Source of the DNA: an uncultured virus (IMG/VR IMGVR_UViG_3300021387_000008)
Lineage: Duplodnaviria > Heunggongvirae > Uroviricota > Caudoviricetes > Crassvirales
Virus record (IMG/VR): IMGVR_UViG_3300021387_000008
Strand: one strand, 5' to 3'
Length of the DNA stretch: 64,000 bases
Below, in pieces: positions 1 to 64,000 of this stretch. The first letter of the stretch is position 1, and each line of letters starts with the position of its first letter. The notes under the pieces are model-generated. The model had not been told where the DNA came from. It ran no database searches and saw only the letters and a program-made list of their open reading frames with translations. The position numbers and the translations under genes were made by a program.

Positions 1-421
1 CGATTGCATACTTGTGTAAAAGTAATAGTATGATTTCCATTTTGTTTGCGCATTGTGTTGCACATAAATGCAAATTAAGAGCAAGTTGTGCAAATTGTTG
101 TGCAAAATGTGGATTATATGGAGAGTTTTGAGGATAAGTATGATTATGTGTGGCAGTTCCATTGCGCACACTTTTGCACAAACTCTCAGCACATCTCTCA
201 TCATCATCTCAATTAATAATGCCTATTCTCACTATTTCTCTCTCATTCACTCTCATTATCTCTGGTTTCATACCTTTAATCCTCTCATTTATCATTTATC
301 ACATTATTATTAAGAACGTTTAAATCTTATAAGTAATAACTCTAAATAATGCCAACTCTATAAACTTGGATGAGTATCAAAGATTATGTTCTTAATCATC
401 TTCAACTTTACAACTACAACA

Positions 422-880
422 ATGACACAAGAAGAAATTATCAACACTATTACCACTTGCTCTGGCATGGTTGGTATGAAAGAGTTTGAACGTTTGTATA
501 AAGACCAGTTTATTAATTGGTTTTGGTACAACATTCAATATAACTCAGAAGAATCTAAGAAACAGGGTATGGAACTCATTAACTATCTTCGACGTACAAA
601 CGATATGACATACGGTGATTTTGATAAGAAATACAATAAAAGAGACTATCGTAGAGTCATTCTCAGTACAAGTATCATAGATATGAATGGCAACATCTTA
701 TTTCAAGGTACAATAGATGAAGTAGCAGAATATTGGGATGAGCATGTAGAATTTATTTGGCAAGACAATAAAGTTATTGACGAGAAGATTAATGGTGTTT
801 CAGCTATTACAACTAACATCGGTCACACTGATACATATGCTAAATATTGTTTCAATAAACTCAACTTTAATGTTATTTAA
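422..880 (+). CDS. hypothetical early protein
   Basis: ORF 386..880; ATG at 422 follows the TACAAC(A/T)ATG context seen at other starts (953, 1293). Confidence 0.7.
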   Translation: MTQEEIINTITTCSGMVGMKEFERLYKDQFINWFWYNIQYNSEESKKQGMELINYLRRTNDMTYGDFDKKYNKRDYRRVILSTSIIDMNGNILFQGTIDEVAEYWDEHVEFIWQDNKVIDEKINGVSAITTNIGHTDTYAKYCFNKLNFNVI

Positions 881-886
881 AACATA

Positions 887-913
887 ATCCTGAGGACTAA
901 CAATCCTCAGGAT
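887..913 (+). terminator. hairpin after first ORF
   Basis: ATCCTGAGGA-ctaacaa-TCCTCAGGAT perfect 10-bp stem; weak U-tract. Confidence 0.45.
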
Positions 914-952
914 ATACAACAAAATTAATTTTCATCTTTAATACTTACAACT

Positions 953-1105
953 ATGGCAAACAGTAAATTAGAAACTGTAATACTTCTTACAGGACAAACA
1001 ATTAAAGCAGCAGTGCAAGAACTTGGATTTCATTGTAATAATTTCCTTGCTAAGTATGACAATCATAAGTTAGTTTGGAAAGGTAATTGTTGGATGAAAT
1101 ACTAG
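953..1105 (+). CDS. small hypothetical protein (50 aa, MANSKLETVILL...)
   Basis: Hand-translated ORF below the track cutoff; TTACAACTATG start context. Confidence 0.6.
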   Translation: MANSKLETVILLTGQTIKAAVQELGFHCNNFLAKYDNHKLVWKGNCWMKY

Positions 1106-1148
1106 CATCAGCACGCCCGTAGAAAGAATTGTGTGTAGCATATTAACA

Positions 1149-1231
1149 ATCGCAGCAGCAAGGATGATTTAGATTTTCGGAATCAAAGCCGTAAGGTACA
1201 AGATTATCTACTTTATCTTTGTTGTTGCGAT
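1149..1231 (+). ncRNA. candidate structured RNA
   Basis: 1149-1167 pairs with 1213-1231 using several G-U pairs; internal hairpins GATT-TTCGG-AATC and GCC-GTAA-GGT. Confidence 0.45.
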
Positions 1232-1292
1232 ATACATCTTCTAAGTTTAATAAAACAAAATCTTTAATAAAAACAACTTAAAATTTACAACT

Positions 1293-1445
1293 ATGATTTA
1301 TTTTTATAGTTCAACTAATAAGCGTGATAAACTTACTCATCCGCTTACTATCAGTACAACAAGTGAAAGAAGAGCTTATGCTCTTGCAGTAATTAACTTT
1401 GCTAAAAATCGTATGATTGGTAGTCCTAAAAGAATTGAATTATGA
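1293..1445 (+). CDS. small hypothetical protein (50 aa, MIYFYSSTNK...)
   Basis: Hand-translated; TTACAACTATG start; stop overlaps next ATG (ATGA). Confidence 0.6.
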   Translation: MIYFYSSTNKRDKLTHPLTISTTSERRAYALAVINFAKNRMIGSPKRIEL

Positions 1446-1777
1446 TACAGATGAGAAGATTATTTGCATTATTGTTATTAACATTGTGCATAGGATTAGT
1501 AGCTAATGCTCAGACTTATATTCGTAGTGGCAACACATTCATTTCTTCTAAAGGGGAGCGAATTAAAGCTGAACCTACAAAGACAAAGTTTACTTGGAAA
1601 GATAGTAAAGGTCGTGAATATCCTGTATATATTTCTAGTTCTGGTTCTTGCTTTGTAATAAGAGTAAGTTCTAAGACTGGAAAAGAATATAAGAGTTATC
1701 TTGGTCCTGAAATCTCTGAACAGATATGTAAAGAATTAGGTATTAAATATAAAGCCAATAAAAATGATAGAACTTAG
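1442..1777 (+). CDS. hypothetical protein with N-terminal signal peptide
   Basis: MRRLFALLLLTLCIGLVANAQ: basic N-terminus, hydrophobic core, AxA-Q cleavage site. Confidence 0.75.
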   Translation: MIQMRRLFALLLLTLCIGLVANAQTYIRSGNTFISSKGERIKAEPTKTKFTWKDSKGREYPVYISSSGSCFVIRVSSKTGKEYKSYLGPEISEQICKELGIKYKANKNDRT

Positions 1778-2288
1778 ACCTTCTCCTTTTAAGCCAGGTA
1801 AAGGTATAAGTAGTTCTCAACAACAGTTTTATCATCTGTACAAAGATGGTAAAATTGTTGATAGAACTCTTTATACAAAATATGGTTATACAGGAGATAA
1901 AAATAAGAGTATTCTAGTTTTAAATAAACGAACTATTGCAGAAATTAGACCAAGTATATTAGATTCTTGTAGAAAGACTTGTAGAAGTTATCCAAGATAT
2001 ACTATTGGTGAAGATATTGTAGTAGTTAGTGGAGAAACTGGTAAAATTATACTTGATACGAACGATTCTTATTGTTTCGATGGTGCTCCTCTCGTTGTTT
2101 CTGATTATATGTTTAAATATAAAAACAGTCTTTATAATAATAAAGGTGAGTTAATTAAAACTTTTGAAAACGATATTAAGACTCATACTACTGATAATTT
2201 TTATATTGTAATCGAAACTTATGGCTATAACGCTATTAAATGTTATGTTTTTGATAAATTTGGTAAACTTGTAAATGAATATAAATAA
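1764..2288 (+). CDS. hypothetical protein
   Basis: 174-aa ORF tightly packed in the operon. Confidence 0.7.
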   Translation: MIELRPSPFKPGKGISSSQQQFYHLYKDGKIVDRTLYTKYGYTGDKNKSILVLNKRTIAEIRPSILDSCRKTCRSYPRYTIGEDIVVVSGETGKIILDTNDSYCFDGAPLVVSDYMFKYKNSLYNNKGELIKTFENDIKTHTTDNFYIVIETYGYNAIKCYVFDKFGKLVNEYK

Positions 2289-2290
2289 TT

Positions 2291-2689
2291 ATGATTAATC
2301 CAAAGATTTTAAATGCAGTTCTTATGGCTGCTACAAAAGAAACTAAAGATTTAGTTCTGAAAGCATTAGTTGAACATATTAGTAACAATTATGACTATAA
2401 CGACGCTAAGGCAGGTCATGTTATAGAAATGCTTGTAGATAAAACTGCTGTTGTAACTCCAGAAAAGGTAAATCTTAAGTGGATTGAAACTCATCCTGAA
2501 CGTCTTATGTATAAAATTGATAAATATAACATTAAAAATATTGTTGTTGACTCAGTAGATAACATAGACTGTACAGTTAAAGTTAGATTTAAATATCTCG
2601 AAAAGATTAACGAAGATAGAGGTGATGTTAGTTATACTGATAGTTCTACTGACATTAGCTTCAACAACTATCCCGAAATCTTAAAGTAG
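2291..2689 (+). CDS. hypothetical protein
   Basis: 132-aa ORF, 2 bp after previous stop. Confidence 0.7.
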   Translation: MINPKILNAVLMAATKETKDLVLKALVEHISNNYDYNDAKAGHVIEMLVDKTAVVTPEKVNLKWIETHPERLMYKIDKYNIKNIVVDSVDNIDCTVKVRFKYLEKINEDRGDVSYTDSSTDISFNNYPEILK

Positions 2690-2732
2690 GTTAAATATCT
2701 GCAAATTCTTCTTCTATATCAGTATTATTTAT

Positions 2733-2740
2733 TATATTTG
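2733..2740 (+). promoter_or_regulatory. Bacteroidota-type -7 promoter element
   Basis: TATATTTG matches TAnnTTTG upstream of acidic mini-ORF and tRNA cluster; -33 element weak. Confidence 0.5.
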
Positions 2741-2770
2741 TACCCGTACATTATATTAAATTATATTAGT

Positions 2771-2896
2771 ATGGAAGAAGAATATATTGCTGAAATGGAT
2801 GCTGAAACAGTTAATCAAGACTTTGATGATATAGACCTTTTTGGTACTAAGATGATTGAAGACGATGATGACAATTGTGATATAGAATTTGAATAA
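2771..2896 (+). CDS. 41-aa highly acidic peptide
   Basis: MEEEYIAEMDAETVNQDFDDIDLFGTKMIEDDDDNCDIEFE; 18 D/E, 1 K. Confidence 0.6.
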   Translation: MEEEYIAEMDAETVNQDFDDIDLFGTKMIEDDDDNCDIEFE

Positions 2897-2977
2897 CTCT
2901 TTGGAGGAGTACCATATGTGTTAAGAGTTATTTTCTCAGCCAACGCTAATATCGCCAATCTTAAATCTCCTCCATCT

Positions 2978-3051
2978 GAACTTGTAGCTCAATAGGATAG
3001 AGCAACAGCCTTCTAAGCTGTAGGTTAAGAGTTCGATTCTCTTCAAGTTCA
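2978..3051 (+). tRNA. tRNA-Arg(UCU)
   Basis: Acceptor GAACTTG/CAAGTTC; anticodon arm ACAGC-CTTCTAA-GCTGT; GTTCGATTC T-loop. Confidence 0.92.
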
Positions 3052-3124
3052 CAATTTAATTACTTTAATCATAAAAATTATCAATTTTGTAATACTACGG
3101 TTAGTGATAATAGTAGTATTATTT

Positions 3125-3196
3125 GCTCTCATCATCTAATGGTTAGGATACAAGATTTTCATTCTTGGCATACGAGTTCGATTCTCGTTGAGAGTA
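3125..3196 (+). tRNA. tRNA-Glu(UUC)
   Basis: Acceptor GCTCTCA/TGAGAGT; anticodon arm CAAGA-TTTTCAT-TCTTG; GTTCGATTC. Confidence 0.9.
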
Positions 3197-3319
3197 CTAA
3201 TAGATATAATAGTAGAAGTAAGTCCGATACCAGTTTCTATTTATAGTTTTTCAACGTTTACTGTAAATTGAATAAGTAGTGATAAATTACTGCACGAAGA
3301 TATTTCTACTATTTATATT

Positions 3320-3393
3320 GCTTCTATAGCTCAGTTGGTTAGAGCATCTGACTGTTAATCAGAGGGTCGTAGGTTCAAGTCCTGCTAGAAGCG
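3320..3393 (+). tRNA. tRNA-Asn(GUU)
   Basis: Acceptor GCTTCTA/TAGAAGC; anticodon arm TCTGA-CTGTTAA-TCAGA; GGTTCAAGTCC. Confidence 0.93.
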
Positions 3394-3446
3394 CACAAAG
3401 TCCTGTGACAACAGGCATGATTATTAATTTAAAACGTTTTACAATT

Positions 3447-3860
3447 ATGGCAAAAAATGCTAAAGAGCTTAGTCAAGTTAAAGCTCGTCAAACAAAACTT
3501 GGCAAAAAGAACAGTGATGAACTTATCCAGATTATTCTTAAGAAGGATAAAGTTGAACGTAATCTGAATAATCAGATTAAATCTCTCAAAGGCGAAGTTA
3601 ATGCACTTTCTACAAGAGTTAATAATTTTGATAAAGATATGGAAGGCTCTTATCAAACTATTGAAACTCTTAAAGACAAAGTTAAGACTCTTAATGAAAA
3701 GAACGATGCTCTTGCTCTAGAATCTAAAGAAAATCGTTCTCTTTACGAAGCACAAAGCAAGAAATATATTGCTTTTAAACATAAGGTTCTTGTATGGAAA
3801 GGTGCTACTTACATAATGACTGCTATTGCGATTGCTGCTGTTATAGTTGCAATCTTGTAA
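3447..3860 (+). CDS. coiled-coil protein with C-terminal transmembrane anchor
   Basis: Heptad-rich body; ends ATYIMTAIAIAAVIVAIL; start moved to ATG 3447 (TACAATTATG). Confidence 0.75.
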   Translation: MAKNAKELSQVKARQTKLGKKNSDELIQIILKKDKVERNLNNQIKSLKGEVNALSTRVNNFDKDMEGSYQTIETLKDKVKTLNEKNDALALESKENRSLYEAQSKKYIAFKHKVLVWKGATYIMTAIAIAAVIVAIL

Positions 3861-3897
3861 CATAGTTGTAAAAGTTAATGTATTATTGAAGATGGCA

Positions 3898-3930
3898 GCA
3901 CTTTTGCTCGTGAGAGTAGAAGTGCTTTTT
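3898..3930 (+). terminator. intrinsic terminator
   Basis: GCACTTTTGCTC-GTGA-GAGTAGAAGTGC followed by T-run. Confidence 0.65.
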
Positions 3931-3948
3931 AATTTAAAATTGAAACAT

Positions 3949-4293
3949 ATGGCTAAAGTATATAAAAACGATAAAAACTTTCTTGTTATTCAAATGACTG
4001 GTGCAGAAGCATCTGGACTTGGATTTGGTATGGAAATAACAGGATGTCTTAATTCTATTGTTTGTGGAACTTGTAATACTTCTATAGAACATAAAGATAT
4101 ATTTTATGTTGCTGGCATAAATGAAGTATTATGCAAAGATTGCATTGAAGATTATATTAAGAATATGAGTCATTATACTGATATTGATAGTCTTAAATAT
4201 GAGATTAATCATTTTAATATTATTGCTCAAAAACTTGGTATGTCTGAAAAGGCTAACTTTTCACCCGATAATAAGATAATTATAACCACATAA
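3949..4293 (+). CDS. hypothetical zinc-finger protein
   Basis: CGTC...CKDC cysteine pairs; start moved to MAKVYK, downstream of the terminator. Confidence 0.7.
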   Translation: MAKVYKNDKNFLVIQMTGAEASGLGFGMEITGCLNSIVCGTCNTSIEHKDIFYVAGINEVLCKDCIEDYIKNMSHYTDIDSLKYEINHFNIIAQKLGMSEKANFSPDNKIIITT

Positions 4294-4299
4294 AATCCT

Positions 4300-4392
4300 C
4301 TATTTAGTGCCTATCGTGGCTTGTGTTAATTTCAAATATCTTTGATGATTAATTATTAAGTTGACTATATAGGCAGGCTGAAATTGAATTTT
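4300..4392 (+). repeat. tripartite element family B, copy 1 (intergenic)
   Basis: CTATTT@4300, TGATTAATTATTAAGTT@+46, GCTGAAATTGAATTTT@+77. Confidence 0.85.
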
Positions 4393-4422
4393 GAAATATA
4401 GAATAATTTAAACTTAGATAAT

Positions 4423-4572
4423 ATGCCTGATAATAGAAGATATTATGTAGCTCTTCCTTGGCCTGAGTATCAAGATTATATGGCTGAAGATTGGTTTAGA
4501 GAAGAATCTTATTATGATGTGAATAAAGATACTTATTTAATTCCTAAAGAAAGATACGATGCAAGTATATAA
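4423..4572 (+). CDS. small hypothetical protein (49 aa, MPDNRRYYVALPWPEYQDY...)
   Basis: Hand-translated ORF overlapping the next gene start. Confidence 0.6.
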   Translation: MPDNRRYYVALPWPEYQDYMAEDWFREESYYDVNKDTYLIPKERYDASI

Positions 4573-4777
4573 AATAACTCCAACTACTGAATACTCTTAT
4601 GGTTGCGCTATAGTTGCAGCTAATAATAGAGAAGAAGCTATCAGAACGTTTAAAGATTTTGATGAGTTCAATGACGTTTTATACGATGATAGTAAATGTG
4701 TATGTAATATAATTGATAAGTTAGATTACGATTGTTCTGAACCTACTGTTATTGTAGATACAGTACAAGAAGAGTAA
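4559..4777 (+). CDS. hypothetical protein
   Basis: 72-aa ORF with IVAANNREEAI motif, common in small phage proteins. Confidence 0.65.
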   Translation: MQVYKITPTTEYSYGCAIVAANNREEAIRTFKDFDEFNDVLYDDSKCVCNIIDKLDYDCSEPTVIVDTVQEE

Positions 4778-4785
4778 TCTGGTAA

Positions 4786-4856
4786 TGCCCTATGGTGTAA
4801 TGGTAGCACTAGAGATTTTGGTTCTCTCAGTACAGGTTCGAATCCTGTTAGGGTAA
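4786..4856 (+). tRNA. tRNA-Gln(UUG)
   Basis: Acceptor TGCCCTA/TAGGGTA; anticodon arm AGAGA-TTTTGGT-TCTCT; GGTTCGAATCC. Confidence 0.92.
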
Positions 4857-4921
4857 CAATTCACAATTTCCTCTACGGGGGAGCTTATAAACTTAATATT
4901 AATTTTAAATTTTGTTGTAAA

Positions 4922-5209
4922 ATGGCAAAACATGATGAAAACAAAGATTTAAGAAGTTTTAGTCGTATTGGCAAAGTTAGTCCAGGTGACAAAACTCTTC
5001 GTGCTTCAAAGAATGCTACTATTGGTATTCATATGTGGGGCAAAATTGATTTTCTTACACATTATTGTGGTTGGCATCTTATTTGGGATAATAGTGCTGG
5101 AGTTGTAATGACTAAATCTGATGATAATTCTAATTCTGACCGTACAAATAAGAAAGCTAAAAAAGAACATCAATTAACTGATAAGACTAAGAAATCTAAA
5201 AAGAAGTAG
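4922..5209 (+). CDS. hypothetical basic protein
   Basis: 95-aa ORF with lysine-rich tail. Confidence 0.7.
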   Translation: MAKHDENKDLRSFSRIGKVSPGDKTLRASKNATIGIHMWGKIDFLTHYCGWHLIWDNSAGVVMTKSDDNSNSDRTNKKAKKEHQLTDKTKKSKKK

Positions 5210-5211
5210 TT

Positions 5212-5670
5212 ATGGGTTTACTTAAACTAATGCCGTTCAAAGTAGCGGTTCCTAAGCCTAAACGTAATAGAACTTCTGATGGTATTAAACGTACTACTAA
5301 TAAGATTGTTAAAGGTAAAGTCTTTCAAGATGAGGATGGAAGTTATAAAGTAGCAATAGATATGCAAAATGATGCTGTTAATCCTGATTTACTTGTTTTA
5401 GATTTTACTGAACGTTCTTATGATTTAACTGGTAAAATTAATGTATTTAGTAGAACAGTTGATGATAAAGGTAGACGTACTAGGTTTGTAAGAAATCCTA
5501 TAAATGCCAAATTTATGCCAGGTCTTACTGAACAGTATATCCCGTTTGCTCCTAATTGGATTGTAAGAGGTTATATTGTTACAGACAATGGTACTAAGAA
5601 GTTTGATTTCAAAAGTCTTGTTGGTGTAGATGGTTATACAATGGATGTTTTAAATCCTGAAGATGATTAA
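5212..5670 (+). CDS. hypothetical protein
   Basis: 152-aa ORF in operon with the helicase. Confidence 0.7.
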   Translation: MGLLKLMPFKVAVPKPKRNRTSDGIKRTTNKIVKGKVFQDEDGSYKVAIDMQNDAVNPDLLVLDFTERSYDLTGKINVFSRTVDDKGRRTRFVRNPINAKFMPGLTEQYIPFAPNWIVRGYIVTDNGTKKFDFKSLVGVDGYTMDVLNPEDD

Positions 5671-5676
5671 AATATT

Positions 5677-7143
5677 ATGAGTATTATTCCTATAAATCCA
5701 GCAAATACTAATAGAGCAAATACTAGTAGTTTTACAAACGACCAAAAAATAGCTTATGATAAACTTATAGAGTTTATTGATAGTCCTTTTGACCCAAAAG
5801 ACTATAAAAGAGCTTTAACTGGCGCTGCAGGTACTGGTAAGACTTATCTCGTTAAAGCATTAATTCTTAATAGTGCTACATCTTATTCATTGATTGGTCT
5901 TGCTGCACCTACCCACAAAGCTTGTAGAGTACTAGGAGAAAGTATTCATATTCCAGGTATCAAAGCCAATACTCTCCAATCTGATTTAGGTCTTCGTCTT
6001 AACTTTGATGTTGAGAAATTTGATTTAAATAATCCTCCTTTTGACCCAAAAGGTAAGATTAAGATTGGAAATTATAGACTTTATATTGTCGATGAAGCTT
6101 CTATGATAAATAGAGGTCTTTGTACTTTTCTTGAAAGAACTTGTATTACTAATAAATGTAAAATCATTTATATTGGTGATAGTTCTCAGTTAGCTCCTGT
6201 TAATGAGAAATATAGCTCTGCCTTCAAAGGCACTAAGACTTTTGCTCTAAATGAAATTGTACGTCAAGGTGAAGACAATCCTGTAAGTTATCTGCTTGAA
6301 CTTCTTCGTTATGATATTGAGCATAAGAGTTATAACTTTTTAACTCATATCCAACGATTTAGAGAAAAGTTTAATGCAGATTATACTAAAGGATATGCAG
6401 TTTGCACTCCTGAAGAGTTTGATAAAATAGTTTATAATAACTTTAATGATGAAGAACTTACTCGTAATGTAGATTATGCTAAAGTTATAGCATATACTAA
6501 TATGGCTGTTTCTAAATGGAATAAGTTTATTAGAAATGCAATTATAGCCGATAGCGATGTATCTGTACTTACGAAGAATGACTTGATTATTAGTTATACA
6601 ACTATTGTAAATCAATTTAATGATTGTATTATTAAGAATTCTGAAGAATACATTATTAAAGATATAGCAAATTCTGTTCATCCAACATATGGATTGAAAG
6701 GTTTTGTTGTAAGATTTCAAGCTATTCACGGAGGTGATATATCTACTTCATTATTTGTTATTGACCATAGTGATAAATTTACTATTGAGAAATATCTTCA
6801 AATTTCACAAGGTATGATTGATGCTGCTAAATCTGCAAGGTCTACTCTTAAAGCACAAAAATGGAGAGATTATTATGCTTTTAAAGAAGCCTGTTTACTT
6901 CTTACTAATATTATTAATCCTATGAATGGAACGATAATGTTTAGTAGAGATTTAGATTATGGTTTTTCTTTAACTTCTCATAAAAGTCAAGGTTCTACGT
7001 TTGATACATCTTTAGTTGATGTTAATGATATTGTATTCGATAGAAATGGATATCCTTATTCAGATGCTGAGGAGGTTAATCGTAGACTATATGTAGCTTG
7101 TAGTAGGTGTAAGAATAAACTTTATTTAAAGTTTGGTAAATAA
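5677..7143 (+). CDS. SF1B DNA helicase (Dda/RecD-like)
   Basis: GAAGTGKT Walker A, APTHKA, IVDEASM Walker B, GDSSQL, HKSQGSTF, LYVACSR. Confidence 0.92.
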   Translation: MSIIPINPANTNRANTSSFTNDQKIAYDKLIEFIDSPFDPKDYKRALTGAAGTGKTYLVKALILNSATSYSLIGLAAPTHKACRVLGESIHIPGIKANTLQSDLGLRLNFDVEKFDLNNPPFDPKGKIKIGNYRLYIVDEASMINRGLCTFLERTCITNKCKIIYIGDSSQLAPVNEKYSSAFKGTKTFALNEIVRQGEDNPVSYLLELLRYDIEHKSYNFLTHIQRFREKFNADYTKGYAVCTPEEFDKIVYNNFNDEELTRNVDYAKVIAYTNMAVSKWNKFIRNAIIADSDVSVLTKNDLIISYTTIVNQFNDCIIKNSEEYIIKDIANSVHPTYGLKGFVVRFQAIHGGDISTSLFVIDHSDKFTIEKYLQISQGMIDAAKSARSTLKAQKWRDYYAFKEACLLLTNIINPMNGTIMFSRDLDYGFSLTSHKSQGSTFDTSLVDVNDIVFDRNGYPYSDAEEVNRRLYVACSRCKNKLYLKFGK

Positions 7144-7159
7144 CTTTATCATATTCAAG

Positions 7160-9475
7160 ATGATTAAATCATTAGCACTTGATGTTGAAATCTTCGTAAA
7201 TCTCTTTAGCGTGACTTTTGTAGATTTACAAGATTATATGAAAACATTTTCAGATTGTGTTGATGCTAAAGGTAAACCTGTAGCATTACCAGAGAAACTT
7301 TCTGTAGCTGAGATTAAGTCTCGTCTTGATAAAGTTAAAAGTAAAATCTTTTGGATTAGTGATACCGATGATACTCAATTAGTTCCATTAGTTGCGTATA
7401 TTAATAATATGCAATCTCACTATGATACTAAAGAAGATGAAAACGGTAATATTACTCAGATTCCTGTTAGAACTGATTTATTTGGTTTTAACAATCAAGG
7501 ATATGATGACCTTATGATAAAAGGTTTTATGATGCATTATAATCGCTATGATAGTACTAAGAATTTGATTAAATATCTATTTAATCTTAGTCAGAAAATC
7601 ATTAAACTTCAAGGTGATAGAGATGCATTTTATGGTGATAAAGATATAGACTTATTGAAGTATTATAAGCTTCCTTATGCTACTGTTGACCTTCAGCGTG
7701 TTTACGGTCTTCATTCTGCAAGCGTTGTAGTTGATAAAGAAGGTAACCGTAATAAGTTTGGTAAAAGTCTTAAACAGACTTCTATTAATCTTAAATGGCA
7801 TGAACTACTCGACTTTACTCTCCCGCCTATAGACAAAGAAGAATATGATGCTTATTGGAAAACTATTGATAGATATCGTGGTATGGATTTAGAACATCTA
7901 AATGAACTTATTACTAACGATTTTGAACGATATGTTCTTCCTAAGTATATAGAGCCAATGCTTTATTATAATAAAAATGACGTATTTCTTGTTTGTGAAA
8001 TGGCTAGACAAAAGCCTGATGAAATTAAATTGAGATATTCAATAACACAGGCTTTTAAAGTTAATGTTCTATGTAGTGCTCGTGCTAATATTGCTGATAA
8101 GCTTACTATAGCCTTTTATTCTAAAATGAGTGGACTTCATCAAAGTCAATTTGAGAAAGGACGTACTGAAAGAACTCGTCTTAGTTTCAATAAGATTATT
8201 TTCCCTCATATTAAATTTAAGACTAAACAACTTCAAGATTTACTTGAAGATATGATGAAAGTGTATGTATATCATACTAATAAAGATGACTTTTGTAGAG
8301 AAATAACTTTTTATGGTACAACTTATACTCTTGCATGTGGAGGAATTCATACTCAAGATGTACCTGTTGTACTTGAGTCTAATGATAAATATATTTATAA
8401 ACATTTTGACTATAATAGTTATTATCCTTCTATAATTGTATCTTATAATATTGCGCCTAAACACTTAAACAATAAAGTTTTTGTGGATATGGTTCGATAC
8501 TTTCGTGATACTCGTGTTAAATGTAAGCATACACCAGACTCTGAAGGTTATATAATTGCTGGAGTCCCAAATAAGATTGCAGCAGAAGCTCTTAAGATTG
8601 TAATTAATTCTATTTATGGTAAATTTGGTAGTGAACTATTCTTTCTTTATGATAGATTTGCTCAACTTCAAGTTACTATTAATGGTCAATTAATGACAAT
8701 GACTCTTGTTGAAGAATTGGAACTTAATGGTATCCATGTTATAAGTGCAAACACTGATGGTATTGTTATTAAACTTCCTAAAGATAAATTGGAAGTATTT
8801 AATGATATAACCAAAAGATGGAATGAAACTAATAGAATGGGTGCTGATAGTGAAGATTATAAAGCATATTTTGCTAGAGATGTAAATAATTATTTTGCTG
8901 TATGGCCTGATGAAAAAGTAGATGCTAAAGGTGCATTAGACCCTAAACAATATCTTAAAGATTTGAAGAAAGGTTATGATATGCCTATTGTAGCAAAAGC
9001 TGTTTTCGAATATCTTTATCATAATATCCCTGTAATGGAAACTCTTCAGAAAAGTACTGATATTCTTGACTTTTGTAAAACTCAGAATGTTGGTAGACAA
9101 TTTGAAGTAGTTTATGAAACTATAGAAAATAACAAAATTGTTACTGTTCATAGTCAGCGACACGTCAGATTCTATGTTTCTTCTAAAGGGGTGGTTATAC
9201 AAAAAGAAAATGTTAATGACCATAAACGGCAAAAACTTGCATCAGGTCTTCCAGTTCAAATTCTTAATTCTTTAGATGATAAACCAATAGAAGAGAGAAA
9301 TATAGACTTTGGTTATTATTATAAAGAAGCATATAAGATTATAGACCCTATTAAGCTTGGTATTTCATCTACAATGAAAGCTGATGCTCAAAAAGGTACT
9401 AAATCTGGTAAACTTCTTCTTAAGAAATATTCTAAAGACTATCTTACTCTATTTGATGAAGATGATTTTAATTAA
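7160..9475 (+). CDS. family B DNA polymerase
   Basis: Exonuclease ALDVE and GFNNQGYD; polymerase motifs DYNSYYPS, KIVINSIYGK, NTDG; ATG at 7160. Confidence 0.92.
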   Translation: MIKSLALDVEIFVNLFSVTFVDLQDYMKTFSDCVDAKGKPVALPEKLSVAEIKSRLDKVKSKIFWISDTDDTQLVPLVAYINNMQSHYDTKEDENGNITQIPVRTDLFGFNNQGYDDLMIKGFMMHYNRYDSTKNLIKYLFNLSQKIIKLQGDRDAFYGDKDIDLLKYYKLPYATVDLQRVYGLHSASVVVDKEGNRNKFGKSLKQTSINLKWHELLDFTLPPIDKEEYDAYWKTIDRYRGMDLEHLNELITNDFERYVLPKYIEPMLYYNKNDVFLVCEMARQKPDEIKLRYSITQAFKVNVLCSARANIADKLTIAFYSKMSGLHQSQFEKGRTERTRLSFNKIIFPHIKFKTKQLQDLLEDMMKVYVYHTNKDDFCREITFYGTTYTLACGGIHTQDVPVVLESNDKYIYKHFDYNSYYPSIIVSYNIAPKHLNNKVFVDMVRYFRDTRVKCKHTPDSEGYIIAGVPNKIAAEALKIVINSIYGKFGSELFFLYDRFAQLQVTINGQLMTMTLVEELELNGIHVISANTDGIVIKLPKDKLEVFNDITKRWNETNRMGADSEDYKAYFARDVNNYFAVWPDEKVDAKGALDPKQYLKDLKKGYDMPIVAKAVFEYLYHNIPVMETLQKSTDILDFCKTQNVGRQFEVVYETIENNKIVTVHSQRHVRFYVSSKGVVIQKENVNDHKRQKLASGLPVQILNSLDDKPIEERNIDFGYYYKEAYKIIDPIKLGISSTMKADAQKGTKSGKLLLKKYSKDYLTLFDEDDFN

Positions 9476-9478
9476 ATT

Positions 9479-10900
9479 ATGACAGCTGACGAAATATTTG
9501 AAAATGCTGCACTTAATTGGAGAGATAATAAAGGGGTTGGAACTGCATTTGTTCCAGCTCCTCTTAATAATAAAGTGTTAGTATATCAAATTCTTGCTAA
9601 ATTATATGCAAGAAGTCCTACAAGTACTACTGTTATAATAGTTAATAAATTTACTACAAGAAGTGAGTTAATAGAATTTCTTACTACTACAGAAGATGAA
9701 GATAACAATAAAGAATTTAAAAATCTTATTGATAATAAGTTAATTAGAATTTTTACTGTTGATTTCATACTTAGTTGTAAATGGAAATCTAGTGCTACAT
9801 TATGTGTTTGGTATACTCCTGAAACATATATTCACGGAGTTGCTATATATGTAGCATTTTGTAAATACAAACTTGTTGTTTTAAATAAACTATTTACTAA
9901 CAATGATGATAGTACAAACTTGTATAAAATTGCACCTCTTCTTGATTGTTTTAAGCAAGCTGAAATTGATGCATTGCGTGTAAGCTCCCCCGTAGAAGAA
10001 ACATTGATTGATGTAGTGATACCTGAGGATACTGAAGATTATAAACTTTATCAATATTATTGTAAATATATTGAAACTAGTCTTAATATCTTTGGTTCTT
10101 TTGATATTATGCAACAAGCTCGTATTGGTAACACAGTACTAAATATTTCTTCTGCTACTATTTGTGCTCAAATTGCTCAAGAAAACGGATGGAATGAACA
10201 TCTTGATATGTCTTTTGAATATAATAGACAAATAGATGAACTTTACAATCCTAATAATCTTAGAGATAGAGCTACACAAACTTATGAAATTATACGTAAT
10301 AGAACTAATCTTTTAGCTGATTATGAAGGTAAGCTTGAAAAAGTTTTGGAGTTGGTTAAAGAACATTCTGGGGATAAGATTCTTATTATAAATAAACGTG
10401 GTGAATTTGCAAACAAAGTTACAGAGTTTTTAAATAATAATTCTGAAACTGATATTTGTGGAAACTATCACAATAAAGTAGATAACATTGATGCAGTTGA
10501 TGTTTATGGTAGACCTATCTATTTTAAGAGTGGCGCAGAAAAAGGTAAACGTAAATCTATGGGTGCTAGAGCGCAAATGAGTCTTAATGAAGATAAGTTT
10601 AATCTAGGAATGATTAATTGCTTAAGTTTATCTAATGCTCCAGATAAATCTCTCTGTGTAGAAGTTGATGTTGTTATAATTACATCTCCTTTATGTGAAG
10701 ATATAGAATCTTATCTATATAGATTAAGTAATGTTCATATTCGTAATGGTAAAATAAAATTATTTTCTATCTTTTGCAGAAACACTATTGAACACCAAAG
10801 GTTATTTAACAAACCGATGACAGAAACGCACACAATAGTTAATAAAAGTGAATTTAATGCTGATGATGGAAATAAATTTGATTTTATCATTGCAGATTGA
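9479..10900 (+). CDS. SF2 helicase-like protein, probably inactive
   Basis: Helicase-like layout (KLEKVLELVKEHSGDKILII...VDVVII) but no GKT or DExx; follows PolB. Confidence 0.55.
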   Translation: MTADEIFENAALNWRDNKGVGTAFVPAPLNNKVLVYQILAKLYARSPTSTTVIIVNKFTTRSELIEFLTTTEDEDNNKEFKNLIDNKLIRIFTVDFILSCKWKSSATLCVWYTPETYIHGVAIYVAFCKYKLVVLNKLFTNNDDSTNLYKIAPLLDCFKQAEIDALRVSSPVEETLIDVVIPEDTEDYKLYQYYCKYIETSLNIFGSFDIMQQARIGNTVLNISSATICAQIAQENGWNEHLDMSFEYNRQIDELYNPNNLRDRATQTYEIIRNRTNLLADYEGKLEKVLELVKEHSGDKILIINKRGEFANKVTEFLNNNSETDICGNYHNKVDNIDAVDVYGRPIYFKSGAEKGKRKSMGARAQMSLNEDKFNLGMINCLSLSNAPDKSLCVEVDVVIITSPLCEDIESYLYRLSNVHIRNGKIKLFSIFCRNTIEHQRLFNKPMTETHTIVNKSEFNADDGNKFDFIIAD

Positions 10901-10921
10901 AATATTTTTTGTATCTTTGCA
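10888..10921 (+). promoter_or_regulatory. Bacteroidota-type promoter
   Basis: ATTG(CAG)-spacer-TATCTTTG(CA) just upstream of the RecT-like gene. Confidence 0.65.
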
Positions 10922-10954
10922 GTGTAAAAGTTAAACAAAACGCTCTTTGAAATA

Positions 10955-11884
10955 ATGGACAAATTAGAGAAAACTAATGGCGGTAATACTCGTGCATTGA
11001 GTATTGAACATAATGATACTGCTACTGGTTTAAGAGTTCTACAACTTCTTGATGATAAGCAACTTGTTGCTGCTGAAAACTTTATCAAGCGAGTTATGGG
11101 AAGTCCTAAAAGTGGAATTAGTAACGTGCAAGAGGGTTTAGCTGTTCTTATGAGAGCAAATGACCTTCAACTCCCTTTTAGTTCTTGTCTTGAACATATC
11201 CATGTTATTAATGGTAAAACTGGTGTAGATATTCATATAATAAAGTCGTTATTATCGAGGGCAGGAGTAACTTGGGAATGCACTAAAGATTATACTCCTC
11301 AGTATCAGTATACTGACGGTAATACGATTTATCTTGAAACACAACTTCCTCAATATTGTGTTAGATGTCGTACTGCCAAAGAAGCTGAGGAATTTACTAA
11401 GACTAATAAAGACGAAAAAGTTGGTGTTTATCCTGTAAAATGGTATAAAGATTTAGCCAATAGAATCTATAATGAATTTCAGGTTTCTGCTCAATGTGTT
11501 GAAGCTATTAATAAAGCTCATGCAGAAAAGATTAAAGCTGAAGGTAACTTTCCTATTATTAGGATACCTGCTAAACCCATAGATTTTGTTACTGAATATA
11601 CATTTACACGATATGTGAAAAACTTAGGTGGTATTGTTAAGCAAACTGCTGTAAGTCACTTTTCACTAACTGAAGCACAAGCTGCTGGATTCTTTGAAAA
11701 AGATACTTATAAAAAGTATGCTCGTGTAATGATTGGTCATCGTGCATTTAGCCTAGGCGCTAAGGATATAGCTAGTGATATTATCCAAGGTGTTATGGAA
11801 ACTTCTGAACTCAATCTTATTGATGACACTACAATAGATTGTAACGATTTTACTGAATATTTAGATGAAAGCCAAGATGGATGA
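10955..11884 (+). CDS. RecT/Bet-like single-strand annealing recombinase
   Basis: LEHIHVINGKTGV and YKKYARVMIGHRAFSLGAKD resemble RecT/Redbeta family motifs; acidic tail. Confidence 0.7.
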   Translation: MDKLEKTNGGNTRALSIEHNDTATGLRVLQLLDDKQLVAAENFIKRVMGSPKSGISNVQEGLAVLMRANDLQLPFSSCLEHIHVINGKTGVDIHIIKSLLSRAGVTWECTKDYTPQYQYTDGNTIYLETQLPQYCVRCRTAKEAEEFTKTNKDEKVGVYPVKWYKDLANRIYNEFQVSAQCVEAINKAHAEKIKAEGNFPIIRIPAKPIDFVTEYTFTRYVKNLGGIVKQTAVSHFSLTEAQAAGFFEKDTYKKYARVMIGHRAFSLGAKDIASDIIQGVMETSELNLIDDTTIDCNDFTEYLDESQDG

Positions 11885-12506
11885 AATATGGAAAGATATT
11901 GCTGATATTAGAGGTTATCAAATAAGTAATTTTGGTAATATAAGGTCTGTTGATAGAGTTGTTAATCATTCTAATTCTCCTAGCAAACAAGCTATTAAGA
12001 AAGGACAACCTATTAAACCTTTTATAAATAAAGGAGGTTATAAAGAAGTTGTTTTACTTAAGAAATGTTTTGTTGGTACTGGATATAATAAAGTTCATAG
12101 AACTATACATAGGTTGGTTGCACAAGCTTTCTTAGAAAATCCTAATAAATATGAAGAAATAAATCACAAAGATGAAAACAAGTTAAATAACAATGTTAAT
12201 AATCTAGAGTGGTGTTCTCGTATTTATAATGTACTCTATGGTACTGGTAACAAAAGAAGTCATGAAAGTAGAGAACAAGCTATAATATCTATAATAGATG
12301 GAATTAGAACTATTTATAAAAGTTCTAAAATAGCTGCTCCTAAAGAATGTGTATCTATTGCTGCTATACGATATAGAGTAAGAAAAGGATATTTTAAACG
12401 TAAGTTTGGTCATTCTAATAAGATTGATATTTGGAGATTGGCAAATGCTAAAGAAATCGAATTACTAGGTTCTAGTAATTTTGTAACTATCAAAGATGAA
12501 GATTAG
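11865..12506 (+). CDS. NUMOD4-HNH homing endonuclease
   Basis: EIWKDI..YQISNFGNIRS (NUMOD4); IHRLVAQAFL..INHKDENKLNNNVNNLEWC (HNH). Confidence 0.93.
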   Translation: MKAKMDEIWKDIADIRGYQISNFGNIRSVDRVVNHSNSPSKQAIKKGQPIKPFINKGGYKEVVLLKKCFVGTGYNKVHRTIHRLVAQAFLENPNKYEEINHKDENKLNNNVNNLEWCSRIYNVLYGTGNKRSHESREQAIISIIDGIRTIYKSSKIAAPKECVSIAAIRYRVRKGYFKRKFGHSNKIDIWRLANAKEIELLGSSNFVTIKDED

Positions 12507-12604
12507 TCGACTTTATCTTTAATCTTAAGACTATTAAAGAATGTGGTTCTAAACTACATAGTGTTAATTCATTTTATTTTATTAATTTTTAAATTCCTAC
12601 AATT

Positions 12605-13423
12605 ATGAAACTCGGAATTAAGTTTAATGTAAACGCCGTATTGGCAGGTCAGAAGTCTAGTCTTATGAATGCAACTCCTCAGCTTATTGCTAAGAGTACA
12701 ACTGGTCAATTTACCATCACAAGTCCTGTATCTAAGGCTCTTGCTATTGCCGCAGGTGAGAATGTTATGTTCCTTAATAACATTGCTGGTATTGAGGCTT
12801 TGATTCAGAGTCAGCCTGATGAACTTGTTAACTATTGTAATGAGAATGGTTGGGATATTAATACTCCCGAAGGTCAGGAAGCTCTTATTAAAGACCAGAC
12901 TGTTTGGTATATTGCTAAGGGTGTTGCTCTGTTTAAGCGTAGTGGTGAGCCTCTGCTGAGTACTATTCGTGTTACTAAGGAAGAGAAGCTTGCTCAGATT
13001 GCTGAACATGGTGTTGAGATGATTGCTGCTATGTCTGAGGAAGATAAGGCTGCTTTCGCTGCTGCTAAGGGTCTTGAGGGTGCTTCTGATGAGGAACTCG
13101 CTGCTGCTCTGACTCCCGAAGATATTCCTTCACCTACTTGTCCTGCTGCTGCTGGTTCTAAGACTGCTGCTACTGCTCAGGCTACAGGTATTGGTCTTCA
13201 GCTGAACTTTACAGATACTGCTATTTGGGATGCTCTTAAGGCTGACCTGGGTGAGGATAAGACTAACTTCAATCGTGTATTTGATGTTAAGCTTGATGCT
13301 CCTGAAGAGGCTGAGTATAACAATGGTAAGGAGAATGTTACTCTGACTATTTATCCTCTTGAGTTTGTTGAGGATAAGACTCCTATGGTTCGTGGTAAGA
13401 AAGGCGAAGAGGCTGCTGAGTAA
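12605..13423 (+). CDS. replication-module protein, probably highly expressed, possibly ssDNA-binding
   Basis: 272 aa; biased codons (AAG, GAG, CAG, CTG); directly upstream of SSB. Confidence 0.6.
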   Translation: MKLGIKFNVNAVLAGQKSSLMNATPQLIAKSTTGQFTITSPVSKALAIAAGENVMFLNNIAGIEALIQSQPDELVNYCNENGWDINTPEGQEALIKDQTVWYIAKGVALFKRSGEPLLSTIRVTKEEKLAQIAEHGVEMIAAMSEEDKAAFAAAKGLEGASDEELAAALTPEDIPSPTCPAAAGSKTAATAQATGIGLQLNFTDTAIWDALKADLGEDKTNFNRVFDVKLDAPEEAEYNNGKENVTLTIYPLEFVEDKTPMVRGKKGEEAAE

Positions 13424-13450
13424 TCTCTAATTTGTCTTGATAAAGATGCT

Positions 13451-13482
13451 TGGGGAGGTATTCATATTTGAGTATCTCCCCA
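13451..13482 (+). terminator. hairpin/terminator
   Basis: TGGGGAGGTATTCA-tatt-TGAGTATCTCCCCA. Confidence 0.6.
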
Positions 13483-13519
13483 TATTTATCTTCATTAATT
13501 TTTAAAACTTAATTAAGTT

Positions 13520-14449
13520 ATGGCAGAAACAAAAGAAACTAAAGCAGGAGTGGCTGCAGAAGCTCCTGTAAAGAAAGCTAGGAGAGGTGTTAGTAATGAA
13601 ACTAAAGCAACTACTCAGTTGAGATTTCATGAAAAAGACGCTGCTCCTAACGGTCTGTTTATGGCACATCTTCACAATGTGTCTGTAGAGTGGTCTACTA
13701 ATGCTGATGGTAAACAGTTTACTGGTGAGAAAGTTCCTCGCCTTCAGTTTGAGTTTGCTAGTAACACCGCAGATGCTAAGGAAATGCGTCATGTCTATCA
13801 ATCTCTCTTTCCTGTTGAGAGTAATGTTAATACTATTCCTGGAGGTTCAGAAGAGTGGAAGGTTAATCAGGTTCTGAATTGGATTAAGCACGTTCTTGAT
13901 GTTTATTATCTGAGAGGTCGTAAGCTTACTGAAGCAGAAGAGGATGCTCTTAGTCTTCCGTTTATGGACTTCGATGATGATGGTAATTTTGTTGCTCTTG
14001 ACGTTAAGGAAATTCTCGGTGGCTATGCTCAGTTGTTTAACAATGTTGTAGCTATGATGAATGGTACTTTCGGTCTTGCTGAAGGAGAAACAGCTAAACC
14101 TTGTTATCGTGATGACAATGGTAAATTCCTTCGTTGTTGGATTAAGCTTCTCCGTCATAAGAAAGTTAAGGGAGAATGGAAGAATGTAACACAGAATGGT
14201 GACCTTGGATTTGATATGTTTATTGGTTCAGGTTGTATTGAATTAGCACCTAATCCTAATTCTCAGCCTAAAATCATTAGCGTAGATAGTTCTAAGGAAT
14301 CTATTACTCCTAAGGAAGTTAAGAAAGCTCCTACTATTCCTGGAATGGCAGGTGCTGATGGTGGCGTAATGGTAGCTATGCCTGGTATGGGTGGTACTGC
14401 CGCAGGTAGTGCTTATAATGAAGCAGCTGCTGATGATATGCCATTCTAA
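13520..14449 (+). CDS. ssb: single-stranded DNA-binding protein
   Basis: Gly/Ala-rich linker and C-terminal DDMPF, like the SSB-Ct DDIPF tail; upstream of primase. Confidence 0.7.
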   Translation: MAETKETKAGVAAEAPVKKARRGVSNETKATTQLRFHEKDAAPNGLFMAHLHNVSVEWSTNADGKQFTGEKVPRLQFEFASNTADAKEMRHVYQSLFPVESNVNTIPGGSEEWKVNQVLNWIKHVLDVYYLRGRKLTEAEEDALSLPFMDFDDDGNFVALDVKEILGGYAQLFNNVVAMMNGTFGLAEGETAKPCYRDDNGKFLRCWIKLLRHKKVKGEWKNVTQNGDLGFDMFIGSGCIELAPNPNSQPKIISVDSSKESITPKEVKKAPTIPGMAGADGGVMVAMPGMGGTAAGSAYNEAAADDMPF

Positions 14450-14501
14450 TTAACTGCGAGAACGTCGTTCTGACGGTCTTGCTAATGGTTGTGTTCATAA
14501 T

Positions 14502-14536
14502 AGGGCTAGCTTCAGCAATGAGGCTAGCCTTCTTTT
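14502..14536 (+). terminator. intrinsic terminator
   Basis: AGGGCTAGCTTCA-GCAA-TGAGGCTAGCCTT then CTTTT. Confidence 0.7.
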
Positions 14537-14546
14537 ATATCTTAAC

Positions 14547-15773
14547 ATGAGAAGAAATCCTAATACTAGTAGTCTTACTAAAGAGTATATTGAGTCTAAG
14601 ATTAGTCAAGAAGCTATTGTAAGTAAGTACTTGGGTATTCCTATGGAAACTATACAAAATTGTATAGCTAAAAATGCTCTTATTGAAAGTGTCTTTCGTG
14701 ATGATGACACTAATAAGAGTATGGGTATACAATTTAATGCTAAAGGACGACTTAAAGTTCGTGACTTTGGAGGTTATGGTTTTTTTGAGGATATCTATGG
14801 GGTTGTAGCTTATGTTTTGAGTATTGCCTTTGAAAGAAAGATTGAAACCAGTAACAAACAAGATTTCTATTTTGTTCTTAAACATATAGCATATACTTTC
14901 AGTGATATTATAGACGGAAAAGAAGTTGACCCTAACGTTCAACCTTTATTAGCAAAAGCTGTTGCTAAAGGTAGAACAAAGAAAACTATTATAGATATTG
15001 CGCCTAGAAGTTGGAATAAATATGATAAAGACATATGGGCTCGTTGGGGTGTAGATTTGAATTATCTTAATACTCACTTTGTAATTCCTGTCGAACAATA
15101 TTATCTTAATCGAACTGTTGATACAGAACCTAAATACTATTACAAAGCAAAAGACCCATGTTATGCTTATATGCTTGGAACTAATAGACAAGGTGTTCGT
15201 CTTGTTAAACTTTATTTCCCTAAGAGAAATCGTCGTACTGAATTGAAATTTGTAACTAATTGTAATGTTCTTGAAGGTTTACTTAATCTTGAACTTGATA
15301 ATTATGATTACATTTTAATTACTAAAAGTAGTAAAGATAGATTGAGTATTGGTAATCATCTAATGCACAATCCTCTCTACGGGGGAGCTAGAAAACTCAA
15401 TATAGGAGTTATAAATCTTCCAAGTGAAAATTATAGACTTCGTCAAGTAGAATATGATTGGCTTGTTAAAAAACTTGCTAATGATGGTATGATACTTAGC
15501 CTTCTTGATTTCGATAGAACTGGTAGAGATGGTGCTAAATATTTAGAAGAGGAATATAATATTCCTTATCTCTTTATAACTCGTGGTGAATTTGGTCTAC
15601 CTAATTTTAATTGCAAAGATTTTGCAGACCTCCACGATAAATTTAATAAAAATCAAATTAATAGATTTATTGAAGATACTAAAAAATATGTCGAACTCAG
15701 ATTTAAATCTTCACAAAATTCAGATGCCTTTGACGGATTTGACGTATCAGGTGATATGCTCCCGTTCTATTAG
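14547..15773 (+). CDS. DNA primase (crAss-type, TOPRIM)
   Basis: ITKSSKD, LLDFDRTG (DxD) and KDFAD TOPRIM-like motifs; N-terminal SVFRDD..S..DFG domain. Confidence 0.82.
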   Translation: MRRNPNTSSLTKEYIESKISQEAIVSKYLGIPMETIQNCIAKNALIESVFRDDDTNKSMGIQFNAKGRLKVRDFGGYGFFEDIYGVVAYVLSIAFERKIETSNKQDFYFVLKHIAYTFSDIIDGKEVDPNVQPLLAKAVAKGRTKKTIIDIAPRSWNKYDKDIWARWGVDLNYLNTHFVIPVEQYYLNRTVDTEPKYYYKAKDPCYAYMLGTNRQGVRLVKLYFPKRNRRTELKFVTNCNVLEGLLNLELDNYDYILITKSSKDRLSIGNHLMHNPLYGGARKLNIGVINLPSENYRLRQVEYDWLVKKLANDGMILSLLDFDRTGRDGAKYLEEEYNIPYLFITRGEFGLPNFNCKDFADLHDKFNKNQINRFIEDTKKYVELRFKSSQNSDAFDGFDVSGDMLPFY

Positions 15774-16173
15774 TAAAGTAGAAACTGAGCTTGTTATTAT
15801 GATTCCTATTTCAGAAAAGGAAGAAGCTGCGCTTGATAAAGGACTTCTTGTTACTAAAAGAGATGGTTTTCAATTTACTATTGACAAATCTACAGTTATT
15901 TGTTATGGTGAAATAGATTTCCATGATAGCTCTGATGATTTTGATGTTATTCAAGGTATGAATTGGCTAGACCATTTAGGTTCTTTAGGAGTATGTGTTC
16001 CTTCTGATTATAATTATGAAGAACATTGTTGCTATAGTCCTATAAAATCTTATAGATATTATGATACTACTAATCCTGCTGTTGTAGCACAATATATGCA
16101 CGCTAGATTAGGTAAGCCTCAACGTTGTTGTATCTTTAAAGAAAAGAGAAATGGAGTACACAGAGTTGCGTGA
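15688..16173 (+). CDS. hypothetical protein (start uncertain)
   Basis: ORF 15583..16173; first ATG at 15688 overlaps the primase end. Confidence 0.6.
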   Translation: MSNSDLNLHKIQMPLTDLTYQVICSRSISKVETELVIMIPISEKEEAALDKGLLVTKRDGFQFTIDKSTVICYGEIDFHDSSDDFDVIQGMNWLDHLGSLGVCVPSDYNYEEHCCYSPIKSYRYYDTTNPAVVAQYMHARLGKPQRCCIFKEKRNGVHRVA

Positions 16174-16681
16174 TTATATTACAACTCTTGATGATGCTGA
16201 TAAACAAATAATAGATAATAGAGTTGTTGAGAAAGGTATTGAACAATATCTTAATCAGCAACTTATTTATCTAGATTGTTCTCGTGTTATTCAAGGTATG
16301 AGAATGATGCAAACTATTGGTTATCCTTATCAAAGAGAAGTCTCTTCTTATCTTTATGCCGTTGACAACTGTGTAAACTTTATGACAGTTGAAGATAATA
16401 ATCCTAATAATTTTGCTAAAGATTATTGGATTAGTCTTTTGCTTAATAGACATCATAAAAACCTTGAATATGAGAAAGAAAATCCTCCTATTTGGTATGG
16501 TGGTAAGAAAGCTAAAGATAAATGGGATAAAGAGCACGGTAAGCACCCCCGTAGAAAGAAATCTAGTGAGGGTACTATCCCTGGTATGGGTAAAGAAATA
16601 AGTAATAAAGAAAGACTTAAAAAGCTTAGTGCTCAGTTTGGTAATCTAACTTTTAAAATTAAACCTCCTAAAAAAGATTAA
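16151..16681 (+). CDS. hypothetical protein
   Basis: 176-aa ORF with basic C-terminus. Confidence 0.7.
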   Translation: MEYTELRDYITTLDDADKQIIDNRVVEKGIEQYLNQQLIYLDCSRVIQGMRMMQTIGYPYQREVSSYLYAVDNCVNFMTVEDNNPNNFAKDYWISLLLNRHHKNLEYEKENPPIWYGGKKAKDKWDKEHGKHPRRKKSSEGTIPGMGKEISNKERLKKLSAQFGNLTFKIKPPKKD

Positions 16682-16684
16682 GTT

Positions 16685-16879
16685 ATGATTGGATATGTAG
16701 CTAAAGATAAAAACGGACAAGTTTATCTTCATCCTAACAAACCTGTTTATGAAGATGAATATGAAGGTTGGTTTTCTAATCCAGATTGTTTAAATATTAC
16801 AGATGAATATCCTGAATTTGATAATTTAGATTATACTGATGAACCTATTAAAGTTGAAATTAAATTAGAAAGAGTATGA
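16685..16879 (+). CDS. small hypothetical protein
   Basis: 64 aa; YVAKDKNGQVYL..KP motif; ATGA overlap with the ligase. Confidence 0.7.
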   Translation: MIGYVAKDKNGQVYLHPNKPVYEDEYEGWFSNPDCLNITDEYPEFDNLDYTDEPIKVEIKLERV

Positions 16880-18141
16880 TAACACTTTATAAAAGGTCTA
16901 GTAATGGTAAACCTCTCGTATGGTCTGCTAAAGAAATTATAAGTCAAGATTCTCCTGACTGTCCTATAAAGTATATAGATATTCAATATGGTCTTGTTGG
17001 AGGTACACTTCATAAAGAACATATAACTATAACTAAGAAAAATGTTAATGAACTTCAGTCTAGAGTTAATGCTAAACGTAAAGAAGGTTATAAAGAATTA
17101 AATGAACTTAAAGATGGTATAACTTTAAAAGAAGAAGATTTTGGTTCTGTTATAGAATATAAAAATGGAATGAGTCAACTTCTTATTAATTTTCTTGATA
17201 CTTATCTCCCAAAATATTCTACTACTTCTGAAGGTTTTGTTCTTCCTATGCTTGCTAAAGTTCTTGAAGATAATAAGCCTTTTGAAAAGTATGGTACTAT
17301 GCTTGGTCAGTGGAAAATTGATGGTCTTAGATGTATTATAGGTGCTACAGATAAATCTGATGATTTATTTAATCCTGTTACTCTAACGTATCACTCTCGT
17401 ACTGGTGAAGATTGGACTAATAAGATGTGTTGGATGGATGAAATTCTTCTTCCTAAGATAAGTAAAGAACTTCTTGATATGATGATAGAAGAAGGAGCTT
17501 GTCTTGATGGTGAACTTTATCTTCCTGGATATTCAGTAAACGATATTAATTCTTTTGTTAAGAATACTCAACTTGCACAACATTATAAACTTCAATATTG
17601 GTGTTATGATATTTGTTGTGAAAATATGAGTGCAGAAGCTAGATTTAAATTTAAAGATAATAGTCTAGAGTCTGTAGGTATGACTTATTTTAATACAAAA
17701 GAAGAGCATCTTAATAATACTAAACAATTTGTTGTACTTCCTACATGGGTACAAATAGATAGTTATGAAGATGCTATGATTCATAGAAATCAATTTATTG
17801 ATTTAGGCTTTGAAGGTCTTATTCTTCGTAATCCTAATGCTGAATATCAGTTTGGTAAACGTAATCAAGCTATGTTTAAGTTTAAAAAAGTTGATGATGG
17901 TAAATTTGTCATTGTTGATATAACTTCTGAACATAAACGTAGTGACCTTCCTCTCTTTGTGTGTCGTAATGATATTAATGACGAACTATTTGAATGTAGT
18001 ATTAATAAGCCTCAAGATATTCAAAGATATATGCTTATTCATAAAGAAAAATATATTGGTAAGTATATGCAAGTTGAATTTAGAGCAAGAAGTGGAGTTA
18101 ATCAAGTTCCATTCCATGCCAGGGCTATAGACATTGTATAA
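16876..18141 (+). CDS. ATP-dependent DNA ligase
   Basis: KIDGLR adenylation motif, LDGELY, FEGLILR, KFK. Confidence 0.93.
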   Translation: MITLYKRSSNGKPLVWSAKEIISQDSPDCPIKYIDIQYGLVGGTLHKEHITITKKNVNELQSRVNAKRKEGYKELNELKDGITLKEEDFGSVIEYKNGMSQLLINFLDTYLPKYSTTSEGFVLPMLAKVLEDNKPFEKYGTMLGQWKIDGLRCIIGATDKSDDLFNPVTLTYHSRTGEDWTNKMCWMDEILLPKISKELLDMMIEEGACLDGELYLPGYSVNDINSFVKNTQLAQHYKLQYWCYDICCENMSAEARFKFKDNSLESVGMTYFNTKEEHLNNTKQFVVLPTWVQIDSYEDAMIHRNQFIDLGFEGLILRNPNAEYQFGKRNQAMFKFKKVDDGKFVIVDITSEHKRSDLPLFVCRNDINDELFECSINKPQDIQRYMLIHKEKYIGKYMQVEFRARSGVNQVPFHARAIDIV

Positions 18142-18142
18142 T

Positions 18143-18415
18143 ATGAAAATAATACTAATCACTCTCGCAATAATAGGCTCTTTAAAATTATTGAGCCTAT
18201 TTATTTTGGCTTTGTTACAAATATACTATTATCTTAAAGGTAACAAAGTAATCGAAGCTCATAGAGATTCTTGCTTTCACATTGACTATAACTTCTATAT
18301 TTTTCCTACTATTGCAATTTCACATACAGGTAAGTATTTTGAAATTATATTTCATTGGTTAAAGTTTGAATACTATGAAGCTACTGGTCTTGAATTTGAA
18401 AACGATAAAGAATGA
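18143..18415 (+). CDS. hypothetical membrane protein
   Basis: Hydrophobic N-terminal helix; ATG at 18143. Confidence 0.6.
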   Translation: MKIILITLAIIGSLKLLSLFILALLQIYYYLKGNKVIEAHRDSCFHIDYNFYIFPTIAISHTGKYFEIIFHWLKFEYYEATGLEFENDKE

Positions 18416-18765
18416 ACTTAGTAGCTTATGATAATGTAAATAAATTTATTCCAAGTTCTGATTATATTCAGACAAATTATAAGAGATTACTATCTTCTAC
18501 AATAGAGTATCATGATGTCTATTGTCTTTTAAAAAGATATGACATAGACAAAGACAAATATGATTTCTATGTTGCCGTTTATGACAATAAACAACAAGGT
18601 ACTAAGAATAAATTTCTTAAGAAGGATAGTAGGGGTAAAGTTAAAGTTTATCTTAATGACATTTGGAATGAACTTCCAGATTATGTTACTAAAGAAAACA
18701 TTAACATTGAGGTTGAACTCGTAGAAAGCCAAAATGATGGCAAAGTATACAAGTTAATTTTCTAG
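18412..18765 (+). CDS. hypothetical protein
   Basis: 117-aa ORF with ATGA overlap. Confidence 0.65.
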   Translation: MNLVAYDNVNKFIPSSDYIQTNYKRLLSSTIEYHDVYCLLKRYDIDKDKYDFYVAVYDNKQQGTKNKFLKKDSRGKVKVYLNDIWNELPDYVTKENINIEVELVESQNDGKVYKLIF

Positions 18766-18773
18766 TCGTAAGT

Positions 18774-18814
18774 ACTCCTGCTGATAGTGTTAAAACTATT
18801 GGTAGGAGTTTTTC
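18774..18814 (+). terminator. intrinsic terminator
   Basis: ACTCCTGCTGATAGT-gttaaa-ACTATTGGTAGGAGT followed by TTTTT. Confidence 0.7.
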
Positions 18815-18850
18815 ATTTCCGAAACTTGCATAATAGGCATAAGATTTTCT

Positions 18851-18943
18851 CTATTTGGCACTTTTCAGCCTCTCTGCTGCGTTAATATCTTTCAGCTGAT
18901 TAACTATACCGCTGACAAACAAAGCCTGTCAGAAACGTTAAAA
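18851..18943 (+). repeat. family B copy 2 (third block degenerate)
   Basis: CTATTTG@18851, TGATTAACTATACCGCT@+46. Confidence 0.6.
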
Positions 18944-18969
18944 ATTTGCAGAAAGTTTAACACTTAAAA

Positions 18970-19001
18970 TTTTTATATATTCTAAAATTTTATTATCTTT
19001 G
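18970..19001 (+). promoter_or_regulatory. Bacteroidota-type promoter
   Basis: TATCTTTG at 18994-19001, only 4 nt before ATG 19006. Confidence 0.55.
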
Positions 19002-19005
19002 TAGT

Positions 19006-19194
19006 ATGAATAATTTAAAAAGATATGCTATTACTTACAAAAAGAATCATAATACTTATTATGGTAGTGGTTTTTACGGTTCTACAAACTCAGAACATAC
19101 AGAAGTTATAATGGCTTTAGATGAAGAAGATGCAAAAAGAATTGCATACAATACTTTTGGAATGGATAATGTAATTAGAATAAGAGAAGATTAA
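19006..19194 (+). CDS. small hypothetical protein
   Basis: 62-aa ORF after promoter. Confidence 0.6.
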   Translation: MNNLKRYAITYKKNHNTYYGSGFYGSTNSEHTEVIMALDEEDAKRIAYNTFGMDNVIRIRED

Positions 19195-19197
19195 ATT

Positions 19198-19398
19198 ATG
19201 GCAAAAGAAAATATTGAATTACATATAATACATAATCCTAAACTTACTATTGAAGATAACGGATTTGCTGTTGCTATCTTTATAGATGGTGTTGATAAAA
19301 GTGTATTAGAACTCTCTCAAGAACAGATGCTTCATATTGGAGCTATTCTTCTTAATGCTAGTAGAAAATTTATAAATAACGCTGATAAAATTAAATAA
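19198..19398 (+). CDS. small hypothetical protein
   Basis: 66-aa ORF, tightly packed. Confidence 0.6.
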   Translation: MAKENIELHIIHNPKLTIEDNGFAVAIFIDGVDKSVLELSQEQMLHIGAILLNASRKFINNADKIK

Positions 19399-19399
19399 A

Positions 19400-19762
19400 A
19401 TGAATGAAGAAGCTAATTTAGTAGAATTGCTCTCTCTTAATGTCAATCTTAATTTAGTTGATGACAATGTTAAAGAGTTTGCTAAAATAGTAGGTGAAAT
19501 GACTACTCTTTATGCCAAAAAGAATCACGATTATGGTAATTCTTTTGATGAAGGTTGTGATAAAATTGGTGTAGGTTATCCTACTGGTCGTCTATTAGAC
19601 AAAATGAATAGACTTATTGCTTGTATGGGAAAAGAAGATAAAATGCAAATTAATGAATCTATTGAAGATACTCTTAAAGATCTTGCTTGTTATAGTGTTA
19701 TGACACTTAGTTATTTAAGAAGAAAAGAAAAATGTCTGATGAACGACTTAAAGAAATTGTAG
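19400..19762 (+). CDS. DUF1599 / nucleotide-modification-associated domain protein
   Basis: YAKKNHDYGNSF...RLLDKMNRL...ESIEDTLKDLACY signature. Confidence 0.8.
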   Translation: MNEEANLVELLSLNVNLNLVDDNVKEFAKIVGEMTTLYAKKNHDYGNSFDEGCDKIGVGYPTGRLLDKMNRLIACMGKEDKMQINESIEDTLKDLACYSVMTLSYLRRKEKCLMNDLKKL

Positions 19763-19884
19763 ATGATATAATTAGTGGAAGAGTTGTTAAGATGACTGAT
19801 GAAGAAGCTGAACAAATAAGTTGGCATTATGAATCTATTCCTCCTAATTGTAGAACTATTATTTTAACAATTAAACGTAAATAA
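19732..19884 (+). CDS. small hypothetical protein (50 aa)
   Basis: Hand-translated MSDERLKEIVDD...; fills the intergenic gap. Confidence 0.5.
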   Translation: MSDERLKEIVDDIISGRVVKMTDEEAEQISWHYESIPPNCRTIILTIKRK

Positions 19885-19887
19885 GTT

Positions 19888-20202
19888 ATGACAGAACCTA
19901 TTAAACCTTCAGAAGTTAAACAAATAATTCCTGAGTTTGTTATAAAGGGAGCTAATGAATGTATTCAGAAACATTATAACGCTCTAGAACGACGTTCTCG
20001 TTTTACACAAGATGCTCTAATTGACTGTATTCTTAAATATAGACCAGATGAAGAAATAAATAGAAATACTCTGTTTGATAATTATTGGTTAGACATAGAA
20101 CCTGTTTATAGAGCCGCTGGTTGGGAAGTAGAATATGATAAGCCTGCTTATTGTGAAGATTATCCTGCTAATTTTACATTTAAACTTCCTAAAGGTATAT
20201 AA
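19888..20202 (+). CDS. hypothetical phage protein
   Basis: 104 aa; WLDIEPVYRAAGWEVEYDKP. Confidence 0.7.
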   Translation: MTEPIKPSEVKQIIPEFVIKGANECIQKHYNALERRSRFTQDALIDCILKYRPDEEINRNTLFDNYWLDIEPVYRAAGWEVEYDKPAYCEDYPANFTFKLPKGI

Positions 20203-20205
20203 AAT

Positions 20206-21216
20206 ATGGAACTTATTAGACCGAGTGTAGAGATATGGGAACAAGGTAATACTCTAGAAGATATGTGGAAACATATTGCTAGATGTACTAGAGTTTGTTA
20301 TCAAAGTGCTCCTAAGAATGATGGTGAAACTGATGAAGAATTTGTTAAGAGAGTTATTCTAAGACCAGATTCTTCTACAGGGGAGCTTAATTTTGATAAG
20401 ATACATGGTGCTATGCTTGAACATGGTACTATTTATTTAGCAATGCCTTTAGAAAGCATTATTCCTATAGAAGCTAATGGTTGGGGTAAATATTTAAATA
20501 AATATTCTAAAGCAGGTACTGTTTGTGAAATAAATGGAGAAAAGAAAGTTGCTGTCACTACTAATCTTCGTGTTCTTTATGAAAACGGTTGGCTTGATGA
20601 TTTACAGTATATTTGTGCTCCAACTAAATATCACGCTAAAAGAGTTACAGTTTCTTTTACTACTAATATAGGAGTTACTCGTGAATTTAATCGTCATAGA
20701 GTTAATTCTATTGCAGAGGAAAGTACTAGATATTGTAATTATGCTAAACCTAGACAAATTAGTAATATTAATAGTGCTTTAGGTTCTAGTACAATAGTTA
20801 ACGATATAATGCCTATAAATGGTCAAATGAGATTTGGACTTCCTGCTTGGTTGCTTGATGAAGAACATTTACCTTATGTAGAGTCACATCAATTTGATAG
20901 TGTTATTAGTTATTGTGATGATATTTGTAGAAAAGCAGATAGAGATTGGACTAATATAGATTATTATCTATGTGCATTAACTGTTTGTGAGTATTGTTAT
21001 AATAAACTTATTGAAACTGGTTGGAAACCTCAGCAAGCTAGAGAAGTTCTTCCTCTTGCTACTAAGAGTCAACTAATTCATACTGCTTTTGTTGATGATT
21101 GGAAACATTTCTTTGCTCTTAGAGCTGATGGTGTATCAGGTACTCCTCATCCTAACGCTAAGTTAGTTGCTGAGCCTCTTAAACAAGAATTTATCAAACG
21201 TGGTTATATAAAATAA
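20206..21216 (+). CDS. thyX: FAD-dependent thymidylate synthase
   Basis: HGAMLEH, RHRxxSxxxxSTRY, AREVLP, WKHFFALR..HP. Confidence 0.92.
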   Translation: MELIRPSVEIWEQGNTLEDMWKHIARCTRVCYQSAPKNDGETDEEFVKRVILRPDSSTGELNFDKIHGAMLEHGTIYLAMPLESIIPIEANGWGKYLNKYSKAGTVCEINGEKKVAVTTNLRVLYENGWLDDLQYICAPTKYHAKRVTVSFTTNIGVTREFNRHRVNSIAEESTRYCNYAKPRQISNINSALGSSTIVNDIMPINGQMRFGLPAWLLDEEHLPYVESHQFDSVISYCDDICRKADRDWTNIDYYLCALTVCEYCYNKLIETGWKPQQAREVLPLATKSQLIHTAFVDDWKHFFALRADGVSGTPHPNAKLVAEPLKQEFIKRGYIK

Positions 21217-21228
21217 ATTAATAATATT

Positions 21229-21378
21229 ATGTATCTTAATTTTGTTTCAGATTATAAAGATTTAACTTTAACTCCTTATATAAATATAGATTGGAGTGAA
21301 AATTCTAAAGAACGTGGAGTTAAAACTTGTATATCTATAGGTTGGCTATTTTGGGAACTTTATATTGATTTTATATAA
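21229..21378 (+). CDS. small hypothetical protein (49 aa)
   Basis: Hand-translated MYLNFVSDYK...IGWLFWELYIDFI. Confidence 0.5.
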   Translation: MYLNFVSDYKDLTLTPYINIDWSENSKERGVKTCISIGWLFWELYIDFI

Positions 21379-21404
21379 AATTATATATTATAACTTAAAT
21401 TATT

Positions 21405-21572
21405 ATGACACATTGTTATATTTTTGATTATGTTAATTGTAAAATATATCATACTACAATTCCAAATGATGTAGAAGATATAGACTCTTATGTTGCTGAA
21501 AAACTTAATATAAAAGTTGGCAATATTTATACTATGTGTAGTGATGAAGAATTAGAAATAGAAGAACTTTGA
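21405..21572 (+). CDS. small hypothetical protein (55 aa)
   Basis: Hand-translated MTHCYIFDYVNCK... Confidence 0.5.
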   Translation: MTHCYIFDYVNCKIYHTTIPNDVEDIDSYVAEKLNIKVGNIYTMCSDEELEIEEL

Positions 21573-21584
21573 TTTATTTTTAAT

Positions 21585-21758
21585 ATGAGTCAAGATGTTA
21601 AATGTTTTATTGGACTTCATAAATACGAAGTTCTTGAGAAGAAGGATATTAAAAATCCTTATGGTGCTATAGTCGGAATGACTATTATCTCTCGTTGTAC
21701 CAATTGTGGTAAAATTCATGAAGATACTGTTTATACTGATAATAATTATAGAAGATGA
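21585..21758 (+). CDS. small Zn-ribbon protein (57 aa)
   Basis: KCFIGLHKY...RCTNCGK; ATGA overlap with the next gene. Confidence 0.65.
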   Translation: MSQDVKCFIGLHKYEVLEKKDIKNPYGAIVGMTIISRCTNCGKIHEDTVYTDNNYRR

Positions 21759-21982
21759 TTTGGATTGCTTGTAGTTTATTTATTAGTACAATTTTACTTT
21801 GTTGTACTCTTATTTGTATTAAGTTTTCTGATAGAGCTTATACTAATGCTATAGCTTGCCTTCAAGACTTATGTGATATTCTTAATGATAAATTTCCTGG
21901 TTCTGATTTAAGAATTATTGCTGATGGAAATGGAGTCAAAGTTACAGGAGAACTTAAATATCTTACTAAAAATGGTAACTAG
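21755..21982 (+). CDS. small membrane-anchored protein
   Basis: Hydrophobic N-terminus. Confidence 0.55.
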   Translation: MIWIACSLFISTILLCCTLICIKFSDRAYTNAIACLQDLCDILNDKFPGSDLRIIADGNGVKVTGELKYLTKNGN

Positions 21983-22178
21983 TCTTTATACTGCTAAGAT
22001 TAAACTTCATAAAGAATATCCAGATTATAAAAATTATCTTGTTGCTATAAATGAAAATGGTGTTCTTATAATGGATAAAGGTTTGTTTGTTGTATCTTTT
22101 TTCAGTGAAGTAGATTTTAAAAAATCTGTTGAAATAGAAGGTAATAATTTAAAACATATAAAAGATATTACATTATGA
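21972..22178 (+). CDS. small hypothetical protein
   Basis: ORF 21918..22178; likely start MVTSLY at 21972. Confidence 0.55.
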   Translation: MVTSLYTAKIKLHKEYPDYKNYLVAINENGVLIMDKGLFVVSFFSEVDFKKSVEIEGNNLKHIKDITL

Positions 22179-22915
22179 ATATTTGGCAAATTCAACAAGA
22201 CCTTCTAGATATATTTAACGAACTAGAAGAGAATGGTGGAGAGTTAACTCCTGAACTTGAAGAAAAACTTGCTGTTACGCAAGAAGATTTCAAAAACAAA
22301 GTTAAGTCTTATGGAGAAGTTATCAAAAGCCTCAGAGGAGAAATTGATACAATCGATAAAGAAACTGCTCGTCTCAAAGAACTTAAAGATGCCAAAAACA
22401 GAGTTATTGAAAGACTTTCAAAAGTAATTGCTCAAGCTATCACTAAGTTTGGTGATGAAACTAAATCTGGTGGTAAATTCTTAGACTATGGCACAGGTAA
22501 GATTAGTGTTAGAAATACTACAAAAGTTGAAGTTGATACTGAAAGAACTGATGCTATATGTAAATCTATGTTTAATTATTTTAACGCTCTTGCTTATACT
22601 AGAGAACTTAATTCTGTTCATGACTTAGATGAGAAAGAAGTTAGAGAAGCTATTAAGAACTCTGATGGAGGAATGGAATTTAGTTCTGATGAACTTTATA
22701 ATATTCCTGCTACTCTTACATTTGATGTAAATCTTAAAGACCTTCTTGCTAATAATGGTATTGATTTTATGCAAAAGTTCTTCGGATTTATAACAAATTA
22801 TAAGGTTAAATCTAATGTTAGCAAAACTGCTATGAAAGATGTTTTACTTGAAGGTAGTGCAGATTTAAGTAGTATTGCTCACATTGAACAAAATCAAAGT
22901 ATTACAATAAAATGA
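22175..22915 (+). CDS. Siphovirus Gp157-like coiled-coil protein
   Basis: MNIWQIQQDL..ENGGELTPE..KVKSY..E..RLKELK..; ends AHIEQNQSITIK. Confidence 0.75.
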   Translation: MNIWQIQQDLLDIFNELEENGGELTPELEEKLAVTQEDFKNKVKSYGEVIKSLRGEIDTIDKETARLKELKDAKNRVIERLSKVIAQAITKFGDETKSGGKFLDYGTGKISVRNTTKVEVDTERTDAICKSMFNYFNALAYTRELNSVHDLDEKEVREAIKNSDGGMEFSSDELYNIPATLTFDVNLKDLLANNGIDFMQKFFGFITNYKVKSNVSKTAMKDVLLEGSADLSSIAHIEQNQSITIK

Positions 22916-23067
22916 TAGTAAATGCTGCTGTTCAGGAACTTATTAGTTTAAGACCTGGTGATGAAATTGTAGTCGCTAATCAAGAGGAGTATTATCAAGG
23001 TACTCCTCATTATAGCACAGTTAGAGATATAGTTAAAGATAGTGGTAAACTTGTAATATTAACTTAA
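22912..23067 (+). CDS. small hypothetical protein (51 aa)
   Basis: Hand-translated; ATGA overlap upstream and 1 bp to the next ATG. Confidence 0.5.
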   Translation: MIVNAAVQELISLRPGDEIVVANQEEYYQGTPHYSTVRDIVKDSGKLVILT

Positions 23068-23068
23068 T

Positions 23069-24136
23069 ATGGCTAAAAAGTTTGACGTTTATGGACTTCC
23101 TTGGGGTGGTAAAATGGGTAAAGATGTTACTGATTGTAAAACCTCAGAAGAAGTTATTAAGAAAGCTGGTCTTGATTTTATGGTAGATAAATGTGAACTA
23201 GTTGCTAAGATGCCTTTTAACATTCACGGAGATAACTCTGTTAATGAAACTATGGGTGACTTTGCTCATGAAGGTAACATTTATCGTCCTTGCCCTAATG
23301 CTTATGGCACATATCGTGTTGATAAGAATATCCCTCTTGGTATTGTTAAATCTAAGTATGAAGTAGTACAAAATATTGATGCCTTTAATTTTATAGACAA
23401 TGCTATTGGAGAAGGCAAAGCTCTATTCCAAAGTGCTGGATGTTTTGGATATGGACACAAAGTGTTTATCACTGCTAAACTTCCTATTTCTACTACAGTT
23501 GGAGGAGACCCGATTGATAACTATCTTGTTTTCAGTACATCTCATGACGGTAGTGGTAGTATTGATGTGCTATTTACTCCTGTAAGAGTTTGGTGTCTTA
23601 ATATGCTTAACGCTGGACTTGAAGAAGCTACAGCACATATTCGTATTAGACATACAAAGACTGCACAAGATAGACTTGACTTTGGTGCTGAAATGCTTCG
23701 TACTGCAATAGATTATGCTAAGAGTTCTCAACTTCTTTATGAAAGTCTTCTTACTATTAAGATGACTGATGACCAAGTTAGAGATTATATTGCTCGTCTG
23801 CAACTTACTAAAGCTGAATATGAAGCAGTTGTTGAGTATAATCACGAAAATGGTATTCGCAAAGTATTTGAAAGAGATTGGCTTGCTATGCAAAAGACTG
23901 ATATTAGTACTCGCAAAGCTAATATTCTTAGTACTATGTTTGATTACTATAAGAATGGTGTTGCTCAAGAACACATTATTGGTAATGCTTGGGGTGCATA
24001 TAATGCTATCACTGGTTATTATAGCAATGTTAAGAAACAAGAAGGTGAAAAGCGTATGGATAATCTTATCTTTGGTGGAGATAGACTTGCTACAAGTAAA
24101 GCTCTTAATTTAGTTATAGATTATAAAGCTGCATAA
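23069..24136 (+). CDS. DUF932 family phage/plasmid protein
   Basis: AGLDF.V, LGIVKSKYEVVQNIDAF, SHDGSGS, TPVRVWCLN, IRHT, GNAWGAYNAITGY. Confidence 0.85.
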   Translation: MAKKFDVYGLPWGGKMGKDVTDCKTSEEVIKKAGLDFMVDKCELVAKMPFNIHGDNSVNETMGDFAHEGNIYRPCPNAYGTYRVDKNIPLGIVKSKYEVVQNIDAFNFIDNAIGEGKALFQSAGCFGYGHKVFITAKLPISTTVGGDPIDNYLVFSTSHDGSGSIDVLFTPVRVWCLNMLNAGLEEATAHIRIRHTKTAQDRLDFGAEMLRTAIDYAKSSQLLYESLLTIKMTDDQVRDYIARLQLTKAEYEAVVEYNHENGIRKVFERDWLAMQKTDISTRKANILSTMFDYYKNGVAQEHIIGNAWGAYNAITGYYSNVKKQEGEKRMDNLIFGGDRLATSKALNLVIDYKAA

Positions 24137-24237
24137 TTAATCTACATTCTCTTCTACAGGGGTGCTAGTACTGCTTATAGTGCTAATTGCTCCCCCCGTA
24201 GAAGAAATGTATGATAACATAATTTAACAGTAGTTAT

Positions 24238-24268
24238 TTTGCAGTTTAAGATATTATTATTATATTTG
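24238..24268 (+). promoter_or_regulatory. Bacteroidota-type promoter
   Basis: TTTG-N19-TATATTTG upstream of dUTPase. Confidence 0.75.
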
Positions 24269-24317
24269 CAATAATTATTTGTTAAATTAAAAAAGGCACA
24301 TCCTAAAAGTAATTATT

Positions 24318-24749
24318 ATGTTAGAAGTAAAGTTTAAGAAGTTAGTTCCTGAAGCTAAAATCCCAGCTTATGCTAAGCCTGGAGATGCAGGACTTGATTT
24401 AACTGCTACTAGTAAGCATTGGTCTGATGACTTTCAATGTTGGATTTATGGTACTGGTCTTGCTGTTGAAATTCCTGAAGGTTATGTAGGTCTTGTATTT
24501 CCTCGTAGTTCTGTTCGTAAGTATTGTTTATCTCTTACTAATTGTGTAGGAGTTATTGACTCTGGTTATAGAGGAGAAGTTATGTGTACTTTCCGTCCTC
24601 AAAGTAAAGGTACAACAGAAGTTTATAATGTTGGTGACAAAGTTTGCCAACTTATTATTATGCCTTATCCTCAGGTTATGCCTGTTGAAGCTACTGAACT
24701 TAGTGAAACAGAACGTGGTGAAGATGGACACGGCAGCACAGGACGATAA
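24318..24749 (+). CDS. dut: trimeric dUTPase
   Basis: AGLDL, PRSS, GVIDSGYRGE, RGEDGHGSTG. Confidence 0.95.
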   Translation: MLEVKFKKLVPEAKIPAYAKPGDAGLDLTATSKHWSDDFQCWIYGTGLAVEIPEGYVGLVFPRSSVRKYCLSLTNCVGVIDSGYRGEVMCTFRPQSKGTTEVYNVGDKVCQLIIMPYPQVMPVEATELSETERGEDGHGSTGR

Positions 24750-24822
24750 CTTTTATAATAAAGTTCTTATAGATTTCTTTGAAAAGAATCCTAAATATAA
24801 TAATATTTTAACACATAGAATT

Positions 24823-25110
24823 ATGAACGATTACATTAAAACACTTATTGACGCTAACAAGGATGCTGTTTCTAACATTGCTGTCCTTGAAGCTACTGTC
24901 AGAGATTATCCTGTTACCGATGAAAAGTCAAAGACTAACTTTGGTAACTTGTGTATTCTTTTGAATGGTTATCGTAATGTAGCAAAAGCTACAGATTGTC
25001 TGCTAATCAATGAGAATGTCCTCAAGGATGCTAATGGTAATTATTATCAGAAGATTGAGGATGAAGAAGAAGCTCCAGAAGAGCAAGTTAATCAGCCTGC
25101 TAATAAATAA
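24823..25110 (+). CDS. hypothetical protein (alternative start 24724)
   Basis: 3' part of ORF 24556..25110, outside dut. Confidence 0.6.
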   Translation: MNDYIKTLIDANKDAVSNIAVLEATVRDYPVTDEKSKTNFGNLCILLNGYRNVAKATDCLLINENVLKDANGNYYQKIEDEEEAPEEQVNQPANK

Positions 25111-25114
25111 GGTT

Positions 25115-25384
25115 ATGAATAAGGTAACATTAATTACTTCTGAAGGCTGCTTAGGCTGTCAAGTTATGAAGAACTCTATAACTGCTGCTCTTCTTAAAAC
25201 TAATGTGGACATTACAGTTGAAACTATAGATATTAAGGATGTAGATAAAAAAGTAATTAAAAGATTTAATATTACTGATACTCCGTGTGCTATCTTCTTT
25301 AGAGATGATAAATATCTTTTTAAAAAGATTGGTAGTGTTCCTACTGTTGTAGTTGTTCAGTGGATTAATGTTCATTACAAGTAA
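25115..25384 (+). CDS. thioredoxin/glutaredoxin-like protein
   Basis: CLGC CxxC motif and FNITDTP cis-Pro motif; 89 aa. Confidence 0.8.
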   Translation: MNKVTLITSEGCLGCQVMKNSITAALLKTNVDITVETIDIKDVDKKVIKRFNITDTPCAIFFRDDKYLFKKIGSVPTVVVVQWINVHYK

Positions 25385-25420
25385 CTCTTTTCTTGGCTAC
25401 TTTTGAATAAATCCTGATGC

Positions 25421-25446
25421 GGGTGTCAGCAATACGGCTGGCACCC
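25421..25446 (+). terminator. hairpin/terminator
   Basis: GGGTGTCA-GCAATACGGC-TGGCACCC followed by TTAATTTT. Confidence 0.55.
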
Positions 25447-25463
25447 TTAATTTTATTAATGAT

Positions 25464-25727
25464 ATGAATACAAATAAATATATTCTTTGGTGTTCTTGTT
25501 GTATAGTTGTTCTAATAGGTATTGTTGCTATACTTATAGTAAGTCATATAGAACATCAAGTTACTAGCACCCCCGTAGAAGAAATGTATCATAGACAGCT
25601 TGTTACTACTCTTGATTCTATTCTTGATGCTAGATTTGGTCCTGGTTGTTGTGAACAAGATATAGATACTGTTAGCGCTAATACTTTTAATACTCGCTTT
25701 GGTGATATTCTTTCGCCTATGGACTGA
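25464..25727 (+). CDS. small membrane-anchored protein
   Basis: N-terminal hydrophobic helix. Confidence 0.6.
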   Translation: MNTNKYILWCSCCIVVLIGIVAILIVSHIEHQVTSTPVEEMYHRQLVTTLDSILDARFGPGCCEQDIDTVSANTFNTRFGDILSPMD

Positions 25728-25738
25728 TATAAAATCCT

Positions 25739-25830
25739 TTATTTGCTTATTTCCTTAGCCTGTGTTAGTTTAAAATATGCTTTATGATAAGTTATTAAGC
25801 TAAAAATTTGATACGCTCATATTGAATTTT
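25739..25830 (+). repeat. family B copy 3 (intergenic, at the junction of the two arms)
   Basis: TTATTTG@25739, TGATAAGTTATTAAGCT@+46, GCTCATATTGAATTTT@+76. Confidence 0.85.
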
Positions 25831-25871
25831 AAAATGTGAATTATTTTTAAGTTGTTTGATTATTATAGATT

Positions 25872-25918
25872 AAAAATGCCCCAAGTTGCTCGTGAGAGTT
25901 TCTTGGGGCTACTTTTTT
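25872..25918. terminator. bidirectional terminator between convergent arms
   Basis: AAAAAt-GCCCCAAG..CTC-GTGA-GAG..CTTGGGGC-tacTTTTTT. Confidence 0.75.
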
Positions 25919-25933
25919 ACTATCGTAGAGAGC

Positions 25934-28900
25934 CTATTCTTTAATCCATTCTGCAATATCTTTTACAGGAATGATATTAAGCATATTATCTCCAAGTTTG
26001 TAATAATGATTATCATCAGCGATATTAACAATTGCATTGATACCTCTCCAAACAGGAATACGACGTTCAATATAAACTCTAAGTTTATGTTGACCTGAAT
26101 ATTTACCAGAATGATAATATGGGTCGTAATCTTCTCCTTCAAGTAGAATTTGTGACATAGTACCCATAGAAGATAGAACGTCATTTACAATACTTTGTAC
26201 AGCAACAGGATTACTCCAAAGTTTTTTAGCTTCTACCCAAGCACCATAAGGATTAAATTGGAAACTTTCAGATGCAAGACGGTCAGCTTCATATAGACAG
26301 AGATTATATATGATACCATCTTCGTCGTCATCGTCACCTAGTGCTCGCAAACCAATAGCTATTGCGACTGCTGCAAGTACACCACAAACATCTCCAAGAT
26401 TTCTAGCAATATTAGCTCTTTCATAATCAGGAAGAAGATTCCAATGAGTATTAACATTTAGACAGAAATCAGCAACGTGCTTAAATAGATTTTGAAGACC
26501 TTCCATACCTGTCACTTCGTTATCCTTCATATCTTGACGATATTTTCTAATAGGAATAGCTAAAAAGTCAATAAGAGCATTATAGCATCCTTTTTCAATA
26601 GTACCTCTTTCTTCGTTATAGTAACCGTGTTTACGATAACGTTTCATAATACCAGGATAAATATGCTTATGATATTGCATTGCAAGAGCACCCCACCAAT
26701 ACTTTTCAAGTTGAGCAGAACCCATTCTATCGTATACACCATGAATCTTTTTGTTAACTGATATTACTCTACCTTTAAGAGCTCCAAGTATCTTATAAGC
26801 GTCATTCACATCAGAATTAGTTTCTGCAGAATTATTAAGTTGGAAGAGGATAGAACCATCAGCAAATGCTAGCTTACCATTATCTCCAAGTTTAAACTGA
26901 GACATAACATCAGGTTGCTTATCAAAGTCTTCAAGAGCTTTCTTTTCAAAATCTTTTCTAAGTTCAATAAATTTCTTTTGCTTATCTTTATCAAGACGTT
27001 CCATAAATTCAGTAGTCATGTCTTTTCTAAACCAAGCAAATTCTTTACGAACATTATCATCAGAAAGTTGAGATTTTCTAAACTCTTCAAATTCTTTCTT
27101 AAGAGCTTCATTATCTTTGAGAATTTCAAAAAGAGCATCTTCATGAGCATCTCTAATAACTTCAGCACGTCCTTTTACTATATATTTAGTTTTACCATTA
27201 AGTTCAGGATTTTTATTTTCATAAAGTCTGTGACTTAACATAATACTAAACATAGCACCATTCTGCATAAAATGTTCACCCATAGTTTGAGGACTAAACA
27301 TCATATCTCTAGCACGCTTAAGATAGGTAGCGGGGTCTAAGTCAGCATGAACAACTCCAGTCCATTCATCAAAGTCTACTACATTCATAAACTTAATCAG
27401 AGCTCCAGCAACAGTAGATGATTTTTCATCATACATATGAGAGAGATAATCAGGAACATTAGACATCCAAATAGCTTTACCTTTAAGATATTCTTTAGTA
27501 CCAAAATATTCTTTAGCAAAGGCTTCTGCAAGAATTTGAGTTTCACCAAGAGTTACGTTAGCAATACCGCCTCTTATATTCATCATCATAAAGTTAGCAC
27601 TAGTAAATGATTGCATAAGATTAGCCCAACGAGTCCAACGAGGATTATCATGTTTCCATTGATTAAACATTAGACGACGTAGCCAATTAGTATATTGCTC
27701 ATATTCTCTTTTAGAATCTCTAGTTTGATAAACAACTTTATTTCCTTTGGACTTTCTCTTATCAATCTTAAGATTAGATTTACCTAAGTTGGTATCATAC
27801 ATCATTTGATTTTTGAGAATTTCTTGTCCATAATAAAGCATAAGTCTATTATCTTGAACAGCATTATAATGAGCAGCCTCTTTAATAAAACGTTTGATAA
27901 CTTCTTCCCAATTTCTATTAAGTTGGTCTTGATTATACTTTTCTCTTTCAACTTCATATTTAGCAAGAGCCTTGTTATACTCATCTAATTTCTTATTATA
28001 TTCATCAACGTCATCACCTTCTTTAAATTCAGGCTTTTCTGGTTTCTTAGCTTCGATTTTTACATCTCGAAGTTTAGCAGTCATAGGCATTGATGGAATA
28101 TAATCATTAGCATAATTTATTCCTTCATCAAGTTCTTTGCCAGTATTAGTATCTTCAATCCAACCTACTCCCTTAGCAGCTTCTTTAAGATAAAATCTTA
28201 AATCATGCTCTTCGTCTTTAGACATAATAGGCATATTACCTTCTTCAAAGAAACGTTTAGCAGTTTCAACTTTAGCTAAAGCCATAAGTAAATTATAAAC
28301 CTCAGCTTGAAGTTTCTTTTCATATTCGTTTTGATGAACATCATTTTTATATTTACCGCCGTTATCTTTGTAATTTATACCAAGACTGATACCATCCTTA
28401 TGATTAGGATTCTTATATTCTTCTTTAGGAATTGAATGAGTTTGATTAAATCCAGGTTCCCAAGTACCTTCATTAGCATCATTAAGACGACTAATCATCC
28501 AAGACCTATTAGGAATCATTGTTCTACTATAAGGATTATAAACATGATTATCAGCATACCATTCTTCAAAAGTTCTACCATCAGCATCTACACCTTCTTT
28601 CTTTCTACGGGCGTACTCTTCAAAGTAATATTCACTCGGCTCTGTAACCATATAACCTCTAATAGTTTTAAGAGCTTCAGTTTTAGCCTCATCTATATAG
28701 ATAAGTTTACCAGTCTTAGCGTTCTTTTTAGCTCTAGCCTCAGCAGTAGGAACAGCCTTACCATAGATAAGACGATTTGGTTTACGAACTTTCTTACCGT
28801 CTTCGGTTACAAATTCAGTATTAACAGAATCCCACAAGTTCATATCCATACCTGCAAGTTCTGCTGCATTTCTAGCTATATCAAAGTTTTCTTGATTAAT

Positions 28901-31900
28901 AACATAGTCTATATTTTCTGAATGTAACTTAGCATATCTAGAACTCCAACTAAATTCAATATCTTCTTTAATTTCTCTAAGTTCTCTATAAAGATTAGCA
29001 AGCTTATTAAGTTCATCAGTTGTCATATCTACCCAATTTATGGTCTTACTATTACCATAATGTTGAGAAAGAATGTCATTGATTTCTTTAACTTTAGCTT
29101 TATATTCAGCACTCTTTGCGTAACCTTCCCTATAGAGAAGTTTATAGAAATCCTTAGTATAGACTTCATCTACTTCCCCTGCACTATTAATAAGACTAGC
29201 AGCTACAGAATCAGCATTAGCTTGATTGTTATACTCTTCTTGTTGAGTCTTGGTAAGATTTCGTTGTTGTTCAACATTAAGTTTTCTACCATCAACTCTA
29301 CCTTTAACATCATAAGCATCAGCATTAGTTGCTACAAGTTTGAGGATTTCAGAAGTCTTTGATTTCTTACTACCGTTTCTAAGAGCTTTAAATGCAGCAT
29401 TTACTTTTTCATAAACCTCAGGGTTAGGACTAAATATAGCATTTTTCTTAAGCCAAGTAGCAGCTTGTTGATAACGTTCATTATGTTTAAGTTCTTCTTG
29501 ACTTGCTTGAGGAACACCATATTTATCTCTACGTTCTGCTTCTTTTATAACACGAAGATTTTCTTCAAGGTCTTCTCTAAATCCAGCATTTTCTTCTTTA
29601 TCATAATATTCATCATAAAGTTTTTTAATATCTGTCTTATAATTACTTAAAGCTTTAGCATCTTCTAATTCTTTACCTGTTTTAGAACTAAATGTATGAC
29701 TATCATGGTCATAATTCATAGAAGCAGTAAGACCTTTAAGTTCCAAATCTACATCTCTAAGTTCTTTCTCCCAACGAGGGTCAGAATCATTTGTATTAAG
29801 ATGACTTACGATATCTCTACGTTTAGCAAGTAAAGCTTTATATCTAGCAAAGATTTCTTCATGATTATTAATCATATTTTGTTCAAGCTCAATCTTCTTA
29901 GTATAGAAAGACTTAATAGGAAGTCCAAATTCATCTTTAGTATCTCCTTTAAGTGCAAGTTCTACATTATCATTAAGCCATTTATCAAGAGCAAGTTGTG
30001 CTTTATTTAAAGCTTTATAATCAATAGTTCCATCAGGAAGACGAGTATTCTTAATGTCTTCAACATTCTTTCTAAGAGCAGCATAGTCATCAATAAAGCT
30101 ATCTTTATAGGGTTGGATAAGTTTACCTGTCTTATCAACAATATTATCCCAATTAATACTCATACCAGCTGCTTCAGCTTCTTTTTTAATTGCTGCAACA
30201 GTTTTCTCAAATTCAGAAACACGTTCTTCAGCAGCCATTTCTTTGGCTCTGATATCAGCCATAACTTCTTTAGTTATAATCTGAATAAGAGGATTAGGCA
30301 TTTCCTGAGTATCATTAATCATAGCCTCAATCATACCACTTCCATAGAAACCATCGAGAAGAGTAATAATATCACTTTCTAATTTATTGTTCCATTTAAG
30401 AAGAGGATTGCTACTAACTTTAGCAAGATAATCGTTAGCAAATAATTCAAGACCATTACTAGTCAAAGCCTCATCAAGTTCTACAACTTTCTTTTTAATG
30501 TTATCAAGATAACGTTTTAGCATTGGGTCATGACTAGAAGTATCAAATGCGGAGTAAGCTTCAAACTGACGCTTAATCTTTCTAGCATCAAGAAGAAGTT
30601 TCAGATAACGTCTACGTTCCTCTGGATTATTTCTAATGTAATCAATAAGTTCAGGGTCAGTAACTTTATAAACTCTACCATCTTCTGTTTGGAAGTGTTG
30701 AAGTTGATCATTAATTCTATCAACTACTCTATTCAAATAGTTAGAAATAATAAACAATCCATCTTCTGTACTACCTACAGGATTTTCTTTATTGATACCT
30801 CTTTCAGAAAGCATACGTCTAGCGTCTTCAGCAATTCTATCTCCTTGAGCAGCGTTATCAAAGATAGCATAAACTGAAAGTTCTCCTAAATCCTCAGTAG
30901 TATCAGACATCATTTCTTCAGGAGTAATTACAACTTCTACTGATTTGTGAGCTTTAACTTGGAATACATCAAGACTTGGCTTTTTAAAGCCCATAGCACG
31001 CAATCCATAATTAGAATTATTAATAAGGTCATTATATGCTACATCTCTAGAAGCAATAGTAACATCTTTATTCTCTCCTAAATATTTCTTTTGTACATCA
31101 GCTATTTTAGTACCTGCTCTTGTTATATCATAGACAACACCATCAATTTCTTGAACAGTCATATCTCCAGGTTTTGGAAGTTTTTCAGCAAGTTCTGGAC
31201 TCCAAAGATAATAAACATTACCTTTAAGAATTTCAGAAGAAGCTCTATTTATTTTACTAACAGTGTTATCTTTAAGTTCTGACATTTCAAAGTTTGCTAC
31301 ACGCTGTACTTTATATGTAATAGGAGACATAAAGTCAGCTTTCTTAGAAGTATCAGTTCTACCATCTATAATAGCTTCAAAATATTCAGCACTTGGTTGC
31401 TCATTGTTTTCAAGTCTTGTAGACCATTTAGTATGCTCATTAGGTTGAAGTTTGTTAAGAGGATAAGCATATGCAACTCCATTTTTAATTTCAAATCTAT
31501 AAGTTTTGCCTTTATGACCAGTAGTCTTAAAGAATGAACAACAATCAATATCTCCGTTATCGAGAATTCGAACCATATTGTTTTCTATAAGAGTTGCAAT
31601 ATTATTATCGTTTAATTGGATAATAAGCACGCCCGTAGAAGGATGTCTTTGACGCTCAACTTTCTGTCCGTTTTCATAATCAGGATAAGTTTCCCAATTA
31701 TTCTCATCAACTAATGCTCTAGGATTTAAATCATTAATTTTAATCTTAGGCATACCTTGAACATCATGACTTCTTACATATCGCATAAGAGCTTCTTTTG
31801 TATTTACTTGATGTCTAACATCACGTACAGCATCTCTCATATACGATACAATACCAGTACCACCTTCTTCAATAGATTGCATCAGAGGAGTATTTCTGAT

Positions 31901-34900
31901 AACTTTGTTAACAGCATGCTGACTCATTTGAAAACCTTCTACAACAAAAGAATATTTAATCAAATCTGCAGCAGCAAGTCTGATTAAAGGATTTTCATTA
32001 TAGAAAGCATTATTGAACATAGAGTAAGCATCTTCAATATTTACAGAATCTTCTGCAAATTCTATTGTTTGAGAACCATCTCTGTTATTATTTCTAAGGT
32101 CTACTTTAAAGAGTCCAAAAATACCAGGATTCTTAGCATTTTGCTGAATCCAAAGAACTTTCTGAGCAGGAGACATTTTACTCCATTGTTTTATATCAGC
32201 CTTTGTAGGTTTATAAAGACGCTGAGGCTTAAAATCTATATCACTAGGAGCACCAAATCCATAAATTCTAGCTACTTCTCCTTGCTTACTCTTCCTTTCT
32301 TTTTCATCTTTAGGATCATTGTCTGCAGGTGTTTCAATATCAAAAGTATTATCTTTTTGATTAAATATCACAGGATGCTTTATAAATGGAATTTCAGAAT
32401 AAATCTCACCAAGAATATATTTCTGATAATCTGTATATTGCTTTTCAGATATTCTAGAATCAAATCCTAAAGCAACCTTAAGCATATTTACAGCTTTAAC
32501 AAAATCTTCATTCTGAGTTTCAAATAGAGTTCTATTAATAACAACACTAGGAGCAGTAGCATATTTCAAGAAAGAATATAAAGGAGGATAAGAACTTTTA
32601 CGTTCAGGCTTAGCTTTCATAAAGGTTTCAACATCTCCATCACCAATACCAGGATATACAGCTTCAAGAATAGAAACTATATTAGGAGTACCATCTTCAT
32701 TTCTTCCAACCATTACTTGTAATGGTATATCTTTTTTATCAATAAGTTCTTGAATATCGTCAAACACTTTAGATGTTTCGTAAATATTCTTTTTAGCACC
32801 AAACTTATCAGGATTCATAACTCTTGCTACATCACCAATACGTTGACTAAATTGAGCATATTGGAAATATTTAAGAAGAATACCTAAATCAAAAGCAGCA
32901 CGAGTAAGTTTAGCTTTATCATCATTTTCTTTTACGGGGGAGCTTGCAAAGATTCCACTCTCATCAATTCTATCTTTAAGAAGATAAGTAGGAAGAGCAA
33001 AGTTTTCAAACTCTGCCTCATTACCTTTAATAGATTTAATATCAAGTTTAACTCCAAAGAGTTCTTCAAACGCTTTTCCTAATTCTTCATTTTCGTTAAT
33101 AGCTTTGACAATTTTATTAAGACTTACGCCCTTTGTAGTTTTACCTTTCTTTTCTGTTGTTTTAATACCGATTTCTCCAGCAAGACTTCTAATAGCTTGT
33201 TGAATAGGATTAGTATTAAATCCTGTAAAGATAGATTTATTATTGTTATAAGCTGATACAATTCTGCTAACAGCAGGCTGAGCCATAAATCCAATAGCAG
33301 TATCATAGTCAGAACCTACATCAACAAAAGACTTATATACAGCAAAAGTAAAGTCATTAACATTAGGTGCAGCACCTTCCTTAATAGCATCAAGAATGTG
33401 AGCAGTTGTTTCAGATGAGTAAGAAGTAAGAATTCTACCTACAACATTTTTGTTATTTCTACTCCAACCAAAAGTCTTATGACGAACTTGAATATATTTC
33501 TTATCTTTACTAGGGTTTACATTTTGTTCGCCAAATGCTTCTTTAAGTTCTTTAATATCATACTTTGTAGCATCATACAACATAACGTAGGCATCTGTCT
33601 TAACTACAGGATGAACTGTATTACAAACAGAACACAAGTTATCACGAGTAACACTAAAGCCTTTAAGTTTAGCACCACTCATAGCGTCATCTTGATAATC
33701 AGCTTGGTCAAAGAAGTTATAAGGACTCCTTTTTTGTCTACGGCTACGCTCAGTAGGACTCATCATTTTTTGAATAGCACCAAGATTATCTTCATCTGTG
33801 TTGCTAATATCATCAAAGTTAGAACGTCCAAGATTTTCTTCAAGAGAAGAATCATCTTTAAGAATAGTCATCATGCAATTAAGAATTTCATTATCTCTAG
33901 CTTCTTTAGAATTTATTAGAGAAATATCTTTCTTTTGGTAATTTTCCCAAGTTTCAAGATTATGAAGTTTAGCATAGTGCTTTAAATCACTCATAAATTC
34001 TGCATTAGCATCAGCTGTTTTCATTCCATCAGCTACGTCTTCTGCAGTTATAGTACTATTATCTTTTATAGCGTTTAATTCTTCATTAGAAAGATGACTA
34101 AATACATAATTTTTATACGCTTGGAATTTATCTTCATTATATTCAGCTTTATGTACTTTACCGTCTTTACTTACATAAAAATGAAATTGAATACCATAAA
34201 TGGAGTCAATATCAAAGTCAGAACCAGTTTGAGGAACCCAGCCATCAGGAACAATAATAGTAGAACCTTGAGCATCATCTGTAAATCCTACAACTTTCAT
34301 AACAGCAACAGACTGTTTACCTTCTGTAGGAATACGATAACCAATAAGTTCATCAACACCAGCCTCTTGTATCATCTTTAAGGCAGTAGCGTTATCATAG
34401 CCAGAAAGACCAAAATTAGACTTTGGAAGCATTACTTCAATATAAGGAGCATATTCTTCTGTTCCATCTTCATTTAATCTACTATGGTATCGAAGAGCAT
34501 CGTTTATTTGAATATTTTCTTTCTTAAAACCTATTTGAGTAACTTGAGCACCATGGAAACCAGGAAGCTTTTGTCTAGTAATTCTACTATTAAAAAGAGC
34601 TTGAGCAACAGATTCAACTCTACTAGATACATTACTAAAGAAGTTAGGCATAAGAGTCTGAGCAACATTATCTAATACTTGCTCGTCAAGAGTAAAGTAA
34701 TCAGAAATGTTGCTATCAACTCCAAGACGTTCAGCCTCTTCTCTGAACATATCATAAAGTTTCTTATAGTCTAAACCTTTGATTTGACCGTCTTCATTAA
34801 GAATAGGATAGCCATTTTCATCAGTTTCTACATTAAGTTCAGACATAAGAGTATTGAAAGCAGATTGAACATTAGCAGAATAAAGTTCCATAAATCTCTG

Positions 34901-37900
34901 CTTAACAGGATAAAGTTTATGTCCAACAGGAATATTATCAATAATCTTTTTCATAATCTGAATACCAGCCTTATTCTCAGCATTTACGTGCTGAGGAGTT
35001 TCTTGCTGAGTATAAAGATAATTATAATTGAAATATTCTGCTGCACCGTCTGCTTTAGCATCAAAATCATCTAAGTTCTTTTGAGTAAGATTACCTTCAT
35101 TATCCCAAAGAGTTAAAACATTATGCTTACCTGCTTTAGAAGTTTCTTCAGTATTAAGTTGGTCAATATCATGTTTCTTCATAAGATTATAAATTTGCTC
35201 AAGTTGAGTTCCTTTAATAAACTGAGGAACAAGAACAAATTCAGCATTTTTAATCTGACGAGGAACAATAACACCAGTTTGTTCATCATAATATTGGTCA
35301 TAATAAAAATTCTTTTGTACTTGAACAAAAGCATCCATTTCAGTATCTGTAAGAGTTTCACCTTTCTGAATCTTCTCAATAAGAGGAAGATGTTTCATAA
35401 GCTGACCTCTTGCAGCAATACGTCTAACCCATTCTTCAAATGTAATATAAGACTGAGCGTCATTAACTTTTGCACCAGCAAAACCAGCCATCATATTTCT
35501 AGCTCTTTGCTTATCGTTCTCATTAGGTCTCTTTCTACCTGCTTGAGTAGCAAAGTTTTGACTAAGTTTTTTAACAAGAACTCCATCTTTACCAGAGCCA
35601 TCAGCTTTCTTATACTCTGCTTCTACGGGGGTTCTTACAGTGTTAACAATAGTAATAGCTCTAAAACTATCATATTGTCCTATATTACCAATTCTATCAA
35701 TAACTTCCTTAGAATTAAGTAAAGCACCTTCCTTTGGAGTTTTAGCAGTAATAGTAAAACTGTTATTATAATTTACAATGCCATAAGGAACACCACTACC
35801 TTGTACTTCTTTAGCACGCTTTAAGAAATCTTGAGCACTACCATAGAATTTAGAACTACCCTCAAACAAATCATCAAAATTCATATACATAAGATGAGTA
35901 TTGAGAGCAAATTCACTAACTTTTCTATTAAATTCTTTATCTTCTTTATCTTCACCAAATAAAGAAGAATTAGATTCTTTTATAAACTTTTTAGAGCCTT
36001 GAATTCTATTTATAGCTTCTCTAGTATAATCAGCTATAAAGTTTTCAATCATAGCATCAAGACCATCTCTAAATTCTTGAGATTGAGCATCAAGATTAAC
36101 ACCAGCAATTCTACCATTTTCTTTAATAAATTTAACAGATTCGTTAGTATTAGTGCTGATACCTCCCCCGTAGAGAAAATCAACAAAGTTATCTATAAAC
36201 TCTTGACCATAATTAATTTCAGTACCATCAGCTTTAACAATAGTAAACTTATTAGATTTAAATACATTACCTGTCAAAGTTTCGTTATCAGTTCCAAAAC
36301 CTTTAACTACTTCTCCATTGTAATGATATTTTTTATAAAGTTTACTTGTAGGCTTATTTTCAAAACCTGGATTAAACTGAAGTACATCTTTACCATTCTT
36401 ATGTGCTCTAGTAACAACACCATTTTCATCGGTAACAAAAATAGTATTAATTGCATCACCCATATCAATAAGTTCTTGCAGGAAAGCATATTTAAACTGT
36501 TTGAAAATAGGATGATTTCTATTAATCTTACCATCAGAAGTTCTAAGAGCATTAGGACCTGTCTGAGATATTTGATATCTAGGAGCAGTAACTACAAATT
36601 GAGTACCAGAGTCAGAAGGAATACGCATAAAATAGTTAGCCATAGGCGTACCGTTTATACTACCGTCTGTATTAAAGAAGTTAATAAAAGCTGTAGTAAT
36701 ATAGTCAGCTTTACTCATCTTAGAATACAATGTATTCTTACCATTATCAAAACTTGTAGCACCATTGAACTTAGAAATACGAAGTAAATCAGTAGCATAT
36801 TCTGTAGGAACATAACCATTACCTTCTCTTCTAAACAAACCTCTATTTACAACTCTGCCGTCTTCAATCTTTTCAACAAGAATATTACTAAGATTATACT
36901 GAGTAGATTTAAATTTAAATTCTTTAAAATGTTGAAGAGGACAATCTTGAGCGTAAGTTACGTTACCTTCAGCATCTTTAAACTTTCTATTGAGAGAAGA
37001 CTGAAGAGTATTAATAAAGTTAGTTAAGAAATTGTTATTAAGAACATCACTACTAAGCTTACCTTCAGTATTTCTAGAATTTAAATCAACTCTAACTACA
37101 CTGTAAGGAGCAAGATATTCAGCTAAAGCTTGAGCCTCTCGATAGTTAGAATTATCTACATAATCGGTATTATAAAGAGCTTGTTTCTTTTTTATATTCT
37201 TTTCTGTAGCAATATCATATTGCAAACTATTGTAAGCAACAGCAGTTCTTTTTGCAGCATTAATAGTTCTCTTTAATGCGTTTGTAAGATTAGAGAGATT
37301 AGCTGAAACATTAACATTACCGTTAGCATCTGTTGCATTATAAAGATAGTTAGCAATACCATATCTATCTATGGTAGGATAGTAAGTTTGCAGTAAACTT
37401 GTAAGATCACCAATATATTTAAGAACGTGCTCTTCATTAGGCTGTTTAGCAATAAGATTTAAGAACTGAGAATAAGGCATATCAGGATTAAGTCTGAGAT
37501 ACTTATCAAGTTCCTCAAACTTATCTTCTATTTCATAATTGTTTACAGAAACAGCAGTAGATTTAATAGTATTTCTAAACTCAAAAGCTAAAGCAGTAAC
37601 AGCATTACTTCTCTTATTGGCTAAATTAGGTTTACCATTCTTTTCATCAACAACAGTTTCTAATTTAGACATAATACGTTTAGCAAAGCTATTATAAACT
37701 TTATATCTAAAGTCAGCATCGTTTTCCAAATCTTCTGCAAACTTCATGAAAGCTTCAAATCCAGCACATTGCCTAGCAATACGCTTGATACTTTCAACCA
37801 TTGCAACATCATCAGTAAAATCACCTTGATGAAACAGAACACTAGAACAACTTCTAGCATCCATAGTGTTTACAATTTCATAAAGATTTTCTTTATCAAG

Positions 37901-38716
37901 TTGCCATTTGTTGCCAGCCTTTTCAGAACTCTTAAGTTTATTTAAAGTATTAAAGTAGTTCTTAATATCTTGGTCAACACCAATCATAAAATCCTTATGT
38001 TCTCCACTATGTTCAAAAGCAGCAATGGTATCATCTGGATTTGTATCTGTAGGATTTTCTCCATTCTCAGGTTCATTAACTTCATTATCTTCTGTTACAC
38101 TAAGAGCCTCAGCTAACTTATACTCTCCAAAAGTATCATCTTTTTCAAACTTAACACTACCTAGTTTTTGATGAGAAAATACATTAAGAAAGAATTCATC
38201 AGCATAAGAAATGCCTGTGTCTTCATTAATAGCGTTATTAAAAGCTTCATTGTACCAAGCAATAATATTATCGTTAGATTCCGAAGTACCTTTAAGCATT
38301 TCAGAAACGTAGGCAACATTTCCAGCATAAATACCTGTTTTAGCATCATAACCAAGTTGCTTTTTAATTTCTTCTTTAAACTCTTTAGTAGTATTACCTT
38401 TCTCTCTAGCTATTCTAGCAATAACAACATTGCTTAATTCAATACGAATAGCATTTTTGAGAAAAGATTTCATACTACCAGTAACTCTTTGGTTGGCTTG
38501 ACGTCTAACCTTATCAAGCACTTTAGCACCAAAAACAGCTGAGTGTTGCACAGCTTCATTTCGCCATGCAACACTTGAATAATTGTTGGCTCTTACTTTT
38601 TCGTTGATAGATTCACTAACCTGTTCAATATTTGCTTGAGCATCTATATCCCAATTAGTTCTATCAGTGTTTACTTTACGTGTTGTCTTAGCAACACTGC
38701 AATTCATACCACCCAT
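25934..38716 (-). CDS. giant virion-packaged RNA polymerase (crAss-type)
   Basis: 4260 aa; catalytic loop GSDFDIDS preceded by GYRIPTEGKQS; DFDID is the motif known from crAss-like/phi14:2 virion RNAPs. Confidence 0.9.
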   Translation of the reverse strand: MGGMNCSVAKTTRKVNTDRTNWDIDAQANIEQVSESINEKVRANNYSSVAWRNEAVQHSAVFGAKVLDKVRRQANQRVTGSMKSFLKNAIRIELSNVVIARIAREKGNTTKEFKEEIKKQLGYDAKTGIYAGNVAYVSEMLKGTSESNDNIIAWYNEAFNNAINEDTGISYADEFFLNVFSHQKLGSVKFEKDDTFGEYKLAEALSVTEDNEVNEPENGENPTDTNPDDTIAAFEHSGEHKDFMIGVDQDIKNYFNTLNKLKSSEKAGNKWQLDKENLYEIVNTMDARSCSSVLFHQGDFTDDVAMVESIKRIARQCAGFEAFMKFAEDLENDADFRYKVYNSFAKRIMSKLETVVDEKNGKPNLANKRSNAVTALAFEFRNTIKSTAVSVNNYEIEDKFEELDKYLRLNPDMPYSQFLNLIAKQPNEEHVLKYIGDLTSLLQTYYPTIDRYGIANYLYNATDANGNVNVSANLSNLTNALKRTINAAKRTAVAYNSLQYDIATEKNIKKKQALYNTDYVDNSNYREAQALAEYLAPYSVVRVDLNSRNTEGKLSSDVLNNNFLTNFINTLQSSLNRKFKDAEGNVTYAQDCPLQHFKEFKFKSTQYNLSNILVEKIEDGRVVNRGLFRREGNGYVPTEYATDLLRISKFNGATSFDNGKNTLYSKMSKADYITTAFINFFNTDGSINGTPMANYFMRIPSDSGTQFVVTAPRYQISQTGPNALRTSDGKINRNHPIFKQFKYAFLQELIDMGDAINTIFVTDENGVVTRAHKNGKDVLQFNPGFENKPTSKLYKKYHYNGEVVKGFGTDNETLTGNVFKSNKFTIVKADGTEINYGQEFIDNFVDFLYGGGISTNTNESVKFIKENGRIAGVNLDAQSQEFRDGLDAMIENFIADYTREAINRIQGSKKFIKESNSSLFGEDKEDKEFNRKVSEFALNTHLMYMNFDDLFEGSSKFYGSAQDFLKRAKEVQGSGVPYGIVNYNNSFTITAKTPKEGALLNSKEVIDRIGNIGQYDSFRAITIVNTVRTPVEAEYKKADGSGKDGVLVKKLSQNFATQAGRKRPNENDKQRARNMMAGFAGAKVNDAQSYITFEEWVRRIAARGQLMKHLPLIEKIQKGETLTDTEMDAFVQVQKNFYYDQYYDEQTGVIVPRQIKNAEFVLVPQFIKGTQLEQIYNLMKKHDIDQLNTEETSKAGKHNVLTLWDNEGNLTQKNLDDFDAKADGAAEYFNYNYLYTQQETPQHVNAENKAGIQIMKKIIDNIPVGHKLYPVKQRFMELYSANVQSAFNTLMSELNVETDENGYPILNEDGQIKGLDYKKLYDMFREEAERLGVDSNISDYFTLDEQVLDNVAQTLMPNFFSNVSSRVESVAQALFNSRITRQKLPGFHGAQVTQIGFKKENIQINDALRYHSRLNEDGTEEYAPYIEVMLPKSNFGLSGYDNATALKMIQEAGVDELIGYRIPTEGKQSVAVMKVVGFTDDAQGSTIIVPDGWVPQTGSDFDIDSIYGIQFHFYVSKDGKVHKAEYNEDKFQAYKNYVFSHLSNEELNAIKDNSTITAEDVADGMKTADANAEFMSDLKHYAKLHNLETWENYQKKDISLINSKEARDNEILNCMMTILKDDSSLEENLGRSNFDDISNTDEDNLGAIQKMMSPTERSRRQKRSPYNFFDQADYQDDAMSGAKLKGFSVTRDNLCSVCNTVHPVVKTDAYVMLYDATKYDIKELKEAFGEQNVNPSKDKKYIQVRHKTFGWSRNNKNVVGRILTSYSSETTAHILDAIKEGAAPNVNDFTFAVYKSFVDVGSDYDTAIGFMAQPAVSRIVSAYNNNKSIFTGFNTNPIQQAIRSLAGEIGIKTTEKKGKTTKGVSLNKIVKAINENEELGKAFEELFGVKLDIKSIKGNEAEFENFALPTYLLKDRIDESGIFASSPVKENDDKAKLTRAAFDLGILLKYFQYAQFSQRIGDVARVMNPDKFGAKKNIYETSKVFDDIQELIDKKDIPLQVMVGRNEDGTPNIVSILEAVYPGIGDGDVETFMKAKPERKSSYPPLYSFLKYATAPSVVINRTLFETQNEDFVKAVNMLKVALGFDSRISEKQYTDYQKYILGEIYSEIPFIKHPVIFNQKDNTFDIETPADNDPKDEKERKSKQGEVARIYGFGAPSDIDFKPQRLYKPTKADIKQWSKMSPAQKVLWIQQNAKNPGIFGLFKVDLRNNNRDGSQTIEFAEDSVNIEDAYSMFNNAFYNENPLIRLAAADLIKYSFVVEGFQMSQHAVNKVIRNTPLMQSIEEGGTGIVSYMRDAVRDVRHQVNTKEALMRYVRSHDVQGMPKIKINDLNPRALVDENNWETYPDYENGQKVERQRHPSTGVLIIQLNDNNIATLIENNMVRILDNGDIDCCSFFKTTGHKGKTYRFEIKNGVAYAYPLNKLQPNEHTKWSTRLENNEQPSAEYFEAIIDGRTDTSKKADFMSPITYKVQRVANFEMSELKDNTVSKINRASSEILKGNVYYLWSPELAEKLPKPGDMTVQEIDGVVYDITRAGTKIADVQKKYLGENKDVTIASRDVAYNDLINNSNYGLRAMGFKKPSLDVFQVKAHKSVEVVITPEEMMSDTTEDLGELSVYAIFDNAAQGDRIAEDARRMLSERGINKENPVGSTEDGLFIISNYLNRVVDRINDQLQHFQTEDGRVYKVTDPELIDYIRNNPEERRRYLKLLLDARKIKRQFEAYSAFDTSSHDPMLKRYLDNIKKKVVELDEALTSNGLELFANDYLAKVSSNPLLKWNNKLESDIITLLDGFYGSGMIEAMINDTQEMPNPLIQIITKEVMADIRAKEMAAEERVSEFEKTVAAIKKEAEAAGMSINWDNIVDKTGKLIQPYKDSFIDDYAALRKNVEDIKNTRLPDGTIDYKALNKAQLALDKWLNDNVELALKGDTKDEFGLPIKSFYTKKIELEQNMINNHEEIFARYKALLAKRRDIVSHLNTNDSDPRWEKELRDVDLELKGLTASMNYDHDSHTFSSKTGKELEDAKALSNYKTDIKKLYDEYYDKEENAGFREDLEENLRVIKEAERRDKYGVPQASQEELKHNERYQQAATWLKKNAIFSPNPEVYEKVNAAFKALRNGSKKSKTSEILKLVATNADAYDVKGRVDGRKLNVEQQRNLTKTQQEEYNNQANADSVAASLINSAGEVDEVYTKDFYKLLYREGYAKSAEYKAKVKEINDILSQHYGNSKTINWVDMTTDELNKLANLYRELREIKEDIEFSWSSRYAKLHSENIDYVINQENFDIARNAAELAGMDMNLWDSVNTEFVTEDGKKVRKPNRLIYGKAVPTAEARAKKNAKTGKLIYIDEAKTEALKTIRGYMVTEPSEYYFEEYARRKKEGVDADGRTFEEWYADNHVYNPYSRTMIPNRSWMISRLNDANEGTWEPGFNQTHSIPKEEYKNPNHKDGISLGINYKDNGGKYKNDVHQNEYEKKLQAEVYNLLMALAKVETAKRFFEEGNMPIMSKDEEHDLRFYLKEAAKGVGWIEDTNTGKELDEGINYANDYIPSMPMTAKLRDVKIEAKKPEKPEFKEGDDVDEYNKKLDEYNKALAKYEVEREKYNQDQLNRNWEEVIKRFIKEAAHYNAVQDNRLMLYYGQEILKNQMMYDTNLGKSNLKIDKRKSKGNKVVYQTRDSKREYEQYTNWLRRLMFNQWKHDNPRWTRWANLMQSFTSANFMMMNIRGGIANVTLGETQILAEAFAKEYFGTKEYLKGKAIWMSNVPDYLSHMYDEKSSTVAGALIKFMNVVDFDEWTGVVHADLDPATYLKRARDMMFSPQTMGEHFMQNGAMFSIMLSHRLYENKNPELNGKTKYIVKGRAEVIRDAHEDALFEILKDNEALKKEFEEFRKSQLSDDNVRKEFAWFRKDMTTEFMERLDKDKQKKFIELRKDFEKKALEDFDKQPDVMSQFKLGDNGKLAFADGSILFQLNNSAETNSDVNDAYKILGALKGRVISVNKKIHGVYDRMGSAQLEKYWWGALAMQYHKHIYPGIMKRYRKHGYYNEERGTIEKGCYNALIDFLAIPIRKYRQDMKDNEVTGMEGLQNLFKHVADFCLNVNTHWNLLPDYERANIARNLGDVCGVLAAVAIAIGLRALGDDDDEDGIIYNLCLYEADRLASESFQFNPYGAWVEAKKLWSNPVAVQSIVNDVLSSMGTMSQILLEGEDYDPYYHSGKYSGQHKLRVYIERRIPVWRGINAIVNIADDNHYYKLGDNMLNIIPVKDIAEWIKE

Positions 38717-38719
38717 AAT

Positions 38720-41700
38720 TTATTTACATTTAATTGATATTTCACCATTATTAATTTGTCTTGCAATTTCAGCTCTATCTTCAGGAGGATACGATTGTAT
38801 ATAATCAGCAATAGACGCTACGCTTTCATATTCTTCTGTTGTAGAACTTAGAGGAAGTTCTTTTAAATCCTCATCAAAAATACTTTCAGTATTAAAGAAT
38901 CTTTCTATGTTCTCATCAGATGTTTCATATAAATTTTTAAGATTTTCTTTAGTATATTTTATAAGTCTTGGAGAATACTCTTTAACAATTTCACCTTTAT
39001 TATTATTCAAATACTTTATATATTCAGATTGAGGCATATCATATAAGTATATTTCTCCATTTATTCTAACAGCAACAACAGAATGATGAATTTGTTTATC
39101 ATTTATAGGAGATTTTGCCCAAATTGTAACAGGTTTAGCATAATATGTTCCTCTAATATTTGGTTTACCAAATACATCAATAATAGAAGTTAAAACCTTA
39201 ATTTGTGTGTTATCACAAATATTGGCAGCTTCTGTTGGAGTATCTATAATATGTCCAATAGACCAGTGCTTTTTAGGCATAAATGACATAGTTGGAAGAG
39301 ATTTTTCTTCTCCTACAACTTCTGTTGTAGAACTATATTCATCATCTTCATCACTTGAAGTATTAGCCAAACCTTGATAAACGTTTTTGTTTTCTGGTTC
39401 TTTAGTACTTACTTCTTCTGATGTGTCCTCAATAACATTTTCATTCTCATTTTCTGTTTCTTGCTTTTGTTCAACATTTGTTTCATTTTCAAATTGTAAA
39501 GTAAGTTCTGCGCTACTATCCATAGCTTTTCTAAGAGCTTCAAATTCTTGTGCATAAAGAGAATCATTTTTAATATTTATTCCCATTATCTTAGCAAGAA
39601 GTTTCATTATCTTATTAAGCAAAGTATCACGTTTACGTTCTCTCATATTAACTTTAGAAAGACCTGTAATACTATTAAGATATTCAGCAAGTTCTACTGA
39701 TGTAAGACTATCTACCAGGAACTCTTCCAACCTTACTTCTTCATTTTCTTTGCTAAGATACTTATATTTTTTGAAATTATCGTAAAAATCATCAACAGAT
39801 TTATTGATTTTATACTTTTTTAAGTATTCCTCTAAAATCGGTTTACTAACTTCAGGATTATCTAAATTCTCAACAAAAGTATCATAAATAGTTTTAATAT
39901 CCTTTATAAAATGTTCATTACCGTTAGAATGAAGAATATCGTGAAGACGCTCGTGAATAAGTTTTCTAATAGCTTGCTTTCTATAAGCAGGATTTGTGTG
40001 ACTAAGCATAGTCATAAATCTAGGACCTATAGTTGTAACTTTAGTAGACTTATTAAATGAAGCATTAAGATTAGCTCTACCTTCTCCTGTATTAAAGTTA
40101 GCATCAAATACAAGATTATGAGGAAGCAAATCATAAGTACTCAAAGTTGTAACAGTATCATCATCAAATATCAATCTAGCTAAAGCTGCAGCTTTATCAG
40201 TTCTAGTACTTGAAACAATATTATTAGCTTGAGTAGCAACATCTTGTTCAGCAGGCTGAGCATATTCCTCATTTCTCTCTACGGGGGAGCTAGTAACAAT
40301 CTTATATCTTACATTAGGATTAGATGAAGTTCTAGTAAAATTATTACCGTGTTCATTAGGCATAGTATTTACTCTTACCAAATCATTATCTAAGATAAAA
40401 TCGTTATAAGAATCAAAAGTGAAAGTTTCATTTCCAATCTTAACAACAAATTTACCATCCTTGTTTCTAGTAGCAAGACCAGTTACTTGATTACGCTTAT
40501 TATTATCACTAGCTATATAATTTTCCGCAATATTAAATTGAAGAGTATCAGCTAAGAACTTTCTAATTTCTTCAGATATAGTGTTTAAATTTGCAAAAGT
40601 TATTGTTATTTCTGTTTTTATTGTTTTACTAGAATCGTTTGGATTTGGTCTAGTAATACGTACTATATGATTCCCAGCTTTATTATAGAATATATGTAAA
40701 TCTATTCTAGGACTATATCTCCGTTCTCTAACTCCCAAGTGTGTACCTAAACCAATAGAATCACTATTATTAGGACTAACTTTTTCACAATTATCCATAT
40801 GGAATAACGGAGTAGTATCATTTTTATAATTAAGAGCTTCAAATAAGAAATCTTGAAGTTCTCTAAATGTACTTTCAGCGTTATTAGGATTAGCAGCTAT
40901 TTGTTTAAGATAATAATCTATTCTATGTCTAAAAGCTGTAACTATTTTTGTCGCTTCTGAACCACTAGTCAAATGTTTAGCTGTAATAGGATATGCTTGA
41001 GCATAAGCAGTCTTACCTTGAGATAAAGGAAATACTACAAAAGTATTAGAATAATCAACACCAGGGGCTAAAATATTTACAGGAATTGTAACTTTATCAT
41101 TTTCTTTTTTAACAACTGCTGCAATAGTACCAGCCTCTCTTGTAGCAACACCAATAGATACCCTGCCTTTGTAATTCCTACCAATAGCTTTACTAGCTTT
41201 AGGAAGTTTATCTACTTCTGATGGTATTACATTACGGTTTTCATCAGTAAGTTTATCAATAGCCCTAATAAGAAAACCATCAGTAATTTGATCTACTACA
41301 ACTTTAGCATCTTTATTTTGAGCAAGCTCATTAGCGGCTACATATTCTTGTACAAGATTGTTAAACCAAGCATCAATTGCGGCATCTGCACTACCATAAC
41401 GTACAGCAAAGTTAGCCATAGTTCTGATAGTTTGTAACATATTATCGTCTACATTGTCGTATTCTTTTCCTGTTTCTTTATTAATAGTATTAATACCATA
41501 TTCATTCTTAATAGCTTGCCAAGTTTTATTATCTTTAAGACTTACACCACCAACTAAAGCAGCATCCTTAATCTCTTTAAGTTCACCTTCCTCTGCGTTG
41601 GCTATAGCCTTAAATACATCAGCAAGTCTGGAAGAATATGTATCTTTTCCTTCAGGTTTAATTCTAAACATAAAGTATCCATAAGGAGAACTATATGTAT

Positions 41701-44700
41701 TATTTTTAACTCTAGGAATACCGATATATCCTACAGGCTTACCTTCAAACTCAAAGTAAATTCTATCTTTAGAAGTATCTTTAACAACCTCTAATTCTTG
41801 ACCTTGTTCAAGTTGGTCAAATACTTCTTTATCAACAATTTCTCTAGTATTAATTCTATGATTCTCTTCTCTAATAGCTTTGTCTATTCTTTCTTCTACG
41901 GGCGTTTTAACCTTATCTAGAAAGTCAGGAGCAGCTACTTCATCTTTACTTTCAATAACTTCGTATTGAGATTTAGCATCATCAGAAAGGAGATAATTAG
42001 AAAGAACATTGTAAAGAAGTTCAGCATTTTCATTATTCTGAAATTCTCCATTACAGTATCTAAGAAGATTCTCAAGACTAATTACATATTTACCATTAGA
42101 TTTCTTTTGACCAATATCTTTAAGATAGGCTTTAACAAGTTTCTCAACTTCCTTTTTAAAAGAAGTCTTAAACCTATAACCTAATCTACTATCAGGAGCT
42201 TCTTCGGTAGTACTACTTTGCAAACTGTTAATAAGAGTATCAACAATTTCTGGATACTTTTTAGCAAGACGTTGCATAGCTCTATTCCAAGATTCTTTAG
42301 CAAGTCTTTCAAATTCTTCATCATTGTCGATAGCAGCTCTTACATCAGAAAGACTAGCAAGATAAGTTTCATAAGTAACTTCTTTACCATCTTTTAAATC
42401 TAAAGCAGCTTGTCTAGCAGCACCCGAAATTTTAGGAATATAATCAAGAGGGTCAGCACCTCTAACAGGAGCTTCAGGTTCTTTTTCTTTCTTTTCTTCT
42501 TGTTCTTCTTCAGCAGGTTGAGTACCGACAGGTTGTGTAAGCACCCCTGTAGAAGAAACTGATGAAGTAGCATTAACCTTACCTAAAACTTGATTAACTT
42601 CATCATCATTAAGACCATAAGTAGCTTTTATATTATTTATAGCCTCTTCTCTAGTTTTAAAAGCAACAGAATTTAATTTGTTCTTAAGAGATGTATTATT
42701 ATTTATCTCATTAACTGCTGCATTTACAACATCTTCTCTAACATTAGACTTAATAGGATTTTGTACAAGACCTTGAGCAATAACTTCTATTTCTCCATTA
42801 GTTTTAAACTTTACTATTGGGTCACGAGTAACAGTTGCGCCATCCATAGGAGTTTGCTCTAATTCAAATAGAGTTGTGTTACTTATAAGACCTGGAAGTT
42901 GAGAATTATTTATTGCACTAAATGTTAATTCAAAATTACCATTACCAAGATTACGAACAGGAATAGCACCTGGAACATCTTGATTTTCTACACTTGTAGT
43001 AACAAGAGTACCATTTTGGGCTTGTGTTATAGTCACAAACTTAGGGGCATTTTGGGTTGAAACATCGCCTATTTGCCCATTTCCTTGCCTTGTGGCTTGT
43101 TGTTGTGCGCTTGCTGATTGATTAATCGGCTGCCCCGTTTGTTGCGCTGAATTTGAATTTTGAGATGCAGAAGAATTTTCAGCTCCCTCAGTATTTTGTT
43201 TGTCATTAGCATCAACTTGAGCTTGAGTAGCTTTTATAAGCATCAAACTTTTACCAAGTCTATCAAACAAATCTCTATTCTTAACATCTGCCATATTAAG
43301 AACCTTAGCAGCTTCTTTTATTTGGTCACGTTCTTCTTCAGTAAGACCATTTGTATCAACCAAGAAATCAGCTGTGTTAGAATCATTGTAGATATTATTC
43401 ATAACATAAAGAAGATTCATATCTTTATGCTTTCTTTGAATTTCAGCAAGATTCTTAAATTGTTCTTCTATTGCTTGTTTACGAGCAACATTTTCGATGT
43501 TATTAATAGCGTCTACATAGTGAGTAATCTCACTTTCAGTTTCAGCAAGTTTTGCTTGTTCTTTAATCTTTTCAAGTTCAATTCTAGAAAGAATATCATA
43601 ATTCTCACTGAGTTTTGGGTCAATACTATCTAGATATTGTAAAGCATTTTGAAGTTTATTATTGGAATCTGTAGGAAGAACATAGCGCATATCACTTGTT
43701 ATCTTTCTAAGTTCTCCAACAACAGCTTCTGCACTAACTTCTCTTTTTTCTTGACCTGTTTCATCAAAGACATAACTCAAATCACTAACAAGCATTTGGT
43801 CAAGATTTGTAATTAAATCCAAATCACTTGTAGTAACTTTAAATTGTTTTCTGTCAGGAGAATATTCTCTAACTGCGGAGTTAGCTACTTGAAGAGCATA
43901 AAGAGTTCTAGCAAACTGAGCTTCGGTTGAAGTTTGAAGAGCCTTTCTCTTAATCACATTAATTTGAGTATTAAGTTCTTCAATATCAAATTGTCTAGTA
44001 AGAGTAGGATGTTCTGCTTGCTGAGCTTCAAGTTCTTTTCTTTCTGCAATAAGACCAGATAGTTCTTGAATAGTAGTCTTAAGAGAAATCATACCTTGAT
44101 AATCAATAGCAGAATCTAACTTTTCACCTACTACTTGTTTAATTCTTTCAGTATCTTCGTTGTATAAAGCTGCAACTTCGTCATAACGCTCAAGATTTAA
44201 GCGATGACGAACATTAGCAGAAGCAATCATCTGAACATATTCAGCAGGAAGAGAAACACCTTTTCTGTCTGCAATCTTATCAGCTATATCGGAAGCATGA
44301 ATTATTTCATTTTGATAAAGATTATCAATTTTCTTAACTCGTTCTGATGCTTTAGCTGCAGCAGCTTCTGCTTCTTCTTTAGATATTTGATTATTAGCAT
44401 CACCTTCCATATAAGCTTGAACAATAGCTTCTCTTACATTTTCATCTTGGAGATAAGAATCAAGCATTCTAAGAGTACCATTGTTTCTAGCATTAATAAT
44501 AAGTTCATCAAGATATTCGGTATAGGCTTTTTCTCTAAGCATTCTTTCTTCTACAGGGGAGCTAATATCTTGTTGCGTACCATCTTCTTTTTTAATATAT
44601 GGATTCTTACCACTATTAATCTGACGCATAACAGATTTAAAGGTTTCAAGTTTTACATTTCTACCTTTAATATCTCCTACCATTCTTTCAGTTTCACTAA

Positions 44701-46252
44701 GTTGGTCAAGCTGCCACCAATGAGGAGTAAGTTTAGCTTCTTTAGTTTCATCGTCATCTTTATTAACAGATTTCTTAGCATCTTGTCTATTTTTAAAAGT
44801 TTGAGAAACTCTATTTAAAGCGTTACCACCACCTTGGAATACTACACCACCAAGAACACCCCAGAAAGCAGAATCCCAAAGACCAGCATCATTGATATAA
44901 TCATTAAGTATTCTACGACTCATAGGACCAAGACTACTAAGTAATTCCATATCTTCAGGACTACCTTCTTCGCCACTAAGTATATATTTACCAAGATGAG
45001 TACCTTCTTGTTGTGCTATATAGTTAACAGCTTCTTCTACGCCTTCGGATAGTTCAGATTTAATTTGACGACCTGCGCCAATAAATCTATCTCCAAACCA
45101 ATGACCAGCTTTAGCCCATTTGGAATCTTTAGCAAGTTCTGCAGCAGCTTGTTCTTCTGTCATACCAGCAGTTCTAATAGATTCTCTTTGAGCTCTACGT
45201 GTAGCAGCAGAACCATTAAATCTAGGAGCATGAGTAAGCATATTCCTAAGTCCATAGATTTGGTAAGCATCAAAAATCACATTAGCAAAATCAAGTTGGA
45301 AAGTTCTATCAGCAGAAGTTCTAGCTATTTGTTTAGCAACAGCATCTCTATCGTTGATATCTATACCTGAATCTTCAAGATAGTCAGCATTACGATTAAC
45401 AAAATTAGCATACTCTTCTTGTGACATCCCCTGTAGAGAAGATGACATATTAGCATATGTGTCGTTATATGTTTGTCTAGCTTCTTGATAATTCTCCATT
45501 GTTCTACTAAGAGCAGCATTAATACCTGTTTCAGCATAGACTCCCATTTCAGCACCAGTTATACCACTTCTACCTACAGAGTGTAAAAGAGGATTAGCAA
45601 CTGCTCTAGCTGCTCTATTAGCATATCTAGAAACTTTTGTAGCTTTACCTACCCAAGATAAAGCTTTTGTAATACCTGTACTAGGAATAAGAAGAGTAAG
45701 AGAAGAAGCAATAGATGGCATATTACTCATCCACCAACCAAAGTCTGTAAGACCTCCATTTTTAATATTTTTATTTGGGTCTACAAACACAGGAGCCCAA
45801 TTTTTAAATTCTTCTTGCTTTTCTTCAAGATATTGACTAACAGGATTACTATAATCTTTGTCAGACAATCCAACACTTTGACCTACAAAATCAAATAAAT
45901 CAGAAAGTCCTTTAGCTGTTCCTAAACCTATTTCACTAATGAGAGTTTGACTTAACGCATTACCAAGTTTAGACCAATTAGATTGACGCTCTGCTAAAAT
46001 ACGTTGATAATCATCAAAACTATCTCCTTCTCTAGGAGTTATACCATAATTTATATATTTCTCAAAATCTTCTACATTACCAATCCTATTTAAATCTCCT
46101 CGTTTAGCAGCCTCAAAAAACATATCGGCACTAGTACTAGGAGCATATTTAGGATCATCAGTAATTAGATACTTTGGTTGTCCATTTCCTTTTTTATATG
46201 AAGGATTTGGAACATGATACCCATCACTATTAAGAATTGCACCTATATCCAT
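38720..46252 (-). CDS. giant ejected cargo protein with zincin-like domain
   Basis: 2510 aa; N-terminal Gly/Ala-rich hydrophobic helices; IHERLH...EEF zincin motif; adjacent to RNAP. Confidence 0.75.
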   Translation of the reverse strand: MDIGAILNSDGYHVPNPSYKKGNGQPKYLITDDPKYAPSTSADMFFEAAKRGDLNRIGNVEDFEKYINYGITPREGDSFDDYQRILAERQSNWSKLGNALSQTLISEIGLGTAKGLSDLFDFVGQSVGLSDKDYSNPVSQYLEEKQEEFKNWAPVFVDPNKNIKNGGLTDFGWWMSNMPSIASSLTLLIPSTGITKALSWVGKATKVSRYANRAARAVANPLLHSVGRSGITGAEMGVYAETGINAALSRTMENYQEARQTYNDTYANMSSSLQGMSQEEYANFVNRNADYLEDSGIDINDRDAVAKQIARTSADRTFQLDFANVIFDAYQIYGLRNMLTHAPRFNGSAATRRAQRESIRTAGMTEEQAAAELAKDSKWAKAGHWFGDRFIGAGRQIKSELSEGVEEAVNYIAQQEGTHLGKYILSGEEGSPEDMELLSSLGPMSRRILNDYINDAGLWDSAFWGVLGGVVFQGGGNALNRVSQTFKNRQDAKKSVNKDDDETKEAKLTPHWWQLDQLSETERMVGDIKGRNVKLETFKSVMRQINSGKNPYIKKEDGTQQDISSPVEERMLREKAYTEYLDELIINARNNGTLRMLDSYLQDENVREAIVQAYMEGDANNQISKEEAEAAAAKASERVKKIDNLYQNEIIHASDIADKIADRKGVSLPAEYVQMIASANVRHRLNLERYDEVAALYNEDTERIKQVVGEKLDSAIDYQGMISLKTTIQELSGLIAERKELEAQQAEHPTLTRQFDIEELNTQINVIKRKALQTSTEAQFARTLYALQVANSAVREYSPDRKQFKVTTSDLDLITNLDQMLVSDLSYVFDETGQEKREVSAEAVVGELRKITSDMRYVLPTDSNNKLQNALQYLDSIDPKLSENYDILSRIELEKIKEQAKLAETESEITHYVDAINNIENVARKQAIEEQFKNLAEIQRKHKDMNLLYVMNNIYNDSNTADFLVDTNGLTEEERDQIKEAAKVLNMADVKNRDLFDRLGKSLMLIKATQAQVDANDKQNTEGAENSSASQNSNSAQQTGQPINQSASAQQQATRQGNGQIGDVSTQNAPKFVTITQAQNGTLVTTSVENQDVPGAIPVRNLGNGNFELTFSAINNSQLPGLISNTTLFELEQTPMDGATVTRDPIVKFKTNGEIEVIAQGLVQNPIKSNVREDVVNAAVNEINNNTSLKNKLNSVAFKTREEAINNIKATYGLNDDEVNQVLGKVNATSSVSSTGVLTQPVGTQPAEEEQEEKKEKEPEAPVRGADPLDYIPKISGAARQAALDLKDGKEVTYETYLASLSDVRAAIDNDEEFERLAKESWNRAMQRLAKKYPEIVDTLINSLQSSTTEEAPDSRLGYRFKTSFKKEVEKLVKAYLKDIGQKKSNGKYVISLENLLRYCNGEFQNNENAELLYNVLSNYLLSDDAKSQYEVIESKDEVAAPDFLDKVKTPVEERIDKAIREENHRINTREIVDKEVFDQLEQGQELEVVKDTSKDRIYFEFEGKPVGYIGIPRVKNNTYSSPYGYFMFRIKPEGKDTYSSRLADVFKAIANAEEGELKEIKDAALVGGVSLKDNKTWQAIKNEYGINTINKETGKEYDNVDDNMLQTIRTMANFAVRYGSADAAIDAWFNNLVQEYVAANELAQNKDAKVVVDQITDGFLIRAIDKLTDENRNVIPSEVDKLPKASKAIGRNYKGRVSIGVATREAGTIAAVVKKENDKVTIPVNILAPGVDYSNTFVVFPLSQGKTAYAQAYPITAKHLTSGSEATKIVTAFRHRIDYYLKQIAANPNNAESTFRELQDFLFEALNYKNDTTPLFHMDNCEKVSPNNSDSIGLGTHLGVRERRYSPRIDLHIFYNKAGNHIVRITRPNPNDSSKTIKTEITITFANLNTISEEIRKFLADTLQFNIAENYIASDNNKRNQVTGLATRNKDGKFVVKIGNETFTFDSYNDFILDNDLVRVNTMPNEHGNNFTRTSSNPNVRYKIVTSSPVERNEEYAQPAEQDVATQANNIVSSTRTDKAAALARLIFDDDTVTTLSTYDLLPHNLVFDANFNTGEGRANLNASFNKSTKVTTIGPRFMTMLSHTNPAYRKQAIRKLIHERLHDILHSNGNEHFIKDIKTIYDTFVENLDNPEVSKPILEEYLKKYKINKSVDDFYDNFKKYKYLSKENEEVRLEEFLVDSLTSVELAEYLNSITGLSKVNMRERKRDTLLNKIMKLLAKIMGINIKNDSLYAQEFEALRKAMDSSAELTLQFENETNVEQKQETENENENVIEDTSEEVSTKEPENKNVYQGLANTSSDEDDEYSSTTEVVGEEKSLPTMSFMPKKHWSIGHIIDTPTEAANICDNTQIKVLTSIIDVFGKPNIRGTYYAKPVTIWAKSPINDKQIHHSVVAVRINGEIYLYDMPQSEYIKYLNNNKGEIVKEYSPRLIKYTKENLKNLYETSDENIERFFNTESIFDEDLKELPLSSTTEEYESVASIADYIQSYPPEDRAEIARQINNGEISIKCK
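43069..43161 (+). repeat. family B copy 4 (inside a CDS linker)
   Basis: CTATTTG@43069, TGATTGATTAATCGGCT@+46, GCTGAATTTGAATTTT@+77. Confidence 0.8.
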
Positions 46253-46258
46253 ATATTA

Positions 46259-47968
46259 TTAATATAAAATGTTACCACTATCTTGCATATATAAATCACT
46301 AAATATATCTTTACTTTCTTGTTTGTGTACATTATGCACACCTTTAAGAATTGTAGATATTAACTCATTAGCTTTATATTTTATAAACTCTTCAGATTGT
46401 CCTTTATATTTGCTAGCCATAGCTGCCATACATTTTGCGGCTACATTATTATAAAAATTAGTAGCACTCCATCCACCACTTCCAAAAACTTTAAAATATT
46501 CTTCGGTATATCCGTTTCCGTTGGGACCTACTTTTGTAGCAAGGTCGTAATATTCAATCATACGTTTAGCCATAACATCATTATCAAGAATATCAAGTAT
46601 TTGTGCCTTACCTACATTTTGAGTTATACCATTCTTATCTGTGTATATAGCAGAGTCTGTAGCTTGATTCCAACCGTCAATAGTTCCACCATCAGCACTT
46701 CTATAAATATGACCATAAGTTTGATGTTTAGCATATTGACGTTGAGCAGTTATTTGTGTATCATCTCTAAGGGCGTTCTCTGCTTGACTTCTAAAGAGGT
46801 CTTTTACAAAAAGCCTAATTGGTTTACTATCACCTACAACTTTACCGTCTGTATCAACTTTAGGGTCAATAACTAACATTGTACCAATGTCAAGACCGTT
46901 TGTTGCATGAGAATAATGAAGTCTTCCATCAGCTATAGCTTGATTAATCTCTACATCTATTTCAGATTTAGCAAGATTATCATCAAGAGGTTCAAGAACT
47001 TGAGAACCTTCGTTATCTTCATTCATAGCCCAAACATCATACTGAGAAAGAGATTTAGTTTGAAGAACTCTATTATATTTTTCTTCAAGAATTTCTCTCA
47101 TAGCCTTAAATGATTGCAAATCAAGAAGACCAGCACTAAAAGATTGCTGAAGTTGACGGTCATCTTCACCCATATAACCAGTAACAATCATTTCATTAAG
47201 GTAAGGCTTTATCTGTTTGGCTTGAAATAACTTAGCATAAACATCATTTGCATCATTTACAGCAGAAGTCATTTCATTAAACCGTCTAGCATCTAGATGA
47301 CGTCTAGTATTTAAGGCTCCTGCCTCACCAGGAGAATACATATTACCGTAATTATCTACAATTAAAGTACCTGCCTCAGCAGTAGGAGCACCTTCGTATG
47401 ATAATCCTCTATAATTATAAGCATCGGATAATGCTATGTCATCAGTATAATTAAAAGTTCCACTATCTCTTAAAGCATTATATATACCTATTTTATCAGT
47501 AACATCGCTTTTAAAAGATATAGAATAATTAGAACCTAATTCTATTCCTTTACTTCTAACTTTTTCTTCACTACCTCCTAAGCTTTTTATAAAAGAATTA
47601 TATTCTCGTTCGTCATTAAATGTGATATTTATATTACCATTATCATCAGCCATAGAATTCCAACCTCTCATAAATCTACTACTAGGAGAATCATATAAAG
47701 GATTAGATTCATCTGTACTAATATCACTTGCGACAGGACCAGTTGTGATAAAACGATATGCTCGTTTTATATTATCATCAGCTCCTTCTAGAAGTTTATC
47801 TTCTATATCAGCTTGTTCTTGAAACTTTTCCATAAGTTTAGTAGCTGTATCTCTAGTAGCATCATCTTTAAATGTAGTACTAGAAAGAAGTCCTACTAAA
47901 TCTCTATATTTATGTCTAGAAAGTAAATCAGAATATACTCTAGAAAAATCTTCACTATTGTTAATCAT
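46259..47968 (-). CDS. probable virion cargo protein
   Basis: 569 aa; position within the cargo gene block. Confidence 0.55.
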   Translation of the reverse strand: MINNSEDFSRVYSDLLSRHKYRDLVGLLSSTTFKDDATRDTATKLMEKFQEQADIEDKLLEGADDNIKRAYRFITTGPVASDISTDESNPLYDSPSSRFMRGWNSMADDNGNINITFNDEREYNSFIKSLGGSEEKVRSKGIELGSNYSISFKSDVTDKIGIYNALRDSGTFNYTDDIALSDAYNYRGLSYEGAPTAEAGTLIVDNYGNMYSPGEAGALNTRRHLDARRFNEMTSAVNDANDVYAKLFQAKQIKPYLNEMIVTGYMGEDDRQLQQSFSAGLLDLQSFKAMREILEEKYNRVLQTKSLSQYDVWAMNEDNEGSQVLEPLDDNLAKSEIDVEINQAIADGRLHYSHATNGLDIGTMLVIDPKVDTDGKVVGDSKPIRLFVKDLFRSQAENALRDDTQITAQRQYAKHQTYGHIYRSADGGTIDGWNQATDSAIYTDKNGITQNVGKAQILDILDNDVMAKRMIEYYDLATKVGPNGNGYTEEYFKVFGSGGWSATNFYNNVAAKCMAAMASKYKGQSEEFIKYKANELISTILKGVHNVHKQESKDIFSDLYMQDSGNILY

Positions 47969-47980
47969 AACTATAATATT

Positions 47981-49291
47981 TTATTGGTTTTGCCAAGGAG
48001 CAGTATAAGTAGAACCGCTAAAACTTTTTTCAAATATAGACAGAGCTTCTTTTCCAGCATTTGTTAAACTATTACTGTTTGTAGCTACATCTTTAAGAAT
48101 TGCTTGCTGTTCAATAGGACTAGACATACCATAAATTTCTGCTTGTCCTACAGTCATACCATAAGCTTCTGCTACAGTTTTATTCTTAAGGTAACCTTCG
48201 TTAAGTAATGTGCTACCACCTTCAGAACTATCTGCTACTTTACTATATTGCATAACTTTAAACATAGGATTAGCAATACTTCTAGCATAATTTTCTGCAC
48301 TAAGAAGACCACCTTGTTCGTCAGTAAGCTGAGAATATTGAATATCTGCATTAGCTTTAGCGTTTGCTCTTTCTTCTGCAGAAAGATTCATATCTTGAGA
48401 ACGCATAAGGTCTTGTTTATAAAGCCAAATATTATTCTGACGCTTTTGTTCAAACTGTCTTGCAGCTTCAGGATGCATACGTACCCAAGCATCATAAGCA
48501 TCAGCCCATTGTTGTGCAGTTACACCTGTTTCACTATGAGAACTTCCGCCACCACTAACAGTAGAGAATACTCCTCTAGCTTTACTAGCGTCAGTAGTCT
48601 GATTACCTTGAGCGTCAAGATATACTTGAGATGTTCCACCTCTACCAGATGTAGCTTTAGAACTAGGTGTTACTAAAGATTTAATTTCAGCCATTACTTG
48701 ACTAAGATTTAAATCTTTTACAGGTTCAAATTTTGCATTCCAAGCAGTACCTCCTATAATGTTTCCATTATCATCATAAGTATCTTGATAATTATAAGCA
48801 TTTTCATATCTAGCTCTAGCAAGGGTATCGCTATCAATTTCCCCTCTAGCAGCTCTGTTCTCAAGATTAGTAAGCCACTTTTCTCTAGCTTCGTGATATC
48901 TAACTCTACTAGTAACTTCAGGACTAGAAAGAGCTTCACCAGCCATACGAGTAGCTTCTTCTAAAGCAGCAGAATAATCTCCAAATTGTGCAGCTGCATC
49001 AATACGTTTAGAAATTCTGTTAGCGTAATCTGCTTTCCACTTATCTTCTTCAGGTCCTAATTTAAGATTACCTAAAGCAGACATAATAGCAGCACGTTGT
49101 TGGTCAGTCTTTTCTTTGCGTTCGTCAAGTGTTGCCAAAGACTTTTGAAGAGGAGTTACATCAAACTCTTTAGGAGCATAGACAAAAGGAGTAAAGGCTG
49201 CTGGGGTAAAACCACCAGCAGCTAATGACACATTAGGAATAGCACGTTGTCTATTCAAATTTTTATAATATCTATCTGAATAATTAGGCAT
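47981..49291 (-). CDS. probable virion cargo protein
   Basis: 436 aa, helical, FTPAAFTPFVYAP N-terminus; synteny. Confidence 0.55.
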   Translation of the reverse strand: MPNYSDRYYKNLNRQRAIPNVSLAAGGFTPAAFTPFVYAPKEFDVTPLQKSLATLDERKEKTDQQRAAIMSALGNLKLGPEEDKWKADYANRISKRIDAAAQFGDYSAALEEATRMAGEALSSPEVTSRVRYHEAREKWLTNLENRAARGEIDSDTLARARYENAYNYQDTYDDNGNIIGGTAWNAKFEPVKDLNLSQVMAEIKSLVTPSSKATSGRGGTSQVYLDAQGNQTTDASKARGVFSTVSGGGSSHSETGVTAQQWADAYDAWVRMHPEAARQFEQKRQNNIWLYKQDLMRSQDMNLSAEERANAKANADIQYSQLTDEQGGLLSAENYARSIANPMFKVMQYSKVADSSEGGSTLLNEGYLKNKTVAEAYGMTVGQAEIYGMSSPIEQQAILKDVATNSNSLTNAGKEALSIFEKSFSGSTYTAPWQNQ

Positions 49292-49303
49292 AATAATAAA
49301 CTT

Positions 49304-51373
49304 TTATACTAATTTAAAACCTCGTTTACTAGCTATATTGTTTATTTGTCTAGCTAATCTCTTCTTAGTATCCTCATCTTTAGCAGCATTGTATTGTGCT
49401 ATAAGAGCATCATATTGTTGTTTAGCCTCACCTCTAGATGCTAAGGTAGCATAATAAGAAGCTTGACTATCAGAACCAGCACCAAGTAAAGCACTAGCAA
49501 TCTTAGCTTTTCTATCAGCCATTGCACTTAGGCTACTAGTAAATCCTTGTGTTCCACCAAGCAGAGCGTTAGCCCAAGCCTGAGCATTAGAAGTTTGAGC
49601 AGCAGACATTGTATTAGCACTATTAATAGCTCCTTCAGAAAGAGCACCTGCTGCACCAAGAATCTTCTGATTATTAATATCATTGTTATATTGTAAAGCA
49701 TCAAGGTATGCACTAGCATATTCTCTATTGGCTTGAGTAGCAAGCTGAGCATTAAGTTCTGTAGCTCTACTAACTCTTTCAGCATTATCTTGACGAATAT
49801 TCTGCATTTGCTTTTGGTCTTCAGAATAAACAGTATTTCTAGCATCTTGTGCATTTACTTCAGCTTCAGCCATTCTTTGTTGAGCAGCAGCGCCACTAGC
49901 AGAATATTTGCCAGCATTAGCTAAAGTTCTTTGAAGACTTCTATCAATTTTAGAAATACCTTGTTGAGCAAAACTTACAGGAGCTTGAAGAGCAGGCATT
50001 GCATGAGCAGCAGCATAATCTTCTTTACGAATTGAACTCATATCAATACCAGTAAGAGAATTATAAGCATCTCTCATAATACCAGCAGCTTGATTCTGTG
50101 CATCAGCAATAGTTCTAGCAGCAGACCTATTAGCAGCAGAAGTAATCCAAGCACCACCTATATTTCCTAATGCTCCAATCCCAGAAGAAAGAACATCAAC
50201 ATTTCCTAAAACGTTACCTACAGCAGATGCTGCTCTACCAAGACCTCTACCTACAGAACTTATTCCTCTACCAATTGAACCAAAAAGTCTATTAAAGAAG
50301 CTAGGCTTAGAACTAGAAGATGAAGATGAAGTAGAATTTGTACCATAATAATTAGTTCTTCCACCTGTACCTGGACCTCCATTATCTAATCGTTTACGAC
50401 CACCACATTTAAGACTTCTTTTTCTGTTTGTAACTTGAGAAGCTACACCTACAGTAGTATCACCAACAGTATCAACACCCATTTGTGGACCTATTTGATT
50501 ATACATAGTATAAAGAGAATTAGGTTCTCCACCAAGTAGTTTCTTTTCTACGGGGGTGCTATTATGCTTACCGTCGTCACTAATACCATTAGCAGCTTTA
50601 AGTTGTTCTTGAATAGCATAAGCTTGCAAAGGATGCATACCACCTTTAACCATCTTAGCAGGATTGAATCCAGCAATAGAATGTTTGCTTATAAAGTAAG
50701 CATTATCGGGAGTGTTTACCATAATCTCACCTTGATTAGTATTTTGATTACCTTCTCCTTCAATTACATTACCGTCAGCAAACTTAATACCAACACCAGT
50801 CTTATTCTTACCACCTTGAGCTTTATGATAATGTTCGTGGTCGTTACCTACAATTTCGTAAAGGTCATAGCCTTCAGGCGTAGTACCAATAGGAATTACA
50901 GTACCACCGTCAGTAACAACAAAAGGCATATTCTCGCTCCCCCGTAGAAGAGAAGGAGATTTGCCTGCAAGACGTAGTTTGCGTTTAGTACTACCACCAT
51001 TTTTAACTTGTATTTTACTAGCTTCAAGTCTATCATTAACATTTTGTTGACCTGTAAGCATTTGTAATTGAAGTTGAATATCTTTTTGAAGTTCACGATT
51101 CTCAGCATTTTGTTCTTTAACAAATTCTTGAGATTCTTGTTGCAGTTCTTTAGACCTAGCACTTTGGTCTTTTATAGCTTGAGCTTGACGTTGAGCAGAT
51201 TGAATAGTAGCTTTAGCTTGGTCTTGTGCTGCTTTTTTAGTAGCACTAGCTCCAATAGCTGAGGCTGCCATAGTACCTGCTACATTTATACCTGCAGCAG
51301 CAAGAATGGCTGCTTCTTGAGAACCAAAAATAGCCTTACGTCTACCACCATTTTTTAATTTTCTTATAGCCAT
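49304..51373 (-). CDS. virion cargo/ejection protein with hydrophobic helices
   Basis: 689 aa; Ala/Gly-rich membrane-type segments, coiled coil, repeated basic-xxx-GG motifs; follows the muzzle gene. Confidence 0.65.
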   Translation of the reverse strand: MAIRKLKNGGRRKAIFGSQEAAILAAAGINVAGTMAASAIGASATKKAAQDQAKATIQSAQRQAQAIKDQSARSKELQQESQEFVKEQNAENRELQKDIQLQLQMLTGQQNVNDRLEASKIQVKNGGSTKRKLRLAGKSPSLLRGSENMPFVVTDGGTVIPIGTTPEGYDLYEIVGNDHEHYHKAQGGKNKTGVGIKFADGNVIEGEGNQNTNQGEIMVNTPDNAYFISKHSIAGFNPAKMVKGGMHPLQAYAIQEQLKAANGISDDGKHNSTPVEKKLLGGEPNSLYTMYNQIGPQMGVDTVGDTTVGVASQVTNRKRSLKCGGRKRLDNGGPGTGGRTNYYGTNSTSSSSSSSKPSFFNRLFGSIGRGISSVGRGLGRAASAVGNVLGNVDVLSSGIGALGNIGGAWITSAANRSAARTIADAQNQAAGIMRDAYNSLTGIDMSSIRKEDYAAAHAMPALQAPVSFAQQGISKIDRSLQRTLANAGKYSASGAAAQQRMAEAEVNAQDARNTVYSEDQKQMQNIRQDNAERVSRATELNAQLATQANREYASAYLDALQYNNDINNQKILGAAGALSEGAINSANTMSAAQTSNAQAWANALLGGTQGFTSSLSAMADRKAKIASALLGAGSDSQASYYATLASRGEAKQQYDALIAQYNAAKDEDTKKRLARQINNIASKRGFKLV

Positions 51374-51376
51374 ATT

Positions 51377-54300
51377 TTAATATTGATTAGAATTTACACT
51401 TACTTCTTCAAATTTAATAGGTCTATTCTTTATAAAATCAAAAACTAATATAAAGTATTTACCATAAACAAGAGAGTTATTATCAGTATTAGGATGTCTT
51501 GTGACAGTCTGTCCACCAGCAACAGGTTCATTAACTCCTGGCTGATTAGGATACTGATAAATATTTGTATCGTCAAGTGCGTTTCTGAAATAGTTAGTAT
51601 TCCAACTTCCCATATCAAATTTGAAGCCTTTATAATCGTCAGGATTAGCAGGTCTTTGTGCATCATTAACATCACCACTTACAGGAGTAGAAACACATCT
51701 ATCAGTTATAACATAGAACTTACTTACAGGATTAGTTCTAGTTATTTGAGGGAATTTAATTACTTCATAATTAGTTTTCTCATCATAATTATCTTTAACT
51801 ACATCACCTATATATTTTAAATAGTTAACTGCTTCTCTATAAGCCTCTTGTGGAAATACAACAACGGCAATATTGAAAGGAGAAGATTGAACTTCTTGTC
51901 CATCAGCCCCAAATTGAATAAAGCAAACTGTTGTAGCATTACCATAAATCCTATAGATATTCATATTTTGATTGAGAACAGTGTTATCTATTGTCTTAGT
52001 AGGAACAAATAACTGAGATAAACCAAGACTATTACTTCTCTTATAAGAGTACGATAGATACCTACTATGGAAAGCATTAACAAGACTCAAATCATGAAGA
52101 GATACAAAACTCTTAGATTTATAGTTATAACTTATAGTGAAAGTCTTATAAGTACCAGCAGTTTTATCTGTTGTAAATTCAAATAGTACTCTATGATTTG
52201 CATCATCGTGCAGAGTTCTACAATAAGTAGGTTTGTAGTAACAAAGAAGTTTATAAATGCTAGCATCAATAAGTTGTACTTGACTATTACCTCCATAAGC
52301 AAAGATATGGTTACTCATTGCGTCATAGAAGATATAAGAATCAAAAGTTATACAACCAGCTTCTTTATTATAGATACCACCATAACCATACTCAGAATCA
52401 AATAATTGAGTAACACCAGTTTCAAAAGGTTCAGATTCTTGAAGGGTTATATCATTATTTGATGCAGCTATAGTTTGATTACCATCAAATTTATAGAAAG
52501 CTGTCTTAGTATGAACAAAGATATTAGTACCTATTGCAAACAAGTTTACAATGATACCTCTATCTGTTGGAACATTATAATAATCTTCTGCACTAAATTT
52601 GAATATAGAATTATTAAATGTTTCATCAGAAAGAACATGACTAACTCTTACAGTATTATCAAAGTCTATCTTATAATCTGTGTCGTAAGGTCTAAAATAT
52701 TTATTAGAAAAATCCTTATACATAGATTTAAGTTCATAAATAAAACTAAGTGTAGCAGAGTTAATAACTTTTGCTACTTGTTTTACTCCAGAAGAAGCTT
52801 TTCCTACAGCAAATAATCTATCACTTATATCCTCTGTTAAAGATAAATAATTAAGATTAAAATTACTTCTTATACAATATCTAGCACTATCTTGTTGTTG
52901 AATATAGTAATCAAAGTCTTTAAGAGTTAGACCATTACTTCTATCAGCTGCATACACATCATTGCCAGAGCAATAAGCAGAACTAGACAAATCAAAACTA
53001 GGTTTCTTTATTAAACAAAAATAAGAATTATAAAATCCATTATCTATAGTAACAAAACCATCAATATCAGCAGTAGCTAAATTATCAGTATCAGCTAACT
53101 TAATATATGGAGTAGCTTTAATTAATTTATTATTAAATTCACTAGAAGTATCTTTACTTATAGAAACATAAAATTTATAATTTGTATAATCTTCATTATT
53201 TTCTATGTCCCAACAAATAAAACCACAATTACCAAAAGCTATAATAGGTGTTGAATGTCCACTAGTATAGTATTTTGCTTTGTCAGTAATAGGAGAAACT
53301 GTACCTTGTAAATTTACACCTATAATAGTTATATTATCATTAATATTATATAATAACGCATCAGCTTCTAAACATTGTAATATATGAAGTTTAGTATCAC
53401 CATAAATATATTTTTGATAAGCAAAACATTCTATAATAGTATTACCTATATTAGCAATAGATAAAAAGAATAATTTATATTTTGTATCATTATCAAGACC
53501 AGTTATTTTATATCTTAATTTTAATAAATCTACATTATTATAATTATTATCTACATTTATATTGTCTATAAAAACTCCATTAGATATAATATTACTTTCA
53601 TCTACAAAATGCGCATATACAGCATATCTAGATAAAGGCATTAATGTAGAAGATTGAGAATATGATGCTAATGTATCAGTAGAAGTAATATATTTATTAT
53701 TAACAGATATAGTAGCTATAGAAATATAATTACAAGATTTTAAAGTAACATAAAATCTTTTATTATAATTATTATCATCGTTTTTACCTATATCTTCAGG
53801 AGATTCTACTTTAAATTCACAAGATTTAAATACAATAGATATATTATTAAGTTTAACCTCTTCAGTTGAACCAGTATCAGCGTTTTCTAATTCTAAAATA
53901 AGAACATTATTCTCATCTACACCAACAACCTTAGTTGAAATTATGTTTCGTAATATATCATTTAAATCAGATTTCATATCCACACCACTGTTTTTATAAT
54001 TTATATTACCAGCAGCTTCAAAAGGATATATAGGAACATTATTTGAACTATCAGCTACATAATTATTATTATTAAAATTAGCATCTAAATCTATATTATA
54101 AATATTAGTTCCTGATGTAATATAACAATAACCATAGAAAAATCTATTATATCTAGCTATTTCTTTTTCACTATTACTTCTTATAAAATTATAACTAGCG
54201 TCAGTAAATCCAACATTTCTACTAAGCCAAGTTTTTTCATAACTATCATATGGCTGTCCTGTAGTTTTATTAAAAGGAACTACATGATTTTTAGAATACT

Positions 54301-55849
54301 CTAAATATGCAGTGTCATCATCATATATAGAGCTATAGCAAAATGTTAAATTTTTAGAATACCAAGGATGAGCAGGATTTTTAGGAGCAAATCTCCAATA
54401 ATGGTCGTGCATATCAAAATCTACGTTAACCAATCCTATAAGACCTCCATCAAAAGATAAATCAAAACTTTCTCCAAAAATCTTTTCACCATATATATTA
54501 TTTACCATGTTATGAATAGCCATAAGGTCAGGGTCATAATCAGCATCCCATTTTAAATCAAAATGAATAATGTCTTCTCTTTCGCTTATATCTCCTTTAC
54601 TAAAATTATTAAATTTATAATCAAGAATGTCAGAATTAGCAGGATTAGAAATAAAATTAGCTATAGTTTGTGTAGGATGTATATTATCTCCTGTATAAAC
54701 TTCATCAAAATAACCTTTTTTATTATTATATATTAATGGTTTATTTTTCCATTTAATATCTCTAGGAGAAACATTGTCATCTCTTTCTTCTGAAGTATGA
54801 GCATAATCAACACTAAACTTTTTAGCTAAAGATAATAATTCACTAGAATTAAAATTACTTTCTTTATAATTGGAAATATAAAGTTTATTTTTAAAAGATG
54901 TAATATTACGAACATTATAAAGTTCATAAGTAGTTTCAAGCAAATCATCAATATTAGCTTCTTCTACTTCATCATAATCGAAATAAATATCGCCACCATC
55001 AGGATTAAACTGAGTCATATCAAAGTGTTTCCACATACGAGCATCAGTAGCTTCATCATGAGTAATAATAAATCCTAATTGAAACTCTTTATAAGAAGCA
55101 ATATTAGTAGTCTGAGCAAAGTCTAAATGAAATATAAAAGATTTGGCAGAATCTCTATGAAGATTAATATATTCCAATCCTCCTTGAAGAGTTGTTATAT
55201 TTTCAGAAGTTCCAGCAAAAATAGGACAACTACAAAGAAACCAATTAGTATACACATCTTTTCTAATTTTATATCTAATAAAGAAAACATATGTACCATT
55301 AGGAATAGCTTTTGAATAAGTATCTTTAAGAATTAAATTTGCAGTAGGACATTTAGGAGCTTGGCAATAAAGACTTTCATCGCTTACTACTACATTACTA
55401 CTATTTTTTATTTTAGGAAACTTAAGATTTATATGTTTCAAAGGAACATTACCGTCATCTTTATACTCACCAATAGTGAGAATTTTCTCACCACTTTGAT
55501 TAGTATTAACATAACCATCTATTTCTCCACCATTATAACTCCAATGAGTATCTAATGTAATAGATGTTTCTTCTACCTCATCATATTCTACAATTTCATC
55601 TATATAATATGTAACAGGAGGATCATCTTCTGTTTTATGTTCAGTATGACAAAAGAAGTATATTTTATTATTGAGCCCTACAATATGACCTACAATAGTT
55701 TTATCAGACAATGCAGTAATATCTTTATAACCATAATCAGATACAAGATTACCATCATCATCTATCTTCATATTCCTAGCAAAAGCAAGACTGCCATCTT
55801 CAGCAGTCTGAGGACTCATATTTAAGTATAACTTTGGTTTAACTTTCAT
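51377..55849 (-). CDS. tail muzzle/stabilisation protein (P22 gp10-like)
   Basis: 1490 aa; N-terminal LNM..SLAFARNM, G.Y.FFIRY and NKLYISNY motifs; crAss synteny. Confidence 0.7.
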   Translation of the reverse strand: MKVKPKLYLNMSPQTAEDGSLAFARNMKIDDDGNLVSDYGYKDITALSDKTIVGHIVGLNNKIYFFCHTEHKTEDDPPVTYYIDEIVEYDEVEETSITLDTHWSYNGGEIDGYVNTNQSGEKILTIGEYKDDGNVPLKHINLKFPKIKNSSNVVVSDESLYCQAPKCPTANLILKDTYSKAIPNGTYVFFIRYKIRKDVYTNWFLCSCPIFAGTSENITTLQGGLEYINLHRDSAKSFIFHLDFAQTTNIASYKEFQLGFIITHDEATDARMWKHFDMTQFNPDGGDIYFDYDEVEEANIDDLLETTYELYNVRNITSFKNKLYISNYKESNFNSSELLSLAKKFSVDYAHTSEERDDNVSPRDIKWKNKPLIYNNKKGYFDEVYTGDNIHPTQTIANFISNPANSDILDYKFNNFSKGDISEREDIIHFDLKWDADYDPDLMAIHNMVNNIYGEKIFGESFDLSFDGGLIGLVNVDFDMHDHYWRFAPKNPAHPWYSKNLTFCYSSIYDDDTAYLEYSKNHVVPFNKTTGQPYDSYEKTWLSRNVGFTDASYNFIRSNSEKEIARYNRFFYGYCYITSGTNIYNIDLDANFNNNNYVADSSNNVPIYPFEAAGNINYKNSGVDMKSDLNDILRNIISTKVVGVDENNVLILELENADTGSTEEVKLNNISIVFKSCEFKVESPEDIGKNDDNNYNKRFYVTLKSCNYISIATISVNNKYITSTDTLASYSQSSTLMPLSRYAVYAHFVDESNIISNGVFIDNINVDNNYNNVDLLKLRYKITGLDNDTKYKLFFLSIANIGNTIIECFAYQKYIYGDTKLHILQCLEADALLYNINDNITIIGVNLQGTVSPITDKAKYYTSGHSTPIIAFGNCGFICWDIENNEDYTNYKFYVSISKDTSSEFNNKLIKATPYIKLADTDNLATADIDGFVTIDNGFYNSYFCLIKKPSFDLSSSAYCSGNDVYAADRSNGLTLKDFDYYIQQQDSARYCIRSNFNLNYLSLTEDISDRLFAVGKASSGVKQVAKVINSATLSFIYELKSMYKDFSNKYFRPYDTDYKIDFDNTVRVSHVLSDETFNNSIFKFSAEDYYNVPTDRGIIVNLFAIGTNIFVHTKTAFYKFDGNQTIAASNNDITLQESEPFETGVTQLFDSEYGYGGIYNKEAGCITFDSYIFYDAMSNHIFAYGGNSQVQLIDASIYKLLCYYKPTYCRTLHDDANHRVLFEFTTDKTAGTYKTFTISYNYKSKSFVSLHDLSLVNAFHSRYLSYSYKRSNSLGLSQLFVPTKTIDNTVLNQNMNIYRIYGNATTVCFIQFGADGQEVQSSPFNIAVVVFPQEAYREAVNYLKYIGDVVKDNYDEKTNYEVIKFPQITRTNPVSKFYVITDRCVSTPVSGDVNDAQRPANPDDYKGFKFDMGSWNTNYFRNALDDTNIYQYPNQPGVNEPVAGGQTVTRHPNTDNNSLVYGKYFILVFDFIKNRPIKFEEVSVNSNQY

Positions 55850-55852
55850 ATC

Positions 55853-56596
55853 TTAACCTCTAGGTAAAAAAGTACTATTATAAAAGAAGTTATTCCAACC
55901 TTCAGTGTTAGCAAGTTTTCCTTTAACAGAAGCTGCTGCCTTAGGTCTAAGATTATTCCACTGAACAAGAGGATTTATTACAGCGTTAGGAGATTTCAAA
56001 TCATATACAGGATGCTTACTACCTCTGCTAAGATATTTAAACATACAATACCAAGCAAGAGCTTCAAGCAAAAGACCATCATCATAAATGTAAGGACATT
56101 CACAATCATAGTAATCATCGTGATATGTTGCAACCTCAAATGTTTCTACTGTAATACTATCGGTATCAAAACTTAAATCTATATTATTTCCATCAAGAAG
56201 AAAGTTTCTACCATTAGGACTTACAATATCAGCAACTTGTGTTGTTTCCCAACCATTTGGAGCTTTAGGATTTGTGATAGCAATTTGCTCCCCCGTAGAA
56301 GGAATTGTGGACTTAGGACACTTGCAATCTTTTTCTCTATTAAAAGCAGGTATTTCAACACCGTTACTATCAAAAACACGAAGTTCCTCTGCATTGATAG
56401 TGCAGGGGAATTGCGCAATTCTATTAGAAACCTCAAGCTTTCTACGTTTACGTTCCATAGGTAGAACTTTCATTTGAGAAAGAGCATCTATAGTCCACGC
56501 AGCTACTCTAGGAATCCAATCACTTTCACTAATATTAAAATCATTATCGATTTTTCCTATTAGCCTTTGGAGTGTGAGCTGATTGTTGAGCTTCAT
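55853..56596 (-). CDS. tail ring/tubular protein
   Basis: 247 aa; P.IYD..LLEALAWYC; lies between muzzle and IHF-like gene as in crAss-like phages. Confidence 0.6.
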   Translation of the reverse strand: MKLNNQLTLQRLIGKIDNDFNISESDWIPRVAAWTIDALSQMKVLPMERKRRKLEVSNRIAQFPCTINAEELRVFDSNGVEIPAFNREKDCKCPKSTIPSTGEQIAITNPKAPNGWETTQVADIVSPNGRNFLLDGNNIDLSFDTDSITVETFEVATYHDDYYDCECPYIYDDGLLLEALAWYCMFKYLSRGSKHPVYDLKSPNAVINPLVQWNNLRPKAAASVKGKLANTEGWNNFFYNSTFLPRG

Positions 56597-57497
56597 TTCT
56601 TATAAAATTTAAATATAAAATATTATCAGTTTCTAAACAAAGTTTAAGCTTAAGTTTGACATCAACAGGAAGTTCACAAATCTTATTTAAATCTCTATCG
56701 CATTCATTGATAAGTTGTTCATTTGTCTTTCCTTTAACATGACGTCTAGCAAAAGTAGGAGTTAATCTATATTTCTCTCCAGTATTAAGTCTGCAATTTA
56801 TAAGTGGCATTTCGTAACAAACTTCACCACTAAGATAAACTCTGTAATCTACACCGTTATAATCTGCACCAATACTCTTTGCGTATTCAGCTTCTTCTTT
56901 GTTCCAAAGTCTTTTACCTTCAGCAACAAGTTTTTGTTTATTAAGTTTTGTTGCATTGTAATCAAGATGCTTACGTTTGCCTTCAACAATTTTACATCTG
57001 TTGATACAAGTCCAACCTATAGGACTTTCGAATACATAACCATAACCATCTATTATAAGTTTCTTATGAACTTCATTATAGAACGCTTGAAGAATTTTTT
57101 GATATTGGTCAAGAGTTACATCAAGCATCTTTTCATATACATCTATTTGATGTTTAAGTTTATGTAATTCTTTTTGTTTACGAGCTAGTTTATAAATATT
57201 ATAAGCAGGATTTGTTGCAATATATGCTTTCTTTCTATTTAAAAACAATTCCTTAGCACTGTCATAAAAAGTTCCGTTAATGTATTTATTTTCTACAAAC
57301 TCAGGAATCTGCATAAGGTCAAGTTTATAAACAGTTTTGTATGTTTCAGCTTTTAACTTAATATCATCATAAAGAGCTCTTTCTTCAACAAGTCCTTTCT
57401 CATAATCATCAACTGCTTTTTCATATTTAGGTCCAATAGCATCTTTCATACTTTTATAATAGACCCTGAAATTAGTTGGAATTTCTTTTATAGCCAT
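56544..57497 (-). CDS. conserved crAss tail-region protein (often annotated IHF-like)
   Basis: 317 aa; YQKILQAFYNEV.KKLIIDGY.Y..PIG..DYNATK motif; synteny. Confidence 0.5.
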   Translation of the reverse strand: MAIKEIPTNFRVYYKSMKDAIGPKYEKAVDDYEKGLVEERALYDDIKLKAETYKTVYKLDLMQIPEFVENKYINGTFYDSAKELFLNRKKAYIATNPAYNIYKLARKQKELHKLKHQIDVYEKMLDVTLDQYQKILQAFYNEVHKKLIIDGYGYVFESPIGWTCINRCKIVEGKRKHLDYNATKLNKQKLVAEGKRLWNKEEAEYAKSIGADYNGVDYRVYLSGEVCYEMPLINCRLNTGEKYRLTPTFARRHVKGKTNEQLINECDRDLNKICELPVDVKLKLKLCLETDNILYLNFIRNEAQQSAHTPKANRKNR

Positions 57498-57509
57498 AAT
57501 AATCTAAGA

Positions 57510-58193
57510 TTAATATTTAATAGCGTTAGGAATTTCATCTGTTTCACGAACAGTATCAATAAGGTCTCTCTTATAAATAATTTCTTTAATTTGACCAATC
57601 ATGTCTTCGCTAAGAAGATATTCATTTTCGTCTAGCCAAATACTGTCAGGAGTTTCAGTACCATTGATAAGAGAAATCTCATTAGGATGTTCAAAAGCAG
57701 ATTCTATAACAATTTTGTCTAGTTCAAAAGGCTTGCTATTGACTGGAAATATATAAATATATTCGTTAATATAATCATAACAAGGCATACCGCAAAGACC
57801 AGGTACAGCACTTCTAAATCTAGCAGATGTTTCCTTAATGTATGGAAACTCTCTATTAGTTTTAAAACCAGCTGAACTAACCCTATCAAAAGGAAGATTA
57901 TTAGTAAGCCTAACAGGACGAGGAACACGTTGAAGAGTTCTCTTAATCTTTGTAATATCATAATCATCATATTCCTCTGGCAATTGAATATCGCCATCAT
58001 TTACTGTAGTAAGACTAACTTTAAATCTTTGAGTAAGAATCTTATCCACATAACCGTGGTTCTCATAAGACCTTCTTATAACTTCATTACGAGTTTGAAT
58101 TATAAGAAGTTTAAGATTCTCACGAAGAGCTTTATTGTTAGGCTGACGTACAGCATGAGCCATTTCTGAAACAAGTTGTGCAATACTAGCCAT
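57510..58193 (-). CDS. tail ring protein
   Basis: 227 aa; first gene of the tail/cargo operon; YIYI..FEHP..EY.L motif. Confidence 0.55.
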   Translation of the reverse strand: MASIAQLVSEMAHAVRQPNNKALRENLKLLIIQTRNEVIRRSYENHGYVDKILTQRFKVSLTTVNDGDIQLPEEYDDYDITKIKRTLQRVPRPVRLTNNLPFDRVSSAGFKTNREFPYIKETSARFRSAVPGLCGMPCYDYINEYIYIFPVNSKPFELDKIVIESAFEHPNEISLINGTETPDSIWLDENEYLLSEDMIGQIKEIIYKRDLIDTVRETDEIPNAIKY

Positions 58194-58318
58194 ATTATTA
58201 ATATTTTATTTATTATAAGTTTTATCTAAATGAAAGTTCCCCCGTAGAAGAGTTGTAGCATTAACAACTCGGAATTAATCTGAGTGGTTCTAAACTTATC
58301 TACTTCTCTATACGGAGG

Positions 58319-58436
58319 AATTATATTTATATTATTATTAATATTTTATTTATTATTTATATTATATTATTTTTAATTTATATATTTAATATTATTAATA
58401 TAATTAATATTATTATTTATATAATTATAATAATAA
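58319..58436. other. 118-bp tract containing only A and T
   Basis: No G or C from 58319 to 58436. Confidence 0.95.
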
Positions 58437-58458
58437 CAGACACCTTCTCTGATGCCTG

Positions 58459-58490
58459 CAAATTTAATAAATTTCTTGCAAAATCACAAG
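58459..58490 (-). promoter_or_regulatory. Bacteroidota-type promoter for the tail/cargo operon
   Basis: Minus strand CTTG-TGATTTTGCAAGAAATTTAT-TAAATTTG(CA). Confidence 0.55.
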
Positions 58491-58549
58491 AAATATAATG
58501 TTAAAAAATGTTATATTTATAGATTTTTAAATTGCATAAGCAATATTAT

Positions 58550-58936
58550 CTATAATAGTTTCAACTTATGGTTTATCATTAACATACGCATTACTATGTA
58601 ACCAACAGTATATGCTGGAGGCTCTCCTTCATCATCTACATTATAAGCCTTAAGCATATGTTGTTTAACATGTTCAGCTTCATGAACAATAGAATTAATA
58701 TAATCATATCTATTTTTATGATAATTGAAAAGAACTACACTAATATGTTTTCTAATATTGCTACAAGTTACAGCTTTAGCTTTATACTTTAGGTTGTAGT
58801 AAACATCATCAATTTTCTCTACGGGGGAGCCAATAGCTTTCAGTTCAAAAGCTATATCATTAAAAAAGTTATAGTCTACATTATAATAAACTATAACTTC
58901 CCAATAACCGTCAATATCGATTAATTGTTTAATCAT
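58550..58936 (-). CDS. small zincin-like (HExxH) protein
   Basis: SIVHEAEH...EPPAY. Confidence 0.7.
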   Translation of the reverse strand: MIKQLIDIDGYWEVIVYYNVDYNFFNDIAFELKAIGSPVEKIDDVYYNLKYKAKAVTCSNIRKHISVVLFNYHKNRYDYINSIVHEAEHVKQHMLKAYNVDDEGEPPAYTVGYIVMRMLMINHKLKLL

Positions 58937-59349
58937 ATAACATCATCCCATTCAATAGGATTATTCATAAACATACAATCAGCATAATAACGATTGAATA
59001 CATAACCTTCTTCTGCATCTGCATCATCAATTACGTCTTTAACATATTTGCAAAGATGTTCTTCTGTTGGAACAGATTTACCAAGAAAGTCTGCTTGACA
59101 CATATTAGCTACATAAACAGCGTCATATAACTTATTCCTTTTAAGTTTAATACCATAAGCTTCAAGCATTTCATCAAGATGTTCTTTGGTATAAGGAGTA
59201 ATGTATTCTTTCTTACCATTAACAACTTTATACATTCTAGAAGAAGCTTCTTTACAAAGTTTCTTATTAAAATGAGGACCATAGTTATTAATATAATACA
59301 TCATTCCTTCAGGAATTTCATCATAACTTCCAGTTCTTGTATGATACAT
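58933..59349 (-). CDS. hypothetical protein
   Basis: 138 aa; YGPHFNKKLC..YDAVYVANMCQADF..D.DA..G..FNRYYAD. Confidence 0.75.
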   Translation of the reverse strand: MYHTRTGSYDEIPEGMMYYINNYGPHFNKKLCKEASSRMYKVVNGKKEYITPYTKEHLDEMLEAYGIKLKRNKLYDAVYVANMCQADFLGKSVPTEEHLCKYVKDVIDDADAEEGYVFNRYYADCMFMNNPIEWDDVI

Positions 59350-59442
59350 AATAGTAATGTTATTAAAAAGGGCAGTGAGCTGAAAGCTCCCCCGTAGAGA
59401 AGAATTAGCATCACTGCCTAGTTAATCACTTTATTTTATAAG

Positions 59443-59670
59443 TTACATACGACCACCACGAGAGCCACCTCCACGACGATAACTATAACGGCTACCACCT
59501 CTACGAGTTTCTTCGTACTCATCATCGTCACGATAGCGATAATCTTCATCGTCATCTTCGATAGACTCTTCAAGACAATCTTCTATCATCTCTGCATACT
59601 CCTTCATCTTCTTTACTTTCTTCAGAAGGTCTTTATGCTCTTCTTTATTACGAAATCTAACTATTACCAT
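59443..59670 (-). CDS. small protein with acidic tract and RGG-rich tail
   Basis: EDDDEDYRYRDDDEYEETRRGGSRYSYRRGGGSRGGRM. Confidence 0.7.
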   Translation of the reverse strand: MVIVRFRNKEEHKDLLKKVKKMKEYAEMIEDCLEESIEDDDEDYRYRDDDEYEETRRGGSRYSYRRGGGSRGGRM

Positions 59671-59675
59671 AATCT

Positions 59676-60170
59676 TTAATTTGTTTGTTTAGCTTTCTCT
59701 TTAAGTAAAGATATTGCCTCAGCTAGCTGAGATTTAAGACTTCCAACTTCATCTTTAAGTGCTTTAACTTCATCAGAATTACTTGCACTACCAGGCATAA
59801 GCTCATTAAGAACATTATCATACTGAGGAATAAGTGATTCGTGATAAGAGGCACTATCAACAATAGCTTTACTTTTATCTTTCAAACTTTTAACGTAGTT
59901 ATATAGAGAATCTTTATTATCTGCAATGACAAAAGATTTATCTCCAAAATCAGCAATAGCACTATTGCTGGGCACTTGTTGGAAAGTTTTCTTTTCACCG
60001 TTAATATTGCAAACAATATCAAGTCTTAATTCAGGCATTTGACCAAACATATTAGGATTGTGACCTCCAATAGTTGGCATAACACTTTCAACAGAAGCGG
60101 TAAACCACTTTATTTTATCTGTTCTATCTAGTCCATAGAGGACATTACCTTTACTTAAAGTAGAAAACAT
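59676..60170 (-). CDS. hypothetical protein with C-terminal coiled coil
   Basis: 164 aa; part of a tightly packed operon. Confidence 0.75.
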   Translation of the reverse strand: MFSTLSKGNVLYGLDRTDKIKWFTASVESVMPTIGGHNPNMFGQMPELRLDIVCNINGEKKTFQQVPSNSAIADFGDKSFVIADNKDSLYNYVKSLKDKSKAIVDSASYHESLIPQYDNVLNELMPGSASNSDEVKALKDEVGSLKSQLAEAISLLKEKAKQTN

Positions 60171-60191
60171 AATTATACACTTTTTAATTAA

Positions 60192-60530
60192 TTAACTTAC
60201 AGTCCTTGACATAAGAGTTAGCAAACCTCTAGTTCTATCATTGAACACAAGAATATTACTAACATTAAGCAATTCAGCAGCAGTTACTGGAGTACCATTA
60301 GGCAAAGTCAATGGTTTTGTAACATCATTAAGAGTGAGTGTTACAGGTAAAGTTGTAGTAGCATCTGCAGGAACAACTGTACTAATTATAATAGTAAGAT
60401 AACCTACAGGCTGAATTCTACGAACACCAAGAGCAATGTTAATGGTCTCAGTTCCAACAGTAGTATTTGTAGATACAATATACGGAATACCACCAGCGTT
60501 AGTTGCTATAATTTGATTACAACAAGCCAT
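60192..60530 (-). CDS. hypothetical beta-rich protein
   Basis: 112 aa; Thr/Val-rich; MACC N-terminus. Confidence 0.75.
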   Translation of the reverse strand: MACCNQIIATNAGGIPYIVSTNTTVGTETINIALGVRRIQPVGYLTIIISTVVPADATTTLPVTLTLNDVTKPLTLPNGTPVTAAELLNVSNILVFNDRTRGLLTLMSRTVS

Positions 60531-60551
60531 ACGTTTACCTCCTATCCGATA

Positions 60552-61532
60552 TTAATAAACAATACCACCGCCGAAGCCAGAGCCCCAGCCACCAAAATTA
60601 CCACCAGGATATAAACCCTGACCTATGTAAGGAGTAGCATTAACACCTACAAGATTAGGCCACTGAACAGGAACAGTGTTAGGCTGTTTTGCAGCAATAG
60701 CGTCAATCTTATCATCAAGAGCATGGAAAGCAGCATTAAACTGCAGAGTCTGATGGTCATTACTAATCTGATTACGCAGTTGAGTAATAATATCACCCTG
60801 AGTATTAATCTTATTCTGCAACTCACGTTCCTTCAAATCACAGAACTCTTTAGTAATAAGAGTATTCTGACCGGCAATAGCATTAAGAATAGCATTAGTA
60901 TCACGCTCAGCCTGATTCTGCAGAGTATTAGTTTGCTGACAAATAGCTAACTTATCAGCACCATCTAACTGAGCAAGCTGAAGCTGAAGACCAGCAGCAT
61001 TCTTTTCAGCCTGAAGAATATCATCAGCATGATTAGCAGCAAGAGTTGACTGAAGAGCATTAGTTTGCTGACAAATAGCAAGACGATTTTCGCAGCAGCA
61101 CTCACAAAGCTTAGACAGAATAGAAGTATCACCAGCTTGAATAGCATTAATAGTCTGAAGACCACTCATACCAATCTGACCAGCAACCTGAGTAATAGAA
61201 TTTTGCAGACCAAATACACCAGTCTTAATTCCTTCAACAGAAGTATTAAGAAGCTGAGCAAGAGTATTCAGATTATCAAAACGACCATTCATAATCTCAG
61301 CAAGATACTGGCGACCTTCAGAACCGTTATGAGAAGCGAGATAATCATTAAAACTGCCATTACGACCATTTCTATCCCACATCATCCACATAAACATAAT
61401 CCACCACCAAGCTCCGTTGCCACCACCAAAACCACCATTGTTTTGAAGAGCCAACAGAAGATTAGGGTCAATACTAGAAGCAGCATGTCCTGTAGCTGCA
61501 TCAGGGAAAACAAAAACACCATTTTCGCCCAT
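60552..61532 (-). CDS. Gly-rich/coiled-coil protein with CECCC motif
   Basis: 326 aa; GGFGGGNGAWWWIMFMWMMW, LCECCCENRLAICQQTN; biased codons suggest high expression. Confidence 0.8.
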   Translation of the reverse strand: MGENGVFVFPDAATGHAASSIDPNLLLALQNNGGFGGGNGAWWWIMFMWMMWDRNGRNGSFNDYLASHNGSEGRQYLAEIMNGRFDNLNTLAQLLNTSVEGIKTGVFGLQNSITQVAGQIGMSGLQTINAIQAGDTSILSKLCECCCENRLAICQQTNALQSTLAANHADDILQAEKNAAGLQLQLAQLDGADKLAICQQTNTLQNQAERDTNAILNAIAGQNTLITKEFCDLKERELQNKINTQGDIITQLRNQISNDHQTLQFNAAFHALDDKIDAIAAKQPNTVPVQWPNLVGVNATPYIGQGLYPGGNFGGWGSGFGGGIVY

Positions 61533-61600
61533 AATAGTTTCATTTTAATTTTGTTAATAATAAAGTTTAATATCTTTTATGACGTCATTAAAAGATATTG

Positions 61601-61631
61601 CAAAGATAACAAAATTACTATCACGAGCAGA
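61601..61631 (-). promoter_or_regulatory. Bacteroidota-type promoter
   Basis: Minus strand TCTG-N19-TATCTTTG(CA) upstream of ATG 61532. Confidence 0.6.
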
Positions 61632-61649
61632 AGGATGCCGATAAATAAA

Positions 61650-61683
61650 ATAACCGCCTAACTATCAGCAAGTTAGACGGTTA
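61650..61683 (-). terminator. hairpin/terminator after the HTH gene
   Basis: TAACCGCCTAACT..AGTTAGACGGTTA stem; A-run on + gives a U-tract on -. Confidence 0.55.
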
Positions 61684-61710
61684 AGACGTTACCGATTTAT
61701 AGAAAATAAT

Positions 61711-62001
61711 TTATTCAGCTTCAACAGCACACATAATCTCATCTTTATACCAAATAAGATTATTCTTATGAGCAAGTTTACGACCTCTAGGAAATTTGCC
61801 TAGACGAACATAATCATCAAATCTGCTTCTACTCATATTAAGATAATCACAGACTTCTTCTTTAGTCATTTCAATATGAGCAATAGCAGAAAGTATATTT
61901 GTAGCTTGTTCTGCATTTAGATGAGAATTACCTGCGTCAATAGCATCAGCGTACTGCCTCATCAGTTTTGCTACAATCTTTTCTACAGGGGTGCTTATCA
62001 T
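61711..62001 (-). CDS. AlpA/excisionase-like HTH DNA-binding protein
   Basis: MTKEEVCDYLNMSRSRFDDYVRLGKFPRGRK..LIWYKDEI; ATG at 62001. Confidence 0.8.
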   Translation of the reverse strand: MISTPVEKIVAKLMRQYADAIDAGNSHLNAEQATNILSAIAHIEMTKEEVCDYLNMSRSRFDDYVRLGKFPRGRKLAHKNNLIWYKDEIMCAVEAE

Positions 62002-62356
62002 GTTGATGAAAATATAAACCAATACTAATAAATATAATACCAAGACCTAATTGAAAAGCAACCATAGGTCTTAAACCAAGAGGAATACCATAAGTGTAAT
62101 CATACCAATTTATAATGCCTTCTACTAATATGTAATATAAAAATATTCTATGCCATCTGCAAAACTGAAAGCAGAATGAAGATAAATATAAAAATAACCA
62201 TATTAATAGAGCTATAATATAAGATATAGTCGCACCTTCATAATCAAAATATGATAGCAGCGTATCAGTAAAACTTAACACTGCTACCACCATTGGTATT
62301 ATCTTAATCCAATGTAATTCTATTTTATATAAACTATTCCGTAGCTTTGCCTCCAT
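61946..62356 (-). CDS. multi-pass membrane protein
   Basis: 3-4 hydrophobic helices; likely start MEAKL at 62356. Confidence 0.65.
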   Translation of the reverse strand: MEAKLRNSLYKIELHWIKIIPMVVAVLSFTDTLLSYFDYEGATISYIIALLIWLFLYLSSFCFQFCRWHRIFLYYILVEGIINWYDYTYGIPLGLRPMVAFQLGLGIIFISIGLYFHQHDKHPCRKDCSKTDEAVR

Positions 62357-62456
62357 CTTCAAGTCTTCTACGTCTTTTAGTAAAACCTGCTTTAGGAATA
62401 CTGGGTGCAGCAACACCTCTATCTTTAATCTTTTTATTAGCTATAACAGTATCCAT
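62334..62456 (-). CDS. 40-aa basic peptide
   Basis: MDTVIANKKIKDRGVAAPSIPKAGFTKRRRRLEDGGKATE, hand-translated; directly after a promoter. Confidence 0.55.
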   Translation of the reverse strand: MDTVIANKKIKDRGVAAPSIPKAGFTKRRRRLEDGGKATE

Positions 62457-62463
62457 TTGATTA

Positions 62464-62495
62464 CAAATATAAGTATTAATTTTTAATTATGCAAA
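62464..62495 (-). promoter_or_regulatory. Bacteroidota-type promoter
   Basis: Minus strand TTTG-N20-TATATTTG, 7 nt before ATG 62456. Confidence 0.75.
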
Positions 62496-62524
62496 CTTTG
62501 GGCGTTAAATGATATTAATTTCAT

Positions 62525-62617
62525 CTATTTGCTTACTATTAGCCCCGTAAAGAGTTTGAATATAGCCTGCTGATAGTTTGTTAAGGCTCACTATCAGACA
62601 GGCTGAAATTGAATTTT
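62525..62617 (+). repeat. family B copy 5 (intergenic)
   Basis: CTATTTG@62525, TGATAGTTTGTTAAGGCT@+46, GCTGAAATTGAATTTT@+77. Confidence 0.85.
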
Positions 62618-62668
62618 AACTTCTACAAAGAAATTAAGTTAGAATAAACATTAGTATTATCTCTTGTG

Positions 62669-62698
62669 TAAAGACAGCCACCGAAGTGACTGCCTTTT
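62669..62698 (-). terminator. terminator after the tail fibre gene
   Basis: Minus strand AAAGGCAGTCAC-TTCG-GTGGCTGTCTTT. Confidence 0.7.
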
Positions 62699-62700
62699 GT

Positions 62701-64000
62701 TTATACTGGATTACCATTTACATCACTCCAAACATCATTTTTACATACTAAAAGTTTATTTAAAGTTGTATCAAAATATGTTTTTCCCATATTTATACCT
62801 AAAGGACGTTCTACTGTAGTACCATAAAGAGGAATTTCTCTTTTAATTACATTAAATGCATAACAAGAATATACAGTAAAGTCGTAAGAATTATTATTAA
62901 TAGAAACAGCTACAAAAATTTTATTAACACCATCTGGAACTTTAATATATCTAACATATTGATACATTTGATATGAATTATAAAACGAAGCACTAGGTGA
63001 AGGTTTTGGATAATCAAATAAATTGTTTATTACTGCATTACCTGCGTCATTTAAATATGTTGCCATAACATTTCTATCAAACCAAAAATATTTATTTGTA
63101 GATGTATCTATAATATAACCTACAGAAAGTTGATAATAAGATGCAGAATAAGTAGCATATGTTGCTTTATCTATATCAACTAATAAAGACTTTCCATCTA
63201 TACTTGTTCTACAAAATATACAATTTTCAGGATAAGATATAACACTACCTAAAGGAGCATTAAGTTTATAACTTAAGGATTTATAATAATTAGTATTTAT
63301 TCTTCCACTAGAATTATCTTCAGATACATCCAAAAGTTTTGGGGGTATTGTATATCCCTTTATATAATCTATTGCTGTATTACCACTACATTTCATTAAA
63401 CAAGTAGCTCCTTCTTCTCTACACTTTTCAACTCTTAAAGTAGTTATATTTCTAGCATATATCATAGTCCAATTTTGTTCCATTGAAGTATATTCTATAG
63501 TAATATTACCACTACTATCATTACTATCTGGATATGCTAATTTATAAGAAGATAAATCAATAGCAGGACCGCCAATAACAACTGCATAACAAGCACCTCT
63601 TGGTTTACTCAATCCTGGTAATGTAATTCTATTTATTCTTACTACTGTTTGATTACACCAAGAAATTCCATTTGGTCCATTATGTTGATAAAATCTTAAA
63701 TTATAATTTCCACCACATAAATAATTACCTTCTATATTATTGTAACTACATCCTAAACCATAAATATCTTGCATTCTTAAGTTTTCATTAAACCAAGCTA
63801 TAGCATTGAATGTAATATGACAATCATTACAAGAAGTAATAGCCAATCCAATAAAATGAATACTTCGATTATCACTATAATTTATTTCATTTCTATGAGG
63901 GTCTATATTAAGTTCGTTAAGATAAATAAATAAATTTGCAGATTTTTCTATATTAATAGCAGCATTTAAATTTGTTAAAGTTCCTGTATAAGTAAATACA
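62701..64000 (-). CDS. tail fibre/spike-like protein, 5' end outside the window
   Basis: Frame stays open from 63846 to the window edge; very low GC; C-terminal GTTVERP..GKTYFDTTLNK..WSDVNG, typical of phage fibre proteins. Confidence 0.65.
   Translation of the reverse strand, partial: VFTYTGTLTNLNAAINIEKSANLFIYLNELNIDPHRNEINYSDNRSIHFIGLAITSCNDCHITFNAIAWFNENLRMQDIYGLGCSYNNIEGNYLCGGNYNLRFYQHNGPNGISWCNQTVVRINRITLPGLSKPRGACYAVVIGGPAIDLSSYKLAYPDSNDSSGNITIEYTSMEQNWTMIYARNITTLRVEKCREEGATCLMKCSGNTAIDYIKGYTIPPKLLDVSEDNSSGRINTNYYKSLSYKLNAPLGSVISYPENCIFCRTSIDGKSLLVDIDKATYATYSASYYQLSVGYIIDTSTNKYFWFDRNVMATYLNDAGNAVINNLFDYPKPSPSASFYNSYQMYQYVRYIKVPDGVNKIFVAVSINNNSYDFTVYSCYAFNVIKREIPLYGTTVERPLGINMGKTYFDTTLNKLLVCKNDVWSDVNGNPV

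Follow-up and report, generated by a model that had tools for sequence, protein, structure and literature searches.

A GC-rich motif forms quasi-regular, strand-wise series in Intestiviridae phage genomes

Introduction

A stretch of 64,000 nucleotides from an uncultured Crassvirales virus (IMG/VR record IMGVR_UViG_3300021387_000008), called the window here in its full length, raises the question of what a GC-rich word that recurs through an AT-rich genome, and is read through in all stop-free frames, could be doing there. An initial annotation of the window had counted at least 26 copies of the word and had inferred that selection appears to act on it as DNA and that it forms a lattice of binding sites. 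Literature searches found no published description of the motif. We analyzed its excess, conservation and layout in the window and in related phages, and its occurrence in bacterial genomes.

Results

Excess of the motif in the window

With up to 3 mismatches allowed, the 17-mer GCWCCCCYGTAGAAGAA had 25 matches in the window, compared to a mean of 0.19 and a largest count of 2 in 100 dinucleotide shuffles, and its core, CCYGTAGA, was found 25 times against 1.43 expected; sites 15372 and 28600 contain the core but are not in the 3-mismatch list of the 17-mer. As the initial annotation had proposed, coding copies were compared with codon-preserving shuffles, in which synonymous codons were permuted inside each gene (n = 100). 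There were 20 coding copies of the core 8-mer (shuffled mean 4.3, maximum 10), 20 of the 17-mer with ≤3 mismatches (mean 3.4, maximum 7) and 17 of the 10-mer (mean 0.4, maximum 3). Gene calls for these shuffles, and for the third-codon and sense/antisense counts below, came from a longest-ORF heuristic. These counts confirm a real, DNA-level excess of the motif in the window, and the phenomenon turned out to be much larger than first described.

Most of the earlier description of the copies was reproduced. The family pattern gave 13 copies on the plus strand and 13 on the minus strand of the window, and six copies were intergenic against the ORF list (1116, 4872, 24153, 24195, 58241 and 59391), with the rest in ORFs. 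All five stop-free frames are used, and the peptides SPVEE, SSTGE, F/LYGG and LLRGS were recovered. The motif was said to force uncommon codons, and its sites indeed hold 10 of the 23 CCC codons and 7 of the 21 GGG codons of the window. Sites 9178 and 45425 are weak and not kept as motifs in relatives. The copies are as follows.

1111..1127, +, intergenic copy that departs from the 17-mer at 3 positions, flanked by ORFs 386-880 and 1442-1777
1543..1559, −, degenerate copy CCTTTAGA, antisense in ORF 1442-1777; perfect core at the orthologous place in relative G001
4868..4884, −, intergenic copy directly after tRNA-Gln; kept in G001 and G004
9178..9194, −, weak look-alike in the DNA polymerase B gene, probably non-functional; no motif there in relatives
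9984..10000, +, perfect copy in ORF 9479-10900 (SSPVEE), the deepest conservation of all sites; motif retained in place in 11/11 aligned genomes and following each dialect
15372..15388, −, antisense in the DnaG-type primase gene (LYGG); kept in 4/4 aligned relatives
16543..16559, +, in ORF 16151-16681, PRRK frame; pattern match and alignment to relatives
20370..20386, −, perfect copy antisense in the ThyX gene (STGE); kept in G001 and G003
24149..24165, −, left arm of an inverted pair in the gap separating the DUF932 and dUTPase genes; pair kept in G001 and cr271_1
24190..24206, +, right arm of the same DUF932/dUTPase pair; pattern match
25567..25583, +, perfect copy in small ORF 25464-25727, whose coding status is uncertain; pattern match and alignment to relatives
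28600..28616, −, sense copy, ARRK frame, in the gene for a 4260-aa virion protein; core match and alignment to relatives
31627..31643, +, antisense in the 4260-aa gene; G001 version degenerate by point changes only
32927..32943, −, GTAAA-variant copy in the 4260-aa gene; pattern match
35618..35634, −, in the 4260-aa gene; lost in G001 by substitutions, without an indel
36162..36178, +, antisense in the 4260-aa gene (LYGG); pattern match and aligned genomes
40274..40290, −, in the 2510-aa gene (SSPVER); site conserved out to crAssphage
41891..41907, −, in the 2510-aa gene; pattern match and alignment to relatives
42541..42557, +, perfect copy antisense in the 2510-aa gene; pattern match
44546..44562, −, perfect sense copy in the 2510-aa gene; pattern match and alignment to relatives
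45425..45441, +, weak copy, core only, not conserved; core match and alignment to relatives
50543..50559, −, sense copy in ORF 49304-51373; pattern match and alignment to relatives
50936..50952, +, antisense in ORF 49304-51373 (LLRGS); kept despite flanking indels
56287..56303, +, antisense in the tail ring protein 1 gene; pattern match and aligned genomes
58236..58252, +, intergenic; pattern match and alignment to relatives
58814..58830, −, sense copy in ORF 58550-58936; pattern match and alignment to relatives
59386..59402, +, intergenic, at the loop position of an inverted repeat that flanks it; pattern match and alignment to relatives
61978..61994, −, at codons 3-8 of ORF 61711-62043 (MISTPVEK); pattern match and alignment to relatives

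Selection on the DNA and extent in the family

Third-codon identity, pooled over six relatives, was 193/222 inside the motif versus 2237/3136 in the flanks, which is the synonymous-site comparison that the initial annotation had suggested. Orthologous sites, antisense ones included, were retained across subfamilies while the encoded residues shifted with the lineage-specific form of the motif, or dialect, as in the peptides SSPVEE, SRPVKE, NSPVKE and HSPIKE. Shuffles, third-codon identity and dialect-driven residue changes agree in supporting the DNA, rather than the peptide, as the target of selection, in line with the initial annotation.

The motif is a feature of the Intestiviridae as a whole and is not private to the source phage: 18 to 32 copies were present in each of 14 Intestiviridae genomes, prototype crAssphage included, compared to 0 to 5 for a reversed control, and the number was steady at about 26 to 32 per 90 kb across subfamilies. 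The genomes share the core CCCC-Y-R-T-A-R-A-R-G, and the conserved stretch covers ∼19 bp, AGCWCCCCYGTAGAAGAAA (174 sites, 6 genomes), with flanks and consensus that are lineage-specific among the 14 genomes. Enrichment was absent in three other Crassvirales families, represented by one genome each.

Spacing and strand layout

In the 14 Intestiviridae genomes, the copies form a separate quasi-regular series on each strand. The median per-strand gap was 6.0 kb (n = 309 gaps), with a coefficient of variation (CV) of 0.29 to 0.75; 24 of the 28 strand sets reached p < 0.05. Gaps below 0.25 times the mean made up 4.5% of the total, versus 22% expected, and gaps above twice the mean 3.9%, versus 13.6% expected. 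When the strands were merged, the gap CV was 0.48 to 0.71, and 13 of the 14 genomes gave p < 0.05; we note that none of these p values are independent, because the 14 genomes are related and some orthologous sites are common to them. Strand counts were near balance, without strand skew. All 43 close pairs (<300 bp) were inverted and none tandem, and distant neighbors lay on opposite strands in 223 of 333 cases. The lattice proposed by the initial annotation therefore stands insofar as spacing is more even than random, with the correction that it is a lattice per strand, which points beyond duplex binding to a process specific to strand and direction.

Gene context, bacterial genomes and candidate readers

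Among 202 sites, 67 were sense, 85 antisense and 50 intergenic. Because of these proportions, the motif is not a gene-oriented, promoter-like signal, in agreement with the initial annotation. A promoter for a T7-type phage RNA polymerase was rejected as a candidate, as 152 of the 202 copies lie inside ORFs and the intergenic ones occur in both orientations. Stoperators, or dispersed operators oriented with transcription, were likewise rejected on the 67 sense versus 85 antisense copies in coding sequence. Rfam covariance models gave no match to the motif, and their only matches in the window were 4 tRNAs.

The core was not enriched in 46 Bacteroidales genomes (5 + 41; 1.9-8 Mb), with 0 to 10 occurrences in each, no more than the control gave; the window's true host may not be among them. 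The exact 17-mer gave scattered single matches in bacterial genomes, among the matches listed.

Of the readers named earlier, neither the AlpA-like helix-turn-helix (HTH) protein nor the IHF-like protein found support, as 61711-62043 had no HTH match and 56544-57497 no IHF-like match in Pfam, PHROGs and NCBIfam. The third, DUF932, is present as a domain in the window, with no evidence tying it to the motif. The phage encodes a polymerase B, a DnaG-type primase, two helicase-like proteins and a ligase, as well as a Gam-like protein, a lead for an SSB-like protein and, according to the cr271_1 annotation, a RecT-like protein.

Discussion

Our preferred reading, held tentatively and at a rough probability of 0.4, is that phage DNA replication or recombination uses the motif as a strand-specific cis signal, with a phage-encoded factor as its reader; we infer that this factor would be of phage origin, would act strand-specifically and would belong to replication or recombination. 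The signal would reside in the DNA itself, throughout the Intestiviridae, and would work strand by strand. Copies recur quasi-regularly every 3 to 9 kb on each strand, and therefore an oriented copy is always within a limited distance; a directional machine tracking one strand could meet a correctly oriented copy at that interval. The copy might then trigger a strand-specific event, either primer synthesis or loading of a replisome or helicase; alternatively, it may be the site of a specific nick, or a signal that stops or modulates a helicase-exonuclease. Core and flanks would carry information enough for near-absence from host chromosomes, and such near-absence would therefore mark the phage DNA as "self". 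The flanks may have diverged into dialects together with the putative factor.

Several observations touch on this reading. The phage has its own polymerase, primase, helicase-like, ligase and RecT-like genes, which would suit replication or recombination. The nick-associated motifs of Pseudomonas phages, compared below, are a precedent, and their placement mostly on one strand speaks against the likeness. Against priming, the motif spans 12 to 20 bases and is longer than the known targets of DnaG-type primases, which so far are trinucleotides. Against nicking, opposed nicks 29 to 40 bp apart at close pairs would endanger packaged DNA. Even spacing would suit an architectural protein equally well.

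Such a protein, binding the duplex at lattice sites to organize, condense, package or eject the genome without strand-specific chemistry, was the main idea of the initial annotation, and we consider it unlikely. The even merged spacing, the steady copy number, the placement in both orientations independently of genes and the dialects, which would fit co-evolution with a phage protein, all speak for it. However, an orientation-blind binder leaves unexplained the per-strand regularity (24/28 strand sets), the lack of tandem arrangements among close pairs (0/43) and the alternation of strands (223/333 neighbors), and no DNA-binding domain was found in the readers named for it. It is improbable that the motif is a target of DNA modification, or a protective self-mark against host or phage nucleases. 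Its essential absence from Bacteroidales genomes is what a self-mark requires, the central CpG varies between lineages as CG, TG or CA, which may reflect deamination of methylated CpG, and the window also has a DUF1599 "nucleotide modification associated" domain, at 19400-19762. Yet no methyltransferase or other modifying enzyme was recognized in the window, a modification target needs neither enrichment nor even per-strand spacing, and ∼28 marks per 90 kb would give little protection from sequence-specific nucleases.

A role in transcription, with the copies serving the host RNA polymerase or the phage's virion RNA polymerase as promoters, terminators, pause sites or antitermination sites, appears quite improbable. 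Intergenic DNA is enriched four-fold in sites (50/202 versus ∼6% non-coding DNA), intergenic inverted pairs could form bidirectional terminator hairpins, and sense copies are slightly biased to within 60 nt of a start codon (12/101, versus 6.9% expected). Three quarters of the copies nevertheless lie deep in genes, antisense copies make up 85 of the 152 in coding sequence and conservation extends to antisense copies, no Rfam family matches and, in a study of the crAss-like phage phi14:2, early transcripts lack a common upstream motif and the middle promoters resemble sigma-70 promoters (bioRxiv 10.1101/2020.03.07.982082). A repeat that spread selfishly, through insertion or gene conversion, and has no function for the phage would account for a GC-rich word in all stop-free frames of an AT-rich genome and for flanks that evolve in concert within one genome. 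We regard it as very improbable, as sites occupy the same codon across subfamilies, regular per-strand spacing is not expected of it, and orthologous places without the motif have equal length and differ by point substitutions, not indels (s31632, s35622, s41895 and s45430). An inserted in-frame repeat of the RPE-like or MITE-like type was rejected, there being no presence/absence indel relative to orthologues. We also disfavor, as scarcely probable, a host-read signal, either a Chi site for RecBCD/AddAB or an uptake-type sequence. Its density (∼1 per 3.3 kb) and oriented, strand-wise layout are Chi-like, and inverted intergenic pairs and dialects recall the DNA uptake sequences (DUS) of Neisseria. 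The initial annotation had suggested a Chi-like signal, but it is unlikely that a host enzyme reads it, given the lack of enrichment in the 46 Bacteroidales genomes, with the reservation on the true host given above, and the bacterial-genome scan showed no enrichment among the matches listed. Moreover, crAss002 and Rudgehvirus carry different dialects though both infect Bacteroides species, and at 12 to 20 bp the motif is longer than known Chi sites.

Comparison with known systems gives partial likenesses. Chi sites are words of 5 to 8 nt, over-represented in bacterial genomes and skewed with replication direction, which act in one orientation on a strand-tracking helicase-nuclease and have a role in marking "self". 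The Intestiviridae motif has a density of the same order; unlike Chi, it lacks strand skew, its neighbors alternating as described, and over-representation was not seen in the 46 Bacteroidales genomes. DUS/USS lie in genes on both strands equally and as inverted pairs between genes, have lineage dialects matched to their reader and mark bacterial chromosomes, about once per kb, for uptake by competence pili. Equal strands, inverted pairs and dialects recur here as a resemblance only: the motif marks a lytic phage genome and not a bacterial chromosome, no dense occurrence was seen in the 46 Bacteroidales or, among the matches listed, in the bacterial scan, and we know of no even per-strand spacing for DUS. 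The ∼24 to 30 stoperators of mycobacteriophage L5, bound by the repressor gp71, are asymmetric 13-bp sites, similarly dispersed through intergenic and coding DNA; they are oriented with transcription, in contrast to the 67 sense and 85 antisense coding copies here. Rickettsia palindromic elements and yeast mitochondrial GC clusters are inserted mobile elements and likewise GC-rich repeats tolerated in-frame in AT-rich genomes, whereas Intestiviridae copies arise and decay by substitution and are conserved in position. In a report on phage nicks, the nick-associated motifs of Pseudomonas phages tf and Rembedalsseter are enriched, mostly coding and conserved among distant relatives, at ∼1 per 3.4 kb (13 per 45 kb in Rembedalsseter), and those of T5, tf, Rembedalsseter and phiKMV are 9 bp long, lie for the most part on a single (coding) strand and concentrate near one end of the genome (PMC11780129). 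The Intestiviridae motif resembles them as described there in being over-represented, mostly coding, similarly dense and kept among relatives with little nucleotide similarity; it differs in being 12 to 20 bp long, balanced between strands (13 copies on either strand of the window, and close to balance across the 14 genomes) and even along each strand.

What is new here is the per-strand series with its 6-kb median gap, and the inversion of all 43 close pairs, in a family to which the human gut's most abundant virus belongs. By a bolder reading, which we think unlikely, the quasi-periodic copies on each strand of Intestiviridae DNA may form a "self-addressing" lattice. Such a lattice would be a cis signal of a new class and would confine a strand-tracking phage machine, possibly a replisome with a zinc-less DnaG-type primase or a helicase-exonuclease, to phage DNA, and the dialects would then act as incompatibility barriers between co-infecting crAss-like phages.

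Motif excess and selection on the DNA

The GC-rich 17-mer GCWCCCCYGTAGAAGAA was found 25 times in the 64-kb window at up to 3 mismatches, whereas dinucleotide shuffles predicted 0.19 copies, and its 8-base core (CCYGTAGA) was found 25 times compared to 1.43 expected. The base composition of the window is 31-32% G+C. Alignment of 174 core matches from the window and five relatives delimited a continuous, non-palindromic conserved block of ~19 bp, AGCWCCCCYGTAGAAGAAA. Six copies are intergenic and the others lie inside ORFs; the motif is read in all five stop-free frames, and the strand split by the family pattern is 13/13. In 100 synonymous-codon shuffles that kept every protein and the per-gene codon usage, the mean numbers of coding copies were 4.3, 3.4, and 0.4 (maxima of 10, 7, and 3), compared to 20, 20, and 17 observed. 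The motif also contains 10 of the 23 CCC codons and 7 of the 21 GGG codons of the window. These counts bear out what the initial annotation had read from the sequence alone, namely a genome-wide, strand-balanced excess with six intergenic copies, use of every stop-free frame, and rare codons forced into coding sequence, and the excess also stands against codon-preserving shuffles. We note a cluster of four tRNAs at 2978-4857 on the + strand (Arg-TCT, Glu-TTC, Asn-GTT, and Gln-TTG), of which Glu-TTC and Arg-TCT decode GAA and AGA, codons written by the motif in two frames.

At orthologous places the motif was retained while the flanks fell to 66-88% identity; the site at 9989 was retained in 5/5 relatives and that at 15376 in 4/4 of those aligned. 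Third-codon positions, pooled over six relatives, were identical at 193/222 positions in the motif compared to 2237/3136 in the flanks, and a seventh relative with another dialect (lineage-specific variant of the motif), cr8_1, showed the opposite trend (4/7 in the motif versus 62/91 in the flanks). Individual sites are very old. A site in the gene neighbouring the polymerase has the same codon and orientation in 11/11 aligned genomes, and others could be traced to crAssphage and crAss002. At these old sites the nucleotides track the lineage dialect and the encoded protein changes along with them: the polymerase-neighbour site encodes SSPVEE, STPVEE, SRPVKE, TLPVEE, NSPVKE, or HSPIKE, and one antisense site encodes SSTGEL, PFTGGL, or PPRGV, depending on lineage. 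The earlier proposal that selection acts on the DNA is thus upheld by dialect-following nucleotides that alter residues, by conserved third positions, and by the excess over codon shuffles. A preference for linkers was rejected as an explanation, as S, P, Q, and G show no more than a mild enrichment (1.1-1.25x) in the protein flanks.

Orthologous places without the motif (31632, 35622, 41895, and 45430) differ by point substitutions and have the same length, so the motif is not an inserted element; substitutions rather than indels rule out a mobile insertion, and a selfish-element reading is unlikely.

Dialects of the motif across Intestiviridae

The exact 18-mer was present in 96 IMG/VR stretches, mainly on ~90-kb contigs, and five such genomes each carried 21-27 copies of CCCCYGTAGA, near-equally divided between the strands, compared to 0 for the reversed control. 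De novo k-mer enrichment showed that other Intestiviridae write variants of the same core.

Dialects in other Intestiviridae (genome; word; copies)
Prototype crAssphage BK010471; gACCCCCCGTAGAGGATGGA; 16
Prototype crAssphage BK010471; the gACCCCCCGTAGAGGATGGA word with GTGGA; 15
cr3_1; tgYTCCCCCGTAGAGGAA; 19
cr110_1; GAGACCCCCCGTAGAGGAT; 26-27
cr8_1; AGCCGCCCCGTAAAAGG; 23
crAss002 and cr107_1; TTCCCCCRTAAAGGAG; ~30 each
Rudgehvirus jaberico (cultured); TGTAAnnnCCCCTGTARAGGAG; 26

The family pattern CCC-Y-R-T-R-R-A occurred 18-32 times in 14/14 Intestiviridae genomes examined (reversed control, 0-5). Across 77 polymerase-flanking loci, the window-type core persisted to ~48% polymerase identity and was essentially missing from the 32% group. 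The motif is a genuine cis element that is under strong selection and extends across the family Intestiviridae. Cultured members include crAss002, grown on Bacteroides xylanisolvens, and Rudgehvirus jaberico, grown on B. cellulosilyticus. A hairpin or RNA structure was rejected, as a 5-bp stem around the core occurs in cr3_1 only and is not kept across dialects; an Rfam scan returned tRNAs only.

One genome from each of three further Crassvirales families was analyzed. No word of comparable enrichment was found in Suoliviridae cr52_1 and no word of this kind in Steigviridae crAss001, and Crevaviridae cr127_1 carries an unlike GC-rich repeat of ~30 bp, CGGAACACCTCTCGCCCTTGTGGCCATTA, in 10 copies in a genome of 26% G+C (MT774393.1, positions 1769, 11356, 11912, 19699, 28698, 28871, 42040, 42232, 59325, and 82342). 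Several of these copies form inverted pairs with 170-550 bp between them, and the repeat may represent a similar system in a second Crassvirales family. In crAss001 (MH675552.1), the 9-mer CTCCAGAAG/CTTCTGGAG occurs 29 times compared to 1.8 expected and may reflect either repeated peptides or a signal in the DNA.

Layout on the two strands

Tallied on heuristic gene calls, 50 of 202 sites were intergenic, a four-fold enrichment over the ~6% of non-coding DNA, and coding copies were 67 sense and 85 antisense. An association with gene ends was weak and was rejected as an explanation. After merging of close pairs, spacing was more even than random, with gap coefficients of variation (CV) of 0.48-0.71 and P < 0.05 in 13/14 genomes. 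Taken per strand, the CV was 0.29-0.75, with P < 0.05 in 24/28 strand sets; the two strands of the window gave 0.50 and 0.51 (P = 0.011 and 0.015). These tests are not independent, as the genomes are related, yet the pattern recurs in lineages that differ in dialect and, for the most part, in their sites. In 309 per-strand gaps pooled from 12 genomes after near-duplicates were dropped, the median was 6.0 kb and 74% fell within 0.5-1.5x the mean, compared to 38% expected, with short and long gaps both depleted. Every one of the 43 pairs less than 300 bp apart was inverted (28 convergent, 15 divergent, 0 tandem), and the strand alternated between more distant neighbours in 223/333 cases. The simplest reading is that each strand has an independent series of its own and that the two share intergenic slots, where a copy is cheap. 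We know of no phage counterpart to this strand-wise regular layout.

Gene content of the window and its relatives

The window belongs to a crAss-like phage whose nearest named relative is cr271_1 (Intestiviridae, Obtuvirinae; polymerase identity of 74%); the polymerase of one IMG/VR genome, G001, is 97% identical.

Features of the window
Up to 24.1 kb, + strand: replication module (SF1 helicase, DNA polymerase B, HNH endonuclease, primase, ligase, ThyX, Gam-like protein, DUF932), with a dUTPase next
11865-12506, + strand: free-standing NUMOD4+HNH endonuclease, between a RecT-like gene and the next ORF
12605-13423: no match in an atlas look-up
13520-14449: DUF669 (SSB-like), the only lead from the atlas look-up
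14547-15773, + strand: primase
19400-19762, + strand: ORF with DUF1599, "nucleotide modification associated domain 1" (E = 8.8e-8)
From 25.9 kb, - strand: 4260-aa and 2510-aa virion proteins and tail-ring genes

The DUF1599 ORF is a hint of possible nucleotide or DNA modification by the phage. The NUMOD4+HNH gene is absent at that place in G001, and the HNH gene of cr271_1 sits elsewhere; we regard the window gene as a probable mobile homing endonuclease. Nucleotide identity between the window and G001, taken over the whole length, swings from ~73% to 98% from one segment to the next, a sign of mosaic history, and several of the switches coincide with copies of the motif (e.g., 25572, 40278, and 44550). 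In a genome-wide test for recombination junctions at the motif, the left-right jump in identity at sites exceeded the genome mean in 8/8 genome pairs, with P values of 0.014 to 0.37 and confounding by intergenic location.

The model of the primase (pLDDT of 81.8) matches the DnaG, T4 gp61, and T7 gp4 primases with a Foldseek probability of 1.0. The enzyme is of DnaG/T7 gp4/T4 gp61 type, and the RepB'-like, ssi-reading enzyme to which the cr271_1 annotation had pointed was rejected; PDB sequence searches gave no match. We take its N-terminal domain, judged against the DnaG motif, to have a zinc-ribbon layout without the cysteine ligands, which serves as a lead only. Across 13 orthologues, only a single cysteine is invariant.

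Possible roles of the motif

The exact 17-mer was also detected in at least 124 stretches of unrelated bacteria as scattered single matches, and among the matches listed only one contig, of 93.7 kb, had several. This contig, JAFRAK010000011.1 (93,767 bp, labelled a Bacilli MAG), is of crAss-like size, carries four exact copies within 6 kb, and is probably an Intestiviridae phage contig mis-binned into a bacterial MAG. In Bacteroidales, sampled as the host order rather than as confirmed hosts, the family core (CCCC-Y-R-T-A-R-A-R-G) occurred 3-10 times in five MAGs and 0-9 times in 41 further genomes of 2.1-8 Mb, at or below the reversed control, for a density of ~1-2 per Mb, whereas the phages carry ~300 per Mb. 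A Chi or uptake signal of the host, the former among the roles first suggested, is unlikely given this lack of enrichment and the scattered single matches in bacteria. In one Bacteroidales sample (G046), the family 12-mer occurs nine times on nine separate contigs, all recorded as forward, versus 0 reverse, which is odd for chance.

The motif is a DNA-level, phage-specific, orientation-aware, and strand-wise regular signal. Its reader, the factor that recognizes it, is probably phage encoded, since the dialects follow the phage lineages and Bacteroidales genomes lack the word. Its user is probably a machine that moves directionally along a single strand, since each strand has its own supply of copies and long gaps are avoided. 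Together, these two points favour a role in phage replication or recombination, to which we tentatively assign a probability of about 0.4 for the whole class of candidate events, comprising priming or loading, nicking, and helicase-exonuclease control; we make no choice among them. A search for the reader by phyletic pattern returned too many Intestiviridae-specific genes at tblastn sensitivity. The serious rival is the initial annotation's lattice of binding sites for a duplex architectural protein, which we regard as less probable: the even spacing that it calls for was found in 13/14 genomes, but an orientation-blind duplex binder leaves the strand-wise pattern unexplained. A role in gene expression is unlikely; in the accessible text of a study of phi14:2, early transcripts are described as lacking a common motif and middle promoters as sigma-70-like (bioRxiv 10.1101/2020.03.07.982082).

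The closest precedent is found in the nick-associated motifs of the phages tf and Rembedalsseter, which, in the portion of the source available, are one-stranded and clustered, whereas the Intestiviridae motif is strand-balanced and evenly spaced per strand (PMC11780129). In searchable literature text, which leaves out figures, logos, and subscription papers, the motif words and dialect cores retrieved only unrelated primer sequences, and the motif as a concept retrieved nothing relevant. A review describes Crassvirales replication, packaging, and host takeover as almost uncharacterised; its accessible text has no "promoter," "sequence motif," "terminator," "origin of replication," or "nick," and its four mentions of "repeats" are off-topic (PMC10136315).

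The motif offers a concrete, experimentally addressable cis element, conserved across the whole family including prototype crAssphage, and strong enough to set the amino acid sequence in dozens of proteins; it accounts for unusual clusters of rare codons and for short peptides that are conserved in crAss proteins. The dialect words are compact markers by which Intestiviridae contigs can be recognized and subtyped, and they could reveal phage contigs that were wrongly assigned to bacterial MAGs. Because the motif is present in the cultured members crAss002 and Rudgehvirus jaberico, it is directly testable and its reader can be found.
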